Shown here piece by piece: positions 1 through 64,000 of a stretch of DNA of 64,000 bases. The stretch is from Actinomycetales bacterium. GTDB taxonomy: Bacteria > Actinomycetota > Actinomycetes > Actinomycetales > Microbacteriaceae. The stretch is from assembly GCA_015655415.1 (NCBI GenBank), contig JAATFB010000025.1, positions 5,237 to 69,236 on the forward strand. The letters are read 5' to 3'. Every line of letters begins with the position of its first letter. The stretch's first letter is position 1. The notes beneath the pieces were generated by a model, which worked only from the letters and a program-made list of their open reading frames with translations, was not told the origin of the DNA and made no database searches. A program made the position numbers and the translations under genes.

Positions 1-35
1 CTCTCCGATCTTGGGCGATCGCGCCCGTACCCGCT

Positions 36-2378
36 TCAGAGGGGCGGGGCCGGCCGATCGTGCGTGGGCTCGCTCCGGCTCTCCCCCTGCACCGTCTCGA
101 CGCGGACGTGCCGCCCGTCGGCGTGCGCCGAGAACGCGCCGTCTCGATCACGGGCGAGCGCGACGTCGGTGGCGGCGCCATCGACCCCGACGACGCGCAC
201 CGTCGTCGGCTCCGCGCCGGGATAGACCCGCAGGGTCAGCCCGTCGAGGTAGTCGTAGTCCGGCCGGTCGTCGTGCGCCCCCACCGGCAGCACCGCACCG
301 TCGCGCACATACAGCGGCAACGAGTCGAGACCGTGCGTCTCGGTGCGCCATCCGCCTGCGGCCACGTGCTCGCCGGTGAGCAGGCTCGTCCAGCCGCCCT
401 CCGGCAGGTAGAACTGCACGGTTCCGTCGTCGGTGAACACGGGCGCGACAAGGATGTCCGGCCCCAGCATGTACTGCCGATCGAGGTAGGAGACGCCCGG
501 GTCGTCGGGGAACTCGAGCAGCATCGGTCGCATCACGGGGACACCACGCCCGGATGCCTCGGCACCCGCCGCGAACAGGTAGGGCATGAGCCGGTTCTTC
601 AGCCTCGCGAAGCGCCGAGTCACGGCCACGGCACTCGTCGCGCTCTCGTCGTACTCCCCCGTGACGGGATCGAGGTCGAACGTCCACGGCACGCGGTACG
701 ACTCGCTGCCGTGCAGGCGCGAATGACTGGAGAGCAGGCCGAACGCGACCCAGCGCTTGAAGACGCCCGGATCGGGAGTGCCCTCGAAGCCGCCGATGTC
801 GTGACTCCAGAACGCGAAGCCGCCGAAGGCGAGCGAGAGGCCCCCGCGCAGGGTCTCCGCCATCGACGAGAACGTCGAGGTGCTGTCGCCGCCCCAGTGC
901 ACCGGGAGGCTCTGGCCACCGGTCGTCGCCGCTCTGGCGAACAGCACGGCCTCGCCCTCTCCGCGCTCCTCGACCAGCACGTCGTGCACCGCCTTGTTGT
1001 AGAGCTGGGCGTAGAGGTTGTGCATGCGCTCCGACGACGAGCCGTCTGCGAAGCGGGCGTCGAGCGGGATCCGTTCGCCGAAATCGGTCTTGAACGCGTC
1101 CACGCCTCCGGCGATCAGCGCTCGCAGCTTGTCCTGGAACCAGGCCGTGGCGTGCGGGTTCGTGAAGTCGACGATCGCCATGCCCGGCTGCCAGAGATCC
1201 CATTGCCAGACGTCGCCGTTCGGACGCGTGACCAGGTACCCGTGCTCGGCGCCCTCGGCGAACAAGGGCGAGCGCTGCGCGATGTACGGGTTGATCCAGA
1301 CGCAGACGCGCACGCCCTTCTCGTGCAGTCGTGCGAGCATCCCCTGCGGGTCGGGGAAGACGCGCTGATCCCACTCGAGGTCGCACCAGTTGAACTCGCG
1401 CATCCAGAAGCAGTCGAAGTGGAAGACCGAGAGCGGGAGATCGCGCTGGGCCATCGCGTCGATGAAGGAGCTCACGGTCTGCTCGTCGTACGAGGTCGTG
1501 AAGCTCGTGGAGAGCCAGAGACCGTACGACCACGCCGGAACGCGAGCCGGTCGACCGGTGAGCCGGGTGTAGCGCTCCAGCACGTCCTTCGGCGCGGGTC
1601 CGTCGATGACGTAGAAGCTCAGGCGCTCACCCGGCACCGAGAACTGCACTCGCTCGACCGCCTCCGAGGCGACCTCGAACGACACGTGCCCCGGGTGGTC
1701 GACGAGCACCCCGTAGCCGCGGTTCGTGAGATAGAACGGGACGTTCTTGTACGCCTGCTCGCTCGAGGTGCCCCCGTCGGCGTTCCAGATCTCGACGCTC
1801 TGCCCGTTCTTCACCAGCGGGCCGAAGCGCTCGCCGAGCCCGTAGACGAGCTCGCCGACCGCGAGATCGAGCTGGCCGAGCACGTACGACGGCGATGTGA
1901 CCGGGATGCCCTCGTCGGCGACCCACGCGTCACTGCAGACGAGGGCGCCGTCGTCGAGGCTGACGCGGGCGAGCGACTTGTTCCCGCTGGAGGTGAGCAC
2001 GCGCCCCCTGGCCGAGAACTCGAGTCGCCAGGGTGCCCCGCGTTCCACCGTCGCGGTCAGATCGCCACTGGTCAGCGTGCCGCGCTCATCGTCGACCCGG
2101 ATGCTCGCGGCATGCGGCTCACGCCCCACCAGCTCGAAGCCGCGCTCGCCGCGTGCCCCGGCGAAGTGCTCCACGTGCACGCCGATCACGCCTTCCATCG
2201 GCGCGTCGAGCCGCACGGTCAGCACGCCGTGGTTCAGCACGTCGCCGCGTGCGCGCACCACCCTGCTGGGCGCCGTGATGACGAGAGACTCGCCGCAGGA
2301 CTCGACGTCGTAGGCCTGCTGCGCGTAGAGGGCGTGCACCCCTGGTCGAAGCTGCCAGAACCCGTCCGTGAACTTCAT
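36..2378 (-). CDS. yicI: alpha-xylosidase (GH31, YicI-like)
   Basis: Starts [13 protein letters not shown]; GLGERF, DGGTSSEQAYKNVPFY, FHFDCFWM, KTDFGERIP (nucleophile), HWGGD, WSHDIGGF. Start overlaps the upstream stop (ATGA). Confidence 0.93.
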   Translation of the reverse strand: MKFTDGFWQLRPGVHALYAQQAYDVESCGESLVITAPSRVVRARGDVLNHGVLTVRLDAPMEGVIGVHVEHFAGARGERGFELVGREPHAASIRVDDERGTLTSGDLTATVERGAPWRLEFSARGRVLTSSGNKSLARVSLDDGALVCSDAWVADEGIPVTSPSYVLGQLDLAVGELVYGLGERFGPLVKNGQSVEIWNADGGTSSEQAYKNVPFYLTNRGYGVLVDHPGHVSFEVASEAVERVQFSVPGERLSFYVIDGPAPKDVLERYTRLTGRPARVPAWSYGLWLSTSFTTSYDEQTVSSFIDAMAQRDLPLSVFHFDCFWMREFNWCDLEWDQRVFPDPQGMLARLHEKGVRVCVWINPYIAQRSPLFAEGAEHGYLVTRPNGDVWQWDLWQPGMAIVDFTNPHATAWFQDKLRALIAGGVDAFKTDFGERIPLDARFADGSSSERMHNLYAQLYNKAVHDVLVEERGEGEAVLFARAATTGGQSLPVHWGGDSTSTFSSMAETLRGGLSLAFGGFAFWSHDIGGFEGTPDPGVFKRWVAFGLLSSHSRLHGSESYRVPWTFDLDPVTGEYDESATSAVAVTRRFARLKNRLMPYLFAAGAEASGRGVPVMRPMLLEFPDDPGVSYLDRQYMLGPDILVAPVFTDDGTVQFYLPEGGWTSLLTGEHVAAGGWRTETHGLDSLPLYVRDGAVLPVGAHDDRPDYDYLDGLTLRVYPGAEPTTVRVVGVDGAATDVALARDRDGAFSAHADGRHVRVETVQGESRSEPTHDRPAPPL

Positions 2379-3490
2379 CCGATCAGTCCTTGCGCCGCAG
2401 ACCCCCACGACTCGAGCACGGCCCTCACGTCGTCGCGCCGTTCCTGCGCGATCGCGGTGTGATACGCATCCTCGAGGACGTCGTCGAGCGAGACCGTGCG
2501 CGAAGCGTCGGCGGAGAGCACGGCGGCCTCGACCATGGCGAGGCTGTAGACGTTCGAGTGCACGTCGCCGTCGGGTGTGCGGCCCGTGCGCAGGGCGTCG
2601 ACGAAGTCGTCGAGGGCCCCCGCAATCTCCGAGCGTGCGGTCGATCTGCTCGTCGGCCGCGGCCGCCGTCCATCCGCGAGCTCCACCTCCGGGTGTCCCT
2701 CGCCGTCCCAGCTCGCTGAGCCCAGCGCGCCGCTGACGCGCCAGCGTCCGTTCCACGATGTCTCCAGGCCAGGGCTGCACCAGCTGCCGGTGAAGGTGTA
2801 GCGGGTTCCGCCCTCGAACTCGAAGACGGCCGTCGCCGCCGCGTCGCCCCGGTACCAGCTCCAGCTCGGATTGAAGCTCCGGCAGTCCACCGAGACCGGG
2901 TCGGCGTCGAGCAGGTAGCGGGAGGCGTCGAAGGCGTGGATGGCCATGTCAACCAGCAGCGGGTGCGCCATCTCCTCGCGGAAACCGCCGAAGTGCGGCG
3001 CCTTGAAGAACTCCGTGGTCACGATCCCGATGCCGCCGAGCAGGGCGACGGCGTCCTTCAGCTCGGCCAGCACGGGGTAGTACCGCCGCGACTGGCTGGT
3101 CATCAGCAGCTGCCCGGATAGCTCTTCCGCGGCGATCAGCGACAGCGTCTCGGCGACGGTCGGCGCGATCGGCTTCTCGCACAGCACCGGCAGCCCGCCG
3201 AGGAGCGCTTCGGTGTTCACCGCATGGTGCGCAGGCGGGACCGTGACGTCGATGACGGCCTGCGCCCCCGACTCGGCCGCTACCGCGGCCACGGAGTCCC
3301 CCACGACGATCGCAGGCTCCCGGTCGGCGACGGCGCCGCGAGCAAGCCCGAGGTCCAGGTCGACGACTCCGACGAGCTCGACCTCGGGAGTCTCGGTGAT
3401 GACCTGAAGCCAGTGCCTCCCCATGGCTCCGGCGCCGACGAGCACCACGCGGATGGGCCCATCACCGGACACCGTGGCGAACCGGCTCAT
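2375..3490 (-). CDS. Gfo/Idh/MocA family NAD(P)-dependent oxidoreductase
   Basis: VLVGAGAMG Rossmann motif, [13 protein letters not shown]; ATGA coupling at both ends. Confidence 0.88.
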
Positions 3491-4284
3491 TCGCTCTCGT
3501 CCCTGTTGTGCAGGGCACCCTGGTAGGCGCGCCCGTGGAAGAAGTCCCCCGACTCGTAGCGCAGGAGCGTCGGCAGCGTTCTCGTCGGGCGGTCGGAGGC
3601 AGCCCACGCGACGCCGTTGGCGATCACCTTCAGGACATCTGCGTGGTGGTACACGGGGAAGTCCTGATCGCCGGGGCTGAAGTAGAAGATCTTGCCGTTG
3701 CCGCGGCGGTAGGTGATGCCGCTGCGGAACACCTCGCCGCCGGAGAACGAGCTGATGAAGACGATCTCGTCCGGACGCGGAACGTCGAACTGCTCGCCGT
3801 ACATCTCCTGCTGCGGTATCTCGATCGGATGCGGCACGCCCTGCGCGATCGGATGCGTCGGGTCGACCGTCCAGACCAGCTCGCGGTCGTTCTCGCTGCG
3901 CCACCGAAGGGTGCAGGTCGTGCCCATCAGCCTCCGGAAGATCTTGGACCAGTGCCCGGAGTGCAGCACCACCAGCCCCATGCCCTCCAGCACGTGGCGG
4001 TGCACGCGCTCGACGACGTCGTCGGAGACCTCGGCGTGCGCCGCGTGTCCCCACCAGGTGAGCACGTCCGTCTCGGCGAGCCGCTCCTCGGTGAGGCCGT
4101 GCTCGGGATCGTCGAGCACCGCCGTCGCCACCACCGCGCGCTCGCCCAGGTTCTCCTCGATGCCTGCCCTGATCGCGTTGTGCATGCCTTCCGGGTAGAT
4201 CTCGGCGACGTGCGGCTCGAGCCTCTCGTGCCGGTTCTCTCCCCAGACGACGACGCGCAACGGACGGTCGGGAGTGGCTTTCAC
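3487..4284 (-). CDS. ThuA (trehalose utilisation) domain protein
   Basis: [50 protein letters not shown] typical of ThuA. Confidence 0.88.
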
Positions 4285-4336
4285 GTGGTTCTCCTTCGTG
4301 GTTCGGTTCTACTCGATGGCGCCGATTCTGGAGGCG

Positions 4337-5197
4337 TCACTTGATCGCGCCGCCTAGGGCTCCGGCGGCGATGTACTTCTGGGCGATGATCAACAGCACA
4401 CCGGCGGGAACGGAGGCGATCACCGCCGTCGCCATGACCGGGCCCCACTGCGACACGTTGGCGCCGATGTAGTTGTAGATGCCGAGCGTGATCGGTCGGA
4501 CGGCCGGAGTGCTCGTCAGCGTCAGCGCGAACAGGAAGTCGCCCCATGCTCCGAGGAAGGTGAACAGCGCGGCCGTGATGATCGCGTTCCTGCTGATCGG
4601 CACGACGATGGAGAGGAACGCCCTGAAGTTGTTCGCGCCGTCCACCAGCGCCGCCTCGACGAGGCTCTGCGGGATGGAGGCCATGAACGCGCGCATCAGG
4701 ATGATGGCGAACGGGACCTGCACCGCGCTGTCCGCCAGGATCAGCCCCAGGTACGAGTTCAACAACCCCCAGTCGTTGAACAGGGCGTAGAGCGCATTGG
4801 CGATCACGATCGTCGGGATCATCTGCGTGATGAGCAGCACGAAGACGAAGACCGTCATGCCCCTCATCTTGAATCGGGCGAGCCCGTACGCGGCCGGGGT
4901 GGCCACCACGATGGTGAGCAGCACGGCGCTGACCGAGACGATCAGGCTGGTCACGAGGTTCGCGCCCTGCTGCTGGATGGCCGCCTCGTAACCGGCGAGG
5001 GTCGGATGGAACGGGAACCACTCGGTGTTCGCGGCACCCGAGTTCGACTGCAGGCTGCTGTTGATCATCCAGTACACGGGGAACACCATGATGGCCAGGA
5101 AGACGACGCCCAGCACGGTCATCGGCCATTTTCTGGCGTGCTTGCGACGCTCGACCTGCATGCCGGCTGGCAGCACCACCGCCCGAGTCGCGCTCAT
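4337..5197 (-). CDS. carbohydrate ABC transporter permease
   Basis: Multiple TM segments; EAA loop SIPQSLVEAALVDGA; start MSATRAV overlaps the upstream stop. Confidence 0.9.
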   Translation of the reverse strand: MSATRAVVLPAGMQVERRKHARKWPMTVLGVVFLAIMVFPVYWMINSSLQSNSGAANTEWFPFHPTLAGYEAAIQQQGANLVTSLIVSVSAVLLTIVVATPAAYGLARFKMRGMTVFVFVLLITQMIPTIVIANALYALFNDWGLLNSYLGLILADSAVQVPFAIILMRAFMASIPQSLVEAALVDGANNFRAFLSIVVPISRNAIITAALFTFLGAWGDFLFALTLTSTPAVRPITLGIYNYIGANVSQWGPVMATAVIASVPAGVLLIIAQKYIAAGALGGAIK

Positions 5198-6150
5198 TCG
5201 TCGACCGCCTTCCGGTTCACGAAGAGGTAGATGCTCGCGAAGAGCAGCGAGACCACGATCAGGACGTTGCTGATGGCGGCACCCTGACCGAATGCGAACT
5301 GCACGAACGAGTTCTGGTAGGCCCAGGTCGCGAGCGTCTGCGTGGAGTTCGCGGGGCCGCCGCCGGTGAGGCCCAGGATGATGTCCACCACCTTGAGGGT
5401 GTAGACCACCCCGAGCACGATCACCACGCTGACCACCGAACGGATGCTCGGCCACGTGATGTATCGGAACGCCCGCCATCCGACGGCGCCGTCGAGCGCC
5501 GCCGCCTCGTACAGCTCCTCCGGAACGGCCTGCAGCCCGGTGTACAGGATCGTCGCGTTGAACGGGATGCCCAGCCACACGTTCACACCGATCACCGCGA
5601 CCAGCGCAAGGCTCGGACTGACAAGCCACGGGATTGGGTGCACGCCGAACACGCCCAGGAACTGGTTCAACGCGCCGCTTCCCTGGTCGAGGATCCACTT
5701 CCACACCGCGGCGGAGGCGATGAGCGGAAGGAGCCAGGGCAGCAGCAGCAGGGAGCGCAGGAACCCACTGAGCGGGAAGTGCCGCTTGAAGAACAGCGCC
5801 AGGCCCAGCCCGATGCCGAACTGCAGGACGATCGAGCCGACGGTGAACAGCGCCGTGTTGACCACGGTGGCCGAGAAGATGGGGTTGCCGAACACGCTCG
5901 CGTAGTTCGCCAACCCCACCCACGGGGCGACTCCGGTGTAGAAGGTGGTTGTCGTGTAGTCCTGCAGCGACATCACGACGTTCTGCACGATCGGGTAGCC
6001 GAAGAACACCAGCACGAACAGGATCGCCGGTGCCACGAACAGCCACCTGGTGAGGTAGCGACCGAGACGTGCGCCGTGGCGACGGGGGTCGCCTGCTCGT
6101 CGTGCCGCACGCGCGGCGCTCGCGTCGAGGCGAGCATCCACTGAGGTCAT
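5194..6150 (-). CDS. carbohydrate ABC transporter permease
   Basis: WVGLANY, GLQAVPEELYEAAALDGA, LTGGGP. Confidence 0.9.
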   Translation of the reverse strand: MTSVDARLDASAARAARRAGDPRRHGARLGRYLTRWLFVAPAILFVLVFFGYPIVQNVVMSLQDYTTTTFYTGVAPWVGLANYASVFGNPIFSATVVNTALFTVGSIVLQFGIGLGLALFFKRHFPLSGFLRSLLLLPWLLPLIASAAVWKWILDQGSGALNQFLGVFGVHPIPWLVSPSLALVAVIGVNVWLGIPFNATILYTGLQAVPEELYEAAALDGAVGWRAFRYITWPSIRSVVSVVIVLGVVYTLKVVDIILGLTGGGPANSTQTLATWAYQNSFVQFAFGQGAAISNVLIVVSLLFASIYLFVNRKAVDE

Positions 6151-6221
6151 CTCAGACTCCTAGAGCGCTTCGGGCCTGCGACTCGACACCGAGCCGCAAG
6201 GGGTTGCATCCGTCGCCCCGG

Positions 6222-7451
6222 CTACTTGTTCTGCCCCTGGGCCTGCTGGAGGGCCGCCTGGGGGCTGGCCTTGCCGGTGAGCGCCAGCTGCACGGCGGTG
6301 TAGATCGCGGTGGCCGCCTTCGGCCACTTCGGTCCCAGCTCGGCCGTGCGGGCACGGGCCGTCTTCACCGTCTCCACGAACGACTCGACCTGCGGGTGCG
6401 TCTTCGCCCACTGGGCCGCGGCGGCCTGCTCGGCGGGAACGTTGCCGGAGATCTTCGCGATCTTCAGCTGCGTCGCGGGCTTGTTCAGGCACGCGACGAA
6501 CTTGCCGGCCAACGCCATCGTGGTCTTGTTCCCCGTGTTCGGCACGTTGAAGGTCTCACCGCCGAGAGGCGACACGACCTTCTGCGACGGGGTCCGGGTC
6601 GGGATGGGCACGCTGTCGAAGTGGAGGCCCTTCGTGGTGTTGAGCACCGGAAGCTGCCAGGGACCGTTGATCATCATGGCCGCCTTGCCCGCGACGAACT
6701 GGTTGTTGACGTCCTGCTGAGACCAGTTCACCGAGCTCTTGGACATCGAGCCGTCGTTCTGCAGATCGACGACGAACTGGAGGGCCTGCGCGGCGGACGC
6801 CGTGTCGATGTTCTTCTCGTCTCCGCCGTTGGTCCAGAAGAAGGGCAGGAACTGCCAGGTCCCCTCGTAGGTGTTGATGTTGCTCATGGCGAAGCCGTAC
6901 ACACCCTTGCCGGGATCGGTGAGCTTCAGTGCGGCGGCCTTGAGCTCGTCCCACGTCTTCGGAGGCGTGATGCCTGCGGCGTTGAGCATGTCCACGTTGT
7001 AGTAGAGGGCGATCGAGTTGATCACGGGCGCGAGTCCGTAGACCTCGCCCTGGTAGGTTCCGGCCTTCACCACGGAGGGCACGTCGCCCTTCGGCGCGGT
7101 CACGCCGTAGTTCTTGAGCGGTGTCAGGGCACCGGTTGCCGCGATCTGCTGCACGTCGGGGTTGTCGAGCATGAGCACGTCGGGCAGCGTCTTCGAGGAT
7201 GCCTGCTGCAGGACCTTCTGGATCAGCGAGGCGCCTGCGATGTGCACGGGATCGACCTTCGCACCGATCTGGGAGCCGCACTGCCTGTAGACGGAGTTGT
7301 ACCCGCTCATGCTCGGGTTCGACGAGTAGTAGTCCTCGACGGTGAGGGTCGGCTTGCCTCCCGAAGGAGCCGAGCCGGAGGAACAGGCCGCCAGTGACAG
7401 CGAGATCGCGGCCGCCGAGGCGATCCCCGCGATGATGCGTGACTTCTTCAC
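6222..7451 (-). CDS. sugar ABC transporter solute-binding lipoprotein (family 1)
   Basis: GTG start after GGAG; lipobox LSLAAC; LPDV, LYYN, PKTWDEL, FVAGKAAMMINGPW. Confidence 0.88.
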   Translation of the reverse strand: MKKSRIIAGIASAAAISLSLAACSSGSAPSGGKPTLTVEDYYSSNPSMSGYNSVYRQCGSQIGAKVDPVHIAGASLIQKVLQQASSKTLPDVLMLDNPDVQQIAATGALTPLKNYGVTAPKGDVPSVVKAGTYQGEVYGLAPVINSIALYYNVDMLNAAGITPPKTWDELKAAALKLTDPGKGVYGFAMSNINTYEGTWQFLPFFWTNGGDEKNIDTASAAQALQFVVDLQNDGSMSKSSVNWSQQDVNNQFVAGKAAMMINGPWQLPVLNTTKGLHFDSVPIPTRTPSQKVVSPLGGETFNVPNTGNKTTMALAGKFVACLNKPATQLKIAKISGNVPAEQAAAAQWAKTHPQVESFVETVKTARARTAELGPKWPKAATAIYTAVQLALTGKASPQAALQQAQGQNK

Positions 7452-7509
7452 GAATGAGCTCCTTTGCTTCTTTCGAAAAAGGTTGTCCAGTCGGCCGCAC
7501 AGAGCCGAG

Positions 7510-7523
7510 GTAAAGCGCTTGAC
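7510..7523. promoter_or_regulatory. LacI-family operator GTAAAGCGCTTGAC
   Basis: AAGCGCTT core palindrome between the divergent SBP and LacI genes. Confidence 0.7.
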
Positions 7524-7600
7524 CTGGTGACCGCGACCGGGGGACCGATGATCGTGAGGTGGGGCGCTTTCAGGCATTCTGGTTACCGCCGCCTCGGAAA

Positions 7601-7614
7601 GTCAAGCGCTTGAC
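7601..7614. promoter_or_regulatory. LacI-family operator GTCAAGCGCTTGAC (perfect palindrome)
   Basis: Perfect 14-bp palindrome with central CG, next to a LacI gene; second copy at 7510. Confidence 0.75.
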
Positions 7615-7759
7615 CACGCCCGCCGTCGCCCGATGCCCTACGAGCGCGGGGCGACGGGAGCTCGAACGGGCTCCTGCCGCGCGAATGGCCCGGGCGCGCA
7701 CGGCGGCGTGAGAACATGGCACGGGCACACACACCGGCAGGAGAACGAGGACAGGCGCC

Positions 7760-8806
7760 GTGGTCACTATGCAGCAGGTGGCGGACCGGGCCCGCGTGTC
7801 GATCTCGACGGTCTCCTTCGTGGTGAACGACACCAAGCCCGTCAGCGCCGACACCCGCGAGCGCGTCCTCAGGGCCATCGACGAGCTCGGCTACCGGCGC
7901 AACTCGATGGCGCGGGCCCTTGCCAGCCGCAAGTCCCGTGTCATCGCCCTCATCTACCCCCTCCTGGACCATCGGCACCACCACTCGTTCGTCGACGCCG
8001 CGGCGACGGCGGCGGAGGAACGCGGCTACAGCCTGGTGCTCTGGCCGATCCACAGCGACAACGTCTCGACCGAGATCGCCTCGCTCATCCAGGCCGGTTT
8101 CGCCGACGGCGTGCTGCTCATGGAGGTCCAGCTCGAGGACGAACGGGTGTCGCACCTGCAGCGGGCGGGGGCGCCGTTCGCGCTCATCGGACGGACACGC
8201 GACCTGGAGGGGATCGACTACGTCGACATCGACTTCGAGCGCTCGATCGATCTCTCGGTGGGCGACCTGACCGCGCTCGGCCACCGCACCATCAGCCTGA
8301 TCGTCGAGGACCTCTCCGGCACGCCGCTGGCCGGATACAGTCCGCCGATCCGCGCGGAGAGGGCGTTTCACGAGGCGATCGGCGAGCGCGGCCTGACCGG
8401 GGAGGTCTTCCGGGTCCCGCACGAGCGGGCATCCATCCTGTCGTTGACCGATGAGCTCGTGCGGCGTGCGCCTGGGACCACCGCGGTGATCGGCATGCAC
8501 GACGAGGCCACATTCGCACTCGTCAACGGGCTGCGGCATCGCGGCTTCCGTATTCCGGACGACATCTCGATCGTGGGCGTGGCGAGCGCCACGGCGATGT
8601 CGGCGTTCATGGACCCGGCGCTGAGCACCTACGACGCCCCCGGGAGCGCCCTCGGAAGGCTGGCGGCCGAGGCGCTCATCGACCGGCTGGAGGGGCGCGC
8701 CGGAGCTCCGACGCAGGTGCGGATCGCGTGCACGCTGGTGGAGGGCGCATCGATGGGGCCGGCTCCGCGTGATCGCCCGGCGCTGCACGCCGGATCAGGT
8801 CGCTGA
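7760..8806 (+). CDS. LacI family transcriptional regulator
   Basis: VTMQQVADRARVSISTVSFVVN HTH, LGYRRNSMARAL hinge, PDDISIVG. Confidence 0.92.
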   Translation: MVTMQQVADRARVSISTVSFVVNDTKPVSADTRERVLRAIDELGYRRNSMARALASRKSRVIALIYPLLDHRHHHSFVDAAATAAEERGYSLVLWPIHSDNVSTEIASLIQAGFADGVLLMEVQLEDERVSHLQRAGAPFALIGRTRDLEGIDYVDIDFERSIDLSVGDLTALGHRTISLIVEDLSGTPLAGYSPPIRAERAFHEAIGERGLTGEVFRVPHERASILSLTDELVRRAPGTTAVIGMHDEATFALVNGLRHRGFRIPDDISIVGVASATAMSAFMDPALSTYDAPGSALGRLAAEALIDRLEGRAGAPTQVRIACTLVEGASMGPAPRDRPALHAGSGR

Positions 8807-8856
8807 TCGACCACGGAGCCGCCGGGAAGGCCTCGACTACGGCCCGCGTCGTCTGA

Positions 8857-8879
8857 TATGTTTGGCGGCGCAACAAATA
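8857..8879. promoter_or_regulatory. possible ROK/XylR-type operator upstream of xylA
   Basis: AT-rich imperfect inverted repeat TATGTTT-N9-ACAAATA about 30 nt before the xylA start; regulator assignment is inference. Confidence 0.4.
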
Positions 8880-8907
8880 CTCATCAACGACGCTGAAGGA
8901 TGCTTCC

Positions 8908-10098
8908 ATGGCAGTCACGCCCACGCGCGAAGACAAGTTCTCGTTCGGTCTCTGGACCATCGGCTACAACGGCAGCGACCCGTTCGGCGGCCCGACCCGT
9001 CCCCCGCTCGACGTCGTCGAGGCGGTGGAGAGGCTCAGCGAGCTGGGCGCCTACGGTCTGACCTTCCACGACGACGACCTGTTCGCCTTCGGCTCCACGG
9101 ATGCCGAGCGCCAGAAGCAGATCGACCGGCTCAAGAAGGCGCTGGCCGACACGGGACTCGTCGTCCCCATGGTGACCACCAACCTCTTCTCGGCTCCGGT
9201 CTTCAAGGACGGCGGCTTCACCTCGAACGACCGCCAGGTGCGCCGCTTCGCGCTGCGCAAGGCTCTGCGGCAGCTCGAGCTGGGGGTCGAGCTGGGCGCC
9301 ACGACGTTCGTCATGTGGGGAGGACGCGAGGGAGCGGAGTACGACCCGGCCAAGGACATCCGCTCCGCCCTCGAGCGCTACCGCGAGGCCGTCAACCTGC
9401 TGTCGGAGTACGTGATCGACAAGGGCTACGACATCCGCTTCGCGATCGAGCCGAAGCCGAACGAGCCGCGGGGCGACATCCTCCTGCCGACCCTCGGACA
9501 CGCGCTCGCGTTCATCGACTCCCTGGAGCACCCCGAGCTGGTCGGCCTCAACCCCGAGGTGGGCCACGAGACGATGGCGGGCCTCGACTTCGCCGCCGGC
9601 GTGGCGCAGGCGCTCTACCACGGCAAGCTGTTCCACATCGACCTCAACGGTCAGCGCAGCATCAAATACGACCAGGACCTCGTGTTCGGGCACGGCGATC
9701 TGCACAACGCGTTCGCCCTCGTCGACCTCCTGGAGAACGGCGGCCCGAACGGCGGCCCCGCCTACGACGGCCCCCGCCACTTCGACTACAAGCCGTCGCG
9801 CACCGAGGACATCGAGGGGGTGTGGCAGTCCGCGGCGGCGAACATGCGCACGTACCTGCTGCTCAAGGAGCGCGCCGCCGCGTTCCGTGCCGACCCCGAG
9901 GTGCAGGAGGCGCTGGAGGCGTCGCGCGTCGCCCAGCTCGCCCAGCCCACGCTGGACGAGGGGGAGGGCTACGACGAGCTGCTCGCCGATCGCTCGGCGT
10001 TCGAGGACTTCGACGCCGGTTCCTACTTCGGCGCCAGGGGCTTCGGCTTCGTGCGCCTGCAGCAGCTCGCCACCGAGCACCTGCTGGGAGCCCGCTGA
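8908..10098 (+). CDS. xylA: xylose isomerase (actinobacterial type)
   Basis: [50 protein letters not shown]. Confidence 0.97.
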
Positions 10099-10183
10099 CC
10101 CGGAACGAGAGTCGTCCCCGGCCGTGCACTCCGCGGGCGGGGACGAAGAGCGGCCGGGATCGTCGCCGCACGACGGAGGAGAC

Positions 10184-11707
10184 ATGACACTGATCGCCGG
10201 CGTCGACTCGTCGACGCAGAGCTGCAAGGTCGTGATCCGCGACCTGGGGACCGGGACGCTCGTGCACTCGGGGCGTGCGGCACATCCCGACGGAACCGAG
10301 GTCGATCCAGCGGCGTGGTGGACCGCCCTCGGCGCGGCGATCGACGACGCTGGCGGCCTCGACGACGTCGCCGCCATCTCGATCGGCGGCCAGCAGCACG
10401 GCATGGTGGTGCTGGATGCCGACGGCCGCGTGATCCGTCCCGCGCTGCTCTGGAACGACACCCGCAGCGCGGCAGCCGCGGCAGCCATTGCCGAGGAGGT
10501 CGGCGCCGCTGCGTACGCGGAGCGCGCCGGATCCGTGCCGGTCGCCTCGTTCACGGCGACGAAGCTGCGCTGGCTCCGGGACGCCGAGCCCGAGAACGCT
10601 GCACGGGTTGCGGCGGTCGCCCTGCCACACGACTGGCTCACGTGGCGACTGCTCGGCTATGGCCCGGCGGACGAGTCGCCGCTGGGCCCACGCCTCGACG
10701 CCCTCGTCACCGATCGCTCGGACGCCTCGGGCACGGCATACTGGTCCCCGCGCGACGACGGCTATGACCTCGCGCTGTTCGAGCTCGCGTTCGGTCGCGC
10801 GGCACGTGAGGCGTCGGGCCTCCTCGGCGAAGACGCCGACGAGAGCCCCGGAGGGAGTCCCGACCCCTCGCCGGTCATCCTGCCGCGAGTGCTCGCGCCG
10901 GCCGCCTCCGCCGGAACGACCACAGAACAGCGCGGCACAGTCTCGACGCGGCCCGGCATCGTGGTCGGCCCCGGGGCCGGGGACAACGCGGGCGCAGCGC
11001 TCGGCCTGGGCGCGGCGTCCGGCGACGTGATCGTCTCCGTCGGCACCAGCGGAACCGTCTTCGCCGTCACCGACTCGTCCGCGCACGACGCCACCGGCGT
11101 CGTGGCGGGGTTCGCGGACGCCTCAGGCCGGTTCCTCCCGCTCGTCGCCACGCTCAACGCGGCGCGCGTTCTCGCCAGGGTGGCCGACCTTCTCGACGTG
11201 GACCTCGACGAGCTGGCCGAGCTGGCGCTCCGAGCGCCGGCGGGCTCCGATGGCGTCGTCCTCATACCCTATTTCGACGGTGAGCGAACACCGAACCTGC
11301 CGGATGCGAGGGCCAGCCTGCACGGGCTCTCGAGCGCGACGACGCGACGTGAGAACGTCGCACGCGCGGCCGTCGAGGGGATGCTGAGCGGACTCGCCGC
11401 CGGCCTCGACGCGGTGCGCGCGGTCGGCGTGCGCGAACAGCGGCTGCTGCTCATCGGCGGGGCCGCGCTCAACCCCGCCGTGCAGATCATCGCCGCGCAG
11501 GTCTTCGACGCCCCGATCGTGGTGCCCGCACCCGGCGAGTACGTCGCCGACGGGGCCGCCGCGCAGGCAGCGTGGGCGCTCACCGGCAGCCGGCCGCAGT
11601 GGCCGCTCGACGTGGCGGCGCGTCCCGTGCCCGACTTCCGCCCGGTCATCCGCGAGCAATACGCGCGGTACGCCGCAGAGGTCGCCGGCGGGTCCACCGC
11701 CCGGTAG
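10184..11707 (+). CDS. xylB: xylulokinase (FGGY)
   Basis: [44 protein letters not shown]; follows xylA; GGAGG RBS. Confidence 0.93.
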
Positions 11708-11843
11708 CGGACCGCTCGCGCCGGGGTGCGGGCGGGGCACGGCACGAGCTCTGCGCCCCCGGGGCGCCTGCGGCCGCCGTCTCGACTCCGGCGACCCGGC
11801 GCAGGGAGCCCGCATTACCATTGCAGAAAAGGATGCGGAGTCG

Positions 11844-12596
11844 ATGATGGGCAAAGTGTCCCGGGAGAGCCGCCTCAACGCCGCGTTCGTCATGGTCGCC
11901 GACACGCTCACAGCCGACTACGACGTGGTCGACCTGCTTCACACGCTGGCGAAGGTGTGCACCGAGATCGTCTCGGCACGGGCGGGCGGCCTGATGCTGG
12001 TCGACGGCGGCGGACACCTGCAGATCGTGGCATCGACCAGTGAGAGCGCCGAAGTCGTCGAGATCCTGCAGCTCGCGGCCGGCGCCGGACCATGCCTGGA
12101 CTGCTTCGCCGCCGGTGAGCAGATCTCCGTCTCCGACCTCGCCGCATCCGGCGGGCAATGGCCGGCGTTCCGTGAGGCGGCATTGCGACAAGGCTTCCTC
12201 GCGGTCCACTGCATCCCGATGAGACTGCGCGGCGACACCATCGGCGCCATGAGCCTCTTCAGGACGTCGCTGGGGGCCCTCAGCCGCCGCGACGGGGCCG
12301 CGGCGCAGGCGCTCGCCGACGTGGCGACTATCGGGATTTTGCAGGAGCGCGTCGCCGCGCACGCGCAGCTCGTGTCGGAGCAGCTGCGGAGGGCGCTCGA
12401 GAGCAGGGTCGTCATCGAGCAGGCGAAGGGGGCCATCTCCCAGGGCAACGGCACCTCGATGGACGAGTCGTTCGCTCTCCTGCGACGTTACGCGCGCAAT
12501 CACAACCTCACCATCCGCGCCGTCGCGGCGGACGTCACGGACCGGTCGCTGAGTGTGCACGCCCTCGCAGACGCGAGCCGGTGCGCGTCCCTTTAG
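11844..12596 (+). CDS. GAF and ANTAR domain-containing protein
   Basis: GAF with LQL..GPCLDC; C-terminal ANTAR QLRRALESRVVIEQAKG..AFALLRRYARNHN. Confidence 0.9.
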   Translation: MMGKVSRESRLNAAFVMVADTLTADYDVVDLLHTLAKVCTEIVSARAGGLMLVDGGGHLQIVASTSESAEVVEILQLAAGAGPCLDCFAAGEQISVSDLAASGGQWPAFREAALRQGFLAVHCIPMRLRGDTIGAMSLFRTSLGALSRRDGAAAQALADVATIGILQERVAAHAQLVSEQLRRALESRVVIEQAKGAISQGNGTSMDESFALLRRYARNHNLTIRAVAADVTDRSLSVHALADASRCASL

Positions 12597-12944
12597 GCCG
12601 TCGCTGTCGTCAGGCGGGTCGCACCGCTCCTGGACCCCAGCGGGCGGCAGGCGTAGGCTGAACCACGTTGCTCCAGTCCTCGGCAGCGAGATTCACGCGC
12701 GAACGTCATCGCGCGGATTGCAGGAGCGACCATGACTGACACTTCAGCCGTCGGACCAGCGGGTTCGGCGGGGCGTACTATCGGCCATCGGCGTCTGCAC
12801 GGCGGGCGCCCCGTGCCGCCGCCGAGCGCGCGGCTCCTCGTGCTTTCGCCGTCATTCGGCAGGCTTCGATCGGCGAACCAAGCGGAAGCGCCCTCACGGG
12901 CACGCTTCCGCCACCATTCCTCTCTCCGAGCGAAAGGAGTCATC

Positions 12945-13124
12945 ATGACTGCAGGAGAAGGCATCAAGAAGGGCGCCGAGGGCGCCAAGAACGTCACGGA
13001 GAAGTCCGTCGACGCGGTAGGGGCGAAGGTCAACGAGATCACCACCACCGTCTCCGACGCATTGGGCACCGCGGCGGAGAAGATCCATGCTCAGGCCGGT
13101 GAAGACGCGCCACGCGACAAGTGA
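12945..13124 (+). CDS. small (59 aa) hydrophilic hypothetical protein, LEA/CsbD-like composition
   Basis: Strong RBS GAAAGGAG before ATG; high GC3; Ala/Lys/Glu/Thr-rich. Confidence 0.7.
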   Translation: MTAGEGIKKGAEGAKNVTEKSVDAVGAKVNEITTTVSDALGTAAEKIHAQAGEDAPRDK

Positions 13125-13146
13125 GCGCAGCGCCGTAGAGAACGAG

Positions 13147-13203
13147 AGCGAACGCACGGCCAGGGCGTCGACGAGTTCGTCGACGCCCTGATCGTCGTTC
13201 GCT
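13147..13203. terminator. long hairpin between convergent genes (bidirectional terminator or REP-like element)
   Basis: CAGGGCGTCGACGA-gt-TCGTCGACGCCCTG perfect 14-bp stem plus outer AGCGAACG/CGTTCGCT. Confidence 0.6.
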
Positions 13204-13276
13204 GGGATTCCTCGGCTGCGAATGCCATCGGGCTTTCCGTCGCGGCCGACTCGCCATGGCCCGGCCCGAGGGTCCT

Positions 13277-14389
13277 CTACCGGGCGGCGAGCGCCAGATC
13301 GCGTCCTGCCGCCTCCAGCCATGCCCCGGGCTCGGCCTGCGCGCGGGCGCTGGATCCGGCGAGGTCGCTCAACGAGCGGACTGCCGAGAACGGCGCCGGG
13401 TCGGCCGCGATCGCGCCGGCGATGAGAGCGACGGGCGCCTCCCGCCGGGCGGCGTACGCGAGCACCGTCGCGGGCGCCTTGCCCGAACCGGTCTGCGCGT
13501 CGTAGCGACCCTCCCCCGTGATCACGAGATCGGCACGCGCGATCGCTGCGTCGAGGCCGATCGCGTCCGCGATCGTCTCGGCGCCGGACGCGAGCTCGGC
13601 GCCCCAGACGAGCAGGCCGAAGCCCGTGCCGCCCGCGGCACCCGCGCCCGGCGTGGCCGGGTCGACGTGGAGGGCCGGGGCGAGAACCCGCGACCATGCG
13701 GCGAGTGCGCCGTCGAGCATCACGCGTTGAGCGGCGCTCGCACCCTTCTGCTCGCCGAAGACCTGGGCGGCGCCGGTCGGCCCCAGCAGCGGGTTCGTCA
13801 CGTCGCTGAGCACGACGGCTCCCGCTGCGGGCGGCTCGCGGAGCCCGGAGAGGTCGGCCTCGGCGAGGTCGCGCAGTGCCGCTCCGCCGAGCGCGACGGG
13901 CTCCCCGCGCGCATCCAGCAGCCGCGCCCCGAGCGCGGTGAGGGCGCCGGCCCCGCCGTCGGTGGATGCGCTTCCTCCGATTCCCAGCAGCAGCCGGGAG
14001 ACGCCGTGGTCCAGGGCGTCCGCGATCGCCTGACCGAAGCCCAGCGTGTGCGCCCGCAGGGGATCGAGCCGTGCCATCATCGGAAGGCCGCTCGTCTCGG
14101 CCAGTTCGACGACGCCCGTTCCGCCGGGCAGCCCTTCGGCGGGCGGAAGCAGCACCCAGGATGCCCGCGCCGCTCTTCCGTCCGGACCGGTCACGGTCAC
14201 GGTCATCCGGCGCGCCCCGGGCACGGCGAGCTCGAAGGCGTCGAGCGTGCCCTCCCCGCCGTCTGCCATGGGCAGCTCGGTCACCTCGTCGCCGGGTCGC
14301 ACGGTGCGCCATCCGGCCGCGATGGCCTTCGCGACCTGCACCGCGGACGCGGTTCCCTTGAACGAGTCGGGAGCGATGACGATCCGCAT
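13277..14389 (-). CDS. glxK: glycerate kinase (GlxK/GarK family)
   Basis: MRIVIAPDSFKG, PMADGGEGT, GIGGSASTDGG, DVTNPLLG, GAGAAGG, ITGEG. Confidence 0.9.
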   Translation of the reverse strand: MRIVIAPDSFKGTASAVQVAKAIAAGWRTVRPGDEVTELPMADGGEGTLDAFELAVPGARRMTVTVTGPDGRAARASWVLLPPAEGLPGGTGVVELAETSGLPMMARLDPLRAHTLGFGQAIADALDHGVSRLLLGIGGSASTDGGAGALTALGARLLDARGEPVALGGAALRDLAEADLSGLREPPAAGAVVLSDVTNPLLGPTGAAQVFGEQKGASAAQRVMLDGALAAWSRVLAPALHVDPATPGAGAAGGTGFGLLVWGAELASGAETIADAIGLDAAIARADLVITGEGRYDAQTGSGKAPATVLAYAARREAPVALIAGAIAADPAPFSAVRSLSDLAGSSARAQAEPGAWLEAAGRDLALAAR

Positions 14390-14451
14390 GGGTCCACTCT
14401 TCCGTACTCCGTCCCGTGGTGCCCCGCTTCGGCGAGGCGACGGGCGCGTGC

Positions 14452-15309
14452 TCAGAAGTGCGGGGCGACGACGCGCGAGAACGCCGCGGACGCCGCCGCC
14501 GCGACGTCCCCGAACGGCCGGGCCCAGACCTCCGCGTTGAAGATCTCGCATTCGATGTCTCCGGAATACCCGGCATCCGCCACAGCGCGCGTCATCGGCC
14601 CGAAGTCGATGTGACCTGCGCCAGGCAGGCCACGACCGAGCAGCACATCCGCAGGCAGCGGCGTGACCCAGTCGCACACCTGGTATGCGGCAATGCGGCC
14701 GAGCGAGCCGGCGCGTGCGATCTGGGCGAGGACGTCCGGGTCCCACCAGAGGTGGTAGGTGTCGACGACGACACCTACGGCCGGTCCGGCCTCGACCGCC
14801 AGGTCGATCGCCTGCGCGAGAGTGGAGACCACGGCCCGGTCGGCGGCGAACATCGGATGCAGCGGCTCCACCGCCAGCGTGACGCCGGCAGACGCCGCGT
14901 CCGGCTCCAGCGCGCCCAGCGCGTCTCTCACGCGCTCGCGGGCGCCTCCGAGATCTCGCGAGCCCCGCGGCAGGCCTCCCGCGACGAGCACGAGCACCGC
15001 CGCGGATCCCTTCGCGCCCGCCGCCGCGAGCGCCGCCGTCTCGTCGATGGCCCTGCGGTTGTCCTCCAGCGCGGCCGCACGTTCCGGGCCCTCCGGCAGG
15101 GAGAAGAATCCGCCGCGGCACACGCTGGAGACGCGCAGGCCGGAGTCGGCGATCAGGCGCGTGGCGGCATCCAGGCCGACCTCCGCGACCGGCTCGCGCC
15201 AGACTCCGACGCTCGGGATCTCCGCCGCGCGGGCCGCCTCGATCGCCTCGGCGAGCGAGGCTCGCTTGATCGTGGCCTGGTTGAGGGAGAACCGCGGATG
15301 CGCGCTCAC
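14452..15309 (-). CDS. sugar phosphate isomerase/epimerase (xylose-isomerase-like TIM barrel)
   Basis: SLNQAT, SSVCRGGFF, LAVEPLHPM, VDTYHLWWD, QVCDW, EIFN. Confidence 0.88.
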   Translation of the reverse strand: MSAHPRFSLNQATIKRASLAEAIEAARAAEIPSVGVWREPVAEVGLDAATRLIADSGLRVSSVCRGGFFSLPEGPERAAALEDNRRAIDETAALAAAGAKGSAAVLVLVAGGLPRGSRDLGGARERVRDALGALEPDAASAGVTLAVEPLHPMFAADRAVVSTLAQAIDLAVEAGPAVGVVVDTYHLWWDPDVLAQIARAGSLGRIAAYQVCDWVTPLPADVLLGRGLPGAGHIDFGPMTRAVADAGYSGDIECEIFNAEVWARPFGDVAAAASAAFSRVVAPHF

Positions 15310-16592
15310 GCGAGGGCACCGTTCGGATCGCTGTCGGTGGTGGCGAGAGGCCTCGGCCCCTTGGCGGCCGAGCTCTGGGGGATCGGTCCTACGATGCCGT
15401 TCAGCGCGAGGAGCCCGTTCCATCTGGCCGCCGCCAGCTCGGGGCGCTCGAGGGCGCCGCAGGCGTTCGCGAGCCGCACGACCTCGGACAGGTGCGGCAG
15501 GCTGCGCGCGGCGTGCAGCCCGCCCACCATGGTGAAGGACTCCTGATGACCGTTCAGCCAGCTGAGGAACGCGACGCCCGTCTTGTAGTAGAAGGTCGGC
15601 GGCGCGAACACCTGTCGGCTCAGCGCCTCGGTGGGGCGCAGGATGCGCTCATATGCGTCGCGGTCTCCGTCGTCCAGCGCACGGAGACCGCGCGAGGCCA
15701 CCGGTGTGATGGCGGCGAACGCGCCGAGCAGTGCGTTGGAGTAGTGTCCTGGCGCATCGACCTGCCTGCCGTCGTCGCCGGCGACCTTCGTGCCGTCCCC
15801 CGCGATCAGGTCGACGTAGTTGAAGTCGTCGCCGGTGAACATCGCGGTGGTCCTAGGGAGCCGCGCACGCACGGCGATCTCGGCGTCGGCATCCAGAAGG
15901 CTCATCTTGACGCCCGCCACGGCGTCCGAGTTCGCCTCGATGATGCGGATGAGCGTGTCGGCGGCCGCCCCGGCGTCGCCACCGCGGCCGGAGAAGTATC
16001 CCCGCAGCGCCGGGTCGAACGCCTCGCCCAGCCAGTGCAGGATGACCGGTCGGCCGGCACGGGCGAGCACGGCGCCGTACACGCGCTCGTAGTCCGCGGG
16101 CGACTCCGCGGCACGTGCGAGGTGGCGGGAGGCCATCAGCACGACGCCGGCGCCGGCGTCCTCGGTGAGCTCCAGCTGATGCAGGTAGGCGTCCACGACT
16201 CCCTCGAGGGAGATGACGTCGTCGTCGACGTGGTCGGTGTTCACGCCGGCGACGAGCGCACCCCCGACGGACGCCGCCTCCCGCGCGCTGCGCGAGATGA
16301 GCTCCCGGGTCGTCGCGGCGTCGAGCCCCATGTTGCGCTGGGCCGTGTCCATGGCGTCGGCGACCCCGAGCCCGTACGACCAGACATGGTGCCGGAACGC
16401 CAGGGTCGCGTCCCAGTCCAGGTCGGCGGGTGCGCCCGGCACGTTCTCCGCGTACGGCTTCGGGATGACGTGCGCGGCCGCGTAGGCCGTCCGCGCCCGG
16501 GGCGGCGCACCGGGCTTCAGCACGGGGTCGCGTTCGATGAGCCGGTCGGAGCCCACCGTGCCGTCGGCCGACACGAGCAGCAGGTCCGTCAT
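15306..16592 (-). CDS. DUF993 family (DHDPS-like) protein
   Basis: AYAAAHV, DWDATLAFR, GVADAMDTAQR, LHWLGEAFDP, KMSLLD, TGDDFNY, PTFYYKTG. Confidence 0.85.
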   Translation of the reverse strand: MTDLLLVSADGTVGSDRLIERDPVLKPGAPPRARTAYAAAHVIPKPYAENVPGAPADLDWDATLAFRHHVWSYGLGVADAMDTAQRNMGLDAATTRELISRSAREAASVGGALVAGVNTDHVDDDVISLEGVVDAYLHQLELTEDAGAGVVLMASRHLARAAESPADYERVYGAVLARAGRPVILHWLGEAFDPALRGYFSGRGGDAGAAADTLIRIIEANSDAVAGVKMSLLDADAEIAVRARLPRTTAMFTGDDFNYVDLIAGDGTKVAGDDGRQVDAPGHYSNALLGAFAAITPVASRGLRALDDGDRDAYERILRPTEALSRQVFAPPTFYYKTGVAFLSWLNGHQESFTMVGGLHAARSLPHLSEVVRLANACGALERPELAAARWNGLLALNGIVGPIPQSSAAKGPRPLATTDSDPNGALA

Positions 16593-17788
16593 CGTGGGTC
16601 ACCTCCGGAGCGAGAGGCCGCATGCTCGTGCAGCGTGTCGAGCGTGACGGGAGGCACCTCGACGCGCGACCCGGAGCGGTCGCTCTCCATTCCCTTCTCG
16701 GCCAGCAGCACGCCCCGGGCGCCGGAGAGGAGGTCGTACGGGAACGGGGCATCCTCCACGACGTGACGGATGAACTCCTCCCACTGCGCCTTGAATCCGT
16801 TCTCGAACGCATCGACCTCGGGGACCTCATGCCAGTCCGCGGCGTAGTCGTGCGTGTCGGGGACATCGGGATTCCAGGTGGGGCGCGGGGTCAGGGTGCG
16901 TGGCTGGATCCTGCAGCCGAACAGCCCGACCACAGCGCTGCCGAGCGTGCCGTCGACCTGGAACTCCACGAGCTCGTCACGGTTCACCCTGGTCGTCCAG
17001 CTCGAGTTGATCTGCGCCGTGACGCCTCCGGCCAGGTCGAAGACGGCGTATGCCGCGTCGTCGGCCGTGGCACGGTACCGGCGCCCTTGTTCGTCCACCC
17101 GCTCCGGGATCTCGGTCACGGCACGTGCGTAGACGGACTCCACACGGCCGAACAGGTACTCCAGCACGTAGCTCCAGTGCGGGAACATGTCGATGATGAT
17201 GCCTCCGCCGTCGGCGGCGCGGTAGTTCCAGCTGGGCCGCTGCGCCGGGGTCCAGTCGCCCTCGAACACCCAGTAGCCGAACTCGCCTCGCACCGAGAGG
17301 ATGCGGCCGAAGAAGCCGGAGTCGATGAGCCGGCGCAGCTTGCGCAGCCCGGGCAGGTACAGCTTGTCGTGCACGACGCCGTTCTTCACGCCGGCGGCCT
17401 CGGCGAGGCGTGCCAGCTCCAGCGCCTCCTCGAACGTCTCCGCAGTCGGCTTCTCGGTGTAGATCGCCTTGCCCGCGGCGATGGCCCGGCGCAGGGCGGA
17501 TGCCCGCGCCTTCGTCACCAGGAAGTCCGCGTATACCTGCCACCGGTCGTCCGCCAGCGCCGCGTCGAGGTCGGTCGTGTAGTGCTGGAGCCCGTGGCGC
17601 TCCGCCAGTTCCGCGAGCTTGGTCTCGTCGCGGCCGACGAGCAGAGGCTCCACCTGCACGCGAGTGCCGTCGGAGAGCGCGACGCCGCCCTGCTCCTGGA
17701 TGGCGAGGACGGAACGCACGAGGTGCTGTCGGTAGCCCATGCTCCCGGAGACGCCGTTCATGATGATGCCGATGGTCGACTCTGACAC
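16589..17788 (-). CDS. Gfo/Idh/MocA family oxidoreductase
   Basis: IIMNGVSGSMG, YTEKP, DKLYLPG, RGEFGYWVFEG, RPSWNYR, DMFPHW. Confidence 0.9.
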   Translation of the reverse strand: MSESTIGIIMNGVSGSMGYRQHLVRSVLAIQEQGGVALSDGTRVQVEPLLVGRDETKLAELAERHGLQHYTTDLDAALADDRWQVYADFLVTKARASALRRAIAAGKAIYTEKPTAETFEEALELARLAEAAGVKNGVVHDKLYLPGLRKLRRLIDSGFFGRILSVRGEFGYWVFEGDWTPAQRPSWNYRAADGGGIIIDMFPHWSYVLEYLFGRVESVYARAVTEIPERVDEQGRRYRATADDAAYAVFDLAGGVTAQINSSWTTRVNRDELVEFQVDGTLGSAVVGLFGCRIQPRTLTPRPTWNPDVPDTHDYAADWHEVPEVDAFENGFKAQWEEFIRHVVEDAPFPYDLLSGARGVLLAEKGMESDRSGSRVEVPPVTLDTLHEHAASRSGGDPR

Positions 17789-17846
17789 GTGGTTCTCTTT
17801 CGGTCGGTGGGGGGCTCGTCCTCGTCACCGGGAGAGATCACCGGTG

Positions 17847-17860
17847 GGAAAGCGCTTGCC
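17847..17860. promoter_or_regulatory. LacI-family operator GGAAAGCGCTTGCC
   Basis: Upstream of the Gfo-DUF993 operon, just downstream of a minus-strand TAGCCT -10-like box; near-identical copy at 19650. Confidence 0.7.
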
Positions 17861-17959
17861 GGGAGGCTAGCAGAGCCACTGGGGCCCGGCAACCATGAGC
17901 GCCCGTCCGGGCCAAGGCCCGCTCCGTTCGGGGTCCGGCCGGTACGGTTCCGGGTCCAC

Positions 17960-18070
17960 CCGCCCGGCTCGGACCCACCAGGTTCCGACCCGCCCGGTTC
18001 CGACCTGCCCGGTTCCGACCCACCCGCCCGGTTCGGGCCCACCCGGTTCGAATCCACCCCCCGGTTCCGA
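17960..18070. repeat. degenerate 15-bp tandem repeat (CCGCCCGGTTCCGAC)n
   Basis: Four clear units at 17960-18019 followed by degenerate units; intergenic. Confidence 0.8.
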
Positions 18071-18082
18071 GCCACCCCCGTA

Positions 18083-18151
18083 CCGTTCCAGAGGACATAC
18101 GACGACTCGAACGCCGATGGCGTTCGAGTGCCGCCATGTCCTTCGGAACGG
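18083..18151. repeat. REP-like imperfect inverted repeat
   Basis: CCGTTCC..AGGACAT..ACTCGAACGCC-gat-GGCGTTCGAGT..ATGTCCT..GGAACGG; followed by 2x CGGAACGACCACAAC (18164, 18181). Confidence 0.7.
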
Positions 18152-18234
18152 GCGGGACAAGGCCGGAACGACCACAACCACGGAACGACCACAACACCGA
18201 AACGGGCAGGGCAGCACCCGAAACGGGGCCGAGG

Positions 18235-19515
18235 TCAGCCGCCGCCCGACGCGGCAACGGCATCCGGCTCCTCCGCGTGGAAATCCACCGCCTTCGCCTG
18301 CCTGCCGAACGCAGTGAGCAGGATGACGGCGACCGCGGCACCCGCCACGGTGATCGCCATCGCCCACGGGTAGCCGATGTGGGTGGCCAGCGACTGCTGG
18401 ATGGGCAGGTTGAACGCCGCGATCACGTTGCCCAGCTGGTAGGTGACACCGGGGTAGAACCCGCGGATGGCATTCGGCGACATCTCGTTGAGATGCGCGG
18501 GGATCGCGCCCCAGGCGCCCTGCGTCGTGAACTGGATGAGCGCCGAGCCGAGGCAGAGCAGGCCCGCCGTGTGCGAGAACGCGAAGATCGGGATGAGCGG
18601 CAGCGTCAGCACCGCGCCGAGGATGATCGTCGCCTTGCGCCCCCAGCGATCCGAGAGCGATCCCAGGACGATGCAGCCCACGATCGCGCCGACGTTGTAG
18701 ACCACGGCGATCCACCCTGCGGCCGCGGCGTCGAGGCCGGCACCGCCCTGATCCGTCGCCTTCAGGAAGGTGGGATAGATGTCCTGCGTGCCGTGGGACA
18801 TCCAGTTGAACGCGGCCATCAGCAGCACCAGGTAGACGAAGCGCCGCAGCACCTTGCCGTTGAAGAACACCGCCCGGATGGACGTGTCCTTCGCCTGCAT
18901 TCGCTCGCGCGTGCTCTCCCAGACCTCCGACTCCTTCACCCGCGTTCGGATGATGAGGCTGATCAACGCCGGAACGATGCTCAACACGAACAGCCAGCGC
19001 CAGTTGAGGCCCAGCGCCGAGTGCACCAGAAGGAAGGCGAGCGCGGCGAGCAGATATCCCGCCGAGTAGCCGGCCTGAAGGATTCCCGAGAAGAATCCGC
19101 GACGCTCGCGCGGCACCTTCTCCATGGTCAGCGCGGCGCCGAGGCCCCACTCACCGCCCATGCCGATGCCGTACAGCAGCCGCAGGACGAACAGCACCGT
19201 GAAGTTCGGCGCGAACGCGCACAGGAACCCGACGAACGAGTAGAAGCACACGTCGACGATCAGCGGGATGCGCCGCCCCACCCGGTCCGCCCACAGACCG
19301 AACAGGTACGCACCGACCGGCCGCATGACGAGCGTGATCGTGGTGAGGAACGCGATCTGCTCCAAGGACACGTGGAACTCGGCCGCGATGTCCGCATACA
19401 CGAGCACGACGACGAAGTAGTCGAAGGCATCCATCATCCAGCCCAGCAGCGACGCCGCGAACGCGCTGCGCTGGTCGGACGACAGCCGTCTGGTGGGTGT
19501 GGGTGCCGTCGTCAT
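18235..19515 (-). CDS. MFS transporter, SHS (NanT/Jen1-like carboxylate:H+ symporter) family
   Basis: LGWMMDAFD, RPVGAYLFGLWADRVGRR, GIGMGGEW, FNWMSHGTQDIYPTFL, GAWGAIPAHLNE. Confidence 0.88.
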   Translation of the reverse strand: MTTAPTPTRRLSSDQRSAFAASLLGWMMDAFDYFVVVLVYADIAAEFHVSLEQIAFLTTITLVMRPVGAYLFGLWADRVGRRIPLIVDVCFYSFVGFLCAFAPNFTVLFVLRLLYGIGMGGEWGLGAALTMEKVPRERRGFFSGILQAGYSAGYLLAALAFLLVHSALGLNWRWLFVLSIVPALISLIIRTRVKESEVWESTRERMQAKDTSIRAVFFNGKVLRRFVYLVLLMAAFNWMSHGTQDIYPTFLKATDQGGAGLDAAAAGWIAVVYNVGAIVGCIVLGSLSDRWGRKATIILGAVLTLPLIPIFAFSHTAGLLCLGSALIQFTTQGAWGAIPAHLNEMSPNAIRGFYPGVTYQLGNVIAAFNLPIQQSLATHIGYPWAMAITVAGAAVAVILLTAFGRQAKAVDFHAEEPDAVAASGGG

Positions 19516-19649
19516 GCCGATCCCTCCCGTCCGGGTCTGCCGCCCGGCTCGTGTCATCGCCTCTGATGAGCGCAACCCGCGGATGCCCGGCATCGACGTC
19601 GATGCCGACCACCCGAGTCCCGACCGTTCGCGTCACCGTGCGAGGGGTG

Positions 19650-19663
19650 GGAAAGCGGTTGCC
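19650..19663. promoter_or_regulatory. LacI-family operator GGAAAGCGGTTGCC
   Basis: 13/14 identical to the site at 17847; between the divergent MFS and ThuA genes. Confidence 0.68.
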
Positions 19664-19725
19664 GAACTAGCATAGGCTGACTCGTGCGCGACGCAAGCAG
19701 GTTGGCAGACGGATCCGGGGGCACC

Positions 19726-20442
19726 ATGAACGCTCGCGTCCTCGTGCTCTCGGGCAGCGGACGATACGCCGATCCGTGGCATCCGCTCGCGGAGACGTCC
19801 GCGTGCGTCGCGGACATCCTTCGGGCGGCCGGCTGCACCGTGACCGTCGACGACGACGTGGATGCCCGCCTCGCCTCGCTCGCGCGCACCGACGACGTCG
19901 ACCTGCTCGTGCTCAACGTCGGAGCGGGCCGCACCCCGGAGGAGCGGGCCGTCGTGCAGAGCTCGAACGATCGCGAACCGCTGCCGCTCTCCGACACGGA
20001 TGCCGCCACCCGTGAGGGACTGCTCGCCCACGCCGCGCGCCGCCCGCTGCTGGCACTGCACGCGTCGTCCACGAGCTTCGGGTTCGTGCCGGAATGGGAG
20101 TCGGTGTTGGGCGGCATCTGGGTGCGGGGAACCTCGATGCACCCGCCGTACGGACGCGCCCGCATCGAGGTGGCGACGGATGCGCACCCCGTCGTGGCAG
20201 GCATCCAGGACTTCGACACGCACGACGAGCGCTACTCGTGCCTGCGGGTGTCGCCCGAGGTCACACCGTTGGCGTGGCACGAGTACCAGGGCTCGCATCC
20301 GGTGCTGTGGGCTCGGGGGCGTGGCGGTGCCCGGGTCGTTTACGACGCTCTGGGGCACGATGCCCGCTCGTACGACGCGACCGAGCAGCGCCGGATCATC
20401 GCGCAGGCCGCCGGCTGGCTGCTGGGTTCCCGGCACGGATAG
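19726..20442 (+). CDS. ThuA-like (class I glutamine amidotransferase-like) domain protein
   Basis: DPWHP, LLALHAS, LGG.W..HP, HP..DERY, GARVVYDALGHD. Confidence 0.8.
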   Translation: MNARVLVLSGSGRYADPWHPLAETSACVADILRAAGCTVTVDDDVDARLASLARTDDVDLLVLNVGAGRTPEERAVVQSSNDREPLPLSDTDAATREGLLAHAARRPLLALHASSTSFGFVPEWESVLGGIWVRGTSMHPPYGRARIEVATDAHPVVAGIQDFDTHDERYSCLRVSPEVTPLAWHEYQGSHPVLWARGRGGARVVYDALGHDARSYDATEQRRIIAQAAGWLLGSRHG

Positions 20443-20455
20443 GTGACCACCCAGC

Positions 20456-20532
20456 CGAAAACAGGAGCATGCCGTCGGAACAGGAGCAATCGTCCTGTTG
20501 CGGTGACGAGAGCGCGATCACTCCTGTTTTCG
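20456..20532. repeat. 77-bp palindromic miniature element (REP/MITE-like), copy 1
   Basis: 12-bp perfect terminal inverted repeats CGAAAACAGGAG/CTCCTGTTTTCG; homologous to 61152-61228 in reverse orientation. Confidence 0.75.
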
Positions 20533-21642
20533 AGCCTCTTGTGTTCGAGCGGGACGGAGACGACGGGCGCCACCGGGAGCGACGACCGGAGCACCGCCGG
20601 GAGCGACGACCGGAGCGCCACGGGGTGTAAGGGGGGTGCTGTCGCGCAGCATCACCGTCCCCCCGATCGGCTCCCCCGCGACGCCGTCGTCGGCGCCGAG
20701 AGCGAGCTCGAGCGACCGCTTCCCCAGCTCGCGCAGTGGCAGCGCGACGGTGGTGAGCGACGGCACCACGTCCTGCAGCATCTCGATGTCGTCGAAGCCG
20801 GCGACCGCGATGTCGCGACCCGGGGTGAGCCCGCGCTCGCGCATCGCGGTCATGGCGCCGACCGCCATCACGTCGGTGACGGCGAAGACGCAGCCGGGCC
20901 GGATGCCGGCATCCAGCAGCCCGAGCATGTCCCGGTACCCGGCGTCGCGCGAGAAGCCGCCGACCACCACCGCCGACTCCGGCGGCCGGATGTCGTGCGC
21001 CCGCAGCCCCGCGAGGAACCCGGCGACCCTCTCCGCCGCCGTCGTCAGACCCGCAGGCCCGGCGAGCACCGCGAAGTCGCGGTGACCGCGGTCGACGAGA
21101 GCGCCCGCCAGGGCCGATGCGCCCTCGGCGTTGAGCACGGGAACGGCCCGGAAACCGCTCGTGCGAGCGCCGATCAGCACCACGCTTCCGCCCTGTTCCT
21201 CCACGGCGCGCAGCTCCTGCGCGATCGCCGCCTCGGTGCGCTCGTCCACGAACCGGCTGCCGGCCACGATCACGGCCGCCGGGCGCTGGCCGCGCAACGC
21301 CGCAATGGTCTGCACCACGTGCTCGGGCTCGGTTCCGGCGCTCGACATCGTGACGATCAAGCCCCGGCTGCCCGCGGCATCCATCACGCCGGCCGCGATC
21401 GCGGAGAAGTACGGGTCGGCGATGTCGCCGAGCACCAGCGACACCGTGCGGCTCGTCCCCCGGGCGACCGCCTGCGCCTGCGCGTTCGCCGTGTAGTGGA
21501 GTTCACGAGCGGATGCCTCCACCCGCGCCTTCAGCTCGGCGTTCACCGTGCGCATGCTTCCGTTCAGCGCCCGCGACGCGGTGGCCAACGACACGCCGGC
21601 GTGCCGTGCGACGTCGGAGAGGGTGACGGTGGATGGGGTCAC
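20518..21642 (-). CDS. LacI family transcriptional regulator
   Basis: VTLSDVARHAGVSLATASRALNG, YTANAQAQA, DIADPYFS, DIAVAGFDD; repeat-derived C-terminal extension. Confidence 0.92.
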   Translation of the reverse strand: MTPSTVTLSDVARHAGVSLATASRALNGSMRTVNAELKARVEASARELHYTANAQAQAVARGTSRTVSLVLGDIADPYFSAIAAGVMDAAGSRGLIVTMSSAGTEPEHVVQTIAALRGQRPAAVIVAGSRFVDERTEAAIAQELRAVEEQGGSVVLIGARTSGFRAVPVLNAEGASALAGALVDRGHRDFAVLAGPAGLTTAAERVAGFLAGLRAHDIRPPESAVVVGGFSRDAGYRDMLGLLDAGIRPGCVFAVTDVMAVGAMTAMRERGLTPGRDIAVAGFDDIEMLQDVVPSLTTVALPLRELGKRSLELALGADDGVAGEPIGGTVMLRDSTPLTPRGAPVVAPGGAPVVAPGGARRLRPARTQEARKQE

Positions 21643-21654
21643 GGCGCCTCCTTG

Positions 21655-21668
21655 AGCAAACGCTTACC
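21655..21668. promoter_or_regulatory. LacI-family operator (autoregulatory) AGCAAACGCTTACC
   Basis: AAACGCTT core immediately upstream of the lacI start. Confidence 0.55.
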
Positions 21669-21735
21669 AGGCTATCGGCGCGGCCTTCGGGTCGAGCGGG
21701 CGGCCGAACGCCATGCAGCGACGCGGCGCGACGCC

Positions 21736-22188
21736 TCAGCCGACGAGCATCACGGCTAGGCACCCGCCGGTCAGGATGCCCGTCAGCGCGGACCAGCCGC
21801 GGTGACGGCGATCGCGGACCGCGAGCGTCGTGCGCGTGACGGCCCACGCGACGGCGACCAGCGCAGCAGCCCGCACTCCTTCTGCGCCCGCCATCGGCAT
21901 GGCCATCCCGGCTTGACCGGACGGGGGCTGCATGCACCCGACCACCGTGACGACGCCCATCGTGAGCAAGTCGATCACGTGCGCACGCACCCGATGCGAT
22001 GCACGGGAGAACGGTGAGAGAGCCATCGCCAGCGCCACCAGCGACAGGCCTGCCGCGACCGAAGCCGTGACCTCGCCGGCCAGCATCGGCACGAGCACGA
22101 CGAGCATCACGGCGTGCAGGCATCCATCGGCGACGTGGGCCACAACTCCGTGCCGAAGGCCTGTCGCCCTTACGCAGATGGACGCCAT
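21736..22188 (-). CDS. hypothetical His/Met-rich membrane protein
   Basis: About 5 hydrophobic segments; last gene of the amine oxidase operon; start could be 22209 or 22188. Confidence 0.6.
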   Translation of the reverse strand: MASICVRATGLRHGVVAHVADGCLHAVMLVVLVPMLAGEVTASVAAGLSLVALAMALSPFSRASHRVRAHVIDLLTMGVVTVVGCMQPPSGQAGMAMPMAGAEGVRAAALVAVAWAVTRTTLAVRDRRHRGWSALTGILTGGCLAVMLVG

Positions 22189-22218
22189 CACGGCGCCCCG
22201 ACCCGTCACTCTCCGGCC

Positions 22219-23691
22219 TCAGTACGGGTACTGCGGTGCTCCGTGCTGAGTGCTGATCCACTTGCGCTCCGTGAACTCCTCGAGATTCGCCTCGCCTCCC
22301 GCCCGGCCCCCGAGCCCCGACGCGCCCAGACCCCCGAACGGCGCGGACGCCTCGTCCGTCGGCGTCGCGTCGTTCACGTGCACCATGCCGCTGCGCACGC
22401 CCCTCGCAAAGCGCTCACCCCGAGCCTCGTCGCCGGTGAGCACCGCGTTCACGAGACCGTACGCCGTGTCGTTGACGAGCTCGAGTGCCTCGTCGTCGGT
22501 GGAGAAGGGCATGACCGGCGCGATCGGCGCGAACACCTCGTCCGTCCACAGCGCCATGTCTCGTGTGAGGCCGGTGACGACGGTCGGACGGAAGAACAGG
22601 CCGTCGCGTGTGCCGCCCTCGACCACCGTCGCCCCCTGCTCGAGCGCACCGCGCAGCAGCAGCTCCGCCCGCGAGGCCTGTCGCTCATTTATCATCGGCC
22701 CGATGCCTGTGGCGGGATCCGTGGGGTCTCCCACGGCGATGCGCCGGGCGCGGGCGGCGAGGTTCTCGACGTAGGCGTCGAGAAGGCTCTCGTGCACGAT
22801 GTGCCGCCCGGCGGAGATGCAGGTCTGACCCTGATAGTGGAACGATGACCACGCGCCGATCATCGCCGCGCGGTCGACGTCCGCATCGTCCAGGACCACG
22901 AGGGCGTTGTTGCCGCCCAGCTCGAGCGAGACCTTCTTCAGCAGTGCGCCCGCCGATCCGGCGATCGCGGACCCGACGGCAGTCGAGCCGGTGAAGTGCA
23001 CCATGTCCACGGCGGGATGCGTGGTGAGCGCGCGGCTGAACTCGAGCCCGCCGCAGACGGCCTGGAAGAGGCCCGCCGGTGCTCCGGCCTCGTCGAAGAG
23101 CGATGCGATCGCCAGGCCGCCGGAGATCGGGGTCTCGGGCGATGCCTTCAGGATGACCGCGTTTCCCAGTGCGATGGCGGGAGCGACGACGCGCATCGCG
23201 AGGATCAGCGGAAAGTTCCACGGCGTGATCGCCGCGATGACGCCCACCGGGATGCGTTCGACGACGCTCGTGCGGCCGGGGTCGTGAGAGACGATCAGCT
23301 CGCCACGGGGGCGCGCGGCCAGACCGGCCGCCGTGAGCAGCTCGTCGATTGCGCCACTGACCTCGTAGTCGGCCTTTCCCCTGATCGAGCCGGTCTCGCG
23401 AACGATGAGGCGCGCGAACTCGTCGGCACGCGCAGACAGCCGCTCGGCCACCTTGCGCACAAGGTCCGCCCGCACGTCGTACGGCTGATGCGCCCAGTCC
23501 TGCTGGGCGCGTCGGGCCGCCGCCGCGGCCCGATCGAGATCGGCGAGCGAGCCGAGGCCGGCCTCGCCGAGCCGAGCGCCGGTCGCCTTCTCCAGAACCG
23601 TGAGCGAGTCGGCCACGGTGCCGAACGTCCCATCGATGTACACGGCCGCCTGTGACCGGTATCCCGTGCCGGCGGAGAGTGTGTCCGTCAT
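22219..23691 (-). CDS. aldehyde dehydrogenase (benzaldehyde dehydrogenase-like)
   Basis: ITPWNFP, FTGST, LELGGNN, YQGQTC (catalytic Cys), EVFAP, PFGG. Confidence 0.93.
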   Translation of the reverse strand: MTDTLSAGTGYRSQAAVYIDGTFGTVADSLTVLEKATGARLGEAGLGSLADLDRAAAAARRAQQDWAHQPYDVRADLVRKVAERLSARADEFARLIVRETGSIRGKADYEVSGAIDELLTAAGLAARPRGELIVSHDPGRTSVVERIPVGVIAAITPWNFPLILAMRVVAPAIALGNAVILKASPETPISGGLAIASLFDEAGAPAGLFQAVCGGLEFSRALTTHPAVDMVHFTGSTAVGSAIAGSAGALLKKVSLELGGNNALVVLDDADVDRAAMIGAWSSFHYQGQTCISAGRHIVHESLLDAYVENLAARARRIAVGDPTDPATGIGPMINERQASRAELLLRGALEQGATVVEGGTRDGLFFRPTVVTGLTRDMALWTDEVFAPIAPVMPFSTDDEALELVNDTAYGLVNAVLTGDEARGERFARGVRSGMVHVNDATPTDEASAPFGGLGASGLGGRAGGEANLEEFTERKWISTQHGAPQYPY

Positions 23692-23723
23692 GGATGCCTC
23701 CTTCGTTCTCTGCTGCCGAATCG

Positions 23724-24614
23724 TCAGCGACCAGCGATGCGCCGGGCGAGGGCCACTCCTCCTGCGACGGGATCGTCGCCCAGGAGAACGACCTCGCGAT
23801 TCGGATGCCTGTGCAGCACTCTCTGGCGCAGCCCGTCGAAGAGCCGTGGCTGCGAGGCGATCACGCTGCCCGCCGCCACCACCGTGGTGCCGACCGCCCC
23901 ACGAGCCACGACCTGGTCGACCAGATCTGCCAGGGCGTTCGCCGCCGTGTCGATCACCGCGGCAGCGCGTGCCGATCCCGCATCCGCGGCGTGGAACACG
24001 GTGGGCGCCCGCGGCGCCCAGTTCGGGATGGTGGGCTCATCGTTCACGGCGCGTGCGAGTCGTTCGGCGTCCGCGACCCCGAACGAGGAGAGCAGCGCGG
24101 CGAGCAGCCCGTCGTCGGGCTCGCCCCTGTCGTGCGCCGACAGTGCAGCCTTCGCCGCCTCGCGCACCAGGGCGGCTCCGCCCCCCTCGTCCCCGATGAC
24201 CCAGCCCCAGCCCCCGGCGTGAACGGGTCTGCCATCGGCGGTGCTTCCCACGGCGATCGACCCGGTGCCGGCGATCACGCCGATGCCGGCATCGAGCCCG
24301 GCGGCCGGCACCAGAAGAGCCGCATCGTTGACGACGATCGCCGGGGGGCCGAGGGCGCTGAGCTCACGACCGAGCTCTGCGGCGAGAGCCGCGTTGTCGC
24401 ATCCCTGCGCACCGACTCCGATGGCGATCACCTCATGGCCTGCCGCCGCCCGTTCGACACGATCGTGCAGCCAGGCGGCCGCGGTGGATGCCGGTTCCGC
24501 CGCCCAGTTCTCCGCGTCATACACGACATCTGCGATGCGACCACCGCCGACCGCCTCGACGCGGACCGCGCACTTCGTTCCGCCTGCATCGGCGCCGACC
24601 AGCACACGGGTCAT
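23724..24614 (-). CDS. BadF/BadG/BcrA/BcrD-family sugar (GlcN/GlcNAc-type) kinase
   Basis: GADAGGTK, VVNDA, IAGTGS, GGWGWVIGDEGGG. Confidence 0.85.
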   Translation of the reverse strand: MTRVLVGADAGGTKCAVRVEAVGGGRIADVVYDAENWAAEPASTAAAWLHDRVERAAAGHEVIAIGVGAQGCDNAALAAELGRELSALGPPAIVVNDAALLVPAAGLDAGIGVIAGTGSIAVGSTADGRPVHAGGWGWVIGDEGGGAALVREAAKAALSAHDRGEPDDGLLAALLSSFGVADAERLARAVNDEPTIPNWAPRAPTVFHAADAGSARAAAVIDTAANALADLVDQVVARGAVGTTVVAAGSVIASQPRLFDGLRQRVLHRHPNREVVLLGDDPVAGGVALARRIAGR

Positions 24615-25630
24615 GCCTCCCCCGCGGAGACCTTGGTGTCAGCGTTATGGAAGACGAACTCCTCGATGTCGAGGCCCCGTACGGCCGCGACGGCCTGCAC
24701 GAGGGATTGCAGCACGGACGCCTCGAGCACCGCTCGCTGCGAAGCCGGCCTATGCGGAACGGCGATGGTATGCAGCGTCTGCGTCTCGTGGACGGGTTCG
24801 GCCGAGACCAGGATCACGTGGTGGCCAGCGTTCGACAGCATGAACGCCAGATCGAGCTCCCTGCTGTCGCCGAGGACCACATGCACGCCACCGCCCGCGG
24901 ATTCCATCGACCCGTGCAGGTACTGCCTCGTGCTCATTCCGGTGGCGGGGATGCGCGCGGCCTCACGGAACAGCAGCGCGCCGGCTTCCGCCGAGCCCGC
25001 AGCCGGTCCGGCCCCGACGAAGTCGGCCGACGTGGCGCTCGCGAAGAGGGGCGCAAGGGTATCCGCCTTCTTGCGAGCCTCTTCATCGAGCTCGGCGAAG
25101 GTCTCGGCGAGGTGCGCCCAACCGGGATCGACGGCCCCGCCACCCCAGACGTCGGCGAGGATGCCAAGGGCCGTGACCGTGGCCGTGTATCCGATGGTCG
25201 ACGCGTAGCTGTCCTCCAGGTTGCCGAGCATGACCGTCGCTGCGCCGCCGAGGGCGCTCATCGGGGACGGGTCGGTGTTCACGACGACAATGCGCTGGTC
25301 GGCGGGAATCGACTCGAGGACGGCGAGGGTCTCCGCGCTCCTGCCGCTCTGGGAAACCCCGACGATCGGATGCTCGCTGCGCGGATACGGCACCGGCAGG
25401 TCACCGGCACCGAGGCGCCAGGAGTGGATCCCGCGCGACCGCAATGCCCACACGGGCGCACCGGCGGCCGCGTAGCTCGCGCCGATGCCGACGAACACCG
25501 GCCCCGGCCCTGATAGCCGGCCATCGGAGGCCAGCGAGAGCACCTGGTCCGTGATACGGGGCACGGCACGCCCCAGCGACTCGCTCTGCTCGCGTCGAGC
25601 GCGCGCGTACGGCACGTACCCCTGCGTCAT
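24611..25630 (-). CDS. double-SIS-domain protein (GlmS-isomerase/GlmD/FrlB-like amino-sugar-phosphate deaminase or deglycase)
   Basis: GIGASY, GVSQSGRSAET, STIGY, ALLFRE, YLHGSME; no glutaminase domain. Confidence 0.8.
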   Translation of the reverse strand: MTQGYVPYARARREQSESLGRAVPRITDQVLSLASDGRLSGPGPVFVGIGASYAAAGAPVWALRSRGIHSWRLGAGDLPVPYPRSEHPIVGVSQSGRSAETLAVLESIPADQRIVVVNTDPSPMSALGGAATVMLGNLEDSYASTIGYTATVTALGILADVWGGGAVDPGWAHLAETFAELDEEARKKADTLAPLFASATSADFVGAGPAAGSAEAGALLFREAARIPATGMSTRQYLHGSMESAGGGVHVVLGDSRELDLAFMLSNAGHHVILVSAEPVHETQTLHTIAVPHRPASQRAVLEASVLQSLVQAVAAVRGLDIEEFVFHNADTKVSAGEA

Positions 25631-26766
25631 TCTCGAACCCCTGTCTGCTCCTGAATGGGATGCGTCATCGCCTCGCTCGGATTCCACTCCGGTGCGACGG
25701 GAGCGACCACGCCGGCCGAGCTAACGACGGGCACCGGAGCACCGGCGGCGGCCGACTCCTCGATCGCCAACATGACGTCGAGCACGTGGTAGGCCAAGGC
25801 CGCGCCGGCTCGCGGCGCACCGCCCGACCGGATCGCCCTCGCAAGGTCGACGACGCCCACGCCCCGCTCCCTGTGCGCTCCCTGCGCGGGAACACTCGTC
25901 CACGCCGTGCTCCTGTCGTCCCCGTCGAGCACCTCGGTTGCACCGTCGAATCCGCTGACCGGCACCCTCAGCACGCCCGTGCTGCCGGTGATCTCGAAGA
26001 GCTGGCGACGCTGCGGCGAGTCGAACGAGTAGACGGAGGTGCCGACAACGCCGCTCTCGAAGCGTGTGAGCACGCTCACGTGAGTGTCGACATCGACCGG
26101 GAAGCGCGTCCCCGCCTCCGGCCCCGAGCCGACGACGCGCTCCCTGCGCGCGCGGTGGCCCTCGGCGTGGACGGCGGCGATCGGCCCCAGCAGCTGCACG
26201 AGGGTCGTGAGGTAGTAGGGCCCGATGTCGAAGAGCGGCCCCGCCCCCTTGGCGAACAGGAACTGCGGGCGCGGATGCCATGAGTCAGGGCCGGGGCCCT
26301 GCATGAGCGTGAGCACGGTCTGGGGTGTGCCGATGCGGCCGGAGGCAAGGAGAGCCGCGGCCGTCTGGATGCCCTCGCCGAGGATGGTGTCGGGCGCATT
26401 GCCCACCAGCACACCGGCCGCCGAAGCGGCGTCCAGCACCTGCCGCGCCTGAGCACGGTCGAGCGCCATGGGCTTCTCAGTCCATACGTGCTTCCTCGCG
26501 GCAATTGCACCGAGCGTCACCTCGGCGTGCGCGGCCGGAATGGTCAGGTTGACGATCAGCTCGACGCCGGGCAAGGCGAGCACCTCCTCTGCCGATCCGC
26601 TGAACGGGATCCCGTACCGCCGGGCCTGTTCCGCGGCCCGCGTCCGGTCGAGGTCGCCGATCCCGAGCAGGTCGATGTCGGGGGCCGCGCGCAGGGTGCG
26701 TAGGTATTCATCCGAGATGTTGCCCGCGCCGATCACGCCGACGCCCACAGGCTCGATCGCGTTCAC
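25627..26766 (-). CDS. Gfo/Idh/MocA family oxidoreductase
   Basis: GVIGAGNIS, NLTIPAAH, WTEKP, APDT.LG, WHP.P.F, GAGPLFDIGPYY. Confidence 0.9.
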   Translation of the reverse strand: MNAIEPVGVGVIGAGNISDEYLRTLRAAPDIDLLGIGDLDRTRAAEQARRYGIPFSGSAEEVLALPGVELIVNLTIPAAHAEVTLGAIAARKHVWTEKPMALDRAQARQVLDAASAAGVLVGNAPDTILGEGIQTAAALLASGRIGTPQTVLTLMQGPGPDSWHPRPQFLFAKGAGPLFDIGPYYLTTLVQLLGPIAAVHAEGHRARRERVVGSGPEAGTRFPVDVDTHVSVLTRFESGVVGTSVYSFDSPQRRQLFEITGSTGVLRVPVSGFDGATEVLDGDDRSTAWTSVPAQGAHRERGVGVVDLARAIRSGGAPRAGAALAYHVLDVMLAIEESAAAGAPVPVVSSAGVVAPVAPEWNPSEAMTHPIQEQTGVRE

Positions 26767-27497
26767 GCCGCCACCAGTCCGCGGAAGAACCGTGCATTCC
26801 TCTCGAGCACCGGGAACACGTCACCGTCGACGACGACCTCCACGATCGGCAGTTCCAGCCACGGACCGGCGACGTCGAGCACCTCATCGAGACGCTGCGA
26901 CACGTCCACGCCGGTGATCGGATGCCTGCCGTCGTACGGCTCGCTCTTCACGTGCAGCAGGCGCACACGGTCGCCCAGCGCGGGAAGGAGCTCGAACACG
27001 TCCGCTCCGCCTACGCTGGCCCAGAACGTGTCCAGCTCGAGCACCACGCGCGGATCGAGCTGCTCGACGAGCAGCTCGTAGGCCGGGCGCCCGTCAACGG
27101 CGGAGGAGAACTCGAAGTCGTGATTGTGGTACCCGACGCGGATGCCTCGCGACTCGGCCGCTTCGGCGGCCCGGCCGATGTCGTCTGCAAATCGTGCGAT
27201 GCCGTCGAGATCGGTGAACGTCGCAGGCGGCACCCACGGAACAAGCACCGTGTCCGCACCCAGCTCGACGGCGGCGTCGAGAACCCGCTCACGGTCGAGC
27301 TCTGTGATCTTGGCGTGCACCGATGCGATCCGCAGCCCTTCAGCCGTCGTAGCAGCCTTGAGCCCCTGTGTGTCGGAGAGGATGTCATACGGTTCGATGT
27401 GACTGAAGCCCAGTCGGGCCAGCGTGTGCAGCGTCGCGGGAAGCTCGGCACCCAGATGATCCTTGACACTGTAGAGCTGTACGCCGAGGGCGGTCAT
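26763..27497 (-). CDS. sugar phosphate isomerase/epimerase (TIM barrel)
   Basis: GVQLYSV, GYHNHDFEF, LELDTFW, LHVK. Confidence 0.85.
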   Translation of the reverse strand: MTALGVQLYSVKDHLGAELPATLHTLARLGFSHIEPYDILSDTQGLKAATTAEGLRIASVHAKITELDRERVLDAAVELGADTVLVPWVPPATFTDLDGIARFADDIGRAAEAAESRGIRVGYHNHDFEFSSAVDGRPAYELLVEQLDPRVVLELDTFWASVGGADVFELLPALGDRVRLLHVKSEPYDGRHPITGVDVSQRLDEVLDVAGPWLELPIVEVVVDGDVFPVLERNARFFRGLVAA

Positions 27498-29458
27498 GGG
27501 TGCTCTCCGTGATCGTGATGCGCGTGCCCGTGGGCCGCGGCTGGCGCGCAGTGATCGCTCGCAGGCACGTCGAGTGTGGGATTGCGGCCGAAGAAGCCAT
27601 ACGGCTTGAAGACGAACCCTGCCGTGTCGACCGGCATCACGGGCCAGTCCTCGATGCGCGGGAAATGCGTCAGCCCGAAGGTGTGCCAGAGGACGATGTC
27701 GGCGTCATCGATGTCTCGGTCGGCGGCCGTCCACCTCGGGAGGCCCGCGCCGCCGGGGTGCATGTTCACGAAATCGCCCGCGGGATAGAGCTCGGTCGGT
27801 TCGTACGGCGTGACCCAGAGGTGCTTCGTGGTGAAGGTGGCGCGCTTGTGGATGTCCGACTCGGCGTCAGCGAGCAGCACCGGCCTGCCTTCAGGGTGGA
27901 GCACGTATCCGACGGGGGCGCCGAGTCGATTGCGCACCGAGGGGTTCGACACCAACCACGCGCGGTTCTTCGCATTGTCCGCGAAGCGCTGGGCCTCCTG
28001 CTCTGTGCGGAGTCGAGTCACCGACTGGGTGAAACCAGTGCCCGTCGGATTCTGCGGCCCCCGCGGCACGAATACCGCCTCTACCTCGTCGACGGCGTTG
28101 TCGACCCCGTCGATCATGGTGTCGAGACGAGCGCTGAACAGGTGCTGATGGAAGGGAGCTCCGAGTCCGGGGGCGAGCTCCGACGCATACGGATACCCGC
28201 CCCCCGGGTAGCTCGAGGTGAACACCACGCCGGTGGCCTTCACCTCGAGCTGGATGCTGCCGTCGAGCGAGAAATACCAGTAGAAGCCGTAGTCGTAGTT
28301 GCCGACCGTCACGAAGAACGAGACGACGAGGCGACGGTTTCGCCGGGAGTCGCTCGACCCGTTCCAATTGTCGAAGTGCTTCCAGAGGATTCCCGCATCC
28401 TCCTCATGGATGCAGATCGCCTGTGGGATGACGCGCACTCCGCCATCGTTGTCGGCCAGCGTGGCATCCACATAGGTGACCTCGCCGACGCAGTCGCAGC
28501 CCAGTTCCAGCGAGTTGGCGAACCCGCCGAGGAGGTATTCTCCGCAGTCGAAAAAGTTCTGGAACCAGCGTTGCGGAGCCGGGTCGCCGTATGGCACCAC
28601 CATCTCGGCGATCGAGGCGCGGTAGAGCACGGGGCGCTGGAGTCCACCGTCGTCGATCGAGACGTTGTGAAGCACGAGTCCTTCACGCTGATCAAAGCCC
28701 ACCTGCAGCCGCCAGCCCGCCCAGTCGATGACACCGTCGTCGTCGATCTCGAAGCTCGGCCCCTGCGGCTGGGTGATCTGAATGGGCCTGAGCCCCGGCC
28801 GCTCCGGCTCGCCCACCCACTCGGGGAGGTGGAAGTTCCCGTCCTCCTCGGGCACGGGGAGCTCCACGTGGTCGATCACGTCGAGCACCTCGCGCGCGAC
28901 GACGTCGACGATGACGGTGACGCCGTCGACGGGGTGGGCCCAGCCGAGATCGTGCGGGGTCTTCTGCACGAAGGTGAAGCATCGCTGGATGCGACGCCCC
29001 TGCTCATCGGCGCTGGCGACACCGGCCGAGAGCGGATTCACGCGCAGCGTGCTGATGTCGGTGAGACCGCGTCTGCGCATGGCTGCCAGCCACCGCTCGT
29101 CCCGATGCACGATCTCTTCCACGAGCGAGAACTCCTCAAGGACGACCGGCACCTGGCCGTCCACCGCGACGTCGAGCTGAACGACCGAGATCACGCGATC
29201 CTCGGCCGGAGACACGAGAACGTCGTGCTGCACCCCGCTCGACATGTCGATGAGCATCGCCCTGAACCGGCGCGCACGCACGTCGCCTGCGAGGAGCGTG
29301 CGCTTGTCCTGCTCGTAGAGGCCGAAGTAGGCGACGCGGGTCGTCGCCGTGACCAGCCCGTCACGGCGCAGGATTCCCATGCTCGCGTCGATCTCCTCGC
29401 CGCGGAGCGAGGCGAGTGCGTGCGCGACGTCCGGCGAGAGATGGGGGGCAGTGTTCAC
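27494..29458 (-). CDS. copper/TPQ-dependent primary amine oxidase
   Basis: FDCGEY (catalytic Asp), LGCDC, IHEEDAGILWKH, TVGNYDY (TPQ consensus), HQH and GLTHFP Cu ligands; GTG start after CAGGAG; no signal peptide. Confidence 0.95.
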   Translation of the reverse strand: MNTAPHLSPDVAHALASLRGEEIDASMGILRRDGLVTATTRVAYFGLYEQDKRTLLAGDVRARRFRAMLIDMSSGVQHDVLVSPAEDRVISVVQLDVAVDGQVPVVLEEFSLVEEIVHRDERWLAAMRRRGLTDISTLRVNPLSAGVASADEQGRRIQRCFTFVQKTPHDLGWAHPVDGVTVIVDVVAREVLDVIDHVELPVPEEDGNFHLPEWVGEPERPGLRPIQITQPQGPSFEIDDDGVIDWAGWRLQVGFDQREGLVLHNVSIDDGGLQRPVLYRASIAEMVVPYGDPAPQRWFQNFFDCGEYLLGGFANSLELGCDCVGEVTYVDATLADNDGGVRVIPQAICIHEEDAGILWKHFDNWNGSSDSRRNRRLVVSFFVTVGNYDYGFYWYFSLDGSIQLEVKATGVVFTSSYPGGGYPYASELAPGLGAPFHQHLFSARLDTMIDGVDNAVDEVEAVFVPRGPQNPTGTGFTQSVTRLRTEQEAQRFADNAKNRAWLVSNPSVRNRLGAPVGYVLHPEGRPVLLADAESDIHKRATFTTKHLWVTPYEPTELYPAGDFVNMHPGGAGLPRWTAADRDIDDADIVLWHTFGLTHFPRIEDWPVMPVDTAGFVFKPYGFFGRNPTLDVPASDHCAPAAAHGHAHHDHGEHP

Positions 29459-29504
29459 CGATGTCTCCTGCAATCGTTCGGAGTGGCGCGACGACATCCG
29501 CTAT

Positions 29505-29532
29505 GAACCACTACATACCAAATGTTATCCAC
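29505..29532. promoter_or_regulatory. phased CCA(C) boxes, putative GntR-UTRA operator
   Basis: GAACCAC/CATACCA/TATCCAC at 10-11-bp spacing upstream of the amine oxidase. Confidence 0.5.
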
Positions 29533-29580
29533 TATGTGACATGGAGCGCAAGCGCGCCGTGCGCGCCACGGCTGCCGCCG

Positions 29581-30354
29581 TCATTCCGCCCCGAAGGCCG
29601 CGTGCGCTGCGCCGCGGGCGAAGTAGGTGCGCAGGCGGTAGCGATCCCCCGCGTACCGGATGGCCGACGCGAGGATCGGCCGTTCTGCGCGCGATCTCAC
29701 CAGCTGATGCATCACAAGCGTCGGCTCTCCGGCACGCACGCCGAGATGCCTGGCCACCTCGTCGGTCGCCGGCCTCGCCTCGATGGTCGTCTCGGCGTCG
29801 GCGAGGTCGAGGCCGGCCGATGCCAGCGTCTCGTAGAGCGACTCGACGCGGAAGTCGACGGCCTCGATGTCGGGGACGAGCACCTGGGGCACCAGGGACG
29901 AGTCGACGGCGATCGGGACGTCGTTCAGCATGCGCACCCGATCGAGCCGGAACACCGCGGCTCCCGGCGCGATCGCCAGCCTCTCCGCGTCGTCGATGCT
30001 CGCGGGAGACGGCGACGCCGCCAGCACGCTCGAAGTCGGCACGAGGCCCATCCGAGCAGCAGTCTCGCTGAACGACTCGAGGCTGTTGGGCCACTCGTTT
30101 CGGTCCTCGCCGGCGATGTACCAGCCTCGGCCGTGCGAAGCGCGGACCACGCCTTCATCGACCAGACGGCCGAGCGCCTTGCGCAGCGTCACCCGGCTGA
30201 TGCCCAGCCTGCGGCAGAGCTCGCGTTCCGGCGGCAGCCGCATGCCCGCTCGGAGTGCGCCCGCGGCGACCTGTTCGCGAAGCGAGTCGACCGCCTGGAT
30301 CCAGAGGGGGTCGGGATAGTCGACGCGGAAGCCGGATGCCGGCTGCTCCGTCAC
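29581..30354 (-). CDS. GntR family regulator, HutC/UTRA subfamily (paralog 1)
   Basis: LPPERELC..LGISRVTLRKAL..L..EG..HGRGWY; UTRA C-terminus ending YAGDRY. Confidence 0.92.
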   Translation of the reverse strand: MTEQPASGFRVDYPDPLWIQAVDSLREQVAAGALRAGMRLPPERELCRRLGISRVTLRKALGRLVDEGVVRASHGRGWYIAGEDRNEWPNSLESFSETAARMGLVPTSSVLAASPSPASIDDAERLAIAPGAAVFRLDRVRMLNDVPIAVDSSLVPQVLVPDIEAVDFRVESLYETLASAGLDLADAETTIEARPATDEVARHLGVRAGEPTLVMHQLVRSRAERPILASAIRYAGDRYRLRTYFARGAAHAAFGAE

Positions 30355-31388
30355 GACGGGGCCTGCACCTTCACCCAGCCGCCGGAGCGCATCGAGGCGT
30401 AGCAGGCGTCGATGATCCGGTTGACGACGAGCCCGTCGTCGAACGTCTCCAGTGGAGGCTCACCCGCGGCGAACCTCTCGACGAAGTGGCGCATCTCCTG
30501 ACTGAATCCATAGGCGCGTGTCTCCTCCGGGACCGGATAGACCCAGCCCGTGTCGGCGTCCGCCTTCTCCACTAGGTATCCCGCCGGCTTCTCGATGAAG
30601 CCCCAGACAGGCGTGTTCGACGTGTCGGTCACGATGCGCCCCGCGCTGCCCACGAACTCGTGCCGCAGCGCCATGCCGCCCTTCTCGATCCACGAGGACT
30701 CGATGGTGGCGAGCTGGCCTCCGGCGAACTTGAGCAAGGCCACGGCGGTGTCCTCTCCCGTCGTCTTGTGGGCGTGCACCATCGTGGCCCCCCAGGCGAA
30801 GACCTCCGTGACCGGGTTATCCTTGCCGAAGAAGTGCCGTGCGGACTCGACCGTGTGGCATCCCATGTCGAGAAGCGCCCCTCCCCCTGCGGTCTCGGCG
30901 TCCCAGAAGTGTGCGGCGTGCGGGCCGGAGTGCGCCTCGCGTGCTCGCATCGTGAGCACGTCGCCGATGGCACCGGCCGCGACCATCTCGTGCGCCTTCG
31001 CGATGTTCGGCGAGAAGACCGAACTCTCCGCGTATCCGTGCCAGACGCCGTGCTCGCGCACGATGCGCACCATCTCGGCAGCCTCGGCAGCCGTTCGCGC
31101 GAGAGGCTTCGTGCACACGATCGCCTTGCCGGCCCCGGCCGCGACGCGCACCGCGTCGACGTGCGCCTCGTTCGGCAGGGCGATGACGACCATGTCCACG
31201 TCCGCCCGTGCGCAGAGCTGCGCGATGTCGTCGTACTGCTCAGGTATCGACCACCGCTGGCCGAACTCGAGGGCTCGGCTCCGGTCGCGAGAGAAGTTCG
31301 CCACGACCTCGGCGTCTCGAACGTCGCGGAGGGCGTCTGCGTAGGTGTCGCTGATGAAGCCGGAGCCGAGCAGGCCGATTCGAATCAC
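30351..31388 (-). CDS. Gfo/Idh/MocA family oxidoreductase
   Basis: IGLLGSGFIS, IALPNEAH, CTKPL, HSGPH..FWD..GGGALLDMGCH. Confidence 0.9.
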   Translation of the reverse strand: MIRIGLLGSGFISDTYADALRDVRDAEVVANFSRDRSRALEFGQRWSIPEQYDDIAQLCARADVDMVVIALPNEAHVDAVRVAAGAGKAIVCTKPLARTAAEAAEMVRIVREHGVWHGYAESSVFSPNIAKAHEMVAAGAIGDVLTMRAREAHSGPHAAHFWDAETAGGGALLDMGCHTVESARHFFGKDNPVTEVFAWGATMVHAHKTTGEDTAVALLKFAGGQLATIESSWIEKGGMALRHEFVGSAGRIVTDTSNTPVWGFIEKPAGYLVEKADADTGWVYPVPEETRAYGFSQEMRHFVERFAAGEPPLETFDDGLVVNRIIDACYASMRSGGWVKVQAPS

Positions 31389-31432
31389 GCAGTCCTCCTG
31401 ATCGCTGGGGCGGGCAACTTCATGCTAGCGAT

Positions 31433-31456
31433 GTGGTCCGCTTATGGTCTACCACT
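31433..31456. promoter_or_regulatory. putative GntR-UTRA operator (TGGTCTACCA) near the minus-strand promoter
   Basis: GTGGTCC..ATGGTCTACCACT; minus-strand -10-like TAGCAT at 31422-31427. Confidence 0.5.
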
Positions 31457-31809
31457 TGACTTATTGGCCAGCTCCGGACAACTACCTCTTGCTACCTTAA
31501 GCTCGCCAAACGTATGCCTTCCGGCAACGCCGTCTGGCGTGTGCAGCCCTCGGACAACGAGTCGGGATCGTGTGGTCGCGGGCGAGTCTGGCCGGGGAGC
31601 CCGTGCCCGGCCGCTCTTCTCACCGCCGATCCAGATGACGTGCACCGACCGCGTGGCCGATCGCGGTCTCGGCGACGTGCGATCATGACCCCGATCCGCC
31701 CGCACACGTGGTGGCTCGTTGCGCACCCGACCCGAGGTCCGCGCCGTTCGTGGTCGATCCCAAGCGCCACCTCACCCGCCCGGGGTCGCCTCGGCTCGAT
31801 ACCGGATGG

Positions 31810-32571
31810 TCAGTGCGGCGAGCGCGCGAAATAGGTTCGCAGTCGGTACCTGTCGCCCGCGTACGTGATGGTCGAGACGAAGATCGGTCGACCGAGGGTG
31901 TTGGCCACCAGCTGACGCATCACGAGCACAGGGGCGCCGAGATCGATGTCGAGCTGTGATGCGAGGAAGGCATCCGCGCCCTTGGCCTCGATCGTCGCGT
32001 CGGCGCGCAACGGCTCGACACCGGCGGCGGCCAGCTGTTGGTACAGGGAGTCCACGGCGAAGTCGACCTTCGTCACGCCGGGGGCTATGCCCAGTGGAAG
32101 ACGCGTCACGTCCAGCGCGATAGGCACCTCGTTGAGCCGACGGATGCGCTCGAGGTGGAAGAGAGGCGTGCCCGGCGCAATGGACAGTTCCTCCGCCTCG
32201 TCGAGGCTGGCCGGCTTGGTCTCGGCCCGCAACACGGTCGACGACGGGACAAGACCCATGCGCGTCGCCGTCTCGCTGAACGATTCGAGGCTGTTGGGCC
32301 ATTCCTTGTTCACCGGCGCCTGAGCGACGTACCAGCCCCGGCCGTGCGAGGCGCTCAGCACACCGTCGTCGACGAGCTTTCCGAGCGCCTTGCGCAGCGT
32401 GACCCGAGAGATGTTGAGCTGCGCACAGAGCTCGCGCTCCGGTGGAAGGCGCATCCCCGGTTTGAGCACACCGCTGTCGATCTCGGCGAGGATGAGGTTG
32501 ACGGCCTGGATCCACAGCGGTTCGGGATAATCCGGCCTGATCGCGGGCACGGTCTGCCCTGTCTCCGTCAC
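31810..32571 (-). CDS. GntR family regulator, HutC/UTRA subfamily (paralog 2)
   Basis: Same wHTH (SRVTLRKAL) and UTRA as 29581-30354; start taken at the GTG of VTETGQT. Confidence 0.92.
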   Translation of the reverse strand: MTETGQTVPAIRPDYPEPLWIQAVNLILAEIDSGVLKPGMRLPPERELCAQLNISRVTLRKALGKLVDDGVLSASHGRGWYVAQAPVNKEWPNSLESFSETATRMGLVPSSTVLRAETKPASLDEAEELSIAPGTPLFHLERIRRLNEVPIALDVTRLPLGIAPGVTKVDFAVDSLYQQLAAAGVEPLRADATIEAKGADAFLASQLDIDLGAPVLVMRQLVANTLGRPIFVSTITYAGDRYRLRTYFARSPH

Positions 32572-32688
32572 AGCGAAAACCCCGCGTCTACCGATGGCAT
32601 GCCTATTTCCTACCACCCAGACCACGGTTCACCGTGACGCCCGCGCGCGGAGCCCTCGATCCGGACTCGCGAGCGGGGCCACGCGAGC

Positions 32689-33663
32689 TCATGCGGCCGG
32701 GGCCAGGGCGTCGAATGCCGCATCCACGTCGGGATCGACGGCGTGCGGGCCGGAGGCGTCGTAGTGTCGCATGATCTGCCGAGCGCCTTCGGACAAGGAG
32801 ATCCGCGGCGCGAAACCGGGTGCCAGCCTGGTCAGCTTCGCGGTATCGAACAGCATGGAATGCCTGAAGTCGTGCTCGAGCACCTCTGCCAGCCCCGGCA
32901 GGTGCCGCGCGATCGACTCGCTCGAGCGATGCACGAGACGAGGGCGGGGCACGCCTGCCGCCGCGGCGAGGGCCAGATGGATCTGGTCCCACGTCACGAT
33001 GTCACCGCTCACGATGTTCACGCTCTCGCCGACCGTGTGCTGATTTCCCAGGAGCGGGAGGAGTGCACGGGCGAAGTCCGAGGAGTGCATGAGCGTCCAC
33101 AACGAGGTGCCGTCGCCATGCACGACGACCGGGCGGCCGGCACGCATCCGTTCGATCGCGGTGGGGCCGGAGAGGAGCGGGAGGGTCGTCTCGTCATAGG
33201 TGTGGAAGGGCCGTGCGATGGTCACCGGCAACCCGCTGCGATAGGCCCGCTCCATCTCGTCCTCGCACGCGATCTTGCCGCGCGGGTAGCCGAAGTCGTT
33301 CTGCCTGCGCGGCGACGACTCGGTGATCGGAAGCTGCGGAACCGGCCTGGCATAGACCGAGCAGGTGCTGATCAGCACGTACTGGGCCGTCATGTCGATG
33401 AACAGGTCGCGATGTCCCGCCAGGTCGCGCGGCTCGAACGCCACCCAGTTGACCACCGAGTCGTAGGTCTCCCTCGCCAGGGCTTCGCGCAGTGCGGCGG
33501 CGTCCTTGACGTCGGTACGGATGCGACGCACCCCGTCGGGCATCGCGCGTCTCGGCTCGTTCCTGGTCACGATCGTGACGTCGTTCCCCTGCGCCACGGC
33601 CTCGCGCACGACCGCCGAGCCGATCATGCCCGCACCGCCGAGGAAGAGCAGTCGTGCACTCAT
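32689..33663 (-). CDS. NAD-dependent epimerase/dehydratase (extended SDR)
   Basis: FLGGAGMIG, ISTCSVY, YPRGK, RPFHTY, HGDGTSLWTL. Confidence 0.87.
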   Translation of the reverse strand: MSARLLFLGGAGMIGSAVVREAVAQGNDVTIVTRNEPRRAMPDGVRRIRTDVKDAAALREALARETYDSVVNWVAFEPRDLAGHRDLFIDMTAQYVLISTCSVYARPVPQLPITESSPRRQNDFGYPRGKIACEDEMERAYRSGLPVTIARPFHTYDETTLPLLSGPTAIERMRAGRPVVVHGDGTSLWTLMHSSDFARALLPLLGNQHTVGESVNIVSGDIVTWDQIHLALAAAAGVPRPRLVHRSSESIARHLPGLAEVLEHDFRHSMLFDTAKLTRLAPGFAPRISLSEGARQIMRHYDASGPHAVDPDVDAAFDALAPAA

Positions 33664-34442
33664 CGGTGCGCCTCCACATCTCGCCCGCCTATCGACAGGC
33701 CGGAGCCCACCAGGTGGTCGTAGCTGCGCCGGAGCGCCTCGAAGGTGTCCATGTGCAGCCGCTCGAGTTCGACGATGTGCCACTGCAGCCCGGACGGCAC
33801 GCTGAGGGCATCCGTCCAGTCGATGGTGCCGTCGCCTATCGGGACCATCACGTCGTCCTCGTAGCTGACGGCGGGGCCGTCTTTGATGTGCACGAGGCGG
33901 GCACGGTCTCCCAGCTGCGTCAGCAGGCGTGAGACGTCAGCACCACCCATGCGGGCCCAGTATGCGTCGATCTCGAGCACCACTCGCGGGTCAAGCGCAT
34001 CGAGCAGCACGTCGTAGGCGGGCCGCCCCTCGAAGCGATTCGCGAACTCCGCGAAGTGGTTGTGATAGGCGATCCGCATGCCTCTGGATGCGGCAGCCTC
34101 GGCCGCCTCGTTCACTCGCTGCACACCGCTCCGGATGCCGTCGACCGAGTCGAACTCTTCGCGCTCCATGCTCCAGACCAGGGTCGTCGCCCCGAGCTCG
34201 GCGTTCACGTCCAGGAGCTGCTCTGCCTCGGGCCCCGCCGGGAACGGGGTGTGTGCACTCGTCAGCTGCAGCCCGGATGCGGCGAGTGCCTCACGCACTC
34301 TGCCGGGTCCGTAGTGCTCGACGAGACCGTACGTCTCCATGCCGAGATAGCCCAGATCGGCCGCCTTGGCCAGCGTGCCTTCGAGGTCCTCCAGCGCAGG
34401 GACAAGGACCGTGTACGCCATCACTGCGATCGGGGCGCTCAC
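33660..34442 (-). CDS. sugar phosphate isomerase/epimerase (TIM barrel)
   Basis: AYHNHFAEF, LEIDAYW, HIKDGP, IGDGTIDW, IVE. Confidence 0.87.
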   Translation of the reverse strand: MSAPIAVMAYTVLVPALEDLEGTLAKAADLGYLGMETYGLVEHYGPGRVREALAASGLQLTSAHTPFPAGPEAEQLLDVNAELGATTLVWSMEREEFDSVDGIRSGVQRVNEAAEAAASRGMRIAYHNHFAEFANRFEGRPAYDVLLDALDPRVVLEIDAYWARMGGADVSRLLTQLGDRARLVHIKDGPAVSYEDDVMVPIGDGTIDWTDALSVPSGLQWHIVELERLHMDTFEALRRSYDHLVGSGLSIGGRDVEAHR

Positions 34443-35110
34443 GCGGCCACCTGCGCAGTCCACTGCATGGCCTGCCGCACGAGCGCCCGGAACGGGGGCT
34501 CGCCCCACGCTCGCATGTCGTGACCGAGCGCTATGTAGACGACACGCCCGGCGCCGTGCTCTCGCGCATAGACGACGGGGATCACGGCCCCGTCCTCCCT
34601 GTGCCGCTGAGCGAGCACGGTCACGTCGTCGTCGGCGAGCTCGAACTCGTAGTACTCGTCGAAGAGCTCGAAGTCGCTCAGGCCGGCGGTCACGGGATGG
34701 TCGGCGACGATCTCGATCCTGTGCCTGCCCTCGTGGTGACCCGGGCCGTGTGAAAGGTAGCGATTGCCGAGCAGCTCGAACATGACGCGGTCGGCCGGGT
34801 CGAGCCCATCGCCCTGCCAGCCGAGGATGTTCGCGCCGTGCACACCGACGAGCCCCTTTCCTGCGCGCACCGCTTCGGACAGCGCCTGCTGCTGCGTGGT
34901 GGCGAAGCCGCCGCCCGCCGTATAGAAGAGATAGGTGTCCGCCTCTGCCGTCTCGAGGCGCGGGTCGACGAAGCGATTGGTCCCCATCCCCTTGCGGGTG
35001 ACGAGTCCGGCCTCGATTCCGAGCTGCTGCAGCACTCCTGCAGCCGAGAGGAGGTCGTGGTGGATGTCGTCGCCGTTGACGATGACGAGGGCGTGTGAGT
35101 TGTGGGTCAT
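34439..35110 (-). CDS. ThuA-like domain protein
   Basis: GDDIHH, GKGLVGVH, LG..SH, HPVTAGL.DF..DEYY, GAGRVVYIALGHD. Confidence 0.83.
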   Translation of the reverse strand: MTHNSHALVIVNGDDIHHDLLSAAGVLQQLGIEAGLVTRKGMGTNRFVDPRLETAEADTYLFYTAGGGFATTQQQALSEAVRAGKGLVGVHGANILGWQGDGLDPADRVMFELLGNRYLSHGPGHHEGRHRIEIVADHPVTAGLSDFELFDEYYEFELADDDVTVLAQRHREDGAVIPVVYAREHGAGRVVYIALGHDMRAWGEPPFRALVRQAMQWTAQVAA

Positions 35111-35132
35111 GTTCTTCCGCAGACTGGTCGGG

Positions 35133-35170
35133 GCGCCGTGCGGGCGGACGCGTGTCCGCCCGCACGGCGC
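35133..35170. terminator. intra-operon hairpin downstream of the SBP gene (mRNA stabiliser or attenuator)
   Basis: Perfect 17-bp stem GCGCCGTGCGGGCGGAC-gcgt-GTCCGCCCGCACGGCGC. Confidence 0.65.
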
Positions 35171-35176
35171 ACATCA

Positions 35177-36838
35177 CTACGAGACGGGCTTGAGCTTCAG
35201 CGCGACGACAGGATTGGGGTAGGGAGCGAAGTAGGGGTTCGACTCCGAGGGGAATCCGGTCACCTTGGCCGTACTCCAGTCGCCATAGTTCCCCCAGTAG
35301 AACATCACGATCATCGGCAGCTGGTCGATCCAGATGCCCTCGATCTGGGCCAGGATCTTGTCCCGCTCCGCGTCGGTCGTGGCGAGCGGGTATTCGTTGA
35401 ACAGCCGCTTGGCGGTCGGGTCGTTGAACCGCTCGATGTTCTCGAACGTGGGCGTCGGCTCGCCGATCGGGTGATACTGGTTCGGATCCATCATGGCCTG
35501 ATAGATGTTGAACGCGCGCGGCGCCGGGCCCACCGGGTAGCCGATCGTCGAATCGAACTGGCCGTTGGCGGTGATCTTGTTGATGTCGTTGACGCTGGTG
35601 GTGTCGATGTCGAGCTTGATGCCGATGTCCTTCAGCTGCGACACCAGCACCTGGGCGCGAGCCGCGATGTCGGTGTAGGACGCGGGGAAGCTGACCGAGA
35701 ACTCGACCCGCTTGCCGGCCTTCTGGTAATAGCCGTCCCCGCCCTTCGCATAGCCGGCATCCGTGAGCTGCTTCTGGGCGGCGGCCCTGTCGTACTTGAA
35801 GTTGAGGTTCTTGTACTGCGGGGCGACCTCCGGCGCGAACGCCGGCATGGGAAGGCCGGTCTGGTTCGTCGCGGGCGGGGAATCCGTCGCCGCGCCCACC
35901 TGCTTGCGGTCGACACCGAGGCTGATGGCGCGCCGCACGGCGATGTCGCTGAGCGGCCACTTCTCCAGGTTCGGGATCAGACCGTCCGAGCCCACGACGG
36001 GAGCCCAGTAGTGGTTGTCCTTGCTCTTGGACGTGTACGTCTTCTCGGCGTCGGCGATGTAGGTTCCGCCCCAGTCCGCCTGCCCCTGGACGAGCGCGTT
36101 GGTCTGCCCCTGGTTGTCCTTGTACGGGATGAAGCGCAGTCCGCCGATCTTGGGCGCCCCCTGCCAGTAGTCCTTGTTGGCCTTCAGCACGAAGCTCTGC
36201 GGCGAGAAGGTGCTCAGCTCGAAGGGTCCGGTGCCGACGGGGTTCTTGTCGGCGTACTTCGTCGGATCCTTGACCTTGCTCCAGACGTGCTTGGAGACGA
36301 TGGCCGCAGAGACGATGGAGGTGAAGTCGATCTCGGACGGCGTCGCGAACGTCATGACCACGGTGTTCGGATCCTTCGCCGTGATCGTGTCGAACTCGAT
36401 GCCGCCGACGTTGAGCGCCGGATACTTCTTCAACATGTCGTAGGTGAAGACCACGTCGTCTGCACTGAAGGGCTTGCCGTCCGTCCACTTGACGCCGTGC
36501 TGGAGGTCGAGGGTCAGCGTCTTGTTCTCGTTCGACCACTTCCACGACTTGGCGAGCCAGGGTATGTCGTCGCCGATCTTCACGTTGTTGATCTGCACGA
36601 GCGGTTCGTAGATGAAGCCCCCGGACCCCTGGTTGGTGAAGGCCGCGCCCTGGGCGGTGTTGGGCAGATAGGGGTTGAAACTCTGCGTGAGCGAGTCCGA
36701 CTGACTCGCGACGTTGAGGATCAGGCCATCGTCCGATCCGCTTCCGCCGCTGGAACAGGCAGCGAGACCGGCGATCATCGCTCCTGCCACGGCGACGCTG
36801 ATCAGTCTCCGCGAACGCGGGACCCTTGCTTTTCGCAT
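35177..36838 (-). CDS. ABC transporter solute-binding lipoprotein, family 5 (Opp/oligosaccharide type)
   Basis: AAGGAG RBS; lipobox GLAAC; FNPY, IYEPL, PWLA, VKWTDGKPFSADDVVFT, PVGTGPF. Confidence 0.9.
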   Translation of the reverse strand: MRKARVPRSRRLISVAVAGAMIAGLAACSSGGSGSDDGLILNVASQSDSLTQSFNPYLPNTAQGAAFTNQGSGGFIYEPLVQINNVKIGDDIPWLAKSWKWSNENKTLTLDLQHGVKWTDGKPFSADDVVFTYDMLKKYPALNVGGIEFDTITAKDPNTVVMTFATPSEIDFTSIVSAAIVSKHVWSKVKDPTKYADKNPVGTGPFELSTFSPQSFVLKANKDYWQGAPKIGGLRFIPYKDNQGQTNALVQGQADWGGTYIADAEKTYTSKSKDNHYWAPVVGSDGLIPNLEKWPLSDIAVRRAISLGVDRKQVGAATDSPPATNQTGLPMPAFAPEVAPQYKNLNFKYDRAAAQKQLTDAGYAKGGDGYYQKAGKRVEFSVSFPASYTDIAARAQVLVSQLKDIGIKLDIDTTSVNDINKITANGQFDSTIGYPVGPAPRAFNIYQAMMDPNQYHPIGEPTPTFENIERFNDPTAKRLFNEYPLATTDAERDKILAQIEGIWIDQLPMIVMFYWGNYGDWSTAKVTGFPSESNPYFAPYPNPVVALKLKPVS

Positions 36839-36899
36839 CTGTGTGCTCCTTGTCGTGTGTTGCGGGAAGGTCGTGCTGATTGGTGTCTCGCTGTGGTGC

Positions 36900-38018
36900 T
36901 CAGAGCTCACCGTCGGGCACGGGTCGTCCTGCCCGACGGATCTCTCCTCTGCCGTACAGGTCGGCGTTCTGCGCCCGGCCCGCCGCGGCCTCGTCGTCGT
37001 CTGCGTAGAGCCAGCACCTGGCCCATTGCCCGTCGTCGACGGCGAACTTCGGTGGCGCCTCCTCGGAGCAGCGCGCCATCGCGAACGGACAGCGCGGATG
37101 GAACCGGCATCCGCTCGGAGGGTCGATCAGGCTCGGCGGCTGGCCGATGTCGCGCACGCGATTCTCCACGGCCCGCGATGGGTCAGGTGCGGAGGCGATG
37201 AGCAGCTGCGTGTAGGGGTGCGCGGCGTTCTGCGTGACCTGCTCCGAGTCGCCGTGCTCGACGAGCTGTCCCGCGTACATGACGGCCGTGTCCGCGGCGA
37301 AGTATCGGGCGGAGGCGATGTCGTGCGTCACGTAGAGCAGCGCGACCCGGCGCTCCTCGGTCAGCCTGCGCAGCAGATTGAGCACGCCGAGCCGGATCGA
37401 CACGTCGAGGCTCGAGACCGGCTCGTCGGCGAGGAACACGTCGGGATCGGCGGCGAGAGCGCGCGCGATGGAGATTCGCTGCAGCTGTCCGCCGGAGAGT
37501 TCGTGCGGATACTTCCGCGTGAACTGGGCCGCCGGCCGAAGGCTCACCTGGGCGAGCAGGTCCTCGATGATGGATCGCCGTTGCGCCGGCGACGCCGCCT
37601 TGTGGTGGATGCGCACGGCACGCAGCAGCGTTCGCGCGATCGTCGCCACCGGATTGAACGAGCCGAACGGATCCTGCAGGATCAGCTGCACGCGGCTGAC
37701 ATGGTCGCGGAACCGCTTGCCTCCCTTCGCGTCGACGACCTCGCCCCGATAGACGACCTCGCCGCCGGTGAGCGGATGCAAGGCTGCGAGCAGCCGAGCG
37801 AACGTGGACTTGCCCGAGCCCGACTCCCCGACCAGTGCGGTGATCCGCCCGGCGTAGAGCACGAGCGACACGTCGTCGACAGCGTGCACCACCCGTCTGC
37901 CGCGTCGTGTGAAGGGATTGCCTCGCACCACGAATTCCTTCGTGACATGACGTGCTTCGAGCACCGCGGCACCCGGTTCCGCCCGGTCGCGTGTGACGGT
38001 CATCTCGGCCGTGGTCAT
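36900..38018 (-). CDS. Opp-type ABC ATP-binding protein (OppF-like)
   Basis: [42 protein letters not shown]. Confidence 0.92.
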
Positions 38019-40075
38019 CGTGCCTCCTCGATAAGCCGCTCGTCTGTCTCATGAACGGAGGCTCGGTCCGGTACCGTCCCGCCACCCTCGTACAGCAGAC
38101 AGGCGGCCTCCGCCTGTCGCCATTCGGCCTCCCCCGAGAGGGCGAAGAGCGGCGGCACGACTACCGTGCAACGATCGAACGCGAGAGGACAGCGCGGATT
38201 GAACGCGCATCCGCTGGGTGGATGCCGCAGATCGGGCGGCGATCCGGGGATGCCCGCCAGCTCGCGCTTCGGTCCCGAGAGTGTGGGGAACGACCCGAGC
38301 AGGCCCCTGCTGTAGGGATGCCGCGGGTTGCGATAGAACTCCTTCGCGTCTGCCAGCTCGACGACACGTCCCGCATACATGACGGCGATGGTGTCCGACA
38401 TCTCGATCAGCAGCGACAGGTCGTGCGTGATGAAGATCACGGAGAAGCCGAGCCTGTCCTTCAGCTCGATGATCTTCTCGACGATCTGGCGTTGGATCAC
38501 GACGTCGAGGGCCGTAGTCGGCTCGTCCATCACGATGATCTCCGGGTCGAGCGCGAGTCCGACCGCGATCATCGCGCGTTGCCGCATGCCCCCGGAAAGC
38601 TCGTGCGGATATGCGCCGGCGCGGTCGGTCTGGATGCCGACCAGGTCGAGCAGTTCGAGCACCCGTGCCGCACGCTCGCTCGCCGACATCGAAGGACGGT
38701 GCGCCGTGATGGCGTCCTCGATCTGCTTGCCGATGCTGAGGATCGGGTTCAGGGCGTGCATCGCGGACTGGAACACGATGGCGAGCTCCTCCCACCGGAA
38801 TCTCCGCAATTCCTCGTCGCCCATGGTGAGGATGTCGACCACGGTTCCGTCGTCGCGCTGGTAGAGCATCTCGCCCGCGCTGATCCAGGCGGGGGGCTTG
38901 TGCAGCCGGGTGATCGCGTGGGCGAGCGTGGACTTGCCGGAACCCGACTCACCCGCGATGCCGAGCACCTCGCCGCGTCGCAGCGTGAGCGTGACGTCGT
39001 TGACCGCCTTGGTGGTGGATCCTTCACCGACGTAGTCGACTTCGAGACCGTTGATCTGCAGAATGACATCGCCCGTCCGTCCTCCGGAGACGGACGCCCG
39101 CGCCTCGCGCCTGCTCCTGCGCGGCGCCTTGAGGCGCGTCGGTCGCACCTGAGCCCGCTGCGCCTTCCTGGTGCCGATGCCGGCCTGGCGCAGTCGCGGG
39201 TTGATGAACTCGTCGATTCCGAAGTTGACGAGCGACAGTCCGGTGCCCAGCAGCGCGATCGCCGCGCCGGCCGGAACGAACCACCACCAGGAGCCGGTGA
39301 GCAGCGCGCTGGAGACCTGAGCCCAGTAGAGAATCGTGCCCCACGACCACTCGGTGACATTCGTGAGCCCGAGGAATGCGAGGCTCGCCTGCGTGAGGAT
39401 GGCGCCGGTCACGGTGCCGAGGAACGACGCGGCGATGACGGCGACCTGGTTCGGGAAGATGTCACGGAAGATGATGCTCGTCGTTCGCTCGCCCGTGGCC
39501 CTGGCCGCCTCGACGAAGTCGCGTTTGCGCAGGGAGAGTGTCTGCGCCCTCAGGACCCTGGCTCCCCATGCCCAGCCAGTGATCGAGATCACCAGGATGA
39601 TCCCGAACGATCCGGTCTTCGGCAGATAGGCGGCGAGGATGACCGTGAGCGGCAGTGCGGGGATGACCAGGAAGATGTTCGCCAGGAGGGACAGGATCTC
39701 GTCCGAGATGCCGCCTAGATAGCCCGCCGCCAGCCCGACGACGACGGACAGAACGGTGGCGAACACCGCCGCCAGCACACCGACGATCATCGACACCTGC
39801 GTGCCATAGAGCATCTGCGACAGGATGTCCTGCCCGGTCTGAGTCGTTCCCAGCCAGTGCTCGGGACTCGGCGGCTGCAGCGTCGCCTTGCTCACCGACG
39901 ACGGGTCGTATGGTGCTATGAACGGCCCGATGATGGCGAGCACGCAGAAGATGGCGACGATGATGACGCCGGTGAGCGTCAACGGGCGGCGGAAGGCGCG
40001 CAGCCATCCGAATCGCGAGGAGACCACCGAGTCCGTGGACTCGACCTCCTGAACGGTGGCGACGTTGATGGCCAC
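38015..40075 (-). CDS. fused OppC-like permease / OppD-like ATPase
   Basis: N-half HWLGT..GQD, ARVLRAQ..FVEAARATG; C-half [27 protein letters not shown]; single frame. Confidence 0.88.
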   Translation of the reverse strand: MAINVATVQEVESTDSVVSSRFGWLRAFRRPLTLTGVIIVAIFCVLAIIGPFIAPYDPSSVSKATLQPPSPEHWLGTTQTGQDILSQMLYGTQVSMIVGVLAAVFATVLSVVVGLAAGYLGGISDEILSLLANIFLVIPALPLTVILAAYLPKTGSFGIILVISITGWAWGARVLRAQTLSLRKRDFVEAARATGERTTSIIFRDIFPNQVAVIAASFLGTVTGAILTQASLAFLGLTNVTEWSWGTILYWAQVSSALLTGSWWWFVPAGAAIALLGTGLSLVNFGIDEFINPRLRQAGIGTRKAQRAQVRPTRLKAPRRSRREARASVSGGRTGDVILQINGLEVDYVGEGSTTKAVNDVTLTLRRGEVLGIAGESGSGKSTLAHAITRLHKPPAWISAGEMLYQRDDGTVVDILTMGDEELRRFRWEELAIVFQSAMHALNPILSIGKQIEDAITAHRPSMSASERAARVLELLDLVGIQTDRAGAYPHELSGGMRQRAMIAVGLALDPEIIVMDEPTTALDVVIQRQIVEKIIELKDRLGFSVIFITHDLSLLIEMSDTIAVMYAGRVVELADAKEFYRNPRHPYSRGLLGSFPTLSGPKRELAGIPGSPPDLRHPPSGCAFNPRCPLAFDRCTVVVPPLFALSGEAEWRQAEAACLLYEGGGTVPDRASVHETDERLIEEAR

Positions 40076-40077
40076 GA

Positions 40078-41052
40078 TCAGCCCTCCCTGGTTCGCGGAT
40101 CGAGGAACACGTACGCGAGATCGGCGAGCATGTTCGCCACGAGCACGGTCACGGTGATGACGAGAAAGATGCCCTGCATGAGGGGGTAGTCCTGGGCCTG
40201 TGCGGCCTTGAAGAGCACAGTGCCGATGCCCGGATAGTTGAAGACGACCTCGGTCACGATCGATCCTCCGACGACGAAGCCCAGAGACATGGCAAAGCTC
40301 GAGAACGACGGCAGCATCGCGTTCCTGGCCGCGTAGGTGAACATCACCCGCCGTTTGGGGAGCCCCTTCGCCTCGGCGAGCTTCACGTAGTCCTCGCTCA
40401 GCGTGGTGATCATCATGTTGCGCATGCCGATCAGCCAGCCTCCGATCGAGGCGACGACGATGGTCAGCGCGGGAAGCGCCGCGTAGTACACCGCCGACGA
40501 GATGAAGCCCCAGTTGAAGCCGATCGTCTCGGTCACGGCGTACCCGCCGGACAGCGGGAACCAGTGCAGGACTATGGCGAACAACAGCACGACGCAGATC
40601 GCGAACCAGAAGTAGGGGATCGACGACAGCAGCGTCGTGATCGGAATGAGCGAGTCGAGCCAGCTTCCTCGCTTCCAGCCCACGATCATCCCGAGCCCGG
40701 TGCCGATCACGAAGCCGAGCACCGTGCACACGGAGATCAGCACGAGGGTCCACCCGATGCTCTGGCCGAGCACGTCGGACACCGGGGTTGGGTAGTACGC
40801 GTAGGAGATGCCGAAGTCGCCGGTGAAGACGTTGTGCCAGTAGTCCACATACTGCTGCCACAGGCTCGCATGGCCCTGGCCGAACAGCACGCGCAGGGCC
40901 TGCACGGCCGCGGGGGTGAGCTTGCCGTGGAACTTCTCGATCAGTGCGTCGGCCGGATCCCCCGGCATGATGCGCGGCAGGAGGAAGTTGAGGCTGATCG
41001 CGGCCCAGGCAGTGATCAGATAGAAGAACCCTCTTCGGAGCAGAACCCGCAT
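40078..41052 (-). CDS. Opp-type ABC permease (OppB-like)
   Basis: NFLLPRIMPGDP, GDFGIS, EDYVKLAEAKGL, EVVFNYPGIG, DYPLMQG. Confidence 0.92.
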   Translation of the reverse strand: MRVLLRRGFFYLITAWAAISLNFLLPRIMPGDPADALIEKFHGKLTPAAVQALRVLFGQGHASLWQQYVDYWHNVFTGDFGISYAYYPTPVSDVLGQSIGWTLVLISVCTVLGFVIGTGLGMIVGWKRGSWLDSLIPITTLLSSIPYFWFAICVVLLFAIVLHWFPLSGGYAVTETIGFNWGFISSAVYYAALPALTIVVASIGGWLIGMRNMMITTLSEDYVKLAEAKGLPKRRVMFTYAARNAMLPSFSSFAMSLGFVVGGSIVTEVVFNYPGIGTVLFKAAQAQDYPLMQGIFLVITVTVLVANMLADLAYVFLDPRTREG

Positions 41053-41057
41053 CTCGC

Positions 41058-41756
41058 TCAGTCCTCGTTCTCTCGCGCGGACGGCAGATCCGCGGCCCAG
41101 CTCATCGCGGCCGTGACGATGGTTCGCACCGCCGGTTCGCCCCACGCCGCCATGCCGTGACCGAACTGCACCCAGCAGACGCGGCCGCGACCGGCCCGAT
41201 GGGTCGTCATGAGCGGTTCGGCGCCGTAAGGGGCATCCCGCCACACCGCCACCCGTACGCCAGGCATCATCTCGGTGCGGTAGTGCTCGTGCGGCACGAC
41301 GGAGCCCTCCACTCCCGCAAGCATGGGAGCCAGCGGATGCCCATGATCCACATGCAGCACGACGTCGCCGCTGTGCGGCCTCGGTCCGTGCGAGCGGAAG
41401 ACGACGCCGGCGAGCCGATCGAACGCGTCGCCCTGCGGCAGCACGGTGGAGTGGAGGGAGACCAGGCCTCCACCGGACTCCAGCGCGCATCGCAGAGCCT
41501 CCGACTGCACCGTCTTCAGGTGAGCGCCCGCCGTGTACAGCACCACGAGCTCGTCGGCGCGCACTTTCTCCAGTGCTGCCGTACCGAACCGAACCGGCGC
41601 GACGAGGCCGAGCGCGGCGAGCAGGTCCTGCAGCACGTCACTCGCGGTGAAGAGGTCCTCGTAGACGTCGTCGCCGGCCACCACGACAAGCGCACGTCGC
41701 GGCTCGAGGCGAGCGGCGACGTCGCCGACGAGGGCGGGCGATGATGTGGGGGGCAT
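41058..41756 (-). CDS. ThuA-like domain protein
   Basis: AGDDVYED, LYTAG, GGGLVSLHS, HP, HEHY, GRGRVCWVQFGH; related to 34439-35110. Confidence 0.75.
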   Translation of the reverse strand: MPPTSSPALVGDVAARLEPRRALVVVAGDDVYEDLFTASDVLQDLLAALGLVAPVRFGTAALEKVRADELVVLYTAGAHLKTVQSEALRCALESGGGLVSLHSTVLPQGDAFDRLAGVVFRSHGPRPHSGDVVLHVDHGHPLAPMLAGVEGSVVPHEHYRTEMMPGVRVAVWRDAPYGAEPLMTTHRAGRGRVCWVQFGHGMAAWGEPAVRTIVTAAMSWAADLPSARENED

Positions 41757-41781
41757 GGGGGTGCTTCCGGTGGGTGGCGGG

Positions 41782-42855
41782 TCAGTAGGTGGAGACGGTC
41801 TCTCCAACGGGATTCCAGTAGCCGCGTTCGATCCCCTCGGGTATCGTCGCGGCCGTCCGGTCCAGCGGCAGGCCGACACGGGCGCGAGCGGCGCTGCTCT
41901 GATAGGTGGCGAAGATGATCTCGGCCCCCGCGGCGCCGAGGCGAGCGGCGCATACCGGCTCACGCCCGGAGTCGAGCGCCTCGATGACGTCTTCGATCGC
42001 GGCCGCGGTCGCCTGGAAGATCGCGGGATCGATGCCGTGATCCCACGTGCTCGCGTCGCGCACGGAGGGAGCGTCGTAGCGCTCGCCGGCCTCCCCGAAG
42101 CGTTGTACGTCGCAACCGTCGCCGGTCACGGTGATGCGACCGCGCGACCCCTCGATGATCACGCCGAGCGGCACGGTCGGATGCAGCACCGGATGCTGCC
42201 GGTCGCGTCCCGTCGTGATGGTGGCGTGCACGCCGTCCGGCCACGACACCGACGTCAGCGAAGCAGACTCCATCAACGCCCCGTACACGTACCGGCTCAT
42301 GCTGACGTCGACCTGACCCAGCACGTCGGCCGGAGCCGAGTCGTCCCGGTAGAACAGCAGCAGGTCGACGATGTGGCTGCCCCAGTCCAGCAGATTCGGG
42401 CAGTGCGCCTCGAACGAGTGCACCTCGCCGATGGCGCCGGAGCGGATCGCCTCCCGTGCGAAGCGGTGCACGGGATCGAGACGCCGTTGCAGGTTGAACG
42501 TCAGCTGCACGCCGGCGCACTCCGCCCGCTCGACGACATCGAGCACGTCGGCATACGATAGCGCGATCGGCTTCTCACAGTGCACGGCCTTCACGCCGGC
42601 GGCAACGGCGGCGAGGACGGCGGCCTTGTGCAGCGCCGGCGGCGTGCAGACCGAGACGATATCGGGACGCTCGATCCGGAGCATCCGCTCGAAGTCATCG
42701 TAGGCACGGGGAATGCCGAAGTCGGCGGCCAGCGTCTCGCGGGCCGAGCCCACGGGGTCGGCGACAGCAACAAGAGTGGCGAACCGGGCGTAGGCGGCGG
42801 CATGGACCCTGGCCTGACTGCCGGCCGCGACGATGGCCGCCGTGTGTCTCCGCAT
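41782..42855 (-). CDS. Gfo/Idh/MocA family oxidoreductase
   Basis: PDIVSVCTPP..H, HCEKP, QRR, LLDWGSHIVD. Confidence 0.87.
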   Translation of the reverse strand: MRRHTAAIVAAGSQARVHAAAYARFATLVAVADPVGSARETLAADFGIPRAYDDFERMLRIERPDIVSVCTPPALHKAAVLAAVAAGVKAVHCEKPIALSYADVLDVVERAECAGVQLTFNLQRRLDPVHRFAREAIRSGAIGEVHSFEAHCPNLLDWGSHIVDLLLFYRDDSAPADVLGQVDVSMSRYVYGALMESASLTSVSWPDGVHATITTGRDRQHPVLHPTVPLGVIIEGSRGRITVTGDGCDVQRFGEAGERYDAPSVRDASTWDHGIDPAIFQATAAAIEDVIEALDSGREPVCAARLGAAGAEIIFATYQSSAARARVGLPLDRTAATIPEGIERGYWNPVGETVSTY

Positions 42856-42970
42856 CCGCTTCTCCCTCGAAAGTGGCTATCCCAAAGCTATACCACTTTG
42901 AGCCAGCGTAAGACGAGAAGAGAAACCGGGCAAGGACTCTCAAGACGATTTACACGCCTGCAATCTGTTC

Positions 42971-42984
42971 GGCAAGCGCTTCCC
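42971..42984. promoter_or_regulatory. LacI-family operator GGCAAGCGCTTCCC
   Basis: Reverse complement GGGAAGCGCTTGCC matches the 17847 site at 13/14. Confidence 0.55.
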
Positions 42985-43023
42985 ATCCGCATCACGGGCT
43001 CGGAAACGTCTCCTGCCCGGACA

Positions 43024-43050
43024 TTCCACGTATGACCACTGCCGACCACT
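43024..43050. promoter_or_regulatory. three CCAC boxes at exact 10-bp period
   Basis: TTCCAC (43024), GACCAC (43034), GACCAC (43044) upstream of the Zn-dehydrogenase. Confidence 0.5.
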
Positions 43051-43096
43051 CGGTACACTGGCCACGAATGACGCCGGCATCGCGAAAGGACGGATC

Positions 43097-44029
43097 ATGA
43101 AGATCAGCACGCTCGTCGCGGCCCGCACCTCGCGGGTCGAGCACAGAGCGACTCCGCGACCCGCGGCGGGCGAGATCCTGGTCGAGGTCATCGCATGCGG
43201 CGTGTGCACCTCGGACCTCGATGTCTGGCGCAAGGGGCCAGGAGGAGGCAGGCCGACGGAGCTCGGGCACGAGGTCGTGGGCAGAGTCGCCGCCGTCGGC
43301 AGCGCGAACTCCCGCTGGCGCGATGGCGACCTCGTGACCGGGCTCGGCGGGCCCGGATTCGCCACCCACATGGTCACCGACGAGCGGGCCCTGCTTCCGG
43401 TCCCCGCCGGGATCCCGGTCGAGCACGCCATCGGGGAGCCGGTCGCCACACTCGAGGAGGCGATGGCACGCTGTGCCCCCGCACCGGGAACGCGTATCGC
43501 CGTCGTCGGGCTCGGATTCATGGGGCTGGGACTCGTTCAGCTCGCGCTGGCGCGTGCGCCTCGAGAGGTGATCGGCGTCGACCCCAGCGCCACCGCTCGT
43601 CAGCGCGCGCTCGGGCTGGGCTGTGCCGTGGCGCTTCATCCGGAGGAGGTGGCGGCCTATCTTCAGCACGCCGATGACCGAAGGCCGGAACTCGTGATCG
43701 AGGCCACCGGAGTCACCTCCGGCCTCGAGACGGCATCGCCGCTGGTCGCGCCGTTCGGCACCCTCTGCATCGTGGGTTACCACCACGCCGGGACGGCGAA
43801 GCTCGACATGGAGCTCTGGTACAAGGGCGCAACGGTCGTCAACGGCTTCTGCCCCGACCGCGGCCGCGTCATGAGGGCGATGGACGACGCGCTCCACCTG
43901 GTGTCCCAGCGGCGCTTCAGCTACGCCCCGCTCATCACCCACAGCTTCGCACTCGACCAGGTCGACGCCGCGTATGAACTGATGGACGCCCGCGACCCGT
44001 CCTTCGTGAAGGGCATCATCGCGCCGTAG
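43097..44029 (+). CDS. zinc-binding (MDR) alcohol/sugar dehydrogenase
   Basis: CGVCTSD, LGHE, GLGFMG, IEATG; lacks the 4-Cys structural-Zn lobe. Confidence 0.88.
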   Translation: MKISTLVAARTSRVEHRATPRPAAGEILVEVIACGVCTSDLDVWRKGPGGGRPTELGHEVVGRVAAVGSANSRWRDGDLVTGLGGPGFATHMVTDERALLPVPAGIPVEHAIGEPVATLEEAMARCAPAPGTRIAVVGLGFMGLGLVQLALARAPREVIGVDPSATARQRALGLGCAVALHPEEVAAYLQHADDRRPELVIEATGVTSGLETASPLVAPFGTLCIVGYHHAGTAKLDMELWYKGATVVNGFCPDRGRVMRAMDDALHLVSQRRFSYAPLITHSFALDQVDAAYELMDARDPSFVKGIIAP

Positions 44030-44037
44030 TGCACGCC

Positions 44038-45744
44038 TTACGACATGCACACCCCCAGCACGAACCACGCGCTGTGCGGAATCCACTGCTCCGCCCAGCG
44101 CCACTCCTCGCCCTCCCCTGCCTCCTGCGGCAGAAAGGCGATGCCGGCCTCGTCCGACGGCGACGAGGTAATGCCGTTCACGATCGCGCCAGGCGTGTTC
44201 TGATAGCGGCCCAGATACTCGACGTTATTCCGGCCCCTGCCCTGCAGCATGCACGCGTCGAAGGGATTCAGTCCGCCGATCCACGCAAGGCAGTCCGCGG
44301 CCAGGCGTCGCAGCCGCCGCGCGAGGGCGGCACCGCATTCCTCCAGCTCGGAGACCGATGCGGCGGCACAGGCGATGGACCCGAGATTGGCGTTCTCACC
44401 CTGCCACCAATAGCCGGTCTCGTTGTCGTGCGGGAAGAAGAACGCCTCTCGGGGCCCCTCCGCGTGCTCGTCGTGCACGAGCTGTCTCGGGTAGCCGAAC
44501 GGGTTGTCCACCGAGTCGGTGCGCGCGACGAGCGACGCCATGACGTCGACCGCGAGCCGCCGTGCCGCCGGCGTCGCGACATCCCCCGGGAACAGCGCGG
44601 CGAACCGGGTCAGAGCCACGACGGGCAGGCCAGTCTCGACGGCATGGAAATACGGCCGGCCGAGCCGATCGCCGACGAGATGGCCCGCACCCGACCCATC
44701 GACCGTGAACCTGTCGCACAGCTGACCGATCCGCCGGCGCGCCGCCTCGAGATAGCGCGCTCCCCCGTCCGCGGCCGCCAGCTCGGCGGCCGCCAGCAGC
44801 GCGCAGTACTCGTCGACCACCGACTCCACGCCGTCGAACAGGTATGCGGCGTTGTGCAGCTCCAGATGGGCGAAGCCCTCGCGCGCCGCCTTCAGGTAGT
44901 CGTCAGCCGTATGGTCCCCGCTCACCTCGAGCGTCGCGGCGCGGGCGAGTGCCGCGATCGCGAGGCCGCCACCGTGCCGATACGCCGCCTGCCACCGTTG
45001 CGTGCGCACGCTGTTCTGCAACGGCGCCGTGATCACGCGCTCACGGAGGTCCTTGGTCAGGGCGTCGAAGACCGCAGTGTAGAAGTAGCCGTCGGACGAG
45101 CGGAAGTGCACGAGGAAGTCCGCGCCGAAGAGGCCCTCGTCGCGGAGCCGTTCCCACTGGCTGGTGACGAACCCGGGGTGTCGCGACACGAGTTCGTCTC
45201 GCGCAGCCATGAGCGCCCAGGCGCAGAGGGGGATCTGCTGCGGGCTCATCATGCGGGTGTAGGTGAGGTGGCTGAGGAACTTGCTGTAGTCGCCCGAGGC
45301 GTCCAGCCAGCCGCCGCTGGCATCCACCTCTGCGCCGCTCTCGTCCGCGTAGAAGCGGGCATGCCGGTCCTTGCGATCGATCTCACCCGACGACCGGCTG
45401 GCGCGGAACGCCGCGGTGACGTCCGCCACCGTGACGCGCGCGAGCCGATCCGGGCCGACGGTGACGACGGCAGAGACCTCCTCGCCGTCGACCATCACGG
45501 TCAGGCGATGCTACCCTGCCGACTCGACCTTCCCGAAGTCGATGCGGCGGTACGTCTGGCGCCCCCAGCCGGCGACCACGACGGCCGGGCCGATGCCGAT
45601 GGAGAGCTCCTGATCGCCGACGCGAAGGACGGCCGTGCCCACCGAGGCCTCGGGAGACGTGGCCAGGATCGCCGCCTTCGGCGCGCCCGTGTCGTACCCC
45701 AGATGATTCACGACCAGCACTGGATCGTCGCCGACGGGTTTCAC
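44038..45744 (-). pseudogene. GH9 glycoside hydrolase (exo-beta-glucosaminidase-like), interrupted by an in-frame TAG at 45511-45513
   Basis: N-terminal Ig-like VNHLGY..PKAA; DASGGWLDASGD.SK.LSHL, PQQIP, YFHA.E.GLP, NPFGYPRQ, HDNETGYWWQGENA, W..GLNPFD.CM, EQWIPH; both ORFs are in the same frame. Confidence 0.8.
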
Positions 45745-45827
45745 GCTGTCTCTCCTCCACCCCGCTCACGCCCGTCGACGCGGGCGGGCACCGCGGTCGG
45801 CCGTCCTGCCGCGGTGTCCATGATATG

Positions 45828-45855
45828 GATACCACGTGATACCAATCAAGTCCAC
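45828..45855. promoter_or_regulatory. three CCA boxes at exact 10-bp period upstream of GH9
   Basis: GATACCAC, GATACCAA, AGTCCAC (CCA at 45832/45842/45852). Confidence 0.5.
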
Positions 45856-45920
45856 CGTAGGCGACGCCCCTCGCGGCTGCGGATCGGCTACCGTGGACGG
45901 TCCGCTCCCGCGGCGCGCCC

Positions 45921-46433
45921 TCACCGAAGAGCGCGCAGCGCGATCCCCTTGGCGTACTCCGCCTGCCCCAGGTGCTTGACGTCGTCATCGATGATGCTGA
46001 TCAGACGCACCCCGAGCGTGACCGGCGGATCCCAGCGCGTGTCGACGACGCGATCGAGGTCCGCGTCGCCGGTCGAGGCGATCCGGGCGAGCGTGATCTC
46101 CTGGGTGGCGTCGTAGTACCCCGCCAGCAGGTCCGCCGGGACGTCGACCGCGGCGACCTCCTCGCGCGAGTGGCCGTACCCGGTGTCTGCCCGGGAGAAC
46201 GGCAGCCCGAAACGGTCGGCCCATCCGCCGGCCGTCCATTGCTGCTCGAGACCGTAGACGTCGGCGATCTGCGCGTCCTGCCCCCGCGTGAGGTGCCAGA
46301 CGAGCCACGCGATCGTGTTCGCCTCCTGGTCGGGGCGGAAGGTCAGCACGTCGTGGTCGACGCCCGCCAGCAGCCGATGCACGCCCTGCCCGATGCGCTC
46401 GACGGCGTCGGAGAGAAGGCCTCTGGTGTCCAT
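45921..46433 (-). CDS. DinB/DUF664-like (mycothiol transferase-type) protein
   Basis: ANTIAWLVWHLTRGQD, TGYGH, WDPPVTLGVRL, HLGQAEY. Confidence 0.85.
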   Translation of the reverse strand: MDTRGLLSDAVERIGQGVHRLLAGVDHDVLTFRPDQEANTIAWLVWHLTRGQDAQIADVYGLEQQWTAGGWADRFGLPFSRADTGYGHSREEVAAVDVPADLLAGYYDATQEITLARIASTGDADLDRVVDTRWDPPVTLGVRLISIIDDDVKHLGQAEYAKGIALRALR

Positions 46434-46484
46434 GGGTTCTCCGATCTCGTGCGGTCCGCGCAACACGTTACGCGCCGCACCCGC

Positions 46485-47654
46485 TCAGCTCACGTGATCC
46501 AGCGCCTGCTCCAAGTCGGCGATGAGGTCCTCCAGGCTCTCGATCCCCACCGACAGCCGCACGATGTTCTCCGGCACCTCCAGCGCGGTGCCGCGCACCG
46601 AGGCGTGGGTCATCTCGCTCGGATAGCCGATCAACGACTCGACACCGCCGAGCGACTCGGCGAGCTGGAACACCCGGGTGGACTCCGCGAACGCCCGCGC
46701 CGCGTCCGCTCCGGCCCGCAAGGCGACGGAGAGCATCCCCCCGAAGCGCGACATCTGGCGGGCCGCCACGTCGTGACCGGGGTGCGAGGGCAGTCCGGGG
46801 TAGTACACGCGCTCGATCGCCGGATGCCCCACCAGCCGTTCCGCGATGGCCTGCGCGTTCTCGGAGTGCCGCTGCAGCCGAACGTCGAGGGTCTTGATGC
46901 CACGCACGGTCAGCCACGCCTCCATCGGTGCCGCCACGGCGCCGGCGGCGAACTGCTGGAAGGCCACCCTCTCGGCCAGCTCGCCGTCGTGCAGCACCAC
47001 GGCGCCGCCGATCACGTCGGAGTGCCCGCCGAGGTACTTGGTGGTGGAGTGCACCACCACGTCCGCGCCGAGCGACAGCGGCTGCTGCAGCGCCGGCGAC
47101 GCGAACGTGTTGTCGACGACGACGAGGACACCCGCCTCGTGGCCGAGGCCCGCGAGCGCCGCGATGTCGCTGATCTTCATCAACGGGTTGCTCGGGGTCT
47201 CCACCCAGAGCAGCCGCGTGCCCTCGACCGACAGCGCCGCACGCACGGCTTCGAGGTAGCCGAGGTCGACCGTGGTGTTCCGCACGCCCCACTCGCCGTG
47301 GATCCGCTCGATCAGCCGGTGCGTGCCTCCATACGCGTCGTCGCCGAGCACCACCCGGTCGCCGGGACGCAGCGCGGCCCGCAGCAGGGCGTCCTCCGCG
47401 GCCAGGCCGGATGCGAACGCCAGTCCTCGCTCGCCGCCCTCGAGTGCCGCGAGCACGGTCTCCAGCGATGTGCGGGTCGGATTCCCCGAGCGGCCGTACT
47501 CGTAGCCGCCCCGCAGGCCGCCGATGCCCTCCTGCACGAAGGTCGACGACTGGTAGATCGGGGGCACGACCGCACCGGTCGTCGGGTCGAAGCCCTGGCC
47601 GGAGCGGATGGCGCGGGTCGCGAATCCGTCGGCGGCATGGTCGTGGTCAGTCAT
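46485..47654 (-). CDS. metB: cystathionine gamma-synthase/lyase
   Basis: PPIYQSSTF, YEYGRSGNPTR, ETPSNP, VDNTFASP, HSTTKYLGGHSD (PLP Lys), AESLGGVESL. Confidence 0.92.
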   Translation of the reverse strand: MTDHDHAADGFATRAIRSGQGFDPTTGAVVPPIYQSSTFVQEGIGGLRGGYEYGRSGNPTRTSLETVLAALEGGERGLAFASGLAAEDALLRAALRPGDRVVLGDDAYGGTHRLIERIHGEWGVRNTTVDLGYLEAVRAALSVEGTRLLWVETPSNPLMKISDIAALAGLGHEAGVLVVVDNTFASPALQQPLSLGADVVVHSTTKYLGGHSDVIGGAVVLHDGELAERVAFQQFAAGAVAAPMEAWLTVRGIKTLDVRLQRHSENAQAIAERLVGHPAIERVYYPGLPSHPGHDVAARQMSRFGGMLSVALRAGADAARAFAESTRVFQLAESLGGVESLIGYPSEMTHASVRGTALEVPENIVRLSVGIESLEDLIADLEQALDHVS

Positions 47655-47738
47655 CGTCGTTCTCCTCGCGCAGTGGTGGCAGGGGTATCCGGGACCGGGA
47701 GCACCAGCGCGCCCCGCGGGCTGCTCATCGGCCGGCCC

Positions 47739-49103
47739 TCATCGGCTGAGAAAGGCGAGCAGGTCCGATCGGGTGATCACCGAGACCGGCTTGCCCTCGT
47801 CGGTGACGAGCAGCGCCGCAGAGTCACCCAGAGCCGCGCGAGCCTCGCTCACCGTCTCGTTCACCCCGATCAGCGGCAGCGGAGGCGCCACGACCGAGGC
47901 CACGCTGTCGGCCATGCGCGCCTCCCCCGAGAACACGCCGTCGAGCAGCGTTCGCTCGTCGAGCGAGCCGACGACCTCGCCGATCACCACGGGCGGCTCC
48001 GCGCTCAGGATCGGCAACTGGCTCACGCCGAACTCCGCCATGACGGCGATCGCGTCGTGCACCGTGTCGGTCGGGTGCGCGTGCACGAGATCGGGCAGAT
48101 CGCCGGACTTGGTCGCGATCACGTCGCGCACGGTCGCCTCGCCGGGGACATCGCTGAACCCGTAGGAGCGCATCCAGGCGTCGTTGAAGATCTTGCCCAG
48201 GTAGCCGCGTCCGCCGTCGGGCAGCAGCACCACCACCACGTCGTCGGGGTCCAGGTCACGGGCCACGCGCAGCGCCGCGACCACGGCCATCCCGCTCGAT
48301 CCTCCGACCAGCAGCCCCTCCTCGCGGGCCAGCCGCCGCGTCATGGCGAACGAGTCGGCGTCGGATACGGCGACGATCTCATCCGGCACCGACGGGTCGT
48401 AAGCCGAGGGCCAGAAGTCCTCACCGACGCCCTCGACGAGATACGGCCGGCCGCCCCCGCCGGAGTACACGGACCCCTCAGGGTCGGCGCCGATGACCCG
48501 AACGCGTCCGTCCGAGACCTCTTTGAGGTAGCGACCGGCGCCCGTGATGGTTCCCCCCGTGCCGACGCCGGCGACGAAGTGCGTGACCCGGCCGTCGGTG
48601 TCCCGCCAGATCTCCGGTCCCGTGGTCTCGTAGTGACTCAGCGGGCCGTTCGAATTCGCGTACTGGTTCGGCTTGTACGCGCCGGGGATCTCCCTCGCCA
48701 GCCGGTCGGAGACGCTGTAGTACGAGTCGGGATCCTCGGGCGCCACCGACGTCGGCGTCACATGGATCTCGGCGCCGTACGCGGTGAGCACGTTGCGCTT
48801 GTCCTCGCCCACCTTGTCGGGCATGACGAAGACGCAGCGGTACCCGCGCTGCTGCGCCACCAACGCGAGCCCGACTCCGGTGTTGCCGCTGGTGGGCTCC
48901 ACGATCGTGCCGCCCGGACGCAGCAGGCCGTCCCGCTCCGCAGCGTCGATGATGCGCTCCGCGATGCGGTCCTTGCTCGAGCCCCCGGGGTTGAGGTATT
49001 CCACCTTGACGAGGACCGTGGCGCGGACGCGGTCGGTCACCCGATTGAGGCGCACGAGCGGCGTGTTGCCGATCAGGTCGGTGATGGAGGTGGCGTACTT
49101 CAT
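47739..49103 (-). CDS. cbs: cystathionine beta-synthase with C-terminal CBS domains
   Basis: IGNTPLV, KVEYLNPGGSSKDR, EPTSGNTG, GVGTGGT, EGVGEDF, GGSSG; CBS pair at the C-terminus. Confidence 0.93.
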   Translation of the reverse strand: MKYATSITDLIGNTPLVRLNRVTDRVRATVLVKVEYLNPGGSSKDRIAERIIDAAERDGLLRPGGTIVEPTSGNTGVGLALVAQQRGYRCVFVMPDKVGEDKRNVLTAYGAEIHVTPTSVAPEDPDSYYSVSDRLAREIPGAYKPNQYANSNGPLSHYETTGPEIWRDTDGRVTHFVAGVGTGGTITGAGRYLKEVSDGRVRVIGADPEGSVYSGGGGRPYLVEGVGEDFWPSAYDPSVPDEIVAVSDADSFAMTRRLAREEGLLVGGSSGMAVVAALRVARDLDPDDVVVVLLPDGGRGYLGKIFNDAWMRSYGFSDVPGEATVRDVIATKSGDLPDLVHAHPTDTVHDAIAVMAEFGVSQLPILSAEPPVVIGEVVGSLDERTLLDGVFSGEARMADSVASVVAPPLPLIGVNETVSEARAALGDSAALLVTDEGKPVSVITRSDLLAFLSR

Positions 49104-49218
49104 TGATCGTCCTGTGTGTCGGTCTGCTGTGTGGGTCTGCGTAGCGGTGGTGCGCTGCGCGCGGGTCGGCCATCGGTCTGACGCGGCGCACACACCCGCG
49201 AGCGGCGGGGCGCGGACT

Positions 49219-49245
49219 CTAGCGACGACAACAGCTCAGGAACAC
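49219..49245 (-). CDS. cysteine-containing leader peptide MFLSCCRR (alternative start 49254: MEVVFLSCCRR)
   Basis: GTG TTC CTG AGC TGT TGT CGT CGC TAG; GTG lies 7 nt after a TAGGGT -10-like box (leaderless); 115 nt upstream of cbs. Confidence 0.75.
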   Translation of the reverse strand: MFLSCCRR

Positions 49246-49349
49246 GACCTCCACCCTATACTCGGCCGGCCGCGGCACGCCAGACAGGCGATCGACGCCG
49301 CACGTGGTCGCCGACCGCCCGGGGCCCGGCCGTCCTTAGACTGAGCCGC

Positions 49350-50156
49350 ATGTCCGTATCGTCGCTCACGAACGTCGCGCAGGACTACCTGAAGGTGATC
49401 TGGGCGGCGGGCGAATGGGAGCCGGTCCCGGTGACGGTGACAGCACTGGCGGCCCGCATGGGGGTGCGGGCGGCGACGGTGAGCGACGGCATCCGGCGGC
49501 TCACCGAGCAGGGGTTCCTCGTGCACGAGCCGTACGGGGCGGTCGAGCTGACTGAGGCGGGCAGGAGGCACGCCCTCGCCATGGTGCGCAGGCACCGCCT
49601 CATCGAGACCTTCTTGGTGGAGATGCTGGGGTACCCGTGGGACCAGGTGCACGATGAGGCCGAGGTGCTGGAGCACGCCGTCTCCGACACCCTCGTCGAT
49701 CGGATCGACGCGGCTCTCGGGCATCCAGCGCGCGATCCGCACGGCGATCCGATCCCCACGGCCGAGGGCGACCCCCGCAGGCCGGACGCTACCCGGCTGA
49801 CGAAGGCGCGGCCGAACGCGCCGCACCGCGTGGTGCGCATCTCGGACGCCGACCCGGCCGTGCTGCGGTACCTCGGCGAGCGCGGCATCCGCCTGGACGC
49901 TCGTGTGACGGTGCTGGAGGCGCGCTCGTTCGCCGGCGACGTGGTGCTCGCGGTCGACGGAGATGTCCCCCTGACGGTGGGGGTCGTGGCCGCCGATGCG
50001 ATCTGGGTGAGCGCCGTACGCGACCCCGGGCCCTCGGGCGGCGATCATCCAGCGGCAGCGGCGGCCGGAGCCTCCGTGGATTCGGCGGCCTCGGGCGGCA
50101 CCAGAGGAACGGCGACGAGCGGCGCCAGCGCCGACAACGCGAACGCCACGGGGTAG
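49350..50156 (+). CDS. DtxR/MntR-family metal-dependent regulator with FeoA domain
   Basis: QDYLKVIW, ATVS, PYGAVELT..G, RRHRLIETFL, VHDEAEVLEH, DPHGDPIP; TAGACT 7 nt upstream of ATG (leaderless). Confidence 0.92.
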   Translation: MSVSSLTNVAQDYLKVIWAAGEWEPVPVTVTALAARMGVRAATVSDGIRRLTEQGFLVHEPYGAVELTEAGRRHALAMVRRHRLIETFLVEMLGYPWDQVHDEAEVLEHAVSDTLVDRIDAALGHPARDPHGDPIPTAEGDPRRPDATRLTKARPNAPHRVVRISDADPAVLRYLGERGIRLDARVTVLEARSFAGDVVLAVDGDVPLTVGVVAADAIWVSAVRDPGPSGGDHPAAAAAGASVDSAASGGTRGTATSGASADNANATG

Positions 50157-51289
50157 CCGACGAGGGAGATCAGGCCTCCCACGGCCGGTCCGACGATCGA
50201 GGCCGCCAGGAACTGCCCGGTGTTCTGCGTGCCCAGCGCCCGTCCCGACCAGAACGGTCCCGCGATCTCGGCGACCGCGGTGTAGGCCAGCCCGTTGTCC
50301 GCGACGGTGATCGTCGCCGCCGCGATCAACGCCGCCGCACCGAGCCACGCCGGCGCGGCATCGCCGAACGCGAGGATGATCATCGTCGCGGCGGCCGTCA
50401 ACGCCACCCAGCGCAGGGGCCGCAGCCGGCTGCCCACCCGGTCCGAGAGCACACCGATCGCGACCCGTCCGAGCGCGCCGACGACCTGGGAGACCCCCAC
50501 CACGATGCCCGCCGCCACGGGTGCCATGCCTCGATCCGCCGTGAGCCACACCAGCCCGAAGATCGAGACGGTGAACTGGGGCACCACGAGAAGCGCTGAG
50601 GCCAGGTGGATCCGCGCCAGACCGGCCCCGCCTCGATACGGGTTGGCAGGACGGTGCCCCACCCCGGCATCGCGCCGTGCCGGACGCGGCGGGTCCACGA
50701 TGACGACCGCACTCACGACGGCCGAGACCGCCGTCACGACCAGCGGGAGAGCCATCGCCGTCGAGACGCCGCCGGAGGCCGCCAGCGGCGGGATCGCGAC
50801 CGCGGCGGCCGCGACCCCCAACGGCTGGCACATCTGCCGGATGCCCATGGCGAGACCCCTGCGCTCCTTCGGGAACCAGCCGACCACGACACGTCCGCTC
50901 GCCGCGTTCGTGCTGCCGGACGCCGCGCCGCCCAGCAGCAGGAAGCCGCCGAGCCCGAGGTATCCCGAGGCCGTCATGGCCCCGACCGCGGCAAGGGCGG
51001 TCAGAGCCATCCCTGCCGCGATCACCCAGCGCTCCCCGACGCGGTCGGTCAGCGCGCCCCACGCCACCAGCGTCAGCACGAGCCCGAGCGTTGGGGCGGA
51101 TGCCAGCAGTCCGGCCTGCGCCAGCGGCACGCCTCGCTCGGTGTGCAGCAGAGGGATGAGGAACGCCGGCGCGGACTGGAACACCGTGCCGGCGGCCTGC
51201 GCCAGCACAGCCGTCGCGAGCATGAGCCACGGCCGAGCGGATCCCGTGCGGGGCGTCGATGCGGGGTGTGCTGGTCGTCTCGTCGCCAT
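50045..51289 (-). CDS. MFS transporter
   Basis: About 12 TM segments; WGALTDRVGER, GWFPKERRGLAMGIRQ, GRALGTQNT. Confidence 0.88.
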   Translation of the reverse strand: MATRRPAHPASTPRTGSARPWLMLATAVLAQAAGTVFQSAPAFLIPLLHTERGVPLAQAGLLASAPTLGLVLTLVAWGALTDRVGERWVIAAGMALTALAAVGAMTASGYLGLGGFLLLGGAASGSTNAASGRVVVGWFPKERRGLAMGIRQMCQPLGVAAAAVAIPPLAASGGVSTAMALPLVVTAVSAVVSAVVIVDPPRPARRDAGVGHRPANPYRGGAGLARIHLASALLVVPQFTVSIFGLVWLTADRGMAPVAAGIVVGVSQVVGALGRVAIGVLSDRVGSRLRPLRWVALTAAATMIILAFGDAAPAWLGAAALIAAATITVADNGLAYTAVAEIAGPFWSGRALGTQNTGQFLAASIVGPAVGGLISLVGYPVAFALSALAPLVAVPLVPPEAAESTEAPAAAAAG

Positions 51290-51340
51290 GAGGCTCTCCT
51301 CGCCGTGCGGTCGACCGACCGTGACTCGTGCTCGTACGGG

Positions 51341-51358
51341 ATACCATACTGGTATACC
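51341..51358. promoter_or_regulatory. putative FadR/GntR operator
   Basis: ATACCA-tac-TGGTAT and GGTATACC palindromes between the divergent MFS and GntR genes. Confidence 0.6.
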
Positions 51359-51560
51359 GAATCGTCGGCAACTCGCTCGCCCGTCGCCGGCCGCGTTGTG
51401 AGCGAGGCGCCACGAATCCCAGGCTTGCGCCGGGGCGAGTCGTGCGAGCCTCGCGCAGGATGGGGTGGGCGGAAGTGCCGCGCCCCGCCCATACTGGATG
51501 GACCGCACGGCGCCGGTCCTCCTCCGGCCGGCGCACCTCCACGACCCGGGACGGGCATCC

Positions 51561-52238
51561 ATGCAAGGCGCCTCACAGACCGAACAGGTCTACGACCACG
51601 TGCGTCAGGCCATCCTGTCGCTGGACATCGTGCCCGGGGCGCGGCTGAGCGAGCGAGGCCTCGAGGCCGAGTTCGGCGCCTCCCGCACCCCCATCCGCGC
51701 CGCGCTGATGCGGCTCCAGGGCGAGGGCCTCGTCGCCCTGGACGGACGCAGCTGGCAGGCCACCCCGATCGACCTCGACGAGGTGACCGCCCTCGCGGAG
51801 TTCCGCGAGGCCGTCGAGTCGGCCGCCGCACGGCTGGCGTGCACCAGGGCGTCGGACGCCGCACTCGACGCGTTCGCCGCCCAGGTCGAGGCCGCCGGAC
51901 CGGACCCGGGCGACGAGCGCTCCGGCATGCGGCGCGGCTCGGACTTCCACGAGGGGCTCGCCGCGCTGAGCGCCAACGCCTTCATCGTCCAGGCGGTCGC
52001 CGACACGGTGACACGGATGGCCCGCGCCCGCTGGCTCGAGATGCGCACCGAGGAGGGCAGGGCGGCGGCATGGCGGGAGCACGCCGCCATCGCCGATGCG
52101 ATCCGGCGGCGTGACGCCGAGGCCGCCGGCTCGGCGATCGCCCGGCACACGCAGGCCAACCTCGAGCGCCTGCTCGCCTCGATCCGTTCCGATCGCCGGG
52201 CGTTCGGCGCCCGCGGGCTGCGGATCGTCGGCGAGTGA
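51561..52238 (+). CDS. GntR family regulator (FCD/FadR subfamily)
   Basis: PGARLSE, SRTPIRAAL..L..EGLV, DFH, EHAAI. Confidence 0.9.
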   Translation: MQGASQTEQVYDHVRQAILSLDIVPGARLSERGLEAEFGASRTPIRAALMRLQGEGLVALDGRSWQATPIDLDEVTALAEFREAVESAAARLACTRASDAALDAFAAQVEAAGPDPGDERSGMRRGSDFHEGLAALSANAFIVQAVADTVTRMARARWLEMRTEEGRAAAWREHAAIADAIRRRDAEAAGSAIARHTQANLERLLASIRSDRRAFGARGLRIVGE

Positions 52239-52302
52239 CCCGCACGATGCGGCCATCCCGGCACACCGCGCGGCCCCCGGGCACGTGAAGTAGCGTCACG
52301 AC

Positions 52303-53205
52303 GTGGAATTGCGTCAGCTCGAACACTTCATCGCCGTCGCCGAGGCGAGGCACTTCACGAAGGCCGCCCGGTCGCTCAACATCTCGCAGTCCGGGCTCTC
52401 CGCCTCGATCAGGGCACTGGAGGCGGAGCTCGGCACCGAGCTGTTCCTGCGCAGCACCCGCAAGGTGGAGTTGACGCAGGCCGGCCGCGCGCTGTTCGGG
52501 GAGTCGGTTCGCACCGTCGCCAGCGCCGCAGCGGCACGCGAGGCCGTGGTCGCCGTGCGCGAGGTGCTCTCCGGCACCCTGTCGGTGGGCTCGGAGCAGT
52601 GCCTCGGCCTCTGCGACATCGCGGCCGAGCTGGCGGACTTCCGGTCCCGCCACCCCGGGGTTCGGGTGCGCCTCGGGTTCGCGGGCTCGGCGAGGCTGAT
52701 CGACGAGGTGGCGTCCGGTCGGATCGATGTCGCGCTCATCGCGGAGTGCGGCGTCGACGCCCTGGGAGTCACGGTGCGACGGGTGTCCACCGAGCCGTTC
52801 ACGGTGCTGTGCGGCAGAGAGCACTCGCTCGCGTCGCGCACCTCGGTGACGCTCGATGATCTCGCGCGCGAGACGATGGTCGCCTTTCAGGGCGACTGGG
52901 GTGCACGACTCCTGGTCGACCGAGCCCTGTCCGGTGTCCGGGCGCACCGCACTGCCGAGTTCGCGAGCCGTACCGCCGACCTGGAGACGAACGACGTGCA
53001 CTCCCTGCTCGACCTCGTCCAGTACGGTTTGGGGGTCGCAGTCGTGCCCGCGCACTTCGCCGGGAAACGGCCCGATGCGCTCGCATCCGTACCCCTGGAT
53101 GCACCCGGACTGGAATGGTCGGTGGCCGTGGCGACCGCCGAGATCGTCAGCCCGGCCGCTCAGGCGTTCCTCGCCCAGCTGGAGGGGTCCGCCCTCGCCG
53201 CGTGA
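52303..53205 (+). CDS. LysR family transcriptional regulator
   Basis: MELRQLEHFIAVAE..HFTKAA..LNISQSGLS..LEAELG..LF.RSTR. Confidence 0.93.
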   Translation: MELRQLEHFIAVAEARHFTKAARSLNISQSGLSASIRALEAELGTELFLRSTRKVELTQAGRALFGESVRTVASAAAAREAVVAVREVLSGTLSVGSEQCLGLCDIAAELADFRSRHPGVRVRLGFAGSARLIDEVASGRIDVALIAECGVDALGVTVRRVSTEPFTVLCGREHSLASRTSVTLDDLARETMVAFQGDWGARLLVDRALSGVRAHRTAEFASRTADLETNDVHSLLDLVQYGLGVAVVPAHFAGKRPDALASVPLDAPGLEWSVAVATAEIVSPAAQAFLAQLEGSALAA

Positions 53206-53268
53206 GCGAGAGCGGACCCTCCGGGCCGGTGGCCCGGCTCCTCGGGTCTCGCGCGCCGAGCGGCGCCT

Positions 53269-54243
<975 letters not shown>

Positions 54244-54368
54244 GCATCCAGCTTCCGGCGGCGGGATTGTCGCGTCCAACGGAAAGATTCGATGGGTTCC
54301 TGCGCTCGGGGTTCTGAATCCGGCCACGGTCCCCTGAGGGTGCTGACGACGACCACCCCGCCGCGCGC

Positions 54369-54395
54369 TGCAAGCGTTTGACGCAAACGCTTACA
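54369..54395. promoter_or_regulatory. tandem LacI-family operators TGCAAGCGTTTGAC / CGCAAACGCTTACA
   Basis: Two adjacent AAGCGTTT/AAACGCTT cores upstream of a sugar ABC operon that ends in a LacI gene. Confidence 0.65.
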
Positions 54396-54546
54396 TTTTG
54401 GGCTCGAACCCGGCTATCGTGCCGGTAGGGGGTGGAGTCGTCGGGCGCGTGCCTGTGCCGTCGCCGCTCCCTGCACCACGGGCCCACAAGGCCGCGGTAG
54501 CGATGCACCACACTGCACCAAGCATCACGCTCAAAGAGGAGTGGAC

Positions 54547-55839
54547 ATGAGAAGAGCGCGCAAGACGACACTGCGGCTGTCGGGACTCGCCGGCATCGCA
54601 GTGCTCGGCATGGTCCTGGCGGGTTGTTCGGGCGGCGGCGGTTCGGGTGACCCGAAGTCGCAGAACCTGGACGGCAAGGGACCCATCACCTACGTGCAGG
54701 GCAAGGACAACAGCAATGTCGTGCGCCCGCTGATCGCGAAGTGGAACAAGGCCCACCCCGACGAGAAGGTCACGTTCAAGGAGCAGTCCGACCAGGCCGA
54801 CCAGCAGCACGACGACCTGGTGCAGAACTTCCAGGCCAAGAACGCGAACTACGACGTCGTCGACGTCGACGTGGTGTGGACGGCCGAGTTCGCCGCGAAA
54901 GGTTGGCTGCAGCCGCTGACCGGATCGCTGAAGATCGACACGTCGAAGCTGTTCAAGCCGACCGTGGCCACCGCCACCTACAACGGCACCCTGTACGCCG
55001 CGCCGCAGACCAGCGACGGCGGGCTGCTCTACTACCGCACCGACCTGGTGAAGACGCCGCCGACGTCGTGGGACGAGATGATGAAGGACTGCGACATCGC
55101 GAAGCAGGCCGGCATCGGATGCTACGCGGGCCAGTTCGCGCAGTACGAGGGTCTGACCGTGAACACGGCCGAGGCGATCAACACCGCCGGCGGCACGATC
55201 GTGGGCAAGGACGGCAAGAGCCCGACCGTCGACTCGGCCGACGCGAAGAAGGGTCTTCAGCGCCTGGTCGACGGCTTCAAGAACGGCGACATCCCGGCCG
55301 ATGCGATCACCTATCAGGAGGAGCAGGGCCGGCAGGCGTTCGAGGCGGGCAAGCTGCTGTTCCTGCGCAACTGGCCGTATGTGTACAGCCTCGCGAAGAC
55401 CGACGGCTCCAGCGTCGTGAAGGACAAGTTCGCCGTGGCGCCGCTGCCGGGCAACGGGAACGGCAAGCCCGGCGCCTCGAGCCTGGGCGGCCACAACGCG
55501 GCGATCAGCGTGTACTCGAAGCACAAGCAGACGGCGCACGACTTCATCGAGTTCCTACAGAGCGAGCAGACACAGAAGTTCTTCATGACACAGGGCTCGC
55601 TCGCCCCGGTGCTCGCGTCGCTGTACGACGACTCGGAGCTGAACTCCAAGTTCGGTTACCTGAGCACGCTCAAGAAGTCCATCGAGTCCGCCGTGCCGCG
55701 CCCCGTGACGCCGTTCTACCCGGCGGTCACGAAGGCCATCCAAGACAACGCCTACGCCGCGCTCAAGGGCAACAAGAGCGTTGACACCGCGCTGAAGGAC
55801 ATGTCCGACGCGATCAAGGCGGCAGGCTCGGGCAGCTAG
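54547..55839 (+). CDS. sugar ABC solute-binding lipoprotein (trehalose/maltose-type)
   Basis: GAGGAG RBS; lipobox LAGC; DVVWTAEFAAKGW, GLLYYRTDL, QYEGLTVN, RNWPY, LGGHN, PRPVTPFY. Confidence 0.9.
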   Translation: MRRARKTTLRLSGLAGIAVLGMVLAGCSGGGGSGDPKSQNLDGKGPITYVQGKDNSNVVRPLIAKWNKAHPDEKVTFKEQSDQADQQHDDLVQNFQAKNANYDVVDVDVVWTAEFAAKGWLQPLTGSLKIDTSKLFKPTVATATYNGTLYAAPQTSDGGLLYYRTDLVKTPPTSWDEMMKDCDIAKQAGIGCYAGQFAQYEGLTVNTAEAINTAGGTIVGKDGKSPTVDSADAKKGLQRLVDGFKNGDIPADAITYQEEQGRQAFEAGKLLFLRNWPYVYSLAKTDGSSVVKDKFAVAPLPGNGNGKPGASSLGGHNAAISVYSKHKQTAHDFIEFLQSEQTQKFFMTQGSLAPVLASLYDDSELNSKFGYLSTLKKSIESAVPRPVTPFYPAVTKAIQDNAYAALKGNKSVDTALKDMSDAIKAAGSGS

Positions 55840-55925
55840 CCGCACCGGCGGGGTCGACGGCAGGGCATCCGCTCGCCGCCGGCCCCGCCCCGACCCTGCA
55901 TCGGTTTCACCCACGGGAGGCGTGC

Positions 55926-56945
55926 ATGTCAACGGAGACGGCAACACCGCTGGGCACGGTGGCTCGGCCACCGCGTTCCGGGCTCAAGAAACAACAACGC
56001 GGGCAGGCGCGCTGGGCGATCTGGCTGATCCTGCCGACCATGGCATTGCTGGCGGTCGTGATCGGCTACCCGATCGTGAGCGCCATCGTGATGTCGTTCC
56101 AGAAGGATGCCGGACTCGACTCGTCCACCGGCATGTTCGTACAGGGCGGCTTCGCCGGCTTCCAGAACTACGCGCACTGGCTGCTGCAGCAGTGCGCGTC
56201 CTCCGGCGGCACGGTCGCGTGCCCGCCCGGCAGCCTCGGCGCCCAGTTCTGGAACGCCGTCGGGGTCACGTTCTTCTTCACGGTCGTCACGGTGATCCTG
56301 GAGACGGTCTTCGGGCTGTGGATGGCGATCATCATGAACCGGGCGTTCCGCGGTCGTGGCATCGTGCGCGCCGCGATCCTGGTGCCCTGGGCCATCCCCA
56401 CCGCGGTCACCGCGAAGCTGTGGTTCTTCATCTTCTCGGCGGCCGGTGTAGCCAACGCGCTGATCGGCCAGCGCATCCTCTGGGTGAGCGGCGAGTGGTC
56501 CTCGCGCTGGGCGATCATCATCGCCGACACGTGGAAGACGACGCCCTTCATGGCGCTGCTGATCCTGGCAGGGCTGCAGCTCATCCCCGACGAGGTGAAC
56601 GAGGCGGCCAAGGTCGACGGCGCCTCGACCGTCCAGCGGTTCTGGCGGGTGACGCTTCCGCTGGTGAAGCCGGCGCTGATGGTGGCGGTGCTGTTCCGCA
56701 TCCTCGACGCGCTGCGCATCTACGACCTGCCCGCCATCCTCACCGGCGGCGGCGGCGGGAGCGGCAACGCGACCACCACGCTGTCGATCCTGGTCGTGCA
56801 GCAGATCCGCCAGGGCCCGAACAGCGCATCGGCGCTGTCGACCATCACGTTCATCATCATCTTCCTGGTCGCGTTCATCTTCGTCCGATTCCTCGGCGCG
56901 AACGTGGTGCGAACCCAGGAGTCCCAGCAGAAGGGCACGCTATGA
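55926..56945 (+). CDS. carbohydrate ABC permease
   Basis: LVPWAIP, DTWKTTPFMALLILAGLQ, EAAKVDGA. Confidence 0.92.
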   Translation: MSTETATPLGTVARPPRSGLKKQQRGQARWAIWLILPTMALLAVVIGYPIVSAIVMSFQKDAGLDSSTGMFVQGGFAGFQNYAHWLLQQCASSGGTVACPPGSLGAQFWNAVGVTFFFTVVTVILETVFGLWMAIIMNRAFRGRGIVRAAILVPWAIPTAVTAKLWFFIFSAAGVANALIGQRILWVSGEWSSRWAIIIADTWKTTPFMALLILAGLQLIPDEVNEAAKVDGASTVQRFWRVTLPLVKPALMVAVLFRILDALRIYDLPAILTGGGGGSGNATTTLSILVVQQIRQGPNSASALSTITFIIIFLVAFIFVRFLGANVVRTQESQQKGTL

Positions 56946-57865
56946 GCGCCATCGCGGGTCCGGCGGCGGCCACCGCGGAGGGCCGCGCGCTGCGACTGGA
57001 GAGGACCGGCACCGCCAACAAGGTGGGCAAGCGCAGGCGGCGGAATCAGAGCATCCGAACCGCCATCAGCGCGATCGTCATCGTCGTCTGGTGCGTCGCG
57101 CCGTTCTACTGGATGATCGTCACCTCGTTCCGCGACGTGGGGTTCACCTTCGACACCACACCCTGGTTCACCCACTTCACGTGGGACAACTACGTGACCG
57201 CGCTGTCCACGAACCTCGGCAACCACCTGGGGCGCGCCCTGCTGAACAGCCTCATCATCGGCGCCGTGACCACCGTGATCTGCCTGCTGTTCGGGATCTT
57301 CGCCGCGTATGCGCTCGCCAGGCTGGACTTCAGGTTCAAGGGCATCGTGATGGGGGTCATCCTGGGGGCGTCGATGTTCCCGGGAGTCGCCCTGCTCACC
57401 CCGCTGTTCCAGCTGTTCACCAGCTGGGGCTGGATCGGCACCTACCAGGCGCTGATCCTTCCGGACATCTCGTTCGCGCTGCCGCTGACCGTCTACACGC
57501 TCACCTCGTTCTTCCGCGAGATGCCGTGGGACCTGGAGGAGGCGGCGCGCATCGACGGATGCACGCCCGCGCAGGCGTTCCGCAAGATCATCCTGCCGCT
57601 GGCCGCGCCCGCGGTGTTCACCACGGCGATCCTGGCGTTCATCGCCAGCTGGAACGAATACCTCATCGCGAGCCAGCTGACCACGGACGCCACGCAGACC
57701 GTCACGGTGGCGATCGCCGGGTTCACCGGAAGCCAGCCGCACCAGGAGCCGTACACCGCGGTCATGGCCGCCGGCGTCGTCGTCACGATCCCGTTGGTCA
57801 TCCTGGTGCTCATCTTCCAGCGCCGCATCGTGGCCGGCCTGACCGCCGGCGGCGTGAAGGGATAG
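56942..57865 (+). CDS. carbohydrate ABC permease
   Basis: APFYWMI, AAYALARL, EEAARIDG, WNEY; ATGA overlap. Confidence 0.92.
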   Translation: MSAIAGPAAATAEGRALRLERTGTANKVGKRRRRNQSIRTAISAIVIVVWCVAPFYWMIVTSFRDVGFTFDTTPWFTHFTWDNYVTALSTNLGNHLGRALLNSLIIGAVTTVICLLFGIFAAYALARLDFRFKGIVMGVILGASMFPGVALLTPLFQLFTSWGWIGTYQALILPDISFALPLTVYTLTSFFREMPWDLEEAARIDGCTPAQAFRKIILPLAAPAVFTTAILAFIASWNEYLIASQLTTDATQTVTVAIAGFTGSQPHQEPYTAVMAAGVVVTIPLVILVLIFQRRIVAGLTAGGVKG

Positions 57866-57868
57866 GCC

Positions 57869-58189
57869 ATGCGCGGCATCCGCGTGATGGGCAGCGGCGC
57901 GCAGCGCGACCCGCGCGAGACGCTCGACGTCGTCATCGGCGCCGTCGCGTTCTTCGCGTTCGCGTTCCTCGTGATCACCGTCGTCGCCGAGGTCACGGGC
58001 CAGGACGCCCTGGGCTGGGCGCTCACGCTCCTCGCCTTCGTCGTGCTCCTGGCGCTGCTCGTCGCCGGCCGCCGGCGCATGACGCGCACGCTCGCGGTGC
58101 GCCGGACCGATGCCGCTCGTGCCGCCGACGACCTGCCCCTCGACATGCTGGGCTCGCCCGACGGCGGGAGGGGCGCCGTACGCCGCTAG
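57869..58189 (+). CDS. small hypothetical membrane protein (2 TM)
   Basis: Two hydrophobic helices; sits tightly between the permease and LacI genes. Confidence 0.65.
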   Translation: MRGIRVMGSGAQRDPRETLDVVIGAVAFFAFAFLVITVVAEVTGQDALGWALTLLAFVVLLALLVAGRRRMTRTLAVRRTDAARAADDLPLDMLGSPDGGRGAVRR

Positions 58190-58197
58190 GCCCCGCC

Positions 58198-59211
58198 ATG
58201 ACCAGCATCGACGACGTCGCGCGCGCCAGCGGCGTGTCCACCGCGACGGTGTCCCGGGCGCTCCGCGGGCTGCCGAACGTCTCGCCGGCGACCCGCGAGG
58301 TCGTCAGGCAGGCGGCCGACGATCTCGGGTACGTTCCCTCCGCAGGCGCGGCGGGGCTGGCATCCGGCCGCACCCTGGCCATGGGTGCCGTGGTCCCCTC
58401 GGTGAGCCGATGGTTCTACACCGCGGTGCTGGAGGGCGTGGATCACGAGCTGCGCGCCGCGAGCTACGACCTCATCCTCTTCAACCTCGGCGGGCGCGGG
58501 GGCGACAGGTCGCGCGTCTTCCATCGATCCATCCTGCGCAAACGCACCGACGCGCTCGTGGCGCTGTGTCTCGACTTCAACGCCGAGGAGCGGCGCCAGC
58601 TGACCTCCACCGGGCATCCGACGATCGTGGTCGGCGGGCCGGTTCGCGGGCTGCGGCACATCGGCATCGACGACCTCGGCGTCGCCCACGCGGGCACCAG
58701 GCACCTGATCGACCTCGGCCACGCCGACATCGCCCTGCTCGCCGGCGAAGACGAGGAGGGGCTGAACCGGTCGGTTCCGAGAGCCCGGCGCGCCGGTTGG
58801 GAACGCGCGCTGACATCGGCAGGGCTGCCGGTGCGTCAGGATCGCGTGCTGCTCGGCCGGTTCGACGTGGAGACGAGCCGGCGCGCCATCGACGCGATGC
58901 TGGACGCCGACGAACCGCATCCGACGGCGATCTTCGCCGGCAGCGACGAGATGGCGATGGGCGCGATGCTCTCGCTGTGGGCGCACGGACTGCAGGTGCC
59001 ACGCGACATCTCGGTGGTCGGCATCGACGGGCATCCGCTGTCACGCGCCTTCTCGTTCAGCACGTTCGCCCAGGATCCGTTCGCACAGGGCGCGGCGGCG
59101 GCACGGATGCTGCTCGACGTGCTCGCCGGGCGACGCACCGCCCCGCGCTCGGTGCGGCATCCGGTGCGATTCGTGGACCGCGGAAGCACCGCGCCTCCGC
59201 CCCTCCTGTGA
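58198..59211 (+). CDS. LacI family transcriptional regulator
   Basis: TSIDDVARASGVSTATVSRALRG, LGYVPS, SDEMA.G, VPRDISVVGID. Confidence 0.92.
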   Translation: MTSIDDVARASGVSTATVSRALRGLPNVSPATREVVRQAADDLGYVPSAGAAGLASGRTLAMGAVVPSVSRWFYTAVLEGVDHELRAASYDLILFNLGGRGGDRSRVFHRSILRKRTDALVALCLDFNAEERRQLTSTGHPTIVVGGPVRGLRHIGIDDLGVAHAGTRHLIDLGHADIALLAGEDEEGLNRSVPRARRAGWERALTSAGLPVRQDRVLLGRFDVETSRRAIDAMLDADEPHPTAIFAGSDEMAMGAMLSLWAHGLQVPRDISVVGIDGHPLSRAFSFSTFAQDPFAQGAAAARMLLDVLAGRRTAPRSVRHPVRFVDRGSTAPPPLL

Positions 59212-59251
59212 CCGGCCGAGCTCCCGCACGAGAGGGTCGCGTGGGCCGCCG

Positions 59252-60538
59252 TCAGTCGGCGTCGCCGATGCCGATCGCCTCGGCCTCGTCCTCGATGTCC
59301 TCCGTGACTCCGTCGGCACGTCGCAGCGCGCGCCGGCCGGAGACCACGATCAGCGTGGAGATCACCAGGACGGCGGTGCCGAAGTAGAACGGGACGGCGG
59401 GTCCGAACGAGTTGCCGAGCCAGGCGGCGACCGGCGGAGCTATCGCACCGCCGATGAACCGCACGCCCGAATACGCCGACGACGCGACCGGGCGCGGGAG
59501 GTCCGTCGCCTCCATGGAGCACTCGGTCAGCACGGTGTTCAGGATCCCGAGGAAGATGCCTCCGACGATGACGAGGACGATGATCGCCGCCATCGACCTC
59601 ACGAGCAGTGCGACCAGCAGCAGGTCGACCGCGAGCAGCGGGATCATGATCGTCAGCACCGTGGTGCGGCGCATCCGGCGGGTGAGGGCGGGAGCGATCC
59701 ACACCGACGCGATGGCCAGGCACACCCCCCAGCCCGTGAAGATGAGGCCGAGCGGGATCGCGGCATCCAGCCCCAGATCGGCGAGCGCGAACGGGGTGTA
59801 GGCGAGGAGCACGAAGAAGCCCATGTTGTAGAACAGGGCGGCTGAGGCCATGACGCGCAGACCGGGCCTGGCGAGACCGCGGAAGGGCGCGGTGAGCCGG
59901 GTGGGCGCCGGGCGGGTCTCGCTGCCCTGGCGCAGCATGGTCACGATCGCGACGAAGCCGATCGCCATCAGCGTGGCGGTGCCGAAGAACGGGCCGCGCC
60001 ACGAGACGTTGCCGAGCAGGCCGCCCAGGAGCGGACCGAGCGCCATGCCGAGCCCGAGGGCCGCCTCGTACAGGACGATCGCCTGCGAGGCTCCCCCGGA
60101 GGCGGCTCCGACGATCGCCGCCAGCGCGGTGGAGATGAACAGGGCGTTGCCGAGGCCCCAGCCGGCACGGAATCCGATGATCTCCCACACCGATCCGCTG
60201 GCCCCCGCGAGGGCGGCGAACACCACGATGACGGCGAGGCCGATCAGCAACGTCTTCTTCGTGCCGATGCGGGTGGACAGCCAGCTCGTGAAGAACATCG
60301 CGGCGCCGGTGATCAGGAGATACGTCGTGAAGAGCAGCTCGGTCTGCGCCGGGGTCGCGCGCAGGCTGTTGGCGATAGCGGGCAGGATCGGGTCGACGAG
60401 GCCGATGCCCATGAACGAGACCACGCACGCGAAGGCCACGGCCCACACCGCGATCGGCTGGTTGAGGATGCCGCCGCGTGTGGGGCCCGTCGCGGTCTGA
60501 GCCGTGCCGAGGTCGGCGGGGTCGTCGGTGCGTGTCAT
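59252..60538 (-). CDS. MFS transporter
   Basis: VSFMGIGLVDPILP, RAGWGLGNALF, YEAALGLG, WRGPFFG. Confidence 0.9.
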   Translation of the reverse strand: MTRTDDPADLGTAQTATGPTRGGILNQPIAVWAVAFACVVSFMGIGLVDPILPAIANSLRATPAQTELLFTTYLLITGAAMFFTSWLSTRIGTKKTLLIGLAVIVVFAALAGASGSVWEIIGFRAGWGLGNALFISTALAAIVGAASGGASQAIVLYEAALGLGMALGPLLGGLLGNVSWRGPFFGTATLMAIGFVAIVTMLRQGSETRPAPTRLTAPFRGLARPGLRVMASAALFYNMGFFVLLAYTPFALADLGLDAAIPLGLIFTGWGVCLAIASVWIAPALTRRMRRTTVLTIMIPLLAVDLLLVALLVRSMAAIIVLVIVGGIFLGILNTVLTECSMEATDLPRPVASSAYSGVRFIGGAIAPPVAAWLGNSFGPAVPFYFGTAVLVISTLIVVSGRRALRRADGVTEDIEDEAEAIGIGDAD

Positions 60539-60543
60539 CGGGT

Positions 60544-61047
60544 TCAGCCGTTCGTCTTTCGTTCGATCGCGTCGTCGGAGTACGCCCTGTCGATGCGGGG
60601 CTGAAGCAGGTCGATGGCGCGGCGGATGGTGTCGCGCTCGTCGTCGGTCAGGTCGTCGAAGAGCGGCAGGAGCGCGGCGGCGAGGTTGGAGCGCCACTCG
60701 GTGAGCTTCAGGATGCCCTTGGCGGAGATCCCGATCTGCCACGCCCTGGCGTCGTCGGCGTCCGCGATGCGCTTGACCCACTCGCGCTCGACGAGGCCGG
60801 CGACGATCTTCGTCATGGTGGGCTGCGCCACCTGGCTCATGGCGGCGAGCTCGCCGAGCCGCATCGGGCCGGACTGCTGCAGCACGGCCAGCGTGCGCCA
60901 GGTCGCGGGGCCCTCGGCGCCCGGGGTGGTGCGGTGGGCGAGACGGGTGATGCGGCCGGAGAGCTGCACGATGTCGGTGAGCAGGAAGTGCAGCTCGGCC
61001 TCGGCCCCCGATGCGCGCGAGGGGAGGGTGATCGGTTCGGTCAGCAT
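60544..61047 (-). CDS. MarR family transcriptional regulator
   Basis: GPMRLGELA..QPTMTKIV..L..WVKR..D..DARA. Confidence 0.88.
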   Translation of the reverse strand: MLTEPITLPSRASGAEAELHFLLTDIVQLSGRITRLAHRTTPGAEGPATWRTLAVLQQSGPMRLGELAAMSQVAQPTMTKIVAGLVEREWVKRIADADDARAWQIGISAKGILKLTEWRSNLAAALLPLFDDLTDDERDTIRRAIDLLQPRIDRAYSDDAIERKTNG

Positions 61048-61059
61048 GTCACCAGTATA

Positions 61060-61074
61060 TATAGCCTAGCTATA
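61060..61074. promoter_or_regulatory. putative MarR operator TATAGC-cta-GCTATA
   Basis: AT-rich palindrome just upstream of the marR start. Confidence 0.6.
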
Positions 61075-61151
61075 CAAATCCACTCCGCCCCTCTCCCCAC
61101 GCCCTCACCGCCTCGCCCGCCCCGCCGCCTCCTCGCCCGCCTCGCCCGCGG

Positions 61152-61228
61152 CGGAAACAGCAGTGATCGCGCTCTCCCACCCAGAACAGCAGGATTCCTC
61201 CTGCCCTCGTGCGATCCTCCTGCCTTCG
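61152..61228. repeat. 77-bp miniature element, copy 2 (degenerate, reverse orientation)
   Basis: Ungapped alignment to the reverse complement of 20456-20532; 55/77 identities by hand count. Confidence 0.72.
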
Positions 61229-61250
61229 AGTCGCGCTCCCGGACACGACG

Positions 61251-61283
61251 AAGGGCGCCATCCCTTCGAGGGATGACGCCCTT
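61251..61283 (-). terminator. rplJL terminator hairpin
   Basis: AAGGGCGCCATCCCT-tcg-AGGGATGACGCCCTT 15-bp stem just downstream of rplL. Confidence 0.7.
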
Positions 61284-61320
61284 GCGATCGATCAGCCGCG
61301 AGACGCGCCGATGCCGGGAC

Positions 61321-61716
61321 CTACTTGAGGGTGACGGTGGCGCCGGCCTCTTCGAGGGAGGCCTTCGCCTTCTCGGCCGTCTCCTTGTTGACGCCCTCGA
61401 GGACCGCCTTCGGCGCGCCGTCGACGGCGGCCTTGGCGTCGCCCAGCCCGAGCGAGGTCAGCTCGCGCACGACCTTGATGACCTGGATCTTCTTGTCGCC
61501 GGCGGCCTCCAGGACCACGTCGAACGAGTCCTTCTCCTCCTCGGCGGCGGGCTCGGAGCCGGCACCGCCGGCAGCGGGGGCGGCCGCGACGGCGACCGGA
61601 GCGGCCGCGGTGACGTCGAAGGTCTCCTCGAACGCCTTGACGAACTCCGACAGCTCGATGAGCGTCAGGCCCTTGAACTGCTCCAGCAGCTCCTCGGTGG
61701 AAAGCTTTGCAGCCAT
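61321..61716 (-). CDS. rplL: 50S ribosomal protein L7/L12
   Basis: [57 protein letters not shown]. Confidence 0.98.
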
Positions 61717-61784
61717 TTTCTTCTCCTTGTGTTCTCTCGTGTACTCACCGCGGCGGGCATCCGGACTCCCTCGGGAGACGGATG

Positions 61785-62300
61785 CTAGGCAGCGGACTCC
61801 TGCTTCTGGCGCAGCGCGTCGACCGTGCGAACTGCCTGCGACAGCGGTGCGTTGAACAGATATGCGGCTCCGAACAGCGAGGCCTTGAAGGCGCCGGCCA
61901 GCTTGGCCAGCAGCACCTCACGGGACTCGAGGTCGGCGAGCTTGCCTACCTCCTCGGCGGAAAGGGCGGATCCGTCGAAGTAGCCGCCCTTGACCACGAG
62001 AAGAGGGTTCGCCCTGGCGAAGTCGCGCAGACCCTTGGCGACGTTCACGGGGTCACCGTGCACGAACGCGATCGCGGACGGTCCGGCGAGCTGGTCGTCG
62101 AATGCCGAGATGCCGGCGTTGTGGGCCGCGATCTTGGTCAGCGTGTTCTTCACCACGGCGTAGGTCGCGTCTGTGCTGATGGACCTGCGGAGCTCCTTGA
62201 GCTTCGCAACAGACAGACCGCGGTACTCGGTCAGCAGAACGGCCGTCGAGCTCTTGAACTTCTCCTCGAGCTCGGCAACCGCGGCTTCCTTGTTCGCCAT
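61785..62300 (-). CDS. rplJ: 50S ribosomal protein L10
   Basis: [46 protein letters not shown]; AGAGGAG RBS. Confidence 0.97.
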
Positions 62301-62360
62301 GGCCACTCCTCTTGCGTATGGGGCGCGCTGCGGATGCTGCGCGCCGCCCCGGCCGGCCGG

Positions 62361-62395
62361 AAAAGAAAAACGCTCCATGCGCAGGCACGGAGCGT
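62361..62395 (-). terminator. intrinsic attenuator in the rplJ leader
   Basis: Minus strand ACGCTCCGTGC-ctgc-GCATGGAGCGT followed by TTTTCTTTT, about 60 nt before rplJ. Confidence 0.8.
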
Positions 62396-62429
62396 GGCGG
62401 ATGCCGCGGAGTGCGGCCATCGTCTCGAT

Positions 62430-62537
62430 CATCACCTGCGCAGGCCGTCTCGATCACGAGCGGCACGAATGCCATCTGTCTCGAGAACCTTCGATCGGCG
62501 TGCACGCACGACGATGACCGGCGGTCTTGGGCTCTTC
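62430..62537 (-). ncRNA. L10 ribosomal-protein leader (autogenous control element)
   Basis: Minus strand AAGACCGCCGG..GAAGG..CCTGCGCAGG upstream of rplJL, resembling the L10(L12)4 leader core; boundaries approximate. Confidence 0.7.
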
Positions 62538-62577
62538 AATGGTACGCGACACGCCCCGGATGCCCAAATCGCCAGTC

Positions 62578-62880
62578 CCGCCCCTTTCCGCCCCCGCCCC
62601 TATCCGCGCCTCCTCCCACTCCCGCTCCCACTCCTCCCACTCCCCGCCCTCCCACTCCTCCCACTCCCTGAGAAGCCAGTTCGCGTCGTTCCGGCCCGCG
62701 CATATCGACCGCAATTGGCTTCTCGACGGGCCGGGCGGGGCGCGGGGCGAGGGGGCGGGGGGACGAGGCAGGGGGCGAGGGGGCGGGCACGGGACGAGGC
62801 ACGGCGGCGGGGACGGGGCACGGCGGCGCGGCACGGGGACGGGACGAGGACGAGGGACAGGGACGGCCACGGCTCGGGGA
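62578..62880. repeat. REP-like hairpin (62670-62724) flanked by C-rich (CTCCCA)n on the left and G-rich repeats on the right
   Basis: GAGAAGCCAGTT..GTCG / CGAC..AATTGGCTTCTC; repeated CTCCCACTC left, GGGGCG/GGACGAGG/GGCACGG right. Confidence 0.7.
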
Positions 62881-62905
62881 ATGACCACCCGACTGGGCCG
62901 GTTAG

Positions 62906-62947
62906 TTGACTAATGCGAAGTATTCGCATATAGTTGACGTTCGTCAA
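62906..62947 (+). promoter_or_regulatory. sigma-A promoter TTGACT-N17-TATAGT with overlapping palindromes
   Basis: -35 at 62906-62911, -10 at 62929-62934; ATGCGAA-gta-TTCGCAT (62913-62929) and TTGACG-tt-CGTCAA (62934-62947). Confidence 0.75.
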
Positions 62948-63042
62948 TGAACTGTGACGCAGCGTCGCGCCACGGGCGCCGTTCCCGCCCTTCTCACACC
63001 CACGACGACTCCCGCGAGTCGTCTCGTCACACAAGGAGTTCC

Positions 63043-64000
63043 ATGACGCACACCGTCACACAGGCGAAGCCGGAGCCATCGGCATCCGGCATGCCCAAGA
63101 TGTCGCATCGCCAGGTGCTGGAGGCGCTGTCCGGCCTGCTGCTGGGCATGTTCGTCGCGATCCTGGCCGGAACCGTGGTATCCACCTCTCTGCCGCGCAT
63201 CATCGCCGACCTCAAGGGAGACGAGACCGCCTACACCTGGGTCGTGGTCGCCACCCTTCTGGCGACCACGGTCACCACCCCGATCTGTGGAAAGCTCGCC
63301 GACCTCTTCAACCGCAAGCTGCTCATCCAGCTCTCGCTCGCGATCTTCGTGATCGGATCGGCGCTGGCCGGCTTCTCGCAGGACACCAACACGCTCATCG
63401 GCTTCCGCGTGCTGCAAGGCGTCGGCGCCGGCGGCCTCACCGCGCTCAGCCAGGTCATCATGGCCGACATCATCAGCCCCCGCGAGCGCGGGAAGTACAT
63501 GGGCATCTTCGGCGCCATCATGGCGCTGGGCACCGTCGGCGGCCCGCTCGTCGGCGGCGTGCTGACCGACTCGGTCGGATGGCGCTGGAACTTCTACATC
63601 GGCGTCCCGTTCGCCATCCTGGCGATCATCCTGCTGCAGGCCACGCTCCACCTGCCCAAGCGGCCGGCGAGGAAGGTCTCGATCGACTACCTGGGAGCGG
63701 TGCTGATCGCAGCCGGCGTCTCGATCCTGCTGATCTGGGTGTCGCTAGCAGGCCAGAAGGGCCAGTTCCAGTGGGCGTCCGCCACCAGCTTCTGGATGGT
63801 CGCCGGGGCAGCGGTCGCCCTGATCGCCGCCGTGGTCGTGGAGTTCACGGTCAAGGAGCCGATCCTCCCGCTGCGCCTCTTCAAGAACCGCACCTTCACG
63901 TTCTCGGTCATCGCGAGCATCTCCGTGGGCGTCGCCATGTTCGGCACCTCGGTGTTCCTCGGCCAGTACATGCAGCTGGCTCGCGGCGCCACACCGACCC
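63043..64000 (+). CDS. DHA2 (EmrB/QacA) family MFS efflux transporter, 3' end outside the window
   Basis: AAGGAG RBS then ATG; TVVSTSLPRIIADL, GKLADLFNRK, RVLQGVGAGG, PRERGKYMG, GPLVGGVLTD, WRWNFY, EPILPLRLF; open to the window end (absent from the ORF track). Confidence 0.9.
   Translation, partial: MTHTVTQAKPEPSASGMPKMSHRQVLEALSGLLLGMFVAILAGTVVSTSLPRIIADLKGDETAYTWVVVATLLATTVTTPICGKLADLFNRKLLIQLSLAIFVIGSALAGFSQDTNTLIGFRVLQGVGAGGLTALSQVIMADIISPRERGKYMGIFGAIMALGTVGGPLVGGVLTDSVGWRWNFYIGVPFAILAIILLQATLHLPKRPARKVSIDYLGAVLIAAGVSILLIWVSLAGQKGQFQWASATSFWMVAGAAVALIAAVVVEFTVKEPILPLRLFKNRTFTFSVIASISVGVAMFGTSVFLGQYMQLARGATPT

Follow-up and report, generated by a model that had tools for sequence, protein, structure and literature searches.

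What does a copper amine oxidase do among genes for amino-sugar breakdown? The question is raised by a 24-kb gene cluster (positions 21736 to 45744) of a Microbacteriaceae bacterium, located in a window of 64,000 nucleotides, i.e. the whole stretch of DNA that was analysed. A preliminary description had proposed that the cluster imports and dismantles a compound with both sugar and primary-amine parts, and a limited literature search found no description of such a gene combination. Here, we suggest, with about an even chance of being right, that an amino-sugar conjugate bearing a primary-amine arm is imported by way of this cluster and split, and that each half is then broken down on its own.

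Organization and regulation of the locus

Gene calls and Pfam/NCBIfam scans bore out every gene in the preliminary inventory as well as the four 4-bp overlaps. All genes are on the minus strand except that for the Zn-dependent dehydrogenase. In the direction of transcription, Gfo2, a Gfo/Idh/MocA dehydrogenase (30351..31388), and the GntR-UTRA regulator GntR1 (29581..30354; 59% identical to GntR2) are followed by the TPQ copper amine oxidase (27494..29497, with the GTG at 29458, just downstream of AGGAG, as the likelier start), the AP_endonuc_2 TIM-barrel protein TIM1 (26763..27497; PF01261), the Gfo/Idh/MocA oxidoreductase Gfo1 (25627..26766), a double-SIS protein (24611..25630) and a BadF-family sugar kinase (23724..24614; PF01869). 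The overlaps join the five genes from the oxidase to the kinase, and genes for an aldehyde dehydrogenase (ALDH; 22219..23691; PF00171) and a small His/Met-bearing membrane protein (21736..22209; no Pfam family) come next. The oxidase had been placed at the head of this operon; because Gfo2-GntR1 lies 83 bp upstream of it and the strongest operator precedes Gfo2, the gene order suggests that the transcription unit is probably headed by the Gfo2-GntR1 side.

The other genes encode a second GntR-UTRA regulator, GntR2 (31810..32571), an NAD-dependent epimerase/SDR (32689..33663; PF01370), the AP_endonuc_2 protein TIM2 (33660..34421), two ThuA-domain proteins (34439..35110, PF06283, and 41058..41756), a family-5 solute-binding lipoprotein (SBP; 35177..36838), an Opp-type ABC importer (36900..41052) consisting of OppB (40078..41052), a fused OppC-OppD (38015..40075) and OppF (36900..38018), the Gfo/Idh/MocA oxidoreductase Gfo3 (41782..42855), the plus-strand Zn-dependent dehydrogenase (43097..44029) and a GH9 exo-beta-glucosaminidase-type hydrolase (44038..45744).

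That the sub-operons belong together, as supposed earlier, is supported by one putative operator that links Gfo2 and GH9. It is a direct repeat of (A/C)TACC with 11-bp spacing, found in 77% of the 138 Gfo2 upstream regions that formed the PWM training set. The two best PWM matches in the genome head Gfo2 (31482..31497, the best) and GH9 (45829..45844, the second best), and the GH9 site lies outside the training set. This second copy lies within a promoter candidate (45849-45820), flanked by its -35-like and -10-like hexamers. The promoter-like site itself is no better than chance. Two weaker operator-like sites (42890 and 43023; 42890..43038), in the intergenic region from which Gfo3 and the Zn-dehydrogenase gene diverge, score 9.0 and 9.5, against a cut-off of 12.

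Conservation of the gene set

The gene set was compared between 80 SIS-anchored loci and 39 control oxidase loci; the loci are kin by descent and the counts are not independent. Copper amine oxidase genes are present in 63/80 SIS loci, together with genes for GntR (77/80), BadF (74/80) and Gfo2 (70/80), whereas SIS, BadF, the Gfo2 orthologue or GH9 occur in 0/39 controls, in which the neighbours are mostly amino-acid or amine permeases. Among 401 genomes of the family, 14 have a Gfo2 orthologue, each together with the SIS orthologue and an oxidase of the same cluster-specific clade; SIS adjoins 14 of the 15 clade oxidases, and the SIS orthologue is found in none of the 101 genomes having only other oxidases. 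In one genome (G372) the clade oxidase is kept with no sugar genes adjoining.

Given the 63/80 SIS loci with an oxidase and the 0/39 controls with sugar genes, the pairing is not chance. Rare co-occurrence, named beforehand as the case against the proposal, is not what the loci hold: the synteny recurs. An ordinary phenylethylamine oxidase that happens to neighbour sugar genes is a highly improbable explanation. Oxidases are common (116/401 family genomes), and the best solved relative of this one is AGAO, the Arthrobacter globiformis phenylethylamine oxidase (754 bits, E 1e-225); chance juxtaposition is contradicted by the separate clade (long stem, SH-aLRT 100), its adjacency to SIS, the controls and the recurrence in Alphaproteobacteria.

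Within loci that have both genes, Gfo2 lies at most 2.2 kb from the oxidase in 58/59 cases. Two genomes (G250 and G112) carry SIS, BadF and GH9 with no match to Gfo2 or the oxidase, three loci without Gfo2 (L059, L066 and L072) come from genomes with no oxidase match, and in two (L209 and L211) Gfo2 is accompanied by another oxidase, SIS being absent from the short stretch covered. Gfo2 and SIS occur without an adjacent oxidase in 11/80 loci. Overall, the presence of the oxidase goes with that of Gfo2 and not with that of SIS. The core consists of a transporter, Gfo2, GntR, oxidase, ALDH, kinase and SIS, and this gene cluster occurs in many soil bacteria. GH9, the Opp importer, Gfo3 and the TIM, ThuA and Zn-dehydrogenase genes are optional, as are the Gfo1/TIM1 pair (44/80 SIS loci) and the epimerase/SDR with TIM2 (36/80). 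The preliminary interpretation, partly supported on the whole, is weakened in this respect: optional genes make up most of the 24 kb, and 9 of the 14 core-carrying genomes gave no GH9 match.

The copper amine oxidase and its partners

The oxidase passes the NCBIfam primary-amine oxidase cut-off and shares with AGAO the catalytic Asp (D317), the TPQ Tyr (Y401) and the three Cu histidines (H450, H452 and H611). It differs from AGAO in forming its own clade, in sitting among sugar genes and in the channel mouth, the positions of which were taken from an excerpt of PMC12714705. There, N154, F315 and N377 replace A135, Y296 and L358 of AGAO, and in the clade alignment these changes (AGAO numbering) to Asn, Phe and Asn are found in 64/64, 64/64 and 61/64 sequences, respectively, giving fixed polar changes with an invariant Asn at two mouth positions.

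Such a mouth would suit an oxidase that acts on the sugar itself, at the 6-aminomethyl nitrogen of an aminoglycoside or the terminal amine of the beta-lysine in streptothricin, as would aminoglycoside dehydrogenases being the best folds for Gfo2 and keto-glycoside modules that could cleave such glycosides (excerpt of PMC10628242). Aminoglycosides and streptothricin had been put forward as substrates, and we regard this as a minority reading and quite unlikely: the aromatic channel residues F123, W186, Y321 and W378 are retained, the core is without an aminotransferase, an amidase or a clear aminocyclitol route, the ALDH product would be a uronate that a 6-kinase could not use, and the oxidases that substitute for this one are unrelated, with quite different channels.

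Three oxidase lineages fill the slot, i.e. the clade, a 40%-identical type (Sinorhizobium B11 and 13/80 metagenome loci) and a 55-57% type (L093, L209 and L211), and in alphaproteobacterial loci and Paractinoplanes it is held by unrelated oxidases. Oxidase, ALDH and transporter are each swapped for unrelated proteins in other loci; the window-type ALDH is present in 6/80 SIS loci and an AldH/GabD1-like ALDH in 36/80. The Sinorhizobium B11 oxidase sits behind a PotABCD-like (polyamine-type ABC) importer, as expected if the oxidase substrate is a free amine; the operator was not found before this unit, which a ROK regulator adjoins. With unrelated oxidases in the slot, one of them beside a polyamine-type importer, an ordinary amine that has been set free is a better candidate substrate than an aminoglycoside or a streptothricin. 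Conversion of -CH2NH2 to the acid by oxidase and ALDH, as first suggested, remains the natural reading. The small membrane protein belongs to a single family in 42/80 SIS loci (home-built HMM), and a PF09948 PpoB2 copper chaperone occupies its slot in Sinorhizobium B11; by analogy, it is likely the copper-delivery partner of the oxidase.

The SIS protein and the BadF kinase

SIS deaminases of the GlmD/NagB-II type and the GlmS isomerase domain are the best fold matches of the SIS protein, with P. furiosus GlcN-6P deaminase 2CB0 as the top match. E223, H239 and K333 are invariant, and the Glu/His pair is spaced by 16 residues as in SIS deaminases (excerpt of PMC10285752). In contrast to these, the cluster protein, at about 18% identity, falls far under the NCBIfam cut-offs and has Leu220 where GlmS/NagB-II have a Lys beside the catalytic Glu. 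The best solved relative of the BadF protein is the MurNAc/GlcNAc kinase 8ZO3. Judged from sequence, SIS is likely a hexosamine-6-phosphate deaminase and the BadF-family protein likely a hexosamine kinase, and the SIS fold matches count for the proposed pathway. Of the two SIS functions considered initially, the deaminase-like fold is upheld and the FrlB-like one is not, the Amadori deglycase 3EUA being last among 27 SIS profile matches.

The E. coli frlABCD-frlR and Salmonella gfr operons contain a kinase, a SIS protein, a TIM barrel and a GntR-type regulator. The cluster follows the same logic but has a BadF instead of a PfkB kinase, a SIS protein least like 3EUA, and the oxidase, ALDH and Gfo2. 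Alternatively, SIS could be a deglycase for N-substituted (Heyns-type) glucosamine-6-phosphate, with the kinase phosphorylating the compound, SIS freeing the amine and oxidase and ALDH burning it. The missing Lys, close to which there is an invariant Tyr142, and a canonical nagB elsewhere in the genome fit this model; moreover, distant SIS homologues (30-34%) adjoin amino-acid transport or processing genes, the Klebsiella one lying next to an frl-like SIS/PfkB/TIM operon. Nevertheless, we consider it rather unlikely, for the oxidase tracks Gfo2 and not SIS, several loci have SIS and BadF with GH9 alone, and Gfo2 would have no clear task. A fructosamine version is ruled out by the rank of 3EUA, which leaves the Heyns version untouched.

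Gfo2 and the optional, putative keto-glycoside genes

In the conjugate-splitting pathway that we favor, Gfo2 would act on the sugar. Its top sequence and fold matches are the biosynthetic C3'' dehydrogenases KanD2 and GenD2 (27-28% identity), of which GenD2 works together with an aminotransferase (excerpt of PMC4340712), a counterpart of which the Pfam/NCBIfam scan did not find in the window cluster. Given this identity, and because dehydrogenases for other carbon positions match almost equally well, we treat oxidation at C3 as no more than a lead. The fold matches listed for Gfo2 include no GH109-type redox glycosidase. This speaks against the favored pathway, in that minimal clusters offer no other enzyme for the cleavage.

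Gfo dehydrogenases paired with TIM-barrel proteins are shared with oxidation-elimination pathways (the Agrobacterium OGE operon, the levoglucosan pathway and YcjQRS; excerpt of PMC10628242), and TIM1 is, by family, a candidate 3-keto-glycoside eliminase or epimerase. The likeness is by family only, such genes are optional here, and the excerpt mentions no amine oxidase. Since the Zn-dehydrogenase occurs in just 7/80 loci, a count limited by flank length, the YcjQRS parallel drawn previously does not capture what is central to the cluster.

GH9, the importer and a two-route alternative

In the present assembly the GH9 reading frame is interrupted at codon 78 by a TAG (45511-45513). A contig from run X1, possibly the source sample, has a sense codon here owing to a G at 45512, the sole difference in 2820 bases, so the stop is likely an assembly error or strain variant. 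An intact GH9 homologue matches only Vibrio/Photobacterium exo-GH9 structures, and the nearest solved relatives of the SBP are Vibrio chito-oligosaccharide-binding proteins (E about 1e-55), as the preliminary parallel with the Vibrio chitin-oligosaccharide operon had it. That operon (CBP, Opp-type ABC, GH9 VC0615 and glucosamine kinase) shares with the cluster the family-5 SBP, the exo-GH9 and a kinase that we take to be of the BadF family; it presumably also carries a phosphorylase, a hexosaminidase and a mutase, none of which the Pfam/NCBIfam scan found in the window cluster. Conversely, the cluster adds SIS, Gfo2, oxidase and ALDH, and has GH9 and SBP as optional parts.

The Vibrio likeness (excerpt of PMC6096475) would also be compatible with co-regulated yet chemically separate routes for chitosan-type oligomers (SBP, GH9, kinase and SIS) and a free amine (oxidase and ALDH) from the same decaying biomass. 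The SIS orthologue is present in 7/7 genomes with GH9, genes for amine permeases and GlnA-like proteins are often neighbours, and the G372 oxidase stands apart from sugar genes. Also encoded in G250 and G112 are an enzyme with a D-serine-dehydratase domain and an amidohydrolase, of families like OngC/OngB of oxidised-chitin catabolism, by family only (excerpt of PMC9537276). We deem separate routes unlikely, if worth serious consideration, because they leave unexplained the position of the oxidase between Gfo2 and SIS in 58/59 loci, the joint loss of oxidase and Gfo2, the unrelated oxidases in the same spot and the core genomes in which GH9 was not found.

A model for the pathway

In the model of a split conjugate, the ABC importer would take in the conjugate, either as such or at the end of an oligomer, and GH9 would trim beta-glucosaminides. 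Gfo2 would oxidise the sugar, probably at C3, so that the amine-bearing part can be eliminated, assisted by the TIM, ThuA, Gfo1 and SDR proteins where present. BadF kinase and SIS would convert glucosamine to fructose-6-phosphate and ammonia. The cytoplasmic oxidase, with copper from the small membrane protein, would convert the released R-CH2NH2 to R-CHO, ammonia and H2O2, and ALDH would oxidise R-CHO to R-COOH; a small polar amine, a diamine or an omega-amino acid is the probable identity of R-CH2NH2. The GntR-UTRA proteins would repress via the direct repeat. If this model is true, soil bacteria use a sugar-amine compound and burn its sugar and amine halves apart.

Conservation of the cluster and its regulon

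The cluster lies in a window with a G+C content of 69% on contig C93 of a 3.16-Mb host genome that is 88% complete, and the nearest named relatives of the window proteins belong to Humibacter (Microbacteriaceae). Every gene listed in the preliminary description was recovered by codon-bias gene calls and family scans, and the gene calls reproduced all four 4-bp overlaps that run from the oxidase through the kinase. OppC permease and OppD ATPase form one fused frame of 686 aa (38015-40075), a fusion also present in several relatives. A scan for promoters and terminators gave no more predictions than in shuffled sequences. Two RNA runs gave only matching pieces of 18-32 bases. The single DNA run with a match comes from decaying wood; as this metagenome is possibly the source sample itself, it does not count as independent evidence of habitat.

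To follow the cluster across species, loci were anchored on the double-SIS protein (SIS, 24611-25630) in a species-level genome collection, and the best 80 of 89 confirmed loci were compared with up to 10 kb on each side, some with less. The loci come from Microbacteriaceae, Streptomycetaceae, Pseudonocardiaceae, Streptosporangiaceae and other families; being related by descent, their counts are not independent trials, and the flank limit undercounts distal genes. The BadF kinase (23724-24614) is present in 74/80 loci, a GntR regulator in 77, Gfo2 (30351-31388) in 70 and a copper amine oxidase (27494-29497) in 63, followed by TIM1+Gfo1 (44), an ALDH of either of two types (42), TIM2+SDR (36) and GH9 (44038-45744; 20). 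In the reverse direction, the oxidase was searched in 401 genomes of the family, giving 15 matches at 72-100% identity and 132 at no more than 59%. The expected recurrence of oxidase-sugar synteny was borne out: 14 of the 15 close oxidases adjoin an SIS orthologue, while SIS, BadF, a Gfo2 orthologue or GH9 was found at none of 39 control loci taken from the other 132, chiefly the closest ones plus a spread. The exception among the 15 (genome G372) keeps the ALDH and amine-permease/GlnA-like genes, with no sugar genes adjoining its oxidase. That oxidase and sugar genes lie together by chance was rejected as having negligible probability.

Gfo2 orthologues (at least 73% identity) occur in 14/401 family genomes, all with a clade oxidase and SIS, and the full core is present in 14/401. 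GH9 occurs in 7/401, all 7 with SIS; it was not found in 9 of the 14 Gfo2-bearing genomes and was therefore rejected as an essential component. The occurrence of Gfo2, oxidase, SIS and GH9 across loci and genomes therefore separates a core, consisting of the transporter, Gfo2, GntR, oxidase, ALDH, kinase and SIS, from the optional remainder of the 24 kb. GH9 and the TIM, ThuA and Zn-dehydrogenase modules are among these optional additions.

A direct-repeat motif was trained on 138 regions upstream of Gfo2; it occurs in 77% of these training regions and in 0.2% of shuffles. A whole-genome scan gave eight hits, the two best of which precede Gfo2 (31482) and GH9 (45829), the latter site being outside the training set. 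The 80 SIS loci contain 93 hits, 60 of them Gfo2 sites used in training, and 92 fall within 350 bases of the start of a cluster gene; the 39 control oxidase loci contain a single hit. The motif also lies upstream of Gfo2 in alphaproteobacterial loci and was not found upstream of the Sinorhizobium Pot-oxidase unit. We infer that the GntR proteins bind the direct repeat, and by their shared predicted operator the Gfo2 and GH9 sub-units belong to one regulon. A DasR-like palindrome, with one upstream site only, was rejected and replaced by the direct repeat.

The cluster is adjoined at 13277-21642 by genes for LacI, ThuA, MFS, Gfo, DUF993, TIM-barrel and glycerate kinase proteins. In 12 of the 80 loci (best 80 of 89), from several genera, a DUF993 homologue is encoded no more than 10 kb from the SIS gene, so this second cluster may process a product of the amine oxidase/SIS pathway; the whole-genome motif scan found no strong operator copy there. 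Some 10 kb past the window end, on the same contig of the host genome (G000:C93:78611-80499), a further TIM-barrel/Gfo pair is encoded, with 41% and 53% identity to TIM1/Gfo1.

The copper amine oxidase and its link to Gfo2

The oxidase, the single copy found in the host genome, has the TPQ motif T-x-x-N-Y-D-Y, the catalytic Asp and the three copper histidines, and T397, N400, Y401, Y403, D317, H450, H452 and H611 are invariant in 64/64 clade rows. It scores 834.8 bits against NF008559 (cut-off 651), contains the Pfam domains PF01179, PF21994 and PF02728, and has no signal peptide evident in its sequence. In a quick IQ-TREE analysis (SH-aLRT only, 62/103 rows) the oxidases of the cluster group together as a single clade (SH-aLRT 100, stem 0.5). 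Compared with the phenylethylamine oxidase of Arthrobacter globiformis (AGAO), they have Asn154 for Ala135 and Phe315 for Tyr296, each in 64/64 rows, and Asn377 for Leu358 in 61/64; the window oxidase thus lacks the AGAO-type residues at these three channel positions, of which A135 and L358 are variable among control oxidases too, and the aromatic residues deeper in the channel are retained. Ala135 and Leu358 form the channel entrance of AGAO, and Tyr296 has a role in stabilising the semiquinone (PMC12714705). From these replacements we infer that the substrate of the clade is probably more polar than phenylethylamine. Direct attack of such an oxidase on an aminomethyl group of aminoglycoside or streptothricin type is an alternative that we regard as quite improbable; the polar channel is a feature on its side, and the replacement of the oxidase by other lineages points to a different kind of amine.

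Three lineages fill the oxidase slot. A plasmid of Sinorhizobium sp. B11 encodes a sugar ABC importer, Gfo2 (73%), GntR, SIS (51%) and BadF (53%), without GH9 at the locus, together with an oxidase 40% identical to that of the window and, adjoining, an SSADH-like ALDH, a protein of the PpoB2 copper-chaperone family and a PotABCD-like importer. Metagenome loci anchored on Gfo2 contain this type of oxidase in 13 of 80 cases, arranged in two gene orders. The third type (55-57% identity) lies behind BadF in Paractinoplanes and faces Gfo2 in two further loci (L209, L211). Because unrelated oxidases have repeatedly been recruited, one with its own amine-type importer, these data suggest that the substrate of the oxidase is a free, fairly ordinary primary amine. 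Neighbouring genes, i.e. an ethanolamine-permease-like carrier with GlnA-like genes in 12 loci, GabD1/Sad-type ALDHs and the PotD-like binding protein, hint at a small polar amine and are not decisive. In the PotD-like protein upstream of the Sinorhizobium oxidase (L161:20196-21233), the third residue after a conserved Trp is Lys, against Ser in the best solved match; this Lys may indicate that the ligand, for instance an omega-amino acid, ends in an acid group.

The oxidase follows Gfo2: of the 59 loci with both genes, 58 have the end of Gfo2 no more than 2.2 kb from the oxidase. Two genomes (G250, G112) that retain SIS, BadF and a pair of GH9 genes have neither a Gfo2 orthologue nor an oxidase match, and where Gfo2 is missing from the locus in L059, L066 and L072, the genomes, of unstated completeness, have no oxidase match. 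Counter to this link, 11/80 loci hold Gfo2 without an adjoining oxidase; among 17 oxidase-less loci, the genomes of 15 were searched and 12 have an oxidase elsewhere, two at 69% and 76%. That the genes serve two co-regulated but separate substrates is a reading that we consider rather unlikely beside the near-constant proximity of oxidase and Gfo2. Distant Gfo2 homologues (62-63%) occur in another sugar cluster (L246-L248) with ROK-like, GntR, Gfo, TIM, aldolase-like and SIS-like genes; no oxidase match was found within the stretch examined, and these loci resemble further plasmid loci.

The protein encoded at 21736-22209 belongs to a family of fast-evolving membrane proteins of 120-200 aa, found in 42/80 SIS loci, that travel with the ALDH and oxidase and have conserved Met, His-Asp and Gly-His-His positions. 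The family has no Pfam match and is a candidate new copper chaperone for TPQ oxidases; a search of the copper-chaperone literature turned up no paper on PpoB2 or DUF2182.

The sugar-processing enzymes

The predicted SIS structure (pLDDT 90.7) best matches 2CB0, the GlcN-6P deaminase of P. furiosus (TM 0.80), with GlmS also among the best fold matches, and Glu223 and His239 are spaced 16 residues apart, a spacing described in PMC10285752. Of the roles proposed earlier, that of a GlmD/NagB-II deaminase agrees with the predicted double-SIS fold and the Glu/His pair; on the other side, the protein is below the curated cut-off (NF046059, 22.2 bits versus 430), and the GlmS/NagB-II Lys three residues before the catalytic Glu is Leu220. 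An FrlB/FraB-type Amadori deglycase was rejected: the Amadori deglycase 3EUA ranks last of 27 profile hits (E 0.0024), and no FrlB model is among the matches listed at E 0.01. Because Leu replaces this Lys and the host genome carries a separate nagB, an N-substituted substrate is possible for SIS. The same two features fit a deglycase for N-substituted glucosamine, a role that we consider unlikely. The nearest relative of the BadF kinase is a MurNAc/GlcNAc kinase.

Distant SIS homologues occur on other plasmids. In Klebsiella (L162:7988-20984, NZ_CP065839.1) one lies with BadF and a YfcC transporter, adjoined by a second, frl-type operon (SIS/PfkB/amino-acid ABC/TIM-barrel); the two possibly form a Heyns and an Amadori route side by side on a conjugative plasmid. 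On Mesorhizobium and Rhodobacter plasmids (L164, L165), SIS+BadF+sugar ABC units are accompanied in one case by a 3-keto-5-aminohexanoate cleavage protein and in the other by a second SIS plus an argH-like lyase. Several conjugates may be substrates of this SIS subfamily.

The Vibrio chitin-oligosaccharide operon has a phosphorylase, a hexosaminidase and a mutase beside CBP, GH9 and the kinase. The parallel drawn with it in the preliminary description extends to SBP and GH9, whose nearest relatives are Vibrio chito-oligosaccharide proteins, and stops at the phosphorylase, hexosaminidase and mutase, none of which was detected by a Pfam scan of the cluster region. An intact GH9 homologue (in L086) matches solely 3H7L, 6GDT and 5DGQ (E 1e-114 or better) and the window GH9 keeps both the DASGD and EQW segments; by relatives and segments it is a putative exo-acting glucosaminidase of the VC0615/PBPRA0520 group. 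The Vibrio exo-GH9s prefer (GlcN)2 over cellobiose (PMC6096475). According to a 2018 review, actinobacterial GH9 glucosaminidases were undocumented at that date; it describes a different chitosan operon, csnREFGHK (PMC6097792). The assembled window copy has an in-frame TAG at codon 78 (45511-45513), where one long contig of sequencing run X1 has a sense codon with no other difference in 2820 bases, and 0/28 GH9 homologue rows have stop codons. X1 is possibly the source sample, so the stop is most simply read as an error of the assembly; a certain pseudogene was rejected on the sense codon. Beside SIS, BadF and the two GH9 genes, G250 and G112 (loci L014 and L015) encode an enzyme with a D-serine-dehydratase domain and an amidohydrolase, similar to the OngC/OngB pair that acts in the catabolism of oxidised chitin (PMC9537276), here in an actinobacterium.

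Gfo2 is closest in sequence and fold to KanD2 and GenD2 (27-28% identity), which lead over other sugar dehydrogenases by narrow margins. GenD2 oxidises C3'' (PMC4340712). The KanD2/GenD2 3''-amination pair includes a partner PLP aminotransferase, and the window cluster differs in having none by a Pfam scan of the region, nor is one among the common neighbours of the core. It is quite improbable that the regulon is a widespread soil route for amino-sugar antibiotics or pseudo-oligosaccharides, in which a KanD2/GenD2-like opening would be followed by removal of sugar-borne or beta-lysyl aminomethyl nitrogen by the polar-channel oxidase. C3 oxidation lets TIM-barrel eliminases cleave glycosides (PMC10628242), and by analogy the optional TIM/Gfo modules likely act in glycoside cleavage after C3 oxidation. 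The YcjS/YcjR/YcjQ pathway, previously noted as a parallel, was rejected as the core of the system, the Zn-dehydrogenase being present in 7/80 SIS loci by a flank-limited count.

A model for the pathway

Combining gene families and context, from which the chemical steps are taken, we suggest a scheme to which we give an even chance as a whole, in which a single amino-sugar conjugate is split and its halves are degraded separately. An amino-sugar conjugate with a primary-amine arm would be imported; Gfo2 would start to cleave it, and GH9 or the keto-glycoside proteins would extend the set of linkages that can be split; the kinase and SIS would convert glucosamine to fructose-6-phosphate and ammonia; and the oxidase and ALDH would convert the freed amine to the acid. 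Substrate candidates considered are ethanolamine from GPI-type glycans, polyamine or GABA conjugates, N-methylglucosamine, iminosugars, kanosamine and mycothiol fragments.

The cluster is a real and widespread variant of amino-sugar catabolic clusters. Its enzymes individually belong to known families and its parts echo known pathways; for the combination no description was found in mainly open-access literature, covered by titles and abstract openings, which does not establish absence from print. From the cluster one can define two protein subfamilies (SIS and Gfo), a clade of copper amine oxidases, a probable protein for copper delivery and an operator. Should an antibiotic turn out to be the substrate, the cluster would be a genetically defined route for its catabolism; on the quite improbable antibiotic or pseudo-oligosaccharide reading given above, the oxidase would be the first of TPQ type with a specialisation for aminomethyl nitrogen on a sugar or a beta-lysyl group. 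The cluster represents a recurring catabolic route for a nitrogen-rich compound in soil Actinomycetota and some Alphaproteobacteria, and once its substrate is named, hundreds of proteins could be assigned and amino-sugar and nitrogen turnover in soil would gain a step.
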